From Steroidobacteraceae bacterium (lineage in GTDB: Bacteria > Pseudomonadota > Gammaproteobacteria > Steroidobacterales > Steroidobacteraceae), in the NCBI GenBank assembly GCA_036557045.1, contig DATBIF010000033.1:1-37444 (forward strand): DNA of 37,444 bases, written 5' to 3'. Positions 1-37,444 of this stretch are shown in pieces. The notes beneath the pieces are model-generated. The model worked only from the letters and a program-made list of their open reading frames with translations. It did not search any database and was not told the DNA's origin. The first letter of the stretch is position 1; each line of letters begins with the position of its first letter. A program made the translations under genes and the position numbers.

Positions 1-81
1 CTGCTTACGGCGGTTTCGCAGGAGCTGTCAGGATTGAGCCGCCTGGCAGACAGTCAGCGCAGCCGGGAGCATTGAGAAGGC

Positions 82-1479
82 TCATCCGCCGATACCTTGG
101 ATCGGCGCAGCCGGGCCTTGGTCGGCACGGTCCAGGGCTGATGCCAATTCAACGATGCTGGGCGCGATCTCGACGGGCGCGTTAAAGGGCTGGCTCAGTG
201 AACGCGCCGCGAGTGGAAGCCGTGAGATCTCGGCTCGCGCGTGGTCGCGGGATTCGTCGAGCGTTGGTCGTGGGGAGGAGCGGCGGCCGGCGCGCATGAC
301 GGGCACGATCAGTGGCTCGCCTCGGCAGACATCGGTTTGCAGCGCGATCTCGTCCGCCATCAGTGTTCCGTCCGCGTCCACGCGGCGCATGACCTGTTTG
401 CGGCCCGGCCAGGTGGCCTTGCCAGCGGACCGCTTGCGGGTGGGACGGCCGGCGTATTCCTGCAGCTTGTAGGCGCAATCGAGCCATGGGTGGTCGGCGG
501 CGACGTCGAGGCTCGTACCGACGCCGAATCCGTCAGCGGGTGTCCCCTCGGCGAGCAGCTGTTCGATCGTGAGCTCGTCGAGGCTGCCGCTCAGGAAGAT
601 CTGCGTATCGCCGCAGCCGCCTGCGTCGAGGATTCTGCGCACGCCGCGGGCGAGGCTGCCCAGCTCGCCGCTGTCAATGCGCACCGCCTGGATCCGGATC
701 CCGGAAGGGCGCAGTTCCCGCGCCAGCTCCACTACGCGTTGCGCGGCGCGCAGTGTGTCGTAGGTATCGATGAGCAAAGTGTTCGCCGTTGGAAAGCTGC
801 GCGCGAAATGCCGAAAGGCGTCGATCTCGGAGGTGTGCGCCTGGACGAAGGAATGCGCCATCGTTCCGTACAGGGGAATATTGAAGCGGCGCCCGGCCGC
901 CACCGTTGCCGTGCCCCCGAAACCCGCCAGGTAGGCGGCCCGCGAGGCGAGGATCCCCGCTTCTGCGCCGTGTGCGCGGCGCAAGCCGAAGTCCACAAGC
1001 GTGCGCCCGCGCGCGGCGAGGACGCAGCGAGCAGCCTTGCTCGCAATCACCGTCTGAAAGTGCAGCAGGTTGATGAGGCGCGTCTCGACGAGCTGGGCCT
1101 GCGAAAGCGGTGCCGTTACCCGCACCAGCGGTTCGCCGGCGAAGAAGACGGTGCCCTCGCGCATGGCATCGACGTTCCCTTCGAAGCGCAATCGTGCGAG
1201 CCAGTCGAGAAAGGACCGCTGAAACCGGCCGGTCGCCTCGAGCCAGCCGATCTCTTCGGGCGTGAAACGCAGTCCTTCAAGGTACTCGAGCAGCTGCTCC
1301 AGGCCGGCTGCGATGAGGAAGTTGCGACGTTCGGGCAAGCGGCGCACGAAGAACTCGAACACGGCCGTCTCGTCCATGCCCCGTTCGAAGTAGCTGCTGA
1401 GCATCGTCAGCTGATACAGGTCGGTGAGCAGCGCCCCGTGGTCCTGCTCCGTCGAGGTGCCGTCGGCGCCGCGATTCAC
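82..1479 (-). CDS. pncB: nicotinate phosphoribosyltransferase (NAD salvage)
   Basis: 465-aa ORF. LLTDLYQLTM, FFVRRLP, LHFQT and YGTMAHSF segments are typical of the NAPRTase family. GTG start overlaps the upstream pncA stop (GTGA, 1476-1479). Confidence 0.9.
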   Translation of the reverse strand: MNRGADGTSTEQDHGALLTDLYQLTMLSSYFERGMDETAVFEFFVRRLPERRNFLIAAGLEQLLEYLEGLRFTPEEIGWLEATGRFQRSFLDWLARLRFEGNVDAMREGTVFFAGEPLVRVTAPLSQAQLVETRLINLLHFQTVIASKAARCVLAARGRTLVDFGLRRAHGAEAGILASRAAYLAGFGGTATVAAGRRFNIPLYGTMAHSFVQAHTSEIDAFRHFARSFPTANTLLIDTYDTLRAAQRVVELARELRPSGIRIQAVRIDSGELGSLARGVRRILDAGGCGDTQIFLSGSLDELTIEQLLAEGTPADGFGVGTSLDVAADHPWLDCAYKLQEYAGRPTRKRSAGKATWPGRKQVMRRVDADGTLMADEIALQTDVCRGEPLIVPVMRAGRRSSPRPTLDESRDHARAEISRLPLAARSLSQPFNAPVEIAPSIVELASALDRADQGPAAPIQGIGG

Positions 1480-2153
1480 GCCGCCTTCTCCGGCTCGCGC
1501 AACGCGCTGGAGTCGATCAGGCGGGCACCGGCGGCACGCATCTCCTCGAGGGCGCGCTCACCGTCTCCCGCGCGCACGTCAACGGCACGAACCGCATCCG
1601 TCAGGACCACAACCTCGAAACCCTCGGCACGGGCATCGAGCGCCGTCGCCCGCACGCAGTAATCAGTGGCCAGACCGCCGATGAACAGCCGGCCCACACC
1701 GAGCGCACGCAACTCCGACGCCAACCCGGTCTCCTGGAAGGCGGAATAGGCATCGCGCTGCTCGCTCGTCGCCTTCGAGATCACGCGTGCCGAACCGATG
1801 ACGTGTAGCGCGGGCGCAAAGCGCGCGCCGCGCGTTCCGGCAATGCAGTGCGCGGGCCAGGGGCCACCCTGGGAGCGGAAGCTGCAGTGGCGCTCGGGAT
1901 GCCAGTCGCGCGAGTAGAGGACCGGCCTGGCGCTGCGCGCAAAAGCATCGATACATCGGTTGAGCGGCGCGACGACCGCGTCGCCATCAGGGACGGCCAA
2001 CGCACCGCCTGGCAGGAAGTCGACCTGCAGGTCGACGACCAGCAGGGCATCAGCCGGCGCAATGTCTATTTCGGTCGCCACGTCACGCTCACTGGGCCCG
2101 GTGGCAGAGTATAACGTCGCGCCCGGGCCGAAATCGGCGCGCAAGTGTGCCAA
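1476..2153 (-). CDS. pncA: nicotinamidase / pyrazinamidase (isochorismatase family)
   Basis: ALLVVDLQVDF, SRDWHP, PAHC and GLATDYCV (catalytic Cys) motifs. Coupled to pncB. Start is uncertain: 2153 is TTG, and an in-frame GTG at 2081 is an alternative. Confidence 0.85.
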   Translation of the reverse strand: MAHLRADFGPGATLYSATGPSERDVATEIDIAPADALLVVDLQVDFLPGGALAVPDGDAVVAPLNRCIDAFARSARPVLYSRDWHPERHCSFRSQGGPWPAHCIAGTRGARFAPALHVIGSARVISKATSEQRDAYSAFQETGLASELRALGVGRLFIGGLATDYCVRATALDARAEGFEVVVLTDAVRAVDVRAGDGERALEEMRAAGARLIDSSALREPEKAA

Positions 2154-2179
2154 GGATGCCGGACGGCCTACGTATTTCC

Positions 2180-2208
2180 CACGAGCGCGTAACGCGCGTC
2201 CCCTCGTG
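2180..2208. promoter_or_regulatory. nested palindrome in the pncA / prs divergent region
   Basis: CACGAG (2180-2185) ... CTCGTG (2203-2208) enclose GCGCGT-A-ACGCGC (2185-2197). CGTATTT at 2171-2177 shares the AAATACG core (gene strand) with the 12-mer at 7669 and 19615. Confidence 0.35.
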
Positions 2209-2221
2209 CACGCTCACCGTG

Positions 2222-3211
2222 ATGAAGACCGACGCGCCAATCGCGCTCTTTGCACCGCAGGCCACGCATCGACTGGGTGCGGCGGTGGCAGCTGCACTCG
2301 GCACTGAGCTCGCACGGCATGAGGAGCGGCGCTTCGCAGGTGGTGAGTTCAAGATCAGGCCGCTCGAGTCAGTGCGCGGCCGGCACGCATGGGTGCTCCA
2401 GTCGCTGTATGGCACCGCGGGTGCGAGCGCCTGCGACCGGTTGTGCGAGCAGCTGTTTCTCGCGGGCGCGATCCGTGATGCGGGCGCGGAACATGTCGGG
2501 CTGCTGTTTCCGTACCTGGCATTTGCGCGCAAGGATCGGCGCACCAAGGCGCGCGATCCGCTGACCTCACGTTACGTCGCCCAGATGTGCGAAGCTGTCG
2601 GCGTTGACCGAGTCGCGGCGGTCGAGGTGCACAATCCGGCGGCTTTCGAGAATGCGCACCGCATTCCCGCGGAGCATCTCTCGCTGACGCGCATGTTCGC
2701 GGAGCATTTCGCGCATCGCTTCTCCGCGGCGTCGGTGGCGGTGGTGTCGCCGGATCTGGGTGGCTCCAAGCGCGCGCAGCTGCTGCGCGAGGCGCTGCAG
2801 CGACGAATCGGGGGCGACGTCGAATTCGGTTGTGTCGAGAAACGGCGCAGCGGCGACGTGGTGAGCGGCGGGCGGCTGGTCGGCGAGGTCGCGGGCCGGC
2901 AGGTGATCGTGCTCGACGACCTCATCAGCAGTGGCGACACAATGCGGCGCGCGGCGCGTATCTGCCGTGAGGCCGGAGCGCGCGGCGTCCACGCGGCGGC
3001 GGCGCACGCGCCGTTCGCCCCGGATGCCCTGCACAATCTCGCGGCGCCGGAATTCGACAGCCTCACGATCACGGACACGGTGCCCCTCTCGGGCGAAGCG
3101 AGCGCAGCGCTCGGGTACGCGACCGTGCTGCCCGTGGCGGAGCTCATCGCCCGCGCAACGGCCTGCATCGAGGGGGATGGATCGCTCAGCGACTTGCTGG
3201 AACGGGGTTGA
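2222..3211 (+). CDS. prs: ribose-phosphate pyrophosphokinase (PRPP synthetase)
   Basis: RFAGGEFKIRPLESVRG, VVSPDLGGSKRA and VIVLDDLISSGDTM (PRPP loop) match the Prs layout. The ATG at 2222 (MKTDAPIALF) fits the family N-terminus better than the GTG at 2147. Confidence 0.85.
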   Translation: MKTDAPIALFAPQATHRLGAAVAAALGTELARHEERRFAGGEFKIRPLESVRGRHAWVLQSLYGTAGASACDRLCEQLFLAGAIRDAGAEHVGLLFPYLAFARKDRRTKARDPLTSRYVAQMCEAVGVDRVAAVEVHNPAAFENAHRIPAEHLSLTRMFAEHFAHRFSAASVAVVSPDLGGSKRAQLLREALQRRIGGDVEFGCVEKRRSGDVVSGGRLVGEVAGRQVIVLDDLISSGDTMRRAARICREAGARGVHAAAAHAPFAPDALHNLAAPEFDSLTITDTVPLSGEASAALGYATVLPVAELIARATACIEGDGSLSDLLERG

Positions 3212-4235
3212 ACTGCGCTTCGAGTCCCCGGCAGACGGCCAGCCGGGCGCGCTGCAGGTAATCGCTCATGCGTGCGAGCAGGAGCGGGCGGTCCGCGTCG
3301 CTCTCCACGAGCCGCCAGGCGGCCAGGCGCGCACGGATGAAAGCCCGGTTGCTCGAATAGAAGGCGAGCAGCGCTGCCGCAGCGGCCGGACCTTCCGGCG
3401 CGTGGCGCTGCAGATCGAGAGTGTCCGCAGGCAATCCCAGACGCTCGCATTCGAGGGCGAGGAAGCTCAGCTCCTCGAGGGGATCGAGCAGGCGCAACTC
3501 CCGGTCGAAATCCAGGCAATCGATGATGAGGATGGGCGGCCCCAGCGAGATGTGCTCGGGTCTGAGGTCGCCGTGGCACTCGCGGATGTGTCCGTCCTCG
3601 GCGCGGCGCACCAGTGTCGGGCGCAATCTCTCGAGAAGCTGGCGCTGGAGCGACGCCAGGTCGGCGACGCCAGTCTGATCGGGGGCGGCCACGGCCGCCG
3701 TGACTGCAGCGGCGTTGAGCTCGATGGTTTCGTCGAGACGCCGGCAATACTCCGCGCCGTTCAGCGCGACTGGGGAGAGCTGCCGGTAGAAATTCCACAG
3801 ATGGCGCAGCAGCGCATCCAGGTCGGCGGCATCGCGAGCGCCCGAGGAGACGACACGGTCGAGCATTCGAGCGGCGGGCAGGCGGCGCATGTGCACGAGC
3901 CAGTCCACGGGCTCGCCGGCAACCGCACCGAGGTGCCAGGCGCCGTCCGCGAGCGCGACGAGCGGCATCACATCGAGGTAGACGCCAGGAGCGAGCGCGC
4001 GATTGAGGCGCAACTCTTCGCGGCACGCCGCCTGGCGCGCGTCCAGGTTCAGCGTATCGATGCCGTGATACCGAATCGGCTTGCGCAGCTTGTAGGCGTG
4101 ACGGGGCGTGAGGAACACCCAGGCGAAATGAGTCTCGATGCTCTCCACCTGAGCGCCGGGCTCGCCGAGATTGACACCCGCCGACAGGAACTGCACCTTG
4201 CGAGCGAGTTCTGCGGTCGCGTTCAGTTCTGCCAT
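3186..4235 (-). CDS. APH/choline-kinase-like phosphotransferase family protein, substrate unknown
   Basis: 349-aa ORF with a kinase catalytic loop CHGDLRPEHISL and a metal-binding IIDCLDFD segment. ATG start with a G-rich SD. Its 3' end overlaps the convergent prs 3' end by 26 nt. Confidence 0.65.
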   Translation of the reverse strand: MAELNATAELARKVQFLSAGVNLGEPGAQVESIETHFAWVFLTPRHAYKLRKPIRYHGIDTLNLDARQAACREELRLNRALAPGVYLDVMPLVALADGAWHLGAVAGEPVDWLVHMRRLPAARMLDRVVSSGARDAADLDALLRHLWNFYRQLSPVALNGAEYCRRLDETIELNAAAVTAAVAAPDQTGVADLASLQRQLLERLRPTLVRRAEDGHIRECHGDLRPEHISLGPPILIIDCLDFDRELRLLDPLEELSFLALECERLGLPADTLDLQRHAPEGPAAAAALLAFYSSNRAFIRARLAAWRLVESDADRPLLLARMSDYLQRARLAVCRGLEAQFNPVPASR

Positions 4236-4258
4236 TTCCCGCCCCCTCGGCCCGGGAG

Positions 4259-4274
4259 AGTACGCACAAGTACT
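4259..4274. promoter_or_regulatory. AGTAC-N6-GTACT inverted repeat in the kinase / CBS divergent region
   Basis: agtacgcacaagtact lies between divergent starts at 4235 and 4341. A short 5-bp-arm palindrome only. Confidence 0.25.
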
Positions 4275-4340
4275 GACGCGCGCTCGGCCGGGCGTCGGCT
4301 AGCATCCTGCCATAGCGTTGAGCGTCCAGGAGAACTCCCC

Positions 4341-4796
4341 ATGAATATCGCCTCACTCTGCAGCGGCAATGTCGTCACCATTCGCGAGTTCGAAGAACTG
4401 AGTGCCGCGGCGCAGCTCATGCGCGAGAAGCACGTCGGCTATCTGGTCGTCGTGACGCCGGACGTCGGCGGTGGCGGGTCGCGACCCATCGGAGTATTGA
4501 CGGATCGCGATATCGTCGTCACGGTCGTCGCCAAGGACACTGATGCCCGTACGCTGCGCGTCGGCGATGTCATGACACGCAATCCGGTCGTGGTCAGTGA
4601 GTCGGATTCGGTCGAGCAGGCGCTGCAGCGCATGCGGAGCATCGGCGTGCGCCGTCTGCCGGTGGTGGGCTCCAACGGTGCGCTGGTCGGGGTGCTGTCG
4701 CTGGATGAGATCATCGACGCTCTGGCCGCAGCGCTGCAGAACGTCGGCAGCTCCATCAAGGCCGAGCGGCGCATCGAGACGGCACTGCGCCCCTGA
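4341..4796 (+). CDS. CBS domain pair protein
   Basis: 151 aa. Two CBS repeats (VVTIREFEELSAAAQLMREKHVGYLVVV... and VMTRNPVVVSESDSVEQALQRMRSIGVRRLPVV). GGAGA SD lies 7 nt upstream of the ATG. Confidence 0.85.
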   Translation: MNIASLCSGNVVTIREFEELSAAAQLMREKHVGYLVVVTPDVGGGGSRPIGVLTDRDIVVTVVAKDTDARTLRVGDVMTRNPVVVSESDSVEQALQRMRSIGVRRLPVVGSNGALVGVLSLDEIIDALAAALQNVGSSIKAERRIETALRP

Positions 4797-4836
4797 AGCT
4801 GCGCGATTCCTGAGCTGGTTCGAGACGATGGCGTCG

Positions 4837-4921
4837 TTCGAGAGGACGGCGCGTCGCGTCAGGGGTGCGTGCGAATAACGCTTGTTAGAGAAGACGGCGC
4901 GTCGCGTCACGCGTGCGTGCG
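4837..4921. repeat. 37-nt imperfect direct repeat (period 48 nt) spanning the glgC stop codon
   Basis: ttcgagaggacggcgcgtcgcgtcaggggtgcgtgcg (4837-4873) versus ttagagaagacggcgcgtcgcgtcacgcgtgcgtgcg (4885-4921), 4 mismatches. The second copy contains the glgC stop (4907-4909). Confidence 0.7.
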
Positions 4922-6214
4922 TGCCAATGCGAGCGGCTTCTCCTTCTCGGACAACCGATCCTTGGTGACAAGCACCACGCCGCCCGGGCTCATCTCAAAG
5001 CGCGCGGCATCTTCCGCGGGATTCTCCCCGATCACGGTGTCGTCAGGTATGTCGCAACCGGCCTCGACGATGACGCGCCGCAGGCGGCAGCGCACGCCGA
5101 TGCGGCTATCGGGAAGCAGGACGGATTGCACCACGCTTGATCCGCGGCCAATGTCCACGCACGGACCGAGCACCGAGCTCACCACCTCCGCTGCGCGCAG
5201 TACGCAACCGTCCGAGAGCAGCGAATCGCTGATGCGACCGCTCCCGTCGGCTGTCATGATGCGTGCCGGGGGCAGCTGGCGGTTGTCCGTGAAGATGGGC
5301 CATCCGGGATCGAACAGGGCGGACTGTATTTTCGCGTCGAGCAGCTCCATGTGCGTCTTCCAGTAGGAATCGAGCGTGCCGACGTCGCGCCAGAAGGCGG
5401 GTGCGCCAGTCGCCGCATCCGTGAACTCGAAGATGCCGACCGTGCCTTGCCCGACCGCACCCGGGAGAATGTCGCGGCCGAAATCGTGGCTCGAGGCTCC
5501 GTTGGCCGCATCGCGCTCGAGGCGCTCGTACAGATAGTCGGCATTGAAGACGTACACGCCCATCGAGGCGAGCACGTGTTCACCGTGCGCGTGGAGCTGA
5601 GCCGGGTGCGGCTTCTCCATGAAGTCAACGGCACGATCGGCCGCGCCCGCGCGCAACACACCGAACTGCTCGGCGTCCTGGCGCGCGATCCGCACGCAGG
5701 CGATGGTCGTTTCGGCTCCGCAACGCACGTGATGCGCCAGCAGGCGGCGATAGTCCATCCGATAGACGTGATCGCCCGCGAGCACCAGGATGTACCGAGG
5801 GTTCTGCGCGCGGATCATGTCGATGTTCTGGTGCACGGCATTGGCCGTGCCGCTGTACCAATCGGGCTGCAGGCGCTGTTGGGCTGGCCAGAGCTCGACG
5901 AACTCGCCGAGATTTCGTGGCAGAAAGCTCCAGGCCTGTTCGAGATGCCGGATCAGCGACTGCGACTTGTACTGCGTGAGCACGCCTACACGCCGGACGC
6001 CCGAATGCACGCAGTTCGACAGCGAAAAGTCGATATTGCGGAACTTGCCGCCAAAGGGCAGCGCCGGCTTGCATTCCCAGCGCGTCAAGGCACCGAGCCG
6101 CGTTCCGTTGCCGCCCGCGAGCACCAGCGCCAGCGTTGCCGCGGCGGGCGCAGGGGACGGCGCGGCACTGGCCCGGGACGACAAGCTGCGCACGGCGTGC
6201 AAGTCGGACCTCAT
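4907..6214 (-). CDS. glgC: glucose-1-phosphate adenylyltransferase
   Basis: LVLAGGNGTRLGALT, KPALPFGGKFRNIDFSLSNC and GVLTQYKSQSL are hallmark GlgC motifs. The ATG at 6214 overlaps the stop of the upstream ElaB-like gene (ATGA, 6211-6214), so it is preferred over the ORF-track start at 6277. Confidence 0.9.
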   Translation of the reverse strand: MRSDLHAVRSLSSRASAAPSPAPAAATLALVLAGGNGTRLGALTRWECKPALPFGGKFRNIDFSLSNCVHSGVRRVGVLTQYKSQSLIRHLEQAWSFLPRNLGEFVELWPAQQRLQPDWYSGTANAVHQNIDMIRAQNPRYILVLAGDHVYRMDYRRLLAHHVRCGAETTIACVRIARQDAEQFGVLRAGAADRAVDFMEKPHPAQLHAHGEHVLASMGVYVFNADYLYERLERDAANGASSHDFGRDILPGAVGQGTVGIFEFTDAATGAPAFWRDVGTLDSYWKTHMELLDAKIQSALFDPGWPIFTDNRQLPPARIMTADGSGRISDSLLSDGCVLRAAEVVSSVLGPCVDIGRGSSVVQSVLLPDSRIGVRCRLRRVIVEAGCDIPDDTVIGENPAEDAARFEMSPGGVVLVTKDRLSEKEKPLALARTHA

Positions 6215-6501
6215 TGCCGTCGCATCAGCAGGCCGACCACCAGTCCGGCGCTGCCGGCCAGGGCCATGTACTGCCACGGCTTTTCATGGACGTTTCGATC
6301 CGCGTTGCGCACCGGGCGCAGCACGTCGTGCTGCGCGGTCGCGAGAGCGCTCCGGAAGTTGCTGAGCGACTCCTGCGCGCGGCGGCGGGCATTGCAGACC
6401 TGCTCGCTGTCGCTGTGGGCGGTCGCCTGCAACAGCTCCTCAGCGTGCGTGATGAGTCGCTGCAAGTCATCGCGCAACGTCCCCACTTCTGTCTGCGACA
6501 T
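6211..6501 (-). CDS. ElaB/YqjD/DUF883-family membrane-anchored stress protein
   Basis: 96 aa from MSQTEV. Helical N-part (DDLQRLITHAEELL) is followed by a C-terminal PWQYMALAGSAGLVVGLLM anchor, as in ElaB/YqjD. GGGAG SD lies upstream of the ATG at 6501. Confidence 0.75.
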   Translation of the reverse strand: MSQTEVGTLRDDLQRLITHAEELLQATAHSDSEQVCNARRRAQESLSNFRSALATAQHDVLRPVRNADRNVHEKPWQYMALAGSAGLVVGLLMRRQ

Positions 6502-6570
6502 GACTGACTCCCGATCCCCACAAATTGACTGCCTCGCAGTATCGCCGCGATCCGGTGTGTCACGCTGTAA

Positions 6571-6604
6571 GTAGTTTCCGTTGGCGTGCACTAGGTAGTT
6601 TCCG
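6571..6604. repeat. two exact copies of GTAGTTTCCG spaced 24 nt, upstream of the ElaB-like gene
   Basis: 6571-6580 and 6595-6604 are identical 10-mers. They read CGGAAACTAC in the direction of the downstream minus-strand gene and lie 70-103 nt upstream of its ATG. Confidence 0.6.
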
Positions 6605-6692
6605 AAGCGGATGCCGCGGCTCAGAGCTGGCCCGGAGACGTGCCCGAGGCTGACCGATCAAGGTGTGAAGCGGCGCCAGGAGCGCCCCGAGC

Positions 6693-7382
6693 TCACGCGG
6701 CGCCTCGGGAGCGTGCCTTGGTTTCAAGCGCCTCCTGGCGCGCGCGCTCGAGGAGGGCGCGTACTTGGGCGTCCTCCAGTTGTTCGAAGTCCACGTACCA
6801 CTCGCCGATCGCCCAAAACGCAGGCGGCGTTTCCAGGACCACGAGCTGGTCAGCCACCTCCGCGATGCGCGCCGCCGCCTCGGTGGAAGCGACCGGTGCC
6901 GCCACGATGACACTCGCAGCTCCCGCCTGGCGCGCCGCCTGGACAGCGGCAATCATGGTGGCGCCCGTGGCGAGACCGTCATCCACCAGGACCGCGGTCG
7001 TGCCGTTGAGATCGAGCGGCGCCAGACCGCCACGATAGGCGCGCTCGCGCCGCTGCAGCTCCGCGTGCTCGCGTCTCGCGAGCGCGTCGAATTCCAGGTC
7101 GAGATTCGCGAAACGCGACAGGACAGGCTCGCGCACGACGACGCCACCGGCGGCAATCGCTCCGATGGCAAGCTCCGGCTGACCCGGCATTCCCACCTTG
7201 CGCACGACCAGTACGTCCAGCGGTGCGCACAAGGCGCGCGCCACTTCATAGGCTACGGGCACTCCGCCGCGCGGCAGTCCCAGCACGATCAGCGGGCGCG
7301 CCAGCCTGAGACTGCCGACTGCCCTCGCCAGCTCGCGCCCCGCAGCCGCACGGTCCTCAAAGATACGCAACTGCTCCGCCAT
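6693..7382 (-). CDS. phosphoribosyltransferase-domain protein (type I PRTase fold, substrate unknown)
   Basis: LGLPRGGVPVA and the PRPP-binding loop AVLVDDGLATGATM. The ATG at 7382 has a GAGGGG SD 8 nt upstream. The GTG at 7391 is the alternative. Confidence 0.8.
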   Translation of the reverse strand: MAEQLRIFEDRAAAGRELARAVGSLRLARPLIVLGLPRGGVPVAYEVARALCAPLDVLVVRKVGMPGQPELAIGAIAAGGVVVREPVLSRFANLDLEFDALARREHAELQRRERAYRGGLAPLDLNGTTAVLVDDGLATGATMIAAVQAARQAGAASVIVAAPVASTEAAARIAEVADQLVVLETPPAFWAIGEWYVDFEQLEDAQVRALLERARQEALETKARSRGAA

Positions 7383-7437
7383 GCTCTTCACCCCTCGGGT
7401 TCACTTCGACACTGCACCGCTTCGGGCGCGCACGCCC

Positions 7438-7617
7438 TCAACGGCGCGCGCTCTGTCCGGAGGCCCACCGCTTCGCCTGCGCGATGGCGACCCGGATCGC
7501 CTTGCCTTCGTCATAACCCTGCTCGAGCAACGCGTTGGCGATCTCGATCGCCTTCTGACGCACCGAGGGCGCGAGCCGTTTCATCGAAGCCGGGTAGTAC
7601 GCGGGATTCCAAGGCAT
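7438..7617 (-). CDS. small conserved-looking protein, possibly ChaB-like
   Basis: 59 aa, MPWNPAYYPASMKRLAPSVRQKAIEIANALLEQGYDEGKAIRVAIAQAKRW. The pattern resembles the ChaB helical repeat. The rest of the 202-aa ORF upstream is Arg/Ser-rich shadow sequence. Confidence 0.45.
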   Translation of the reverse strand: MPWNPAYYPASMKRLAPSVRQKAIEIANALLEQGYDEGKAIRVAIAQAKRWASGQSARR

Positions 7618-7668
7618 ACGCTGTTCACCGTTAAAACTGAGTATCCGGCTGCGGGAGTCGGGCTGCCC

Positions 7669-7680
7669 ATCCGTATTTGT
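7669..7680 (-). promoter_or_regulatory. copy 1 of the shared AT-rich 12-mer ATCCGTATTTGT (ACAAATACGGAT on the gene strand)
   Basis: Identical 12-mer at 19615-19626. Both copies lie in intergenic DNA upstream of minus-strand genes, here 52-63 nt upstream of the ChaB-like ATG. Confidence 0.35.
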
Positions 7681-7780
7681 GCGGTGATGCGCGCCGGACG
7701 GCACCCGCGGGACGAGACGGACACCTTCGGCAACGGCGAGCACCCGCCACCTCGCATCGTCGGCCAAGCGTTCAAGGGCG

Positions 7781-9832
7781 TCACGGCACGTTTGCATGCA
7801 GCTCTTCGAGCCAGACGTCCGCGTGCGCGTCGCTCGGGGCCCGCCAGTCCCCGCGTGGCGAAAGCGAGCCGCCCGAACCGATCTTCGGCGCGTTGGGCAA
7901 CGCCGAACGCTTGAACTGGCTGGTCTCGAAGAACCGTCGCAGGAAGATCTCCAGCCAGCGCTTGATCTCTGTGAGGTCGTACGCGCGCCGTTGCGCCAGC
8001 GTAATCGATTCGGGCCAGGCGCCGCGCTCGATGCTCGACCAGGCATGCGAGGCGAGGAACGCGACCTTGCTCGGGCGAAATCCGAAGCGGCTCAGGTAGT
8101 AGAGATTGAAGTCCTGCAGCTCGTAGGGACCGAGCGTCGATTCGGCCGACTGCGGTGGCGTGCCCGGCGCATGCGGAATCAGCTCCGGGCTGATGCGTGT
8201 TGCGAGGATATGAGTCAGTACGCGGGCGAGCGGCTCCTCGACTGCGCCGCTGTGTGCCGCCCAGCGGATCAGGTGCTGCACCAGCGTCTTCGGCACCGAG
8301 GCATTCACGGCGTAGTGGGACATCTGATCGCCGACACCGTAGGTCGTGTAGCCGAGCGCCAGTTCCGAAAGGTCGCTGGTGCCGACGACGAGCCCGCCGT
8401 GCAGATTGGCCAGGCGAAACAGATGCGAGGCGCGCTCGCCGGCCTGCACGTTCTCGTAGGTCACATCGTAACGCGGCTCACCGCGCGCACCCGGATGCCC
8501 GATGTCCTCGAGCAGGCGCGATGCGGCGGGACGGATGTCGATCTCCTGCGCACTGACCCCGAGCGCACGCATGAGCTCGAGCGCGTCGTGATGCGTACGA
8601 CGGCTCGTGGCGAAGCCCGGCAGCGTGTAGCCGAGCACGTTGCTGCGCGGCAGGTGCAGCTGATCGACCGCCTTGGCGCACACGATCAGTGCCTGTGTGG
8701 AATCGAGCCCGCCGGACACACCGATCACCAGCTTGTGGATGCCGGTGGCTTCCATGCGGCGCACCAGGCCCTGCACCTGGATACTGTAGGCCTCGCGACA
8801 ACGCTCTTCGAGGGTGCGAGGGTCGGCCGGAACGTACGGGAAGCGCGCGACGTTGCGCTCCAGAGGCGCGGCGCCGCCCGGGCGCTCGAGGTCGAAGCTT
8901 ACATGACGCCAGCGCGCCAGCGCGTCACGATGCAGCTGCACGCAGTCACCGAAGCTCGTCGTGCGCATGCGCTCCTGGCGCAGGCGCTCGAGATCGACAT
9001 CCGCCACGACGAGCTCGTCCTGGTAGCTGAAGCGCCGCGACTCTGTCAGCACTTCGCCGTTCTCGCACACGAGCGCGTGCCCGTCCCAGGCGAGATCGGT
9101 CGTCGACTCGCCGTAACCCGCCCCGGCATACAGGTAGGCGGCGATGCACTTCGCCGACTGGGAAGTGCACAGCAGCCGGCGGTAGTCGCACTTACCGATG
9201 GTTACATCGCTCGCCGACAGGTTGGCTAGCACGGTCGCCCCGGCCAGCGCGGCATGAGTGCTCGGCGGCAGCGGTACCCAGACGTCTTCGCAGATCTCGA
9301 CGTGTAAGGCGAATTCCGGCCAGTCGCGCGCCTCGAAGACGAGGCCGGCGCCGAAGGGCGCACGCTGCCCCGCGACCGTGATCGAGTCCGAAAGCGCCTG
9401 CGCCGACGCGGTGAACTGACGCTTCTCGTAGAACTCGCGGTAGTTCGGCAGATAACTCTTGGGAATGACTCCCAGCAGCCGGCCCCTGCAGATCATGAGT
9501 GCGCAGTTGAACAATTTACCCTCCGCACGCAGCGGCGCGCCCACCACCAGCACGAGTGGCCATGCGCGGCTCGCTGCGAGCAGCTCGTGGATCGCCGTTT
9601 CCACGGCATCGAGCAGGGCATCCTGCTGAAACAGATCCTCGTTGGAATAGCCCGAGAGGCCGAGCTCCGGAAACAGCGCCATCACGGCCTTGCGCTCGCT
9701 CGCCCGGCGCGCAAGTTCGAGCGTGTGCCGCAGGTTCGCTGCCGGTACGCCCAACTCGACGCGTGGCGTCGCGACGGCCACGCGGCAGAAGCCATGCGTG
9801 TACGCCGAGGCGAAGTCGGCCGCTCTGTTCAT
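7781..9832 (-). CDS. nadE: glutamine-dependent NAD+ synthetase (large two-domain form)
   Basis: 683 aa. N-terminal nitrilase/CN-hydrolase domain ([18 protein letters not shown]) plus a C-terminal NAD synthetase domain with the P-loop GVSGGLDST. Confidence 0.9.
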
Positions 9833-9878
9833 GTGCCACGCTCGTCTCGCGCGACGGCGCGACGTGCCGCTTGCTGTT

Positions 9879-11675
9879 TCATGTCCCGGTCTGCGGCTGG
9901 TGCGCCGGGAGGCGCTCCACGACCCCGGGGCGGGCGACGGAGCGATGCACGGTGCAGCCTTTCAGGTCGAGCTCGTAGGCCGCCTCGTAGATCACGGCGA
10001 CGTCCTGTGCTCTCGAATCCTCGGGCAGCGCAATCGTCTTGGAGATCGCTCCATCCACGTAGGGCTGCAAGGCCGCCTGCATCAGGAGGTGCTCGCGTGG
10101 CGCGATCGCCTGCCCCTCGAGGAAAAAATCCGGTGGCCTGGCCTCGCTGTGGAGGTCCCGCCACGCCGCAAAGGCAGGGTCGACGAGGTTGAAAGTATGT
10201 GGCACGCCGTTCGCATCGAGCACGCGCCGCTCGACCTCGAGGCCGAAGATGGGCTCGATGCCGCTGCTCACGTTGTTGGCGAGCAGGCTGATCGTACCCG
10301 CGGGTGCGATCGCGGTCAGGTGGCTGTTGCGGATGCCATCGCGCGCGATGCGCGCCTGGATGGCGTCTGGCAACGAGCGGACGAAGGGCCTGGCGAGATA
10401 CTGGTCGGCATCGAAGGCCGGGAAGGCGCCTTTCTCCCGTGCCAGCTCGATCGACGCCTCGTAGGCCGCGTCGCGCACCGCACGCATCAGGGTCGCTGCC
10501 GCGTGCCGTCCGGCTTCGCTGTCATACCGCAGTCGCAGCATCGCCAGGGCGTCGGCGAGCCCGGTGATGCCGAGACCGATGCGACGCGCGCGGCGAACTG
10601 CCTCGCGTTGCGCCGGGAGCGCGACCCCCGCGATGTCGATGACATCGTCGAGAAAGCGCACGGCAATACGTGTCGCCGCCCGCATGGCATCCTCGTCCAG
10701 GCGCGCGCTCCGCGCGAAGGCATCGCGGACGAAGGCACCCGCGTTGAGCGATCCGAGATTGCACGCGCCGTAGGGCGGCAACGGTTCCTCGCCGCACGGG
10801 TTGGTCGCGCTCAAGCGTTCGCAGTAGCCGAGGTTGTTCATCGCATTGATGTAGTCGATGAAGAGTACGCCCGGCTCGGCGCAATCGAAGGCGCTCGTGC
10901 ACAGCTGCTCCCAGAGCGCGCGTGCGCGCAGTGTCTTATGGACGCGGCAGCGGACCGGCCCCATGGCACCGCTCCAGCAGCGCTGCACCCATCGGGAACC
11001 GGGCGCGGCTTCTTCACTCGATGCCGGATCGGGGAACACGAGCGGCCATTCGCGATCGGTCTTGACCGCCTCCATGAACGCATCGCTGATCAAGACCGAA
11101 AGGTTGAAGTGTCGCAATGCGCGCGGCGCACGTTTGACGTCGATGAATTCCTCGATGTCCGGGTGGTCGCAGCGCAGTGTGGCCATCATCGCGCCGCGCC
11201 GTGCGCTGGTCGAAAGCATCGTCGCGCACATCACGTCCCACAGCGCCATGAAGGACACGGGCCCCGAGGCGATCGTGCCGGTCGCGCGTGCACGGCTGCC
11301 GCGCGGGCGCAGCGTCGAGAAGTCGTAACCGACGCCGCCGCCCTGTTGCATCGTGAGCGCACCCTCCTTCAGGGCCTCGAAGATTGCCTCCAGCGAATCG
11401 CCGATCGTGCCCATGACGAAGCAGTTGAACAGCGTCAGCCGGCGGCTGCTGCCGGCGCCGGCGAGGATGCGGCCGCCGGGGAGGAAACGAAGGTCCTGCA
11501 GCAAGTCGAAGAAGCGTTGCTGCCAGAGCGCGGGCTCGGTTTCGATCGCGGCGGCCGCGCGTGCTACGCGTACCCAGCTATCGACGATCGTCTGTTCGGC
11601 TGGCCGCGCTTCGGCGTCGCGGTAGCGCGTCTCCCAGATGAACTGCGCGATGGTCGAGAGCGAAGGAACAGCCAT
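9879..11675 (-). CDS. nrdJ: adenosylcobalamin-dependent (class II) ribonucleotide reductase
   Basis: 598 aa. [19 protein letters not shown] active-site region and [12 protein letters not shown] segment are typical of class II RNR. ATG start. Confidence 0.85.
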
Positions 11676-11693
11676 GGCGAGCGTGGCGCACGC

Positions 11694-12161
11694 TCAGGTC
11701 TCGAACATCTCGCGCGTCAGGTGAGCACGCAGGGCCGTTTCGTCCTGCTTGTGCACCAGATCCTTTGGCACTTCGCCGACGACCCGGTCGTGCACTGCTT
11801 TCGGGAGCGCTGCGCGCAACATGCCCAGGAACGATGGACCCGCTATCAGCACCAGACGGTCGAAGCCGCCGGCGCTGGCGGCGGTCAGCGTATCGGCAAT
11901 CCGGCGCGCGAACAGCTCGGCCTCGTGCTTGTGCGGCCGTCGCTCACCGCCGGTGGCGTGATGCGCGACTGCGCCGTGGCGCGCGCCTGCGGCGGGAGCG
12001 TGATCGAACACCCGCCCCGGGCGGTCCGACTTGAAGTCGCGATCGTGCAGGCGAGCCTTGGGATCGCTCAGGTGACCTGCGGGACGCAGCACCGCCTCCA
12101 CCCCGACGCTGTCGTAGAAGCGCGCTTCACCCTGATCGGCGACCACGATTCGTACACGCAC
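11694..12161 (-). CDS. host-attachment-family protein (Host_attach-like, function unknown)
   Basis: 155 aa. VVADQGEARFY start, HEAELFARRIADTL and LVLIAGPSFLGMLRAALP...EVPKDL match my memory of the family pattern. GTG start with a GGAG SD 6 nt upstream. Confidence 0.65.
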   Translation of the reverse strand: MRVRIVVADQGEARFYDSVGVEAVLRPAGHLSDPKARLHDRDFKSDRPGRVFDHAPAAGARHGAVAHHATGGERRPHKHEAELFARRIADTLTAASAGGFDRLVLIAGPSFLGMLRAALPKAVHDRVVGEVPKDLVHKQDETALRAHLTREMFET

Positions 12162-12177
12162 GGCTCGCTCCTGGACT

Positions 12178-12576
12178 TCAGAGTTTGGGGATGGGGGGAA
12201 CCGCTCGCGTCTTCTCGTGCTGGCGCTGGCAGTTCAGGCAACGCTTGGCGGTCGGGTAGGCCTGCAGCCGCTGGGGCGCGATCGACGCGCCGCAGCCGAT
12301 GCACAGGCCGAATGTCCCGGCGGCGACGCGCTTGAGCGCGGCATCGATGTCACGGATCTCACCCGCATCGCGGTTCACCTCTGCCACGTCGATACCCGCG
12401 AGCAATTCGGCAAGCGACTCGTCCTTGCGATCGTGAACCTCACCGGCGAGGCGCGCATGGCCCTCGTCGCGAGAGCGCAGGAGCGTGGCGTGAATTTCCT
12501 GGCGCAGAGCCTCGCGTCGCGATTGCAGCTCGCGCTCCACGGTTGAGAAGTCAGTGCGTCGCAAGGTGTTCTGCAT
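12178..12576 (-). CDS. DksA/TraR-family C4 zinc-finger protein
   Basis: CIGCGASIAPQRLQAYPTAKRCLNC (CxxC-N17-CxxC) follows a coiled-coil region. The ATG at 12576 has a GGAGA SD. The alternative GTG at 12600 would overlap the groEL stop. Confidence 0.8.
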   Translation of the reverse strand: MQNTLRRTDFSTVERELQSRREALRQEIHATLLRSRDEGHARLAGEVHDRKDESLAELLAGIDVAEVNRDAGEIRDIDAALKRVAAGTFGLCIGCGASIAPQRLQAYPTAKRCLNCQRQHEKTRAVPPIPKL

Positions 12577-12596
12577 GCATCTCTCCAGCACGGCGC

Positions 12597-14216
12597 TCAC
12601 ATCGCCGGCTCTGCGGCCGGGCTCTCTTCATGCTTCTCCGGTTTCTCGGTGACGGTCGCTTCGGTCAGGAGCAGCACGCTCGCCACGGAGACTGCATTCT
12701 CGAGCGCCAGGCGCACGACCTTGGCCGGATCGACGATGCCCGCCTCGAGGAGGTCCACGTACTGCTTGCGCGCGGCGTCGAAACCGATATTGCCGCTGCC
12801 ATTGAGCATGCGGTCCACGACCACGCCACCGTCCGCAGAGGAATTCTCCGCGATCTGCCGCGTGGGGGCTTCGAGGGCGCGCCGCAGGATCTGCACACCC
12901 GTGCGTTCATCACCCGTGCACTCGGCCTCGAGTGCCGCCACCGCCGGCGCCGCGCGCAGCAGCGCCAGGCCGCCTCCCGGCACGATGCCCTCGGCCACCG
13001 CCGCCTTCGTGGAGCTGATCGCATCGTCGAGCGCATCCTTGCGTGACTTCATCTCCGATTCCGAAGGAGCCCCGACGCGGATCACGGCCACGCCGCCCGA
13101 GAGCTTGGCGAGACGCTCCTCGAGCTTCTCGCGATCGTAGTCGCTGGTGGCACGCTCGAGCTCCTTGCGGATCATCTGGATCCGCCCCTGGATCTCGGCC
13201 TTGTCGCCGGCGCCGCCAATGATGGTGGTGTTGTCCTTGTCGACCACCACGCGTTTCGCCTGTCCGAGCTGGCTGAGCTTGACGTCTTCCAGCTTGAAGC
13301 CGAGCTCCTCGGACACGAGCTCTCCGCCCGTGAGCGTGGCGATGTCCTGGAGCAGCGCCTTGCGGCGATCGCCGAAACCGGGCGCCTTCACCGCTGCATT
13401 CTTCAATACCCCGCGGATGCGGTTCACGATCAGGGTGGCAAGCGCCTCGCTCTCGATGTCCTCGGCGATCACCAGGATCGGCCGCCCCGATTTCGCCACC
13501 TGCTCGAGCAGCGGGATGATGTCCTTGAGGATGTTGAGCTTGCGGTCGCAGATGAGGATGTACGGCTCTTCGAGCACCGCTTCCATCGTGCCGGGATCCG
13601 TGACGAAGTAGGGCGACAGGTAACCGCGATCGAACTGCAGACCCTCGACGACCTCGAGCGTGGTCTCGGTGGTCTTCGATTCTTCGACGGTGATCACTCC
13701 CTCGCCGCCGACTCTCTCCATGGCCTGCGCCACCAGCTCGCCGATGGCTGCGTCGTTGTGAGCGGAGATGGTCGCGACCTGCGCCTTCTCCTTGCGGCTG
13801 CTGACCGGCTTCGCGAGCTGCTTGAGGGCCTTGACGGCGACTTCCGCGCCACGGTCCAGGCCGCGCTTCAGATCGATGGCGCTCGCGCCGGCGGCGACGT
13901 TGCGTACGCCCTCCGCGTAGATGGCATGCGCGAGAATCGTGGCGGTGCTGGTGCCGTCGCCGACCGCATCGCCGGTCTTCTCGGCAGCCTGGCGCAGCAT
14001 CTGCGCGCCGAGATTCTCCTCCGGGTCCTCGAGCTCCAGCTCCTTGGCAATCGTGACACCGTCGTTGCACACGATCGGCGTACCCCATTTCTTCTGGATG
14101 AGCACCGACTTGGACTTCGGTCCGAGCGTGATGCGCACAGCATCCGCGAGCTGACTCGTGCCGCGCAGCACCTTCTCGCGCGCAGCAGAGCGAAACAAGA
14201 CCTGCTTGGCGCCCAT
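12597..14216 (-). CDS. groEL: chaperonin GroEL paralogue (no adjacent groES)
   Basis: 539 aa, unmistakable Cpn60 ([41 protein letters not shown]). The C-terminus ends [16 protein letters not shown] instead of a GGM repeat. GAGGAG SD. Confidence 0.95.
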
Positions 14217-14231
14217 TGCGGCTCCTCGGTC

Positions 14232-14495
14232 TTATGCGTCGATCAGAGCAGCCGGCGCCGCGGCCGTCAGCGCGCGATCGATCTCGCGCTCGGCCTGCAG
14301 CCAGTCCTCCATTTCCTGGCCTGGACAGAAGTTCCGCCGCTCGGCGAGGAAGTAGGCGGCTTCGCAAATCATCGAATGCCGGCGTTCCGGTTCGATGTAC
14401 GCCGGGCTGCCAGCGGCGGCTGGCGTGTCCGCGCTGCGCTCAGGTTGCGCAATGGCGCTCTTGGCCTTGGGCAGGCGGTGCTGGGGTCGTGCCAT
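14232..14495 (-). CDS. DUF2934-like small protein
   Basis: 87 aa from MARPQHR. The C-terminal ICEAAYFLAERRNFCPGQEMEDWLQAEREI resembles the DUF2934 signature. GGAGG SD lies 7 nt upstream of the ATG at 14495. Confidence 0.6.
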   Translation of the reverse strand: MARPQHRLPKAKSAIAQPERSADTPAAAGSPAYIEPERRHSMICEAAYFLAERRNFCPGQEMEDWLQAEREIDRALTAAAPAALIDA

Positions 14496-14603
14496 GACAA
14501 ATCCTCCATACGACAGTTTGAAATGTTGGTCGCCTGCACTCGCGAGCGCCATACGCACTTGCCCCAATGCGCCCTCGGAAACCACGTCTTCCGGCTTACG
14601 AGC

Positions 14604-16202
14604 CTAGTGGCCTGAATCGGCCGCGATCCATTCAGCGGCCTTCTCCGCGATCATGATCACGGGTGCGTTGGTATTGCCGCCAATGAGCTCCGGCATGATC
14701 GACGCGTCGACGACACGCAGACCGCGCACTCCACGCACGCGCAGGCGCGTATCCACGACGGCATTCGGGTCGCTGCCCATGCGGCACGTGCCAACCGGGT
14801 GATAGATCGTTTCGGCCTTGCGTCGCACCACGGCTGCGAGCGCCGGCCGAGTCATCGCGCCGGCGCCCGGGAAGAGCTCCTCCCCGCGATACGGGTTGAA
14901 AGGCGCAGCATTCAGGATCTCGCGTGCCAGGCGCACGCCTTCGAGCAGGACATCGAGATCCGGCGGCGCGGTGAGGTACCGCGGCCGGATGAGGGGTGCA
15001 TCCTCGGGCCGGTTCGACCTCAGCAGGATCTGTCCCCGGCTTCGCGGGCGCAGGACGCACGCGTGCAGCGTGTAACCGTGCCCCGGCAGACGGTTGCGTC
15101 CATGATCGTCGAGTTGCGCGGGAACGAAGTGCAATTGCACGTCCGGTCGTTCGTCCGGCGCGAGGGCCGTGCGCAGGAACCCACCGGCCTCGGCGACATT
15201 GCTCACGCCGGGGCCAGAGCCGCTGAAAAGGTAACGCAGGCTGACCGCGATCTCCTGCGCCATCGTGAAATCGTAGGTGATCGGCTGCGTGCAGCGCACG
15301 AGCGTGCAGAAGTCGAGATGGTCCTGCAGGTTGGCGCCAACCTCGGCTCGATCCGCAACCACGGCTATGCCGTGCGAGCGCAGTTGATCGGCGGGGCCCA
15401 ATCCCGAGAGCATCAGGAGCTGCGGCGAGGCGACAGCACCCGCGGCGATGATGACCTCGCGCTCGGCGCGCACGGCATGCAGTTGCCCGGCACGCCGGTA
15501 TTCGACCCCGATGGCGCGATCGCGCTCGAAGCGCACACGCGTCACCAGGCTCCGGGTGAGAATTCGCAGCCGTCGGCGGCCCTGCGCGCGGCGCAAGTAT
15601 GCGACCGCGCTGCTGCAGCGGCGCCCATTTCGTTGCGTAACCTGGTAGAACCCTACGCCTTCCTGTCGCGGACCATTGAAGTCCTCGTTACGCGTCAGGC
15701 CGAGCGAGACGCCGGCCTCGACGAACACGGCGCTCAACGGATTGCGGAACTTCAGGTCCTCGACATGGAGGGGACCGCCAGCGCCGTGATACTCGCTCGC
15801 GCCACGCGCCTGATCCTCGGACTTGCGGAAGTACCGCAGCACGTCCGCGTAATCCCAGCCGTCATTGCCGAGCCTGGCCCACGCGTCGTAGTCGAGCCGG
15901 TGCCCACGCGTGTAGCACATCGCGTTGATCGAGCTGCTGCCGCCAAGCACACGGCCGCGAGGCCAGTACAGGCGCCGACCTTGCAGCTCCGCTTCGGGCT
16001 CCGTGTAGTAGCGCCAGTCGATGTGTGGATTGTCGACGAGGCGGGCAATGCCCGCGGGCATGTGAATGAGGGGACTCGAGTCGCGGCCTCCGGCCTCGAG
16101 CAGGAGCACGGTGACATCCGGCCGCGCCGAAAGCCGATGTGCCACTACACAGCCCGCAGAGCCGCCCCCTACGATCACGTAGTCGTACGCGTGCTCAGCC
16201 AT
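14604..16202 (-). CDS. GMC-family FAD oxidoreductase (choline / long-chain alcohol dehydrogenase-like)
   Basis: [23 protein letters not shown] fold, GGSSSINAM, and the C-terminal GMC signature HPVGTCRMG. The ATG at 16202 overlaps the upstream gene's end by 8 nt. Confidence 0.9.
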
Positions 16203-16908
16203 CGCCGCCGCCTGCTCGCAACGCGCCAATATCGGCCGGGATCCCACGCCCGTCGAACAGGGCTCGCAGCAAGCGCATCTCGCGTTCCCTGATCGCGCTG
16301 AGCAGGACACCCGCGCCCTTCATGTGCCTGAAGGCCTGGAACCCGCGCTCCAGGAAATCCTGCAGCACCCCGAGTCCCGCCGCATGCGCAGGTTGGCGTG
16401 CCACACGCAGTGCAAGCTCGATCCAGGTGTGACGACACAGCCGGTCGAGGTGCTCGCCGATGCTCACGATGAGTGCGATCTGGCGCAAGCGCGCCCGGCG
16501 CTGCCCGACCGCACGATACGCCGCCGCATACGTGGCGCCGCTGACGGGTCCCGGCGCGAGCGTGCCGGCCATGCGCACATCGAGCTCACGCGTGATCACA
16601 TCCAGCTCGATCGCATGGCGCAGCACACTCAGTAATGCTCGTGGCAGGGAGCGCTTGAGATGGCGCCACGCACGGGCCAGCTCCCGGTCGCGTTGTGCGC
16701 AATCCTGGGGACCGTACAGGTCGTGCAGAAAGAACTCGATCGCGCGCGCGTAGCGCGAGTCGCGATGCAGATCAGCGTAGGTGCGTGCCAGCCTTTGCGA
16801 CTGCCAGACACGAAGCTCCTGGAGGCGCGCGCCAGCGCTGTTCGCCTGATCCTGCGCGGGCTGCGGCGACACCGGGCGCCTCAGCAAGTCCTCGAGATCC
16901 CGGTTCAC
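16195..16908 (-). CDS. hypothetical protein (helical, Arg-rich, no family recognised)
   Basis: 237-aa ORF packed 3 nt after the hydrolase stop and overlapping the GMC start. Contains FFLHDLYGPQDCAQRD. GTG start. Coding status is inferred mainly from operon packing. Confidence 0.55.
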   Translation of the reverse strand: MNRDLEDLLRRPVSPQPAQDQANSAGARLQELRVWQSQRLARTYADLHRDSRYARAIEFFLHDLYGPQDCAQRDRELARAWRHLKRSLPRALLSVLRHAIELDVITRELDVRMAGTLAPGPVSGATYAAAYRAVGQRRARLRQIALIVSIGEHLDRLCRHTWIELALRVARQPAHAAGLGVLQDFLERGFQAFRHMKGAGVLLSAIREREMRLLRALFDGRGIPADIGALRAGGGDG

Positions 16909-16911
16909 TGG

Positions 16912-17835
16912 CTACACCCCGCCGACTCGCTTGCCTGGGTCCTGCTGCGAAAGCGCCGCGAGCAGGTAATGCAGGACCCGCGCCGAATGTAACAGGCCGA
17001 AGTGACCCAGGCCGGCAACAGCCCGTGGTGCGGCACCAGCCAGCTCCGCGCTCGCTGCGGGTGCAACGTGATTGTCGTCCATGCTGTAGATCGTGGTGAT
17101 CGGAACAGACTCGGATCGGGGCATGGCGTTGAGCTGCTTCAGCCAGGCCGATCCTGGCAGCATTTGACGTGCCGCGGCGCCAGGCACAAATCGCGCGAGC
17201 ACGCTGCCGTGGTGCGGAGTCCCGAGCGTGACGATGCAGCTCACCGCTTCGGCAACGTCACGCACCGCCGCCGCGCGCGCGACGAGCCCGCCCATGCTGT
17301 GCCCGATGATGGCGACCCGGGCACCGCGCGCTTCGGCACGCATTGACGATAACTCCTTCGCCACCTGGCGCGCGTACTCATCGATGTCCGCGAAGAGCGG
17401 CGCAAGGTTCAAGGCTCGCACCGGTGAATACCCGGCAGCGTGGAGCTTGCGTTGCAGGCCGCGCCAGATCGCCCGATTGCAGAGCACGCCATGGATCAGC
17501 AGCACCGGGCGTTGATCCCCCGCGCCAGGTGCGGGCGGGTTCTCGCTCCACCGCAGCCAGGGCTCGACGCTCATCGCCAGCTTCTCGACCAGGAATGCAG
17601 GGCTTTCGCTGAAGAGCACGCGCCAGGGAAAGGCGGCCAACGCGCTGCGCGTGAGCACGCGGCCCAGGAATATCGAAACTGCTACCAGCAGGAACTGCAG
17701 CAGGAGAAACACGGCGGGCACCACGGCGAACGCAGCGGTTGTTCGCAGGCCGAGCCAGGACGACATGCCCCAGGTAATTACTGCAGCGACCGCGAGCTCG
17801 AGGGCGAGCTGCAACCGCCAAAAGCGGGCAGCCAT
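16912..17835 (-). CDS. membrane-anchored alpha/beta hydrolase (lipase/esterase-like)
   Basis: Two N-terminal hydrophobic helices, then VLLIHGV and the nucleophile elbow GHSMGG. The ATG at 17835 has a GAGGAG SD. The GTG at 17847 is an alternative. Confidence 0.8.
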   Translation of the reverse strand: MAARFWRLQLALELAVAAVITWGMSSWLGLRTTAAFAVVPAVFLLLQFLLVAVSIFLGRVLTRSALAAFPWRVLFSESPAFLVEKLAMSVEPWLRWSENPPAPGAGDQRPVLLIHGVLCNRAIWRGLQRKLHAAGYSPVRALNLAPLFADIDEYARQVAKELSSMRAEARGARVAIIGHSMGGLVARAAAVRDVAEAVSCIVTLGTPHHGSVLARFVPGAAARQMLPGSAWLKQLNAMPRSESVPITTIYSMDDNHVAPAASAELAGAAPRAVAGLGHFGLLHSARVLHYLLAALSQQDPGKRVGGV

Positions 17836-17843
17836 GCGGCTCC

Positions 17844-19076
17844 TCACGCGGTCAAGTCGCGTTGTCGCAGTGTGCGCTCGAGCTTTCCCAAGGCGCGATC
17901 CAGGCGCCGTGCCACTTCGCGACGTTCGCGCGCGCGTTCGCTTCGCGCGGAGGAAAAACTCCGGCGCTTGTCGCGCAGTGCCTCGATGCGCAGGCGCATC
18001 CCGTGTCGTCGCAGCAAGGGCTCGAGCGCATCCGCCTGGCGCAGCAGGTCGCGGCGGGTGACCTGGTAGGCGTGGTCGACGAGCCGTCGCCGGTCCGCAT
18101 ACCGGAACACGTTGGCAAAGAACAGCTTGTCGTCCTGGCGATCGGGCTCGATCAACAGCAGGTCCGCGGTCGGGAAGCGCGAGCGATAGCTCGCCATGCC
18201 CACCTTCATGCGCGAGTGGATGAGCGCCCGGAAGGTCTGGCTCAGGACGGTCGGCAGCCCTGCGTCCGTGACTTTCACGTTGGCGCCGCGGCGCGGGTGG
18301 GAGGCATCGAACGGCACCAGCGGATTCACGCAGATCACGAAGTTGCAGCCGTCCTCGAGCGCCAGCGAGGCGTTCATGGTGCGGATCAGCGCACCGTCGA
18401 CATAGAACTGGCCGTCGATCTCTACCGCTGGATAGAGCCCCGGCAAAGCGGTGCTCGCCACGACGGCGCGCGAGATCGGCACTCTCTCATAGCCGCGCGC
18501 GCCGAAGTGGACCGACTCACCGGTGTTCAGGTTCGTGGCGACGACATACAGGCGATGGCGCAGCTTGCGGAAGTCGTCAGTGTGTCCGTCGGCTGTCCAC
18601 ACTGCGCGCAGAAAGTCCTCCATCGGTCCATTGTCGAAGACCGCCGTCGGTATCGCCCGGCCGAGCGGGCCTACGCCGGCAGGCCAGCCGCTGCGCAGCG
18701 GGTCGCGAACGTACTGGTAGAGCCAGGTACTCAGGGCCCTGGGCAGCTCGCGCGCGCGCCGCAGGTACTCGCCTACCGCCGGCCGCAACAACACGGCCGG
18801 CGAGAACGGAAAGAGCGTCGACTCGTCATGGATGAAGATCTCGCCCATCGACGTGGTGTCGAAGCCGTTCGCCAGGCCAGCCGCAACGATCGAGCCGGAA
18901 CTGACGCCGACGTAGACGCTCAGCTCCGTCAATTGCAGTCCCTCGACGGCTTCACTCAGGGCGTGCAGCACCCCGAGCTCGTAGAACGCCCCGAGCGGCC
19001 CACCGCCCGCCAGCGCTACTGCAGTCTTGCTCTCACCCGTGCCCCGCGACTGCAGCGCGGGCTCGATCGTCAGCAT
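17844..19076 (-). CDS. patatin-like phospholipase/lipase
   Basis: Oxyanion GGGPLGAF, GVSSG nucleophile (GxSxG) and a later DGAL Asp motif give the patatin Ser-Asp dyad layout. Confidence 0.85.
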   Translation of the reverse strand: MLTIEPALQSRGTGESKTAVALAGGGPLGAFYELGVLHALSEAVEGLQLTELSVYVGVSSGSIVAAGLANGFDTTSMGEIFIHDESTLFPFSPAVLLRPAVGEYLRRARELPRALSTWLYQYVRDPLRSGWPAGVGPLGRAIPTAVFDNGPMEDFLRAVWTADGHTDDFRKLRHRLYVVATNLNTGESVHFGARGYERVPISRAVVASTALPGLYPAVEIDGQFYVDGALIRTMNASLALEDGCNFVICVNPLVPFDASHPRRGANVKVTDAGLPTVLSQTFRALIHSRMKVGMASYRSRFPTADLLLIEPDRQDDKLFFANVFRYADRRRLVDHAYQVTRRDLLRQADALEPLLRRHGMRLRIEALRDKRRSFSSARSERARERREVARRLDRALGKLERTLRQRDLTA

Positions 19077-19082
19077 CGATGC

Positions 19083-19580
19083 TCAGGCTGCGTGACGCAC
19101 ATGCTCTGCATGCGTACGGGCCGGCTTGCCGTGCGTCGTACGCACGGGCCGACGATGACGCGTGAGCTTGTCGATGTTGGCATTGAGCGCATCGACGCGC
19201 TTGCTGAGCGCCGCTATCTCCTCTGCGCTTGGCACGCCGAGTTGATTGAGCGCCCGGTGGACGCGGATCTGAAACATCTTCTCGAGATTCTCGAACGCAT
19301 CGCCCGCCTGTTCACGAGCCTGCTCCACGCGCGCTGCGATTCCCCCCTGTACGTCGCTCAAGGCGCCACGCACGGCCTTGGCCGTCGCGCGCCGCGTCGC
19401 GTTGTGCACACGGGCACCTTCCGCGACGAGGTCCTTGAAGAGTTTCGGCCCCTGGGTTTGTGTCCTGGACGCCGCGCCCAGGCCCGCGAGCCACACCTGG
19501 TGCACGGCTTCCAATAACCGCGCCTGCGCACGACCCGCCTGAGCGGTGCGTGATCTTGCAGCCTTCTTGCGTGTTGCCAT
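19083..19580 (-). CDS. PhaF/PhaI-type granule-associated protein (phasin)
   Basis: From MATRKK. VWLAGLGA...GPKLFKDLVAEG and LGVPSAEEIAALSKRVDALNANIDKLT align closely with the Pseudomonas PhaF/PhaI N-terminal domain as I recall it. Confidence 0.8.
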   Translation of the reverse strand: MATRKKAARSRTAQAGRAQARLLEAVHQVWLAGLGAASRTQTQGPKLFKDLVAEGARVHNATRRATAKAVRGALSDVQGGIAARVEQAREQAGDAFENLEKMFQIRVHRALNQLGVPSAEEIAALSKRVDALNANIDKLTRHRRPVRTTHGKPARTHAEHVRHAA

Positions 19581-19614
19581 GTCGAAGTCCTCTTGGTAAT
19601 GCCGTGGGCCCGCG

Positions 19615-19626
19615 ATCCGTATTTGT
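19615..19626 (-). promoter_or_regulatory. copy 2 of the shared 12-mer ATCCGTATTTGT, flanked by GGGCCCGC direct repeats
   Basis: Identical to 7669-7680. Lies 35-46 nt upstream of the phasin ATG. GGGCCCGC occurs at 19606-19613 and 19633-19640. Confidence 0.35.
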
Positions 19627-19682
19627 CCCACTGGGCCCGCCGTGGACAGCCGCTACTATAAGAGTGAGTAGTGGAGGTGACG

Positions 19683-20564
19683 ATGCGTACTTCCCGAAGG
19701 GTGGGGGCACGCAAGAAGTGGGCCGGCTTTCCGCACGCGGCATCGAGCTATCGTTATGATGGCGAGAAGCTTGCACGTGTGTGGGACAGCCTCCACCGGG
19801 GTGATTGCGAGCCCTTTCCGGATGCAGCCCGCATCGCCCGTGCGCAGAAACAGAGTCGCGCCTTTGCCCAGTGGGTCGACAGGTTCGGCGAGCCCGGACA
19901 ACTCGCGGCCGCGCTGCAGGACGCCTGGCGCGAATTTCATGCGGGCGACTTCGGTGCGGCAATAGAACGCGGCAGCTCCCTCGGCCCGCTGGGTGCTTCG
20001 GCAGCGAACAAGGCCGCGGGCGTATACGTCACGTATCTCGAGAGGGACCAGTCACGTGCGCTCGAGGTGCTCGAGGCTGCCATCGAGCGCGGCGAAGATG
20101 CGGTTGCGAAGCTTGCCGGGGACTGCAACACGCACTACATGCTGGCGTTCGTCCTCGGGCGCTACGCGCAACGAATCTCCGTGCTCAAGGCGCTGGCCGA
20201 CGGGATCGCGGGCCGCGTCAAAGCGCACCTCGAGCAGGCGCTGCGACTCGAGCCCAGGCACGCCGACGCTCACATCGCCTTCGGTCTGTATCACGCGGAG
20301 ATCGTCGCCAAGCTGGGCGCGCTTCCCGCGCGGCTCACCTACGGGGCGACGGCGTCTGCTGCCATCGGGCACCTGGAGCAGGCACGCAAGCTTGCGCCCG
20401 AGTCCATCGTCGCGCGCGTCGAGTATGCGAATGCGCTGCTGCTGCTCGACGCCGCGAAACACCGTGAGAAGGCGCGCAAGCTCTATACGGAGGCCGCCGC
20501 ACGCCGGCCGGTCGATGCCATGGAACGGCTTGACGTCGAGTGCGCCAAGAGCCATGCGGGCTGA
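19683..20564 (+). CDS. hypothetical protein with TPR-like helical repeats
   Basis: 293 aa. GGAGG SD lies 5 nt before the ATG at 19683. Repeat-like helices (EQALRLEPRHADAHIAFGLYH; LEQARKLAPESIVARVEYANALL). Divergent from the phasin operon. Confidence 0.55.
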   Translation: MRTSRRVGARKKWAGFPHAASSYRYDGEKLARVWDSLHRGDCEPFPDAARIARAQKQSRAFAQWVDRFGEPGQLAAALQDAWREFHAGDFGAAIERGSSLGPLGASAANKAAGVYVTYLERDQSRALEVLEAAIERGEDAVAKLAGDCNTHYMLAFVLGRYAQRISVLKALADGIAGRVKAHLEQALRLEPRHADAHIAFGLYHAEIVAKLGALPARLTYGATASAAIGHLEQARKLAPESIVARVEYANALLLLDAAKHREKARKLYTEAAARRPVDAMERLDVECAKSHAG

Positions 20565-20594
20565 TGGGTAAGCAGCGTACACCGGAGCGGGGGT

Positions 20595-22046
20595 CTAATG
20601 GGCGAGTGAACCGCCGGAGCCGATCAGCACCAGCAGCACCAGGCGCTCGAGCTCGGTGTGAATCAACCGCACCAGCTCGTCGGGAGTTGAAATGAGATTG
20701 CGGTCCGCGAGGACGCCGAACTGCAGCTGATCGTGGTAGGTCAGCGCGCTCACGCCGACGCCGATGTTTCCCGCCTGCGGAACCCAGAACAGGAGTTGTG
20801 AGACGGGCGCCCCGCCCATGTAGAGCTGCTGGCGCGGCCCGGGCACATTGGAGAAGACGAGGCTGGCCTTGGCACTGAACAGGGCGAGGGCGGGATCTTC
20901 CACCGCGGCAGGCAGGCTGCCGACGGCGGCGAGCAGACCGAGTGTGGCGAGCGGCTGATGCGATCCTTTGAGCGCCTGCATCCTGGCGTGTACCGCGTAC
21001 AAGCGCTCCAGCGGATGACGGATCCCGATCGGCAAATCGACGAACACGAGGCCGAACTGGTTGCCGAGCGTCGGCGGCCCACTGTCATCGCCGCGCAGAT
21101 TGACTGGCACGGCCGCACGAATCACCAAACCGTCCACGGCCTCGCCCTGCGACTCCAGGTAGCGGCCGAGTGCGCCGGCCAGGGTCGCCGTGATCACATC
21201 GTTGATCGTGCACGCCAGGACGCGGCTGATCGTGCGCACTTCCTCGAACGGAACGCGCTCTCCCCACGCAACGTGTTTCACGCCGCTGGCTCGATGCTTG
21301 AGACGCGTGAGGGGGTCATCTGCCAGGGTGCCGATCCGCGCCATTTCGGTTGCCACATCCGCCGCATCGCGGATGACGGTCGCAACCTCGCCCGGGTTCA
21401 GCGCGTAGTGCAGGCCCCGTCCCGCGAGGTGCGCTCCCTCGCGCGCGGTCCGCTCCAGCAGGCCGGCCGCGGGTGCGGCCAGCGAACTGAGTGCGGCGAG
21501 CCAGTCGACTGCGGCGACGGGCTCGGGCTCTGCATCAGCGCTGCGCTGCACCCTGCGCGCGGCGCGCTTGCGGGCATGCGCAGTGCGCGGCTCGCTTTCG
21601 GTCAGCGAGAGAAATACCCGCACCAGCGCGATCCCATCCGCGTAGCAGTGGTGAATGCGCACGATCAAGGCACTGCCGCCCTGGTAATACTCGACCAGGT
21701 GGAAGCTCCAGCGCGGCCGTTCGGAGCTCAACGGCGTACTCGCCAGCTCTGCCGCGAGCGCTTCGAGCTCGCGTTTGCCTGCCTCGCCCGGCAGCATCAC
21801 GCGGTGGACATGATCGGCCAGGTCGAAGTCCTCGGCCACGGCCCAACGGGCGCCCAGCAGCTCTGCTACCGGGCGGCAGCGGAAGCGCTCGAAGGCCAGG
21901 AAACGCTGCGCGACGATGTCGCATAACCGCTCGTATTCGAGCGGTTCTTCCAGGATCGAGAGCGCCACCACGGTCATCGGATTCGAGGACCGCTCCATCA
22001 GCAGCCACGCCCGATCCACCGCTGACAGGCGCTGATCGTCGTTCAT
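20595..22046 (-). CDS. wax ester synthase / acyl-CoA:diacylglycerol acyltransferase (WS/DGAT)
   Basis: 483 aa from MNDDQRLSAVD. Catalytic HHCYADG (HHxxxDG) plus a conserved C-terminal domain (NVPGP). The upstream 36 codons of the ORF look non-coding. Confidence 0.9.
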   Translation of the reverse strand: MNDDQRLSAVDRAWLLMERSSNPMTVVALSILEEPLEYERLCDIVAQRFLAFERFRCRPVAELLGARWAVAEDFDLADHVHRVMLPGEAGKRELEALAAELASTPLSSERPRWSFHLVEYYQGGSALIVRIHHCYADGIALVRVFLSLTESEPRTAHARKRAARRVQRSADAEPEPVAAVDWLAALSSLAAPAAGLLERTAREGAHLAGRGLHYALNPGEVATVIRDAADVATEMARIGTLADDPLTRLKHRASGVKHVAWGERVPFEEVRTISRVLACTINDVITATLAGALGRYLESQGEAVDGLVIRAAVPVNLRGDDSGPPTLGNQFGLVFVDLPIGIRHPLERLYAVHARMQALKGSHQPLATLGLLAAVGSLPAAVEDPALALFSAKASLVFSNVPGPRQQLYMGGAPVSQLLFWVPQAGNIGVGVSALTYHDQLQFGVLADRNLISTPDELVRLIHTELERLVLLVLIGSGGSLAH

Positions 22047-22113
22047 GTCGGCACACTTTCGCTCAAACGCAACAATCCGTGACCCTCGGTTTCCCACGAT
22101 GCCCGCCGAGCGG

Positions 22114-22146
22114 CAATCGAGTACGGTTACGATTGGTCCGCGATTG
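22114..22146. promoter_or_regulatory. CAATCG-N10-CGATTG inverted repeat plus a third CGATTG, in the WS/DGAT-FAR divergent region
   Basis: CAATCG at 22114-22119, CGATTG at 22130-22135 and at 22141-22146. AACGCAA(A)CAA also occurs twice (about 22065 and 22147). Confidence 0.3.
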
Positions 22147-22165
22147 CAACGCAAACAAGCAATTC

Positions 22166-24148
22166 ATGGCGTATTTCGTCACGGGAGCGACTGGATTCAT
22201 AGGTCGTCACCTGGTCGCCGAGCTGGCCAGGCGCGGCTCGCCCGTGCGCATTCTGGTCCGGCCCGCGTCGCGAACCAAAATCGAAGGGCTGATGAAGACA
22301 TGGGGCGAAGGCGCCCATCTCGTCACCCCCGTGTATGGCGACCTGGGCGAGAGCCTGCTCGGCGTATCTGCAGCTGAGCGCCAGCAGCTGCGCGGGACCG
22401 TTCAGCACTTCTTCCATCTGGGCGCGCTTTACGATCTCGGCGCGCAGGACGCGGATCTGGAACGGGCCAACGTGCTCGGGACGCAGAACGCGCTCGACTT
22501 CGCGCACGACATCAGCGCGGGCTGCTTCCATTTCGTGAGCTCCATCGCCTCGGCCGGCAATTACGAGGGCACATTCACGGAGGACATGTTCGAGGAGGCG
22601 CAGGCTCTCGATCATCCGTACTTCCGCAGCAAGCACGACGGCGAAGCCATGGTGCGCTCTGCGTGCCGCATCCCGTGGCGCGTCTATCGACCTGGCATGG
22701 TGGTCGGGCACTCGCAGACCGGCGTCATGGACAAGGTCGACGGTCCTTACTACTTCTTCAAGATGCTGCAGAAGCTGCGCGAGTACGTGCCGCGCTGGCT
22801 GCCGCTGATCGGATTCGAGGGCGGACACGTCAACCTGGTACCGGTCGACTTCGTTGCCGCGGCGCTCGCGCACCTGGCACACGTGCCGGGCCAGGATGGT
22901 GCCTGCTTTCATCTCACCGATCCCGTCGACCGGCGCGTGGGAGAAGTATTGAACGTGTTTGCCCGCGCCGCGCACGCGCCCACGATGACGGCGCGCGTGG
23001 AGCCCAGCCTGGTCGCGGCGCTGCCGCACGTCGCTGCCGCCGCCATCGGTGCCGTGCGGCCGCTGCAGCGGGTGTTGGACGAAACACTGCGCAGCCTCGC
23101 GATCCCCAGGTCGATCCTGGCACTGGTGAATCACCCGACCACGTTCGACGCCCGCCGCGCCCAGTCGCTGCTGCAGGATGCCGGCATCCGTGTTCCGCGA
23201 CTGGAGGATTACGCGTGGCGGTTGTGGGACTACTGGGAGCGGCAGCTCGATCCGGACCTGTTCATCGACAAGAGTCTGCGCGGCGCGGTGCACGACAAGG
23301 TGGTGCTGATCACGGGCGGCTCGTCGGGAATCGGTCGCGCCACCGCAGTGAGGCTGGCGGACGCCGGCGCTCACGTCATCATCGTGGCGCGCGACCCTGA
23401 GAAGCTGGCGGCCGTACGAACCGAGATCGAGAAGGCCAGGGGGCGTGTCAGCACGTACAGCTGCGACATCGGCGACGCCCAGGCCTGCGACCAGGCGCTC
23501 GCGACCATCCTGCGCGAGCACGGGCACGTCGATATCCTCATCAACAACGCCGGCCACTCGATCCGCCGCGCAATCGAGAACAGCTACGACCGCCTGCACG
23601 ATTTCGAGCGGCTCATGCGCATCAATTATTTCGCCGCGGTGCGCGTCACGCTGGGCCTGTTGCCGGCCATGCTGGCCCGTGGCGCAGGCCACGTGATCAG
23701 CATTTCCTCGATCGGAGTGCTGAGCAACGCACCGCGCTTCGCTGCCTACAACGCCTCCAAGGCGGCGCTCGAGGCGTTCACGCGCTGCGCTGGCGCCGAG
23801 TACAGCGAGCGTGGCGTTCACTTCACGGTCATCAACATGCCGCTCGTGCGCACACCCATGGTGGCGCCCACCAGGATCTACGAGCAGTTGCCGCTGATCA
23901 GCGCGCAGGAGGCCGCAGATATCGTGTGCGAGGCCGTCATTCGCCAGCCGCAGCGCCTCGCGACGCGCCTCGGGATCTTTGCCCAGCTCGTGGGCCTTTT
24001 TGCGCCGAAGCTGGGCGAGATCGTCATGAGCGAGAGCTTCAAGATGTTCCCGGAATCGGAGGCTGCGGGCGGCAAGACGGGAGCACTCGCCAGGCCGTCC
24101 GCGGAGGCCGTGGCCTTCGCCACGATCCTGCGAGGGATCCACTGGTAG
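22166..24148 (+). CDS. two-domain fatty acyl-CoA reductase (alcohol-forming)
   Basis: 660 aa from MAYFVTGATGFIGRHL (NAD-binding reductase domain), plus a C-terminal SDR domain (ITGGSSGIGRA, YNASK). Size and architecture match the Marinobacter long FAR type. Confidence 0.8.
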   Translation: MAYFVTGATGFIGRHLVAELARRGSPVRILVRPASRTKIEGLMKTWGEGAHLVTPVYGDLGESLLGVSAAERQQLRGTVQHFFHLGALYDLGAQDADLERANVLGTQNALDFAHDISAGCFHFVSSIASAGNYEGTFTEDMFEEAQALDHPYFRSKHDGEAMVRSACRIPWRVYRPGMVVGHSQTGVMDKVDGPYYFFKMLQKLREYVPRWLPLIGFEGGHVNLVPVDFVAAALAHLAHVPGQDGACFHLTDPVDRRVGEVLNVFARAAHAPTMTARVEPSLVAALPHVAAAAIGAVRPLQRVLDETLRSLAIPRSILALVNHPTTFDARRAQSLLQDAGIRVPRLEDYAWRLWDYWERQLDPDLFIDKSLRGAVHDKVVLITGGSSGIGRATAVRLADAGAHVIIVARDPEKLAAVRTEIEKARGRVSTYSCDIGDAQACDQALATILREHGHVDILINNAGHSIRRAIENSYDRLHDFERLMRINYFAAVRVTLGLLPAMLARGAGHVISISSIGVLSNAPRFAAYNASKAALEAFTRCAGAEYSERGVHFTVINMPLVRTPMVAPTRIYEQLPLISAQEAADIVCEAVIRQPQRLATRLGIFAQLVGLFAPKLGEIVMSESFKMFPESEAAGGKTGALARPSAEAVAFATILRGIHW

Positions 24149-24153
24149 AGCGC

Positions 24154-25611
24154 ATGATCGAGGCCGCGCCGCCTGCAGTGCCGGGCGAGAAGATCGAGGC
24201 GCGCCTGCAAGCGCTTCTCGACGCGCAGCGCGCAGCCTTCCTCGGCGAGGCGCCCGTTCCGGCGGAGCTGCGCATCGACCGGCTCGAGCGCGCAGCGAAG
24301 CTGCTCATTGACCACGAGCAGGAGTTCATCGATGCGCTGGCCACGGATTTCGGCCAGCGTCCCGGCGTGCTCACTCGCTTCGCGGACATCGTGCCCCCCG
24401 TACGCGCCCTGCAGTACGCGCGCAAGCACGTGCGTCGCTGGATGCGTGTGCAACGCATCCTGCCCGAGCTGCCATGGCTTCTCAGCGGTGCACGCACCCA
24501 AGTCCGCTACCAGCCACTCGGCGTCGTCGGGCTGATCAGTCCCTGGAACTTCCCCGTCAATCTCACCTTCTGCCCGCTCGCAGGCGTGCTGGCGGCGGGC
24601 AACCACTGCCTGATCAAGCCGTCGGAGCTGACGCCGGCCACCTCCGCATTGATGGAGCGGCTGATCGCGGACGCATTCGATGCAGCCGAAGTGAGCGTGG
24701 TCACGGGGGACGCCCAGGTGGCAGAAGCGTTCTCGGGCCTGCCATTCGACCACCTGGTGTTCACCGGCTCGAGCGCGGTCGGACGTCGTGTGATGGCAAG
24801 GGCCGCCGAGCATCTCGTCCCGGTGACGCTCGAGCTCGGCGGCAAGTGTCCGACGGTCCTCGGCCGCTCGGCGGATCTTGCCTCGAGCATCGATCGGATC
24901 CTCCTTGGCAAGCTGCTGAACGCAGGCCAGATGTGCCTCGCACCCGACTATGTCTACGTGCCGCGTGGCATGGTCGAACCGTTCATCCGCGAGTCCGAGC
25001 GCTGGGTGGCGCGTGTTTACCCCGGCCTGCCCGGGAACGCCGACTACACCAGCCTGGTGAGTGAACGGCATGCAAGCCGTCTCGCCGAGCTGCTCGCCGA
25101 TGCACGAGCGAAGGGTGGGCGCGTGATTGAGCTCGGGGCCGCGGCTGATGCGCTCGCGGAACGTCAGCGGCTCATGAGGCCTGCGCTCATCGTGGTCGCG
25201 AACGATGACATCCGCGCCATGCAGGAGGAGATCTTCGGGCCGGTGTTGCCGTTGCGCGTCTACGATCGGATCGAGGATGTGATCGAGGACATCAACGGCC
25301 GCCCGCGGCCGCTCGCCTTGTACTACTTCGGAACCGATCCCGGGGAGCAACGCCAGCTCCTCGACCGCACCACCTCGGGGGGTGTGACGATCAACGATGT
25401 CGCCATGCACGTCATGGTCGAGAGGCTTCCTTTCGGTGGGATCGGCGCGAGCGGCATGGGCGCCTACCATGGCGTGCACGGCTTTCGCCGCTTCAGCCAC
25501 GCGCGCGCCATCTATCGTCAGCCGCGGATCGACATCGCAGGCCTCGCCGGCCTGCGTCCGCCTTACGGCGCGAGGATTGAACGCGTCCTGCGCTGGATCA
25601 TCCGCCGCTGA
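24154..25611 (+). CDS. aldehyde dehydrogenase (ALDH3 / coniferyl-aldehyde DH-like, probable fatty aldehyde DH)
   Basis: 485 aa. LELGGKCP, catalytic Cys in GQMCLAPDY, EEIFGPVLP. Starts 5 nt after the FAR stop. Confidence 0.9.
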   Translation: MIEAAPPAVPGEKIEARLQALLDAQRAAFLGEAPVPAELRIDRLERAAKLLIDHEQEFIDALATDFGQRPGVLTRFADIVPPVRALQYARKHVRRWMRVQRILPELPWLLSGARTQVRYQPLGVVGLISPWNFPVNLTFCPLAGVLAAGNHCLIKPSELTPATSALMERLIADAFDAAEVSVVTGDAQVAEAFSGLPFDHLVFTGSSAVGRRVMARAAEHLVPVTLELGGKCPTVLGRSADLASSIDRILLGKLLNAGQMCLAPDYVYVPRGMVEPFIRESERWVARVYPGLPGNADYTSLVSERHASRLAELLADARAKGGRVIELGAAADALAERQRLMRPALIVVANDDIRAMQEEIFGPVLPLRVYDRIEDVIEDINGRPRPLALYYFGTDPGEQRQLLDRTTSGGVTINDVAMHVMVERLPFGGIGASGMGAYHGVHGFRRFSHARAIYRQPRIDIAGLAGLRPPYGARIERVLRWIIRR

Positions 25612-27291
25612 TCATGCGGCGCGCGAGGCGTGCGACTTCCCATCTTCGAGCGCGCGCCGCAGGATCTTGCCGACATTGGTCTTGGGGAGCGACGCACGAA
25701 ACTCGATGTGCTTCGGCACCTTGTAGGCCGTCAGCCGCTCCCTGCAATGTTTCTCGAGCTCCTCGGCGGTGACGGTCATGCCCGGCCGTGTCACGACATA
25801 GATCTTGACCGCCTGGCCCGATCTCTCGTCCGGCACGCCGGCGCAGCCCACCTCGAGGACCGCCGGATGCTCGGCGACCACACTTTCGATCTCGTTCGGA
25901 AAGACCTTGAAGCCCGACACGATGATCATGTCCTTCTTGCGATCGACGATGCGCACGAACCCTTCGGCGTCCACCGTCGCGATGTCGCCGGTGTGCAGCC
26001 AGCCGTCCTCGGTCAGTGTCCGCGCCGTTTCATCCGGCCGGTTCCAATAGCCGCGCATCACCTGCGGGCCGCGCACGCACAGCTCACCGGCTTGTCCGGT
26101 CTCGACCTCGACATCGCCCTCGCGCACCGAGATCTCCGTCGACGGCAGCGGAATTCCGATCGTGCCAAGGCGCGACGCCTGGAAGGGGTTGACGGACACC
26201 ACGGGTGAGGTCTCGGTCAGGCCGTACCCCTCCACGAGAGGCTTGCCGGTGACCGACAGCCAGCGCTCGGCGACGGTCGGATGCAGGGCCATGCCTCCCG
26301 CCGCGCCCAGCTTCAGCTGGGTGAAGTCGAGCCTCGCGAAATCGGGGTGACCGAGCAGCGCGTTGTAGAGCGTGTTCACGCCGGTGATCATGGAAAAGCG
26401 CCACTTGCGCAGCTCGTGCACGAACGCGGGGATGTCGCGTGGATTGGTGATCAGCACGTTGAGGCCGCCGTGCTGCATGAAGACGAGGCAGTTACAGGTC
26501 AGGCAGAAGACATGATAGAGGGGGAGCGGCGTGATCACGGTCTCGCGTCCAGCCTCGATCAGATCCTTCCAGAACGCCGCGACCTGCAACAGGTTCGCCA
26601 CCATGTTGCGGTGGGTCAGCATCGCGCCCTTGGCAACGCCGGTCGTTCCACCCGTGTATTGCAGGAAGGCGAGGTCGTCCGCACTCAGGCGCGGGGGCTG
26701 GAACGGCAGGTGCGAGCCGAGCGCCAGAGCGTCGCGAAAAGCGATTGCTCGCTGCAGCTGGTAGGCAGGAACCATGCGCTTGATTCGCCGCACCACGAAA
26801 TTCACCGCCGCCCTCTTGGGGAACGGCGCCAGGTCGCCGACAGTGGTGACGATCACGTGCTCGACCTTGGTCTCTGCCTGCACTTCGGCGAACACGTGTG
26901 CAAAATTCTCGAGCACCACCAGCACCCGGGCACCTGAATCCTGCAACTGGTGGCGCAGCTCGCGCGGCGTGTACAGAGGATTGGTGTTCACCACCACGAG
27001 CCCCGCACGCAGCACTCCGAACAAGGCCACGGGGTACTGCAACAGGTTCGGCATCATCAGGGCCACCCGGTCGCCGCTCTCGAGTCCGAGCTGCAGGAGA
27101 TAGGCCGCGAATTGCCGCGACAGGCGCTCGACGTCGCTGAAGGTCAGCGTGACGCCGAGATTGTGATAAGCGGGTCGATCCGCGAAGCGCGTGCAGCTCT
27201 GCTCGAACAGCGCGACCAGCGATGGGTACGCATTCGAATCGATCTCCGCCGCCGTGCCGGGCGGATAGGCCTTGAGCCATACCTTATCCAT
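25612..27291 (-). CDS. fadD: long-chain-fatty-acid--CoA ligase
   Basis: 559 aa from [32 protein letters not shown] is nearly identical to the E. coli FadD AMP motif. GWLHTGD and [11 protein letters not shown] also present. The stop codon abuts the ALDH stop with no spacer. Confidence 0.9.
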
Positions 27292-27366
27292 TGTCGTCCC
27301 CCGTTCGAGACCCGCCCCTGTGCCACTATAGCGATCCGGCCGGAAATTTCTGGAGGTAAAGTACCT

Positions 27367-27996
27367 ATGGACTCCAAGCCAGCCAGCCTCCCGCAGGCCC
27401 TGCTCGACGCAGCCGACATCGTCGCCGTAACGCAGCTCGTGCTCGCGGAACGCGAGAGCCGCGATCTCGGGCGCTGGGAGCAGATGCGTGACTGCTTCCA
27501 TCCCGACTCGCAGGTGCGCGTCAGCTGGTTCAGCGGCACCGGCAATGACTTCGTCGACGGCTCGATCGACATGGCGCGCCGCAACGTGCTCGCCAGGCAC
27601 CGGCTCGGGCCCGTGCGCGTCCGCCTCAACGGCGATCGCGCGCTCGCGAGCCTGTCGGGGATCATCGATATTCCGGCGAAGCTGCTCGGGGTCGAAGTGC
27701 AGCTCTCGAGCTACGTGCGCTTCCTGTACCGCGCGGAGCGGCGCGCGGGGCGCTGGCGCATCGTCAGCCTCGACGCGATCTATGTCCGCGACGAGTTCAC
27801 GACCGCGATCCCCGGCCTGTCGCTCCCGGTCCAGCCCGCCGACCTCGCCGGATTTCGCCCGACGTATCGGATGCTGTCGTACCTGCTGCGTAGCCAGGGA
27901 TACCAAGTCAATTCGAACCTCCCCGGCGAAGATCGGCCCGAAACCGTTGCGGCGCTCGAGCGCGAGATCCGCGACTGGGCACGGATCGAGATCTGA
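27367..27996 (+). CDS. SnoaL/NTF2-like fold protein (function unknown)
   Basis: 209 aa. GGAGG SD upstream of the ATG at 27367. Length and pattern ([14 protein letters not shown]...) suggest an NTF2-like family. The assignment is tentative. Confidence 0.5.
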
Positions 27997-28002
27997 CTAC
28001 GT

Positions 28003-28257
28003 CTATCCGCGCGCTGCGAGCTTGCTCTGCACATAGCCGCAGGCCCCGGCAAGACTCGCGAGCTGTGCATAGTCGCGTTCCGCGACGTCGATGCCGAACT
28101 CGCGGCTGATGGCGATCGCAAAGTGCAGGGTATCCATGGAATCGAAATCGAATTGATCGCTCAGCCTGAGCTCGGGCACGACTGTCGCCGGATCGATGTC
28201 GGGCGCGACGTCGGTGAGAAGGGCCAGCAGTCGGTCGGCGATTTCCTTGTTTTCCAT
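28003..28257 (-). CDS. stand-alone acyl carrier protein (phosphopantetheine-binding)
   Basis: 84 aa, acidic. DFDSMDTLHFAIAI contains the carrier-protein Ser motif. GGGAG SD. Lies 23 nt downstream of E2. Confidence 0.8.
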   Translation of the reverse strand: MENKEIADRLLALLTDVAPDIDPATVVPELRLSDQFDFDSMDTLHFAIAISREFGIDVAERDYAQLASLAGACGYVQSKLAARG

Positions 28258-28280
28258 GGTCGGGACTCCCGCAGCGCCTC

Positions 28281-29447
28281 TCAGAGCTTCGCGGGGTCGG
28301 CCAGGAGCTCGCCGATACGGCGCAGGAACCGTGAGCCCGCGCGGCCGTCCGTGACGCGGTGATCGCCGGCGAGCGTCAGCGTCAGTGCGGGACGGACGCA
28401 GAGCACGCCATCGCGTACCCACGGGCGCTCGGCAATCGCACCGGCGCCGACGATCGCGACCTGCGGCGGATTGATCACGGGAAAGAGAAGCTCCACCGCC
28501 TCGGAGCCCAGATTCGTGACCGTGATCGTGGCCGAAGCCAGCTCGCTGGAACGCATGTGGCCGCCGCGCACCCGCGTCACGAGATCGCTGAACTCGCGCA
28601 TCAGGGTCTTCACATCCTTGTGATTTGCATCGAGCAGCGCGGGGGCGACGAGCCCTCCACCGCGCAGCGCGATGGCGGCGCCGACGTGTACGGCCTCGGA
28701 CCGCTGGAACTGCCCGTCCAGAAAATGGCCGTTGAAGCCCTCGATCTCGGACACTGCGCGGGCGACGGCTTTGATCAGCAGCACCCCGTCGATCAGCCGT
28801 TCGTCCACCGGCACGCTCGCGTTGAAGCCGCTCAACCAGTCGCGCGCTGCACTGAAGTCGACGCTGTGCGCGAGGTAGTAGTGCGGAATCTCGCGCTTGG
28901 AGCGGGCCATCGCGGCGCCAATCGTGGCGCGCATACCGGTGCGCTGCGGTTTCTGCAGCGCTGGCTCAGCAAGCCGCTCCACGTCCTCGAGGCGCACCAA
29001 TCCCTCCGGACCGCGGCCCGCGACACTCGCAAGATCGATGCTGAGCTCATGTGCGCGGCGGCGCGCGGCCGGCGAGATGCGGCGCCGGGATGCAACCGCC
29101 CCTGGCGCCGCTGCTGTCGACGGCACTGCGGGACTGGCGCTCGGCGGACTCGTCGGTGCCGGCGGTCGTTCCGGGGCGGCAGGAAGGCCTGCGGGCACCG
29201 CACTCGCCGAGTCGCTGGCGATTCGCGCCAGCACCGCGCCGACCGGCACCGTCGCGCCGGGTTGCGCGACCAGTTCCTCGAGCACGCCGTCGTCAAAGGC
29301 TTCGATGTCGATGAGCCCCTTGGTAGTCTCGACGACGGCGACCGCATCGCCACGGCGCACGCGCTCGCCGGGCTTCTTCAGCCACTGCGTGAGCGTGCCG
29401 CTCTCCATGTCGGCGCCGAGCGCCGGCATCCGAAAGTCGATGCGCAT
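28281..29447 (-). CDS. dihydrolipoamide acyltransferase (E2) of a 2-oxoacid dehydrogenase complex
   Basis: Lipoyl domain (MPALGADMESGTL...VETTKG), Ala/Pro linker, E3/E1-binding-like ISPAARRRAHELSIDL, catalytic GDHRVTDG. The start ATG shares 1 nt with the E1beta stop. Confidence 0.9.
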   Translation of the reverse strand: MRIDFRMPALGADMESGTLTQWLKKPGERVRRGDAVAVVETTKGLIDIEAFDDGVLEELVAQPGATVPVGAVLARIASDSASAVPAGLPAAPERPPAPTSPPSASPAVPSTAAAPGAVASRRRISPAARRRAHELSIDLASVAGRGPEGLVRLEDVERLAEPALQKPQRTGMRATIGAAMARSKREIPHYYLAHSVDFSAARDWLSGFNASVPVDERLIDGVLLIKAVARAVSEIEGFNGHFLDGQFQRSEAVHVGAAIALRGGGLVAPALLDANHKDVKTLMREFSDLVTRVRGGHMRSSELASATITVTNLGSEAVELLFPVINPPQVAIVGAGAIAERPWVRDGVLCVRPALTLTLAGDHRVTDGRAGSRFLRRIGELLADPAKL

Positions 29448-30439
29448 CAGCCGATCAGCCCTCGTACCGTGGATACGATCCGTCCGGGACTCGGGAGGGC
29501 AGCTTCCTCGAGATGGCGCGCATAGGGAAGCGGCACCTCGGCCGTGCACACGCGCGCCGGCGGCGCATCGAGATCGTAGAACGCCTGTTCGACGATGCGC
29601 ATGCCGATCTCGGCCGCGAGGCTTCCGCTGCGCCAGCCTTCATCGACGATCACCGCGCGGCGCGTGCGCCGGACCGAGCCCATCACCGTCGCATCATCGA
29701 GCGGTCGCAGCGTTCGCAGGTCGATCACTTCCGCCTCGATACCCGCGAGCGCAAGCTCCTGCGCTGCAGCCAGGCACTTGTGAAGGCTGCCGCCATAGGT
29801 GATCAGTGTGACATCGCGACCGGGCCGCCGCACGCTGGCGCGCCCGATCTCGACCGGGCCGATTCCTGGTGTGAGATCGCCTTCCAGGTTGTAGAGCGAA
29901 ATGTGCTCGAAGATCAGGGTCGGGTCGGGGCAGGCGAGGGCAGCGGCGAGCATGCCGCGCGCATCGTCGATCGTCGCCGGGGCGAGGATCCGCAGACCCG
30001 GGATGTGCGCGTACCAGCCCTCGAGACTGTGCGAGTGCTGAGCGGCGAGCTGCCTGCCGGCGCCCGTCGCCATGCGGATCACGAGCGGCACGTGGAACTG
30101 GCCGCCGGACATGTGACAGAGCGTCGCGGCGTTGTTCACGATCTGGTCGAGCGCAAGCAGGCTGAAATTCACCGTCATGATCTCGACGATGGGCCGCAGG
30201 CCACCCAGCGCGGCGCCGATGCCTGCACCGACGAAGGCGGACTCGGACAGCGGCGTGTCGCGGATGCGCTCGGGACCGAATTCTGCGAGCAGCCCCTTGG
30301 TGACGGCGAAGGAGCCGCCGTAGCGACCGACGTCCTCGCCCATCAGAAACACGCGCGGGTCGGCCTGCAGCGCGGCGCGAAGTGACTGCCGCACGGCCTC
30401 GCGATACGTGATGCGCGTCGCGGATGCGGCCGCATTCAT
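29447..30439 (-). CDS. 2-oxoacid dehydrogenase E1 component beta subunit
   Basis: 330 aa from [27 protein letters not shown] and a transketolase-like C-terminal domain. ATGA overlap with E1alpha (30436-30439). Confidence 0.9.
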
Positions 30440-31425
30440 CGGGCGTGCTCCGCATGGACGAACCGTTCGAGCTCCTCGACCGGCTCCCAGTCGGACTGCT
30501 CGGCGAAGCTCACGGCCGCTTCCACTTCCGCCCGGGCTTCGGCCTCGAGACGCTGGTAGTCGTCCTCGCTCATGAGGCTTGCGGCCTTGAGCCGCGTCGT
30601 GAGCGTGATGATCGGTCCCTTCTTCTGCCATGCCTCGACCTCGGCCCGGTCGCGATAGAGCTGTGCGTCGAACATCGAATGGGCGCGGAACCGGTAGGTG
30701 CGCAGCTCGAGCAGCACCGGTCCTGCGCCGTCGCGAATGCGAGCCACCGCCGCGCGCGCCGCCGCTTCGACGGCGAGCACGTCCATGCCGTCCACCGGCA
30801 GTGCGTGCACCCGGTAGCTGCGCGCCTTGAGGTGAATGTCAGTCTCGGATTCGGACCGGGCGAGCGCCGTGCCCATGGCGTAGAGATTGTTTTCGCACAG
30901 AAACAGGACCGGCAGCTGCCAGAGCGCGGCGAGATTCAGCGACTCGTGGAATTCGCCTTCGGCCACGGCGCCCTCGCCGAAGAAACACGCCGCAATGTGC
31001 GCTCGGCCCTGCAGCTTTTCTGCGAGTGCGAGCCCGACGGCGAGAGGCAGACCGCCCCCCACGATCGCGTTGCCCCCGTAGAAGCGCGTCGCCGCATCGA
31101 AGATGTGCATCGAGCCCCCGCGCCCGCGGCTCGTGCCGCTGCGCTTGCCGAGGAGCTCGGCCATGATCGCCGGCATCGAGATGCCGCGGGCGAGCGCATG
31201 GCCATGTTCGCGGTAGGTCGACACGACGGCGTCCTCGGGAGCGAGGGCCTGCATGACACCCACCGCGACCGCCTCCTCACCGTTGCACAGGTGCAGGAAG
31301 CCGCTGATCTTCTGCTCGCCGTAGAGCTGCACACAACGATCCTCGAAGCAGCGGATGCGCAGCATCGCGCGGAGCAAATCGAGACCGTGCTCCCGGCGCA
31401 GGCCCGCGGGCGGCGCAGCGCTCAC
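30436..31425 (-). CDS. 2-oxoacid dehydrogenase E1 component alpha subunit (TPP-dependent)
   Basis: 329 aa. The TPP motif reads [36 protein letters not shown] start overlaps the ligase stop (GTGA, 31422-31425). Confidence 0.9.
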
Positions 31426-33227
31426 GAAGTGCCCTCGAGCGTGGAAAGATCGCCTTCGGGCAGGCCCAGCTCGCGCGCACGCAGGAGACGCCGCATGATC
31501 TTGCCGCTGCGCGTGCGCGGCAGACTGTCGAGAAAGGCAATCTCGCGTGGGGCCAGCGCCGTGCCGAGGAGCTTGCGCGCATAGGCCATGAGCTCGCGAT
31601 GCAGCGCTTCGCCAGGCGTGGCACCGCTTCTCAGTTCGACAAAGGCCTTGACCGATTGGCCGGCGACTGGATCGGGCAAGCCGATCACGCCCACCTGGGC
31701 CACGGCGGGGTGCGTCATGAGCGCGCTTTCGACCTCGAAGGGACTGATGAGATGACCCGCGGCCTTGATCACATCGTCGGCGCGGCCCACGAACCAGAAG
31801 TAGCCGTCGCGGTCACGCCTCGCCAGGTCACCGGAGAGATACCAGCCGTCGACGAAAGCAGCGCGATAGCGTGCCTCCTCGCCAAGATAGCCGCGGAACA
31901 TCGAGGGCCAGCCCGGACGCAGCGCGATCTCACCGACCTCGTCCGGTGAATCGATGATCTCGAGGTGACCATCGGCGCGACGACGCACGACCCGTGCCTC
32001 CACCCCGGGAAACGCCAGGCCCATCGAGCCCGGACGCACTTCGCAAGACGCGAAGTTCGCCAGCATGATTGCGCCGGTCTCGGTCTGCCACCAGGTGTCG
32101 TGGAAGGGCAGGTCGAAGGCCTCCATGCCCCAGACGACGGCTTCGCCGTTGAGCGGCTCACCCACGCTCGCCATGAAGCGCAGCTCAGGATAGGTGCGCG
32201 TGCGCGCGAGCGATGTCCCGGCTTTCATCAGCATGCGGATCGCCGTCGGCGCCGTGTACCACACCGTCACCTTCTCCCTTGCGAGCAGTTCATACCAGCG
32301 CTCCGGATCGAATTCCTCGCGGTCGACGATCATGGTCACGCCGCGCGTGAGCGGTCCGATCAGACCGTAGGAAATTCCCGTGACCCAGCCGGGATCCGCC
32401 GTACACCAGAAAACGTCCTCGGGATGCAGGTCGAGTGCGAGCTTGGCGGTCGCGTGATGGGCGACCACGGCGCTGTGCGCGTGCAGGACGCCCTTCGGTT
32501 TGCCGGTCGTGCCGCTCGTGAAGTGCAACAGCGCGACGTCATCGGCGCGCGTTGCCGCAACGGTGAATTCCTCGGGCGCCAGCGCCATGAGCTGTGCGAG
32601 GTCCAGCGTATCCGCCGGCAGCTCGGTACGCGGATCGTCGCGAACGATGAGCACGTGGCGCAGCTCCGCCAGGCTCGTACGGATGGCCGCCACCTTGCGT
32701 CGATAGAACGTGTCGCTCGTCACCAGCACGCGAACCCGGCCGATCTGCAGACGTGTCTTCAGGGGCTCGGGACCGAAAGCGGAAAACAGCGGACCGTAGA
32801 TGGCGCCGAGCTTCAGCGTCCCGAGCGCGGTGAGATAGAGTTCCGGGACACGTCCCAGCAGTGTCGCGACGCACTCGCCCTGACACACGCCCAATCCCAT
32901 GAGCACGTGAGCGAGCCGGTTGCTCGCCGCGCGCAGGTCCGCATAGGTCACATCGTGCCGTGCCCAGTTGCGGTCGACGAAGCGCGCCGCGAGATGAGCG
33001 CCGCGGCCGTTCAGGACGTGTCGGTCCACGGCTTCGTGCGCGATGTTCAGGCGGGTCGCGGCGGCCGGCGAGAGCTCTCGCTGCGCCGCCTCCCAGGTGA
33101 AGGAGTCGCGGGCCTGTGCATAGCTCGCCAGGTAAGGCGCCAGGCGCTCGCCGCGCAGGGGCTTGCAGATGGGTGCGAACGACAGCGACGGCTCGGGCTC
33201 TGTCGACATGACCGCGGCAGTCTGCAC
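31422..33227 (-). CDS. Acs-family AMP-forming acyl-CoA/acyl-carrier ligase
   Basis: [24 protein letters not shown] and C-terminal [15 protein letters not shown] are acetyl/short-medium acyl-CoA synthetase hallmarks. Start is either GTG 33227 or ATG 33209. Confidence 0.85.
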
Positions 33228-33278
33228 CGACAGCCGCAGCTGACAATGCGTACTCTCCGCAATGAAATCTCGCCGGTG

Positions 33279-34058
33279 CTATGGACCGGGCCGACCTGCA
33301 ATGCAGACGTACAAGCCGACAGCAATCACCAAAGCACCGAAAATGCGCGCGAGCAGGTGCTTGTTGGCGGCCACGCGGGCGGCTAATCGAGAACCAAAGA
33401 CGCCTCCGATGACGCCACCCAGTATGAATAGAGCGGCGAGCTTCCAGTTCACGAGGCCGGCAAACGCGTAACTGGCGGCAGTGGTCAGACCGAATGCCGC
33501 TACTGCGACGAGTGAAGACGTCACCGCCATGAGCATCGGCATCCCGGTTGCGAGAATGAGAGCCGGCACGATCAGAAATCCACCGCCGATGCCGAAGAAG
33601 CCCGATACGGCGCCGGTACTGACCCCGAGACCGACCAGTCGCGGAGCCAGGTGCGACGCCGACTGCCGGTCGAGATGAACCTGCGGATTGCCCTCCGTGG
33701 CGCGGGGTCTGAACATGAGGATACCGACCACGATCATCAGCAGGCCGAACATCGCCAGCAGGTAATCACCGTTCGTGTGCTTACCCAGCGCGGCACCCGC
33801 TGCGGCGCCTGCAACTCCGCTGCCGGCAAAGAGTGCGGCGCATCTCCACTTGATCACGTTGCGCCGTGCCACGAGTGCGAGGTTGGCGAGGGCGTTCGCG
33901 GTGACGGCGACTGCCGTCGTGCCGATAGCCACGTGCGGAGAGCTCACGCCCAGCACGTGCATCATGAGTGGCACAGCGAGAATCGAACCGCCTCCGCCGA
34001 CGAGACTGAGAGTCACTCCGACGGAGGCGCCACTCAAGAGAGTCAGGAGCCACGCCAT
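33279..34058 (-). CDS. TauE/SafE-family sulfite/anion exporter
   Basis: 259 aa, polytopic. N-terminal LVGGGGSILAVPLM motif and an internal repeat (FFGIGGGFLIVP). Confidence 0.85.
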   Translation of the reverse strand: MAWLLTLLSGASVGVTLSLVGGGGSILAVPLMMHVLGVSSPHVAIGTTAVAVTANALANLALVARRNVIKWRCAALFAGSGVAGAAAGAALGKHTNGDYLLAMFGLLMIVVGILMFRPRATEGNPQVHLDRQSASHLAPRLVGLGVSTGAVSGFFGIGGGFLIVPALILATGMPMLMAVTSSLVAVAAFGLTTAASYAFAGLVNWKLAALFILGGVIGGVFGSRLAARVAANKHLLARIFGALVIAVGLYVCIAGRPGP

Positions 34059-34062
34059 CAGG

Positions 34063-34584
34063 CTAGCTCATGGCACGCCGGTTCCACGGCAGCCGTCGCA
34101 GTACCGCCGCCAATCCACACAACCCGGTTGCGCCCGCGAAGATGAGACCGGCGCCTACGAAAGCGGATAGAGCGTAAAACCACGGCGAGACCGTGATTCC
34201 CAGCGCGACGCCGACAAGCACTGCGCTGCCAGCCGCCAGCTGCACCTGGCGCATCAGCTCGAGCGGTTGGCCGTGGTCGATGCTGACCGGAAGACCGGCC
34301 TTCTTCCACGCGTCCAGCCCTCCTTCCAGCAGATACCCTTCACTGGCAACCGCACGCGCGAGCCGGTCGGCGTGCGTCCGGGTCCGTACGCCGGAGCGGC
34401 AATGAAAAATCACCTGCGAGGCATTGCCGACGCTCCAGGCGCCCGGCGCTGAAGAGACCGGGTGCGACCTGGCCTGCGCGATATGCTCGCGCGCGTATTC
34501 GTCCGGCTCGCGGATATCGATGAGCAGTGCGCCGGCGTCGATGAGACGTTTGGCATCGTGGACAGAAATTGAACGAAGTGACAT
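34063..34584 (-). CDS. YgaP-like membrane rhodanese (sulfurtransferase with C-terminal TM hairpin)
   Basis: Rhodanese active-site loop FHCRSGVRT, then two C-terminal hydrophobic helices. AGGAGG SD overlaps the ArsR stop. Confidence 0.85.
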   Translation of the reverse strand: MSLRSISVHDAKRLIDAGALLIDIREPDEYAREHIAQARSHPVSSAPGAWSVGNASQVIFHCRSGVRTRTHADRLARAVASEGYLLEGGLDAWKKAGLPVSIDHGQPLELMRQVQLAAGSAVLVGVALGITVSPWFYALSAFVGAGLIFAGATGLCGLAAVLRRLPWNRRAMS

Positions 34585-34593
34585 GCGGACCTC

Positions 34594-34905
34594 CTAGGAG
34601 CAGTAGATGTCCTTGAGCAGCGCGACGACCCGTTCCAGTTTCGGATCGGCGATTCGATAGATGATGGACTGCGCCTCGCGGCGGCTCTCCAGCAGTCCTT
34701 CCTCGCGCATGCGCGCGAGATGCTGCGAGGTCGCCGAAGGACTCAGCTCGACGGCTTGCGCGAGCTCACCTGCGCTGGACTCCCCGGCTCCAATCAGCGT
34801 GCACAGAATCAGCAGCCGCCGGTCGTTCCCCAGCGAGCGCAGCAGCGCGGACGCCTGGTCGGCACTCGCCTTCATCTTCAGCAGATCGCGTTTGCTCAGT
34901 GACAT
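34594..34905 (-). CDS. ArsR/SmtB-family repressor of the BigR/YgaV/SqrR (persulfide-sensing) type
   Basis: 103 aa. wHTH (ELAQAVELSPSATSQHLARMREEGLL). Cys35 (LILCTL) and Cys102 (DIYCS) have spacing like the BigR/SqrR redox pair. Confidence 0.85.
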   Translation of the reverse strand: MSLSKRDLLKMKASADQASALLRSLGNDRRLLILCTLIGAGESSAGELAQAVELSPSATSQHLARMREEGLLESRREAQSIIYRIADPKLERVVALLKDIYCS

Positions 34906-34920
34906 TGGCTTTCGTGGACT

Positions 34921-34954
34921 AATTTAGTTGCGTCTAAATTTAGCAAACGCTAAA
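34921..34954. promoter_or_regulatory. two overlapping operator-like palindromes in the arsR / MBL divergent region
   Basis: AATTTAG-N6-CTAAATT (34921-34940) and TTTAGC-N4-GCTAAA (34939-34954). This is the most AT-rich stretch of the window, between divergent starts at 34905 and 34990. Confidence 0.55.
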
Positions 34955-34989
34955 ATACGCGTCAACTGTTATTCCTGGGTTGCAAGCAA

Positions 34990-35895
34990 ATGAATACCTC
35001 TGCATTGATCCAGGCCTTTTTCCACGAGGCCACCAACACGGTGACGTACCTGCTGCAGGATCCGCTCACGCGCGCAGCTGCCATCATCGATCCGGTGCTC
35101 GACTATGATCACCGCTCCGGCAAAGTCAGCGTGGATTCGGCCAACCAGGTGCTGGCTGCCGCAACGACCGCAGGCCTCAGGATCACCTGGATTCTCGAGA
35201 CGCATGCGCACGCCGATCACCTGTCCGCCGCGCCATATCTCAAGCAACGAACCGGGGCCCGTACCGGGATCGGCGAGCACATCCGCGACGTGCAGCGGAT
35301 CTTCCGCCCCGTGTTCAATCTGACGGATGTCACCGGCGACGGCAGTGAGTTTGACCGGCTGTTTCGGGATGGCGAGCGCTTCCAGCTTGGATCGCTGCAG
35401 GTGGAAGTGATGCATACACCGGGTCATACGCCGGCGTGTGTGTCCTATCGGATCGGCGATGCGGTCTTCGTCGGCGACACACTGTTCATGCCCGATTACG
35501 GCACGGCACGTGCGGACTTTCCCGGCGGCGATGCGGCCACACTGTATCGCTCGATCCACAGGTTGTTGGCATTGCCGTCTGCGACCCGGCTTTTCATGTG
35601 CCACGACTACAAGGCAGCCGGGCGCGATCACTATGCCTGGGAGACGACCGTTGCCGAGGAGCGCGCGCGCAACGTTCACGTCGGCGGGGGCGTGTCGGAG
35701 CATGAGTTTGTGGCCATGCGTCGCGCGCGGGATGCGACATTGGCCGCTCCCGTCCTGCTCCTGCCGTCCATCCAGGTGAACGTGCGCGCGGGCCGGTTCC
35801 CGGCTGCTGAGTCCAATGGGTTGCGCTACCTCAAGATTCCATTGCGCTTCAGCGCGCAGGCGGAGCCCGTGCGAGATCTACCTGTTTCTACCTAG
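34990..35895 (+). CDS. MBL-fold hydrolase of the Blh / persulfide dioxygenase type
   Basis: 301 aa. ETHAHADH (HxHxDH) metal motif and a later TPGHT. Divergent from the BigR-type repressor, as in described bigR-blh loci. Confidence 0.85.
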   Translation: MNTSALIQAFFHEATNTVTYLLQDPLTRAAAIIDPVLDYDHRSGKVSVDSANQVLAAATTAGLRITWILETHAHADHLSAAPYLKQRTGARTGIGEHIRDVQRIFRPVFNLTDVTGDGSEFDRLFRDGERFQLGSLQVEVMHTPGHTPACVSYRIGDAVFVGDTLFMPDYGTARADFPGGDAATLYRSIHRLLALPSATRLFMCHDYKAAGRDHYAWETTVAEERARNVHVGGGVSEHEFVAMRRARDATLAAPVLLLPSIQVNVRAGRFPAAESNGLRYLKIPLRFSAQAEPVRDLPVST

Positions 35896-35946
35896 AACCC
35901 TGCGGTTGATACGGCTGCCTCGGATGGCGCGCTCGTGGCAGGGTTC
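35895..35946 (+). terminator. possible stem-loop after the MBL gene (9-bp stem, 34-nt loop, no U-tract)
   Basis: GAACCCTGC (35895-35903) pairs with GCAGGGTTC (35938-35946). The large loop and absent T-run make this weak terminator evidence. Confidence 0.2.
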
Positions 35947-36088
35947 AGCGAGAGGCTATTGGGAGTTCGATCGTCATGGTTACGCGCAGAAAGGAGTTGT
36001 CCACTCAGCATTCGGGCACGCCGAGCCGATGGCTCCGGGCTGCAGCACTTGCCGTCGACCAGGGATTGGCAGAGCTGTGCCGAAACCG

Positions 36089-36862
36089 ATGGCAATACGT
36101 GCAAGTGCCCATTCTCCAGCCGCTGGAGTGCCAGCCACGGCGCCGGCTGCGCTAGGGGGCCGGTTGAAGCGGGGACTCGTCCTGCTGGTGCTAGCGGCGC
36201 TCCTGATTGGACCGGGGAGGGGCGTGGGTAGTGAGCGCACCGCCGAGTTGCTGCAGGGGGCGCTCGCGTTGCAGCCTCGGCCCGAGGGTGGGGCCTCGCT
36301 CTATCGTGCTTACTGTGCCGACTGTCACGGTGCGCAGGCGTGGGGAGATCCGCTCGCGGTGGTCCCCGCGCTCGCCGGGCAGCGAGAGCTCTACCTGCTC
36401 AAGCAGCTCGTCGACTTCGCCGAGCTCGATCGGGCGGCGCCGGAGATGCATCGCCTGATGGCACGAGCGCAGCTCGGCACGCCGCAGGGCTGGCGGGACC
36501 TCGCAGCCTATCTCGCCGGGCAAACGGGGAATGAGCGTGCCGAGCACGGCGATGGCACGGCACTGGTGCAAGGCGAGCGCCTCTACCGGGAAGCCTGCGC
36601 TGCGTGCCACGGCAGGAACGGCGCCGGGAGCGATTTGGCAGCGGTGCCGGATCTGCGCAGCCAGCACTACTCGTATCTGGTCCTGCAGCTGCGCAGCATT
36701 GACACCGGTCATCGCTACAACGTTGCGGAGGATGTATATGAGGCGCTCATCGGACTCTCTGCCGCAGACATGCGCAGCGTCGCCGACTACCTGTCGAGAA
36801 TTCCCGGTCGCGCCGCTGTGAGTGGCCATCAGATCTCGATGAGCGGAGCCTACGACCCTTGA
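36089..36862 (+). CDS. dihaem c-type cytochrome (class I, c4-like), secreted
   Basis: Two CxxCH sites (CADCHG, CAACHG) and a signal-like RLKRGLVLLVLAALLIG. Start is uncertain: ATG 36089, or TTG 36164 preceded by GGGGG. The ORF-track start at 35816 overlaps the MBL gene. Confidence 0.75.
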   Translation: MAIRASAHSPAAGVPATAPAALGGRLKRGLVLLVLAALLIGPGRGVGSERTAELLQGALALQPRPEGGASLYRAYCADCHGAQAWGDPLAVVPALAGQRELYLLKQLVDFAELDRAAPEMHRLMARAQLGTPQGWRDLAAYLAGQTGNERAEHGDGTALVQGERLYREACAACHGRNGAGSDLAAVPDLRSQHYSYLVLQLRSIDTGHRYNVAEDVYEALIGLSAADMRSVADYLSRIPGRAAVSGHQISMSGAYDP

Positions 36863-36886
36863 GCCGCCCGCTGGGGGATTCTGCAG

Positions 36887-37303
36887 ATGCCCGCGCGTTG
36901 GGAACATTTTCCGCACCAGGCTGACGTCGGCGTGCGCGGCATCGGTTCGACGGAAGCCGAAGCGTTCGAGCAGGCTGCGCTCGCCATGACTGCCGTAATC
37001 ACGGACCTCGAGACGGTCGAGCCACGCGAGACGGTGACCATCGAATGCGAGGCCCCCGATCGTGAGCTGCTGTTCGTCGAATGGCTGAACTGCCTGATCT
37101 ATGAGATGTCGGTGCGCAGGATGCTCTTCGGACGATTCAGCGTACAGCTCGATGGCACGCGGCTGCGCGCGCTGGCCTGGGGCGAGCACGTCGATCCTGC
37201 GCGCCATCGTCCAGCAGTGGAAGTCAAAGGTGCGACCTACACGGCGCTCCGCGTCGCGCGCGAACGCGACGACTGGGTCGCCGAGACCGTCGTGGATGTC
37301 TGA
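36887..37303 (+). CDS. archease
   Basis: 138 aa. [15 protein letters not shown]-terminus and C-terminal VKGATYTAL are characteristic of archease. Lies immediately upstream of rtcB. Confidence 0.85.
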
Positions 37304-37305
37304 AC

Positions 37306-37444
37306 ATGGATCTCACCCTCCTCACGCGCCGTTCCGAGTTCGAGTGGGAGATCCCCATGCGCGGTGCCATGCATGTTCCCGCGGTGATCTACGCCAGCGA
37401 AGGACTGATGCGCGACATGGACGACAAGGTCTACGAGCAGGCTG
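37306..37444 (+). CDS. rtcB: RNA-splicing ligase RtcB (5' partial, runs off the window)
   Basis: 46 aa visible. EWEIPMRGAMHVPAVIYASEGLMRDMDDKVYEQA matches the RtcB N-terminus pattern. Starts 2 nt after the archease stop. Confidence 0.75.
   Translation, partial: MDLTLLTRRSEFEWEIPMRGAMHVPAVIYASEGLMRDMDDKVYEQA

Follow-up and report, generated by a model that had tools for sequence, protein, structure and literature searches.

The region described here can be read, with slightly better than even confidence, as part of a multi-operon stress island that serves the non-growing survival of a respiring cell once O2 is exhausted and that is activated by FixLJ. The analyzed DNA, called the window below, is a stretch of 37,444 nt of the Steroidobacteraceae bacterium contig DATBIF010000033.1 (GCA_036557045.1), and its source is an uncultured, Steroidobacteraceae-like soil gammaproteobacterium. 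As judged from sequence, the regulon is probably a multi-operon regulon of the low-oxygen or dormancy type under direct activation by FixLJ. The concept of such programmes is already known (DosR, lxa, Anr), and what is new is probably a variant form, not a kind. Calls by Pfam and NCBIfam recovered every gene that a preliminary description had read from this DNA, at or close to the same coordinates:

1..75, plus strand: partial CBS-pair gene, 3' end (24-residue translation, 79% identical to the C-terminus of CBS-pair protein L006_5380_5835)
82..1479, minus strand: pncB, nicotinate phosphoribosyltransferase (Pfam NAPRTase_N, NAPRTase, NAPRTase_C; NF006696, 634 bits, above cut-off)
1476..2153, minus strand: pncA-type nicotinamidase, isochorismatase fold (PF00857, 120 bits; NF008623, 162 bits, slightly under the cut-off of 174); an alternative start may lie at 2081
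2219..3211, plus strand: Prs-like ribose-phosphate diphosphokinase, frame open from 2147 (Pribosyltran_N, Pribosyltran, Pribosyl_synth; TIGR01251, 216 bits)
3186..4235, minus strand: APH-like phosphotransferase-fold protein (PF01636, a marginal 25 bits with a cut-off of 23); a PDB search gave no relative
about 4299..4796, plus strand, unlike the minus run that follows: stand-alone CBS-pair protein (PF00571 twice, 95 bits)
4907..6277, minus strand: glgC, glucose-1-phosphate adenylyltransferase type (NTP_transferase, 185 bits; LbH_GLGC)
6211..6591, minus strand: DUF883/ElaB-like protein (DUF883, DUF883_C); its start is likely at 6501, where an ATG is visible
6693..7391, minus strand: orphan type-I phosphoribosyltransferase (PRTase), TT1426 family (PF00156, 63 bits; PDB 1WD5, TT1426, E = 8e-40)
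7438..7617, minus strand: uncertain small ORF of 59 residues from sequence reading, Shine-Dalgarno-like GGTGA upstream; no match in a Pfam search
7781..9832, minus strand: large glutamine-dependent NAD+ synthetase NadE (CN_hydrolase, NAD_synthase; NF002730, 1034 bits)
9879..11675, minus strand: NrdJ/Z, class II adenosylcobalamin-dependent ribonucleotide reductase (Ribonuc_red_lgC, 392 bits; TIGR02504 NrdJ_Z, 543 bits, cut-off 400)
11694..12161, minus strand: Host_attach / baeRF_family12 protein (PF10116, 116 bits; PF18856, 103 bits)
12178..12600, minus strand: DksA/TraR-type C4 zinc-finger protein (PF01258, 52 bits) with CxxC...CxxC and a DxxDxS tip-like motif; every NCBIfam DksA model scored under its cut-off
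12597..14216, minus strand: orphan GroEL paralogue (PF00118, 254 bits), no groES found upstream, C-terminus without GGM tail
14232..14495, minus strand: DUF2934 protein (PF11154, 56 bits), ATG preceded by the Shine-Dalgarno sequence GGAGGA
14604..19580, minus strand: GMC oxidoreductase, unknown 237-residue protein, alpha/beta hydrolase, patatin lipase and phasin (Pfam), tightly packed
20595..22154, minus strand: WS/DGAT wax-ester / triacylglycerol synthase (WS_DGAT_cat, WS_DGAT_C)
22133..25611, plus strand: fatty acyl-CoA reductase-SDR fusion (NAD_binding_4, adh_short), then aldehyde dehydrogenase (Aldedh, 285 bits)
25612..33227, minus strand: acyl-CoA synthetase, ACP, E2, E1-beta, E1-alpha, acyl-CoA synthetase (Pfam)
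36887..37303, plus strand: archease, the usual partner of RtcB RNA ligase (PF01951, 146 bits)

All genes from 4907 to 14495 lie on the minus strand with short or overlapping junctions, as had been noted earlier, and this run in fact reaches the phasin ATG at 19580. Three longer gaps interrupt it, at 6502-6692, at 7618-7780 and at 14496-14603, and the genes of the window form several transcription units, not one.

[quoted passage not shown] The parallels are real and extend further than first listed. The PDB matches of the CBS-pair protein include Rv2626c/Hrp1 (1XKF) over the full length (E = 3.8e-12). For the Host_attach protein, the best Foldseek matches of an AF2 model (pLDDT 77.7) are Msmeg1130/Balon 8V9J (E = 1.4e-6), Balon 8RD8, aRF1/eRF1 and Rv2629 8V9K (E = 1.1e-3). 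Judged by this predicted fold, which resembles that of Rv2629 and Balon, the protein is a single-domain relative of the aeRF1-like ribosome hibernation factor Balon/Rv2629. The archease may be compared with Rv2630 by analogy, and sister-locus neighbourhoods add USPs, Hsp20, HPF, P-type ATPase and RtcB. For Rv2004c and Rv0571c, the APH-like protein and the PRTase are putative counterparts. The Burkholderia lxa locus, suggested as the Gram-negative comparator, is one in concept only. It carries an FNR/Anr-type box (TGA-N6-TCA), and the window lacks the strict FNR/FixK form of this box, TTGAT-N4-ATCAA; FNR/lxa, DosR and FxkR boxes were searched for and were absent or not enriched.

A census was taken of 80 related loci from Steroidobacteraceae-type MAGs, centred on Host_attach. 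No conserved gene order was found across them. Related genomes shuffle the order and only modules recur, and the "string" is therefore not a conserved syntenic unit. The families found were tandem USP (33 loci), CBS pair (26), GroEL (19-21, directly upstream of Host_attach in about ten), PAS kinases (16), P-type ATPase and glucan phosphorylase (15 each), APH-like (14, with 28-68% identity), FixJ-like regulators and USP (12 each), Hsp20 (11), Prs (10-11), BON (10), HPF and PpsA (9 each), PRTase (8-9, adjoining Host_attach) and NrdJ (7-9). Thirteen Host_attach loci share a cytochrome c family, and sister loci repeatedly carry RtcB, true FixL haem-PAS kinases and FixJ-like regulators nearby. In L049, an archease orthologue (77% identity) adjoins RtcB (565 bits). 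The GMC-to-phasin block is kept in L012, L023 and L045, and nadE immediately follows Host_attach in L022 and L069. The share of recurrent families among the genes is 47% up to 2 kb from Host_attach and falls to 14% at 8-10 kb, the "stress" families being defined by recurrence in these very loci.

Motif discovery across related loci, proposed in the preliminary description, yielded a shared box that matches the FixJ consensus. The motif found de novo, AAGTACG(T/C)ATTG, covers part of the -35 element and is shared among promoters in these loci. ATACGTA is the top 7-mer by non-coding enrichment (58 non-coding vs 8 coding, p = 5e-41); it abuts the -35 TTG, with TAGAGT or TACAGT 16-18 nt further on. 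Non-coding enrichment is likewise seen for CTATAC-type -10 k-mers. SELEX work on FixJ has yielded two published consensi, GTAMGTAG and GTAGTTTCCC, and GTACGTAG is present in PfixK of R. palustris. Across the loci, non-coding and coding counts are 18 and 10 for GTAMGTAG (p = 2e-9), 8 and 1 for GTAGTTTCC (p = 1e-6), and 3 and 0 for TACGTATTTCC. The box matrix was trained without the window, on the loci used for the family-association counts, and only the window test is independent. In this test, seven of the eight matches of at least 12 bits fell in the 6.2% of the window that is non-coding (p = 2.7e-8), and shuffled non-coding DNA gave 0.09 matches. The best boxes stand ahead of most transcription units and are listed here together with two weaker ones:

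2162..2181, no strand assigned: weak box of FixJ type, CTACGTATTTCCC, between the divergent genes pncA and prs (7.6 bits), resembling SELEX class GTAGTTTCCC and backed by the TACGTATTTCC counts given above
6561..6603, minus strand: a pair of FixJ-type boxes ahead of DUF883-glgC, on the plus strand GTAAGTAGTTTCC and CTAGGTAGTTTCC (14.7 and 8.7 bits); they include GTAAGTAG exactly and GTAGTTTCC twice, and match both published SELEX classes
7663..7681, minus strand: variant FixJ-type box CACAAATACGGATGGGCAG (12.6 bits), ahead of the small ORF and PRTase
14545..14563, minus strand: FixJ-type box GGCAAGTGCGTATGGCGCT (13.4 bits), located in the gap 14496-14603 (109 nt) ahead of DUF2934-groEL-dksA-Host_attach-nrdJ-nadE; the downstream -10 element is poor
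19609..19695, minus strand: phasin-operon promoter, box GGGAAGTACGCATCGTCAC at 19677-19695 (14.8 bits), -35 TCGTCA, 17-nt spacer and -10 TATAGT (19683-19655), the only sigma-70-like promoter from a scan of 1-20000
19609-19627, minus strand: second, weaker box of the phasin promoter (13.2 bits)
33240..33258, minus strand: FixJ-type box GGAGAGTACGCATTGTCAG, top score in the window (18.5 bits), -35 TTGTCA
36089..36107, no strand assigned: FixJ-type box upstream of cytochrome c and archease, on the plus strand CAATACGTGCAAG (14.3 bits)

It counts against this reading that the window boxes are mostly degenerate, with TACGCA or TACGGA instead of TACGTA. In sister loci, the box lies ahead of 12 of 12 single USPs and of none of 15 ABC-F/DEAD controls. 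It was found ahead of nrdJ in 0 of 5 cases and of groEL as first gene in 1 of 11, and is rare or absent for prs and P-type ATPase. Thus, regulon membership of these four rests mainly on the window, and co-regulation of the genes highlighted in the preliminary description is less secure than that of the USP, CBS and Host_attach genes.

As described earlier, no DosR-, FNR- or NarL-type regulator is present in the window, only an ArsR-type regulator (34594-34905) and the DksA-like protein, and no fixLJ genes lie within it. The preliminary description named no control circuit; the leading candidate is now a FixLJ-type system with its genes outside the window. The haem-PAS domain of a sister-locus kinase gives a gap-free alignment with BjFixL 1DP6 (E = 9e-35), its kinase core matches BjFixL with 216 bits, and the counterparts of the proximal His200 and distal Arg220 of BjFixL are conserved. 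The sister-locus regulator matches FixJ 5XSO (E = 5e-41), and its best solved relative is StyR (164 bits), before FixJ (144 bits). The order of kinase, then regulator, is that of fixLJ, and true FixL orthologues with conserved haem-pocket residues are found in fixLJ-order operons in at least eight loci. Hybrid PAS-HK-REC kinases, which are without the distal Arg, outnumber true FixL and may sense a signal other than O2.

In the proposed mechanism, a FixL-type haem-PAS kinase encoded elsewhere in the genome would lose O2 and phosphorylate a FixJ-type regulator. The regulator would bind AAGTACG(T/C)ATTG or GTAGTTTCC boxes lying over or directly beside the -35 of sigma-70-type promoters that are weak by themselves, and about six to eight units would be switched on: pncA-pncB and prs; DUF883-glgC; the small ORF with PRTase; DUF2934-groEL-dksA-Host_attach-nrdJ-nadE; phasin-patatin-hydrolase-GMC; the acyl-CoA synthetase/2-oxoacid dehydrogenase operon; and cytochrome c with archease. 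The NAD pool would be kept up via nicotinamidase, NAPRTase and NadE, with PRPP from Prs, and dNTPs would be made without O2 by the B12-dependent NrdJ/Z. Translation and transcription would be damped by the Balon-like M-domain protein at the ribosome and the DksA-like protein at RNA polymerase, together with DUF883/ElaB and the GroEL paralogue. Carbon would be stored or mobilised as glycogen and as wax ester or triacylglycerol bodies with phasin and lipases. The earlier idea of a hypoxia or non-replicating-survival programme is partly supported by the DosR parallels, the fixLJ-like neighbours and the FixJ-type boxes, but not as a conserved syntenic unit.

The same co-regulated genes may instead form a general stress, stationary-phase or desiccation island whose cue is not oxygen, a possible though clearly less probable reading. 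Its signals would be energy or redox state, NO/CO, starvation or drought, acting through another LuxR-family regulator, hybrid PAS kinases or an alternative sigma factor; the box could be the site of another LuxR-family regulator or the extended -35 of an alternative sigma factor. The functions of DksA-like, GroEL, DUF883/ElaB, BON, Hsp20, HPF and storage polymers belong to dormancy or stress in general, the hybrid kinases are more numerous, the regulator is slightly nearer to StyR, and the CTATAC-type -10 k-mers resemble RpoS-type promoters. However, the true FixL proteins with conserved haem pocket in fixLJ-order operons argue for oxygen, as does the identity of the box with experimentally derived FixJ consensi, and an O2-independent reductase suits an oxygen cue.

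It is improbable that the genes are ordinary, unrelated housekeeping or metabolic neighbours whose DosR resemblance is a selection effect of annotation reading. Genes for NAD, PRPP, glycogen and chaperonins are commonplace, relatives lack a conserved order, and pncB, pncA and nadE are close to Host_attach in just 2-3 other loci. By a rough estimate, however, finding about eight families, each rare per genome, together in 37 kb is far beyond chance, and independent evidence comes from the recurrence of the same families, shuffled, in up to 33 of the 80 loci, with distance decay. The shared promoter box, with its window test, and its absence from housekeeping controls also speak against chance.

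Least probable of all, and very unlikely, is an NAD-centred conflict system (anti-phage defence or counter-measure), in which PncA, PncB, Prs, NadE and PRTase would rebuild NAD after its depletion, with the aeRF1-like protein acting on ribosomes under attack. Pairs of Prs-like and NAPRTase-like proteins presumably resemble phage NAD-reconstitution pathways. PADLOC matched none of 10 proteins, neither integrases nor tRNA genes are present, and GC is uniform (0.62-0.70). Burroughs and Aravind suggest that the baeRF-1 rescue pathway is an innovation answering ribosome-targeting effectors, which favours such a system, but the surrounding genes are typical of physiological stress, with fixLJ among them, and are not defence genes, and pncB scores in full as an equivalog of the metabolic enzyme.

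The genes of the window, whose G+C content (62-70%) is flat, were chosen by codon statistics together with Pfam and NCBIfam, and all those named in the preliminary description were found with these two databases.

Genes of the window, with strand and the basis of each assignment
82-1479, minus strand: pncB (Pfam/NCBIfam)
1476-2153, minus strand: nicotinamidase (Pfam/NCBIfam)
2219-3211, plus strand: Prs-like kinase (Pfam/NCBIfam)
3186-4235, minus strand: APH-like protein (Pfam, 25 bits only)
~4299-4796, plus strand: CBS pair (Pfam)
4907-6277, minus strand: glgC (Pfam)
6211-6591, minus strand: DUF883/ElaB (Pfam)
6693-7391, minus strand: orphan PRTase (Pfam)
7781-9832, minus strand: large NadE (Pfam/NCBIfam)
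9879-11675, minus strand: NrdJ/Z (TIGR02504, 543 bits)
11694-12161, minus strand: Host_attach/baeRF_family12 (Pfam)
12178-12600, minus strand: DksA/TraR protein (Pfam)
12597-14216, minus strand: GroEL without GroES (Pfam)
14232-14495, minus strand: DUF2934 (Pfam)
20595-22154, minus strand: WS/DGAT (Pfam)
36887-37303, plus strand: archease, right edge of the window (Pfam)

The minus-strand run, previously followed to 14495, goes on as far as 19580 through genes for a GMC oxidoreductase, an unknown protein, an alpha/beta hydrolase, a patatin lipase and a phasin. Past this point lie genes for a fatty acyl-CoA reductase, an aldehyde dehydrogenase, two acyl-CoA synthetases, an ACP and a 2-oxoacid dehydrogenase E1/E2 set, and further right a small sulfur module, cytochrome c and the archease at the very edge. 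Bases 1-75 are the end of another CBS-pair gene. As described before, no regulator of DosR, FNR or NarL type is encoded; the window has neither a response regulator nor a Crp/FNR protein. The Rfam scan of the window gave nothing at gathering scores, and no tRNA genes were found in it. Intrinsic terminators in the window are no commoner than in shuffled sequence, and the operon limits given here are putative.

Several smaller features accompany these genes. The GroEL paralogue (12597-14216) ends without the customary C-terminal GGM repeats, and no GroES gene stands upstream of it. A candidate ORF of 59 residues (7438-7617, minus strand) lies between nadE and the PRTase gene; it had no match in a Pfam search, and its faint resemblance to ChaB-like small proteins was seen by eye only. 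The sulfur-handling module (33279-35895) consists of a TauE sulfite exporter, a rhodanese-YgaP protein and an ArsR-type regulator, with a metallo-beta-lactamase-fold protein, which may be a persulfide dioxygenase, encoded divergently from them.

Recurrence of these genes was followed in 80 sister loci, each reaching 10 kb to either side of a Host_attach homologue in a species-representative genome; the nearest of these genomes are from uncultured soil Gammaproteobacteria, many labelled Steroidobacteraceae. The window's exact Host_attach and GroEL proteins are on record on metagenome contigs of 1.2-4.9 kb only, and no record was found for its archease and pncB. The loci were thus picked via Host_attach, and their genes were predicted with our own simple caller. 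Strict synteny was assessed by tblastn of 33 window proteins against the 80 loci and had to be given up, since gene order is kept in fragments only (L006, L012, L023 and L045); L006, for example, keeps the order prs-APH-CBS-dksA-Host_attach. The tblastn comparison was replaced by a census of families. The earlier idea of a gene set that travels together thus holds for the families, which recur shuffled, and fails for the syntenic string, whose order is not conserved across the 80 loci. GroEL occurs in about 19-21 of them (directly upstream of Host_attach in about 10), the CBS pair in 26, the APH-like protein in 14, Prs in 10-11, the PRTase in 8-9, NrdJ in 7-9 and NadE in 3. Clustering of all predicted neighbours revealed further recurrent families that are absent from the window: tandem USPs (33/80 loci) and single USPs (12), PAS histidine kinases (16), P-type ATPase and alpha-glucan phosphorylase (15 each), REC-LuxR regulators (12), Hsp20 (11), BON (10), PEP synthase and HPF/RaiA (9 each), phosphofructokinase (8), as well as EF-hand proteins and PolX. 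Recurrent families make up 47% of the genes within 2 kb of Host_attach and 14% of those at 8-10 kb. The region is a loose, recombining stress neighbourhood and not an operon-like string.

Some arrangements among the sister loci deserve mention. WS/DGAT is divergent from a fatty acyl-CoA reductase-SDR fusion and the aldehyde dehydrogenase (20595-25611); with the phasin, patatin and hydrolase these would form a complete module for making and mobilising wax esters or triacylglycerol, and this lipid block recurs in the same order in L012, L023 and L045. A DUF2934 gene precedes the GroEL paralogue in the window and in two sister loci (L037 and L084). RtcB stands beside archease and Lon protease in one locus, L049, where the orthologous archease adjoins RtcB (14326-16179; 565 bits) about 5 kb from Host_attach, with BON, the PRTase and the CBS pair also nearby. 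RtcB may likewise lie just beyond the right edge of the window. In four loci with Host_attach, APH-like, nrdJ and prs genes (L014, L020, L024 and L033), a non-coding region of about 300 nt precedes nrdJ.

Motif discovery across related loci, as the preliminary description had proposed, found a common box. In k-mer counts of non-coding against coding DNA over all loci, ATACGTA was the 7-mer most enriched in non-coding DNA (58 versus 8, p = 5e-41). Its instances align to AAGTACGTATTG, the TTG of which is the -35 element, with TAGAGT or TACAGT 16-18 nt further on. The box is found upstream of Host_attach, USPs, CBS pairs, Hsp20, BON, EF-hand proteins, PolX, PAS kinases and regulators. It stands before 12/12 single-USP genes, 0/15 genes for ABC-F or DEAD-box proteins and 11% of the remaining first genes; in the sister loci it is scarce before nrdJ, groEL and prs, and none was found within 250 nt upstream of nrdJ in the four loci with the long non-coding region. 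With a matrix from whose training the window was left out, eight matches in the window scored >=12 bits, seven of them in the 6.2% of the DNA that is non-coding (p = 2.7e-8), where shuffled non-coding DNA would yield 0.09 matches. Most units of the window thus have a box in front of them, in degenerate form.

Matches to the box in the window
33240-33258: before the acyl-CoA synthetase / dehydrogenase operon
19677-19695 and 19609-19627: before the phasin operon
14545-14563: before DUF2934-groEL-dksA-Host_attach-nrdJ-nadE
7663-7681: before the small ORF and PRTase
6585-6603 (with an 8.7-bit match at 6561-6579): before DUF883-glgC
36089-36107: before cytochrome c and archease
27356-27374: inside a gene, the sole coding match

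The pncA-prs interval has a weaker box, CTACGTATTTCCC. The only sigma-70-like promoter from a generic scan of 1-20000 (TCGTCA-17-TATAGT, 19683-19655) begins inside the box at 19677. A sigma-54 reading of the box was ruled out by its spacing, as judged by eye. The best box (33240-33258) is situated just downstream of the sulfur module. An identical 12-mer, ACAAATACGGAT, which scores as a weak box variant, occurs twice on the minus strand (7666-7677 and 19612-19623); the copy in the phasin promoter is downstream of the predicted -10 and could serve as a second operator or be a site of another kind.

The box resembles known sites of FixJ. SELEX with S. meliloti FixJ, described in a comparative-genomics paper, gave two site classes, GTAGTTTCCC and GTAMGTAG; in the same paper the fixK site is TAAGTAATTTCCCTTA and FixJ footprints extend to -31. 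The fixK promoter of R. palustris carries GTACGTAG and binds FixJ. The motif here is GTACGTA(T/G), and the plus strand at 6561-6603 of the window reads GTAAGTAGTTTCC and CTAGGTAGTTTCC, so that both FixJ site classes are present. Across the loci, GTAMGTAG has 18 non-coding and 10 coding occurrences (p = 2e-9), and GTAGTTTCC has 8 and 1, respectively (p = 1e-6). The de novo motif equals the SELEX consensi, and the promoters concerned are predicted to contain FixJ binding sites.

Candidates for the regulator pair are encoded in the sister loci. Sequence and PDB alignments mark roughly nine of the recurrent PAS kinases, spread over eight loci, as true orthologues of FixL. Their PAS domain aligns without gaps to the haem domain of B. 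japonicum FixL (BjFixL; 1DP6, E = 9e-35), the kinase core scores 216 bits against BjFixL, and the residues equivalent to the proximal His and distal Arg of the haem pocket, which we take to be His200 and Arg220 in BjFixL numbering, are conserved. The FixL genes lie directly upstream of the REC-LuxR regulator, as in fixLJ, and this regulator matches FixJ (5XSO, E = 5e-41) and StyR (E = 2e-47). The pair is present in at least eight sister loci, and the 37-kb window has no fixLJ genes. In the remaining PAS kinases, which are hybrids of PAS, kinase and receiver domains, the His is retained but the Arg is replaced. This class is more numerous than FixL (L004, L007, L011, L018, L019, L021, L025, L029, L030, L042, L053, L076 and L080) and has a FixL-like PAS domain in which GIGR at the distal Arg is replaced by G(A/I)GL.

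Other known boxes were searched for in the window and loci. The FNR/FixK box TTGAT-N4-ATCAA has no exact match anywhere; the window has none with up to one mismatch, and all its 10 matches with up to two mismatches are inside genes. The FxkR K-box GTTACA-N4-GTTACA is absent. The DosR box core GGGACT-N2-AGTCCC (up to two mismatches) is not enriched, with 3 non-coding and 29 coding matches in the window and the 80 loci; its only window match lies in coding DNA.

Compared with the FixLJ cascade of Alphaproteobacteria and the Burkholderia cepacia complex, the system shares a haem-PAS FixL and a FixJ-type response regulator in fixLJ order (in sister loci), boxes that match GTAMGTAG, GTAGTTTCCC and the R. 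palustris GTACGTAG, and their location at or next to -35, as in the FixJ footprint from -57 to -31 at the S. meliloti fixK promoter. However, FixJ is known to act directly on only a handful of genes (fixK, nifA and some others), the regulon being reached through FixK/FNR boxes, whereas dozens of structural stress genes here appear, from their upstream sequences, to carry FixJ-type boxes directly. A second tier of FixK/FNR type left no trace as FixK/FNR boxes or an FxkR K-box, and fixLJ genes are missing from the window itself.

The gene on which the sister-locus set is centred encodes a protein of 155 residues, called baeRF_family12 by Pfam. Burroughs and Aravind assigned such single-domain proteins to the bacterial aeRF-1 clade and tied several baeRF-1 families to HPF and translational shutdown. 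An AlphaFold model built from 26 homologues (pLDDT 77.7) found as its best PDB match in Foldseek the mycobacterial Balon homologue Msmeg1130 on the ribosome (8V9J, E = 1.4e-6), followed among the top matches by Psychrobacter Balon, aRF1, eRF1 and Rv2629 (8V9K, E = 1.1e-3). Foldseek probability is 1.0 against Balon and eRF1; the alignments cover about 150 columns of targets of 360-440 residues, with TM-scores of 0.2-0.26 normalised by target and 0.5-0.56 by query. The protein is the central RNase-H-like (M) domain only; it has the aeRF1 M-domain fold without the catalytic GGQ, and the three-domain architecture (N, M and C) of aeRF1 is not found in its 155 residues. Indeed, the 26-sequence alignment has no invariant Gln, and the GGQ glutamine is not conserved. 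Both Balon and Rv2629 act as hibernation factors at the ribosomal A site, and the latter is a member of the DosR regulon. The Host_attach protein is like Balon in its best structural matches (Balon homologues and eRF1/aRF1) and in being encoded among stress genes of HPF, Hsp20 and RtcB type, as reported for Balon and baeRF-1, but it lacks the N (decoding) and C (EF-Tu-binding) domains. It may bind the ribosome. The most conserved residues (H39, R41, D42, S45, P48, G49, R50, V51, R61, G63 and H68) fall in a basic loop (residues 39-73) with no conserved Gln and an AlphaFold pLDDT below 50, at the position of the eRF1 GGQ loop.

The memberships on which the resemblance to the mycobacterial DosR regulon had been based are correct according to published lists. 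The overlap is larger than was first thought and takes in Rv2629, Rv2630/Rv2631, USPs, hspX, Rv0079 and ctpF: eight counterparts are in the window and five more in the sister loci, all by resemblance of Pfam or fold family and not by orthology. In the window, the class II RNR corresponds to nrdZ, the NAPRTase to pncB2, WS/DGAT to tgs1, the aeRF1/Balon-like protein to Rv2629 and, at family level, the PRTase to Rv0571c and the APH-like protein to Rv2004c. The CBS pair corresponds to Rv2626c (PDB match, E = 4e-12), though it matches archaeal CBS proteins better. Archease and RtcB, the latter seen in a sister locus, correspond to Rv2630/Rv2631, and their position near Host_attach in L049 echoes Rv2629-Rv2630-Rv2631 of M. 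tuberculosis. Via the sister loci, USPs, Hsp20 (hspX), HPF (Rv0079) and P-type ATPase (ctpF) are added. Both systems have a haem sensor kinase and a regulator of the NarL/FixJ superfamily, here read from sister-locus genes. However, the sensor here is a PAS-haem FixL, whereas DosS and DosT are GAF-haem proteins; the regulator scores 144 bits against FixJ and 47 bits against DevR (3C3W, E = 3e-11); and the DosR box core is not enriched. Control by DosS/DosT-DosR through the 20-bp DosR box was not found in the window and 80 loci. The Balon-like protein differs in having the M domain only, and NadE, PncA, Prs, GlgC, GroEL, the DksA-like protein and wax-ester genes are extra here. Nitroreductase and nitrate genes were not seen among the annotated families, many of the less frequent locus families being left unannotated.

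The low-oxygen-activated (lxa) locus of Burkholderia cenocepacia, which spans BCAM0275a-BCAM0323 and was proposed earlier as the Gram-negative comparator, is similar in part, judging from published descriptions. It is a clustered low-oxygen survival locus of an aerobic proteobacterium, with the same kind of content: USPs, alpha-crystallin, class II RNR, cation ATPase and storage-polymer genes. The overlap with DosR was already pointed out by the authors of the lxa work, and a 2025 review drew the Anr/Lxa/DosR parallel and suggested FixLJ-FixK control in Burkholderia. The lxa motif TGA-N6-TCA is of FNR/Anr type and stands at promoters, with Anr-like regulators encoded inside the locus, whereas here the FNR/FixK box, scanned in its strict forms, is missing from the window and from the non-coding DNA of the loci, and FixJ-type boxes occur instead. 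Published accounts of lxa mention no NAD salvage, PRTase, Host_attach, GroEL or DksA-like protein.

The reading as a programme for hypoxia or non-replicating survival is thus supported in part and sharpened by the FixJ-type boxes and the FixL/FixJ homology, and loses its syntenic string. When oxygen falls, deoxy-FixL would phosphorylate FixJ, which would bind boxes at the -35 of weak promoters and switch on several units. PncA, PncB, NadE and Prs would keep NAD and PRPP available, and NrdJ/Z would supply dNTPs without oxygen. The Balon-like, DksA-like and ElaB-like proteins with GroEL would damp and protect ribosome and RNA polymerase, and the induced units would manage glycogen and neutral-lipid stores. 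We tentatively propose, as one possibility, that soil Steroidobacteraceae-type Gammaproteobacteria have a large dormancy regulon activated directly by FixJ without a FixK tier, the core operon of which joins an M-domain-only Balon-like ribosome factor, a DksA-like RNA polymerase factor, a dedicated GroEL, and B12-dependent dNTP synthesis along with NAD synthesis; its near one-to-one functional match to DosR would then go back to a 'hibernate and maintain' tool-kit of obligate aerobes that is ancient or was shared horizontally, rewired to different haem sensors in different phyla. A general stress regulon that answers to another cue is the chief rival, less probable but quite plausible. Chance adjacency of the genes is very improbable in view of the window box test (p = 2.7e-8), the housekeeping controls without a box and the distance decay around Host_attach. 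An NAD-centred conflict system is hardly credible, as none of ten proteins matched PADLOC at E <= 1e-3, and anti-phage defence was discarded with it.

Confirmation of the FixJ-controlled regulon would mean that mycobacteria and Burkholderia are not alone in having a hypoxic 'hibernate and maintain' programme, which would instead be a recurrent tool-kit of aerobic soil bacteria for NAD/dNTP upkeep, ribosome and RNA-polymerase damping, chaperones and storage lipids, with a concrete regulatory scheme from FixL through FixJ to boxes at -35. FixJ, so far known to act directly on a few regulator genes, would gain structural stress genes as direct targets, and the very widespread 'host attachment' family PF10116 would gain a plausible role as a minimal Balon-like translation factor. 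Orphan DosR genes (PRTase, APH-like and CBS pair) would find their counterparts together in one conserved neighbourhood of a distant phylum, which helps to prioritise them for study.

Finally, a short element, GCATCCGC(A/T)T, is situated 8-12 nt upstream of some boxes, for example at ~6611-6618 (minus strand) in the window, ~8900 in L024 and ~9430 in L079, and a related k-mer, AATGCGGATGC, is enriched in the non-coding DNA of 13 loci.
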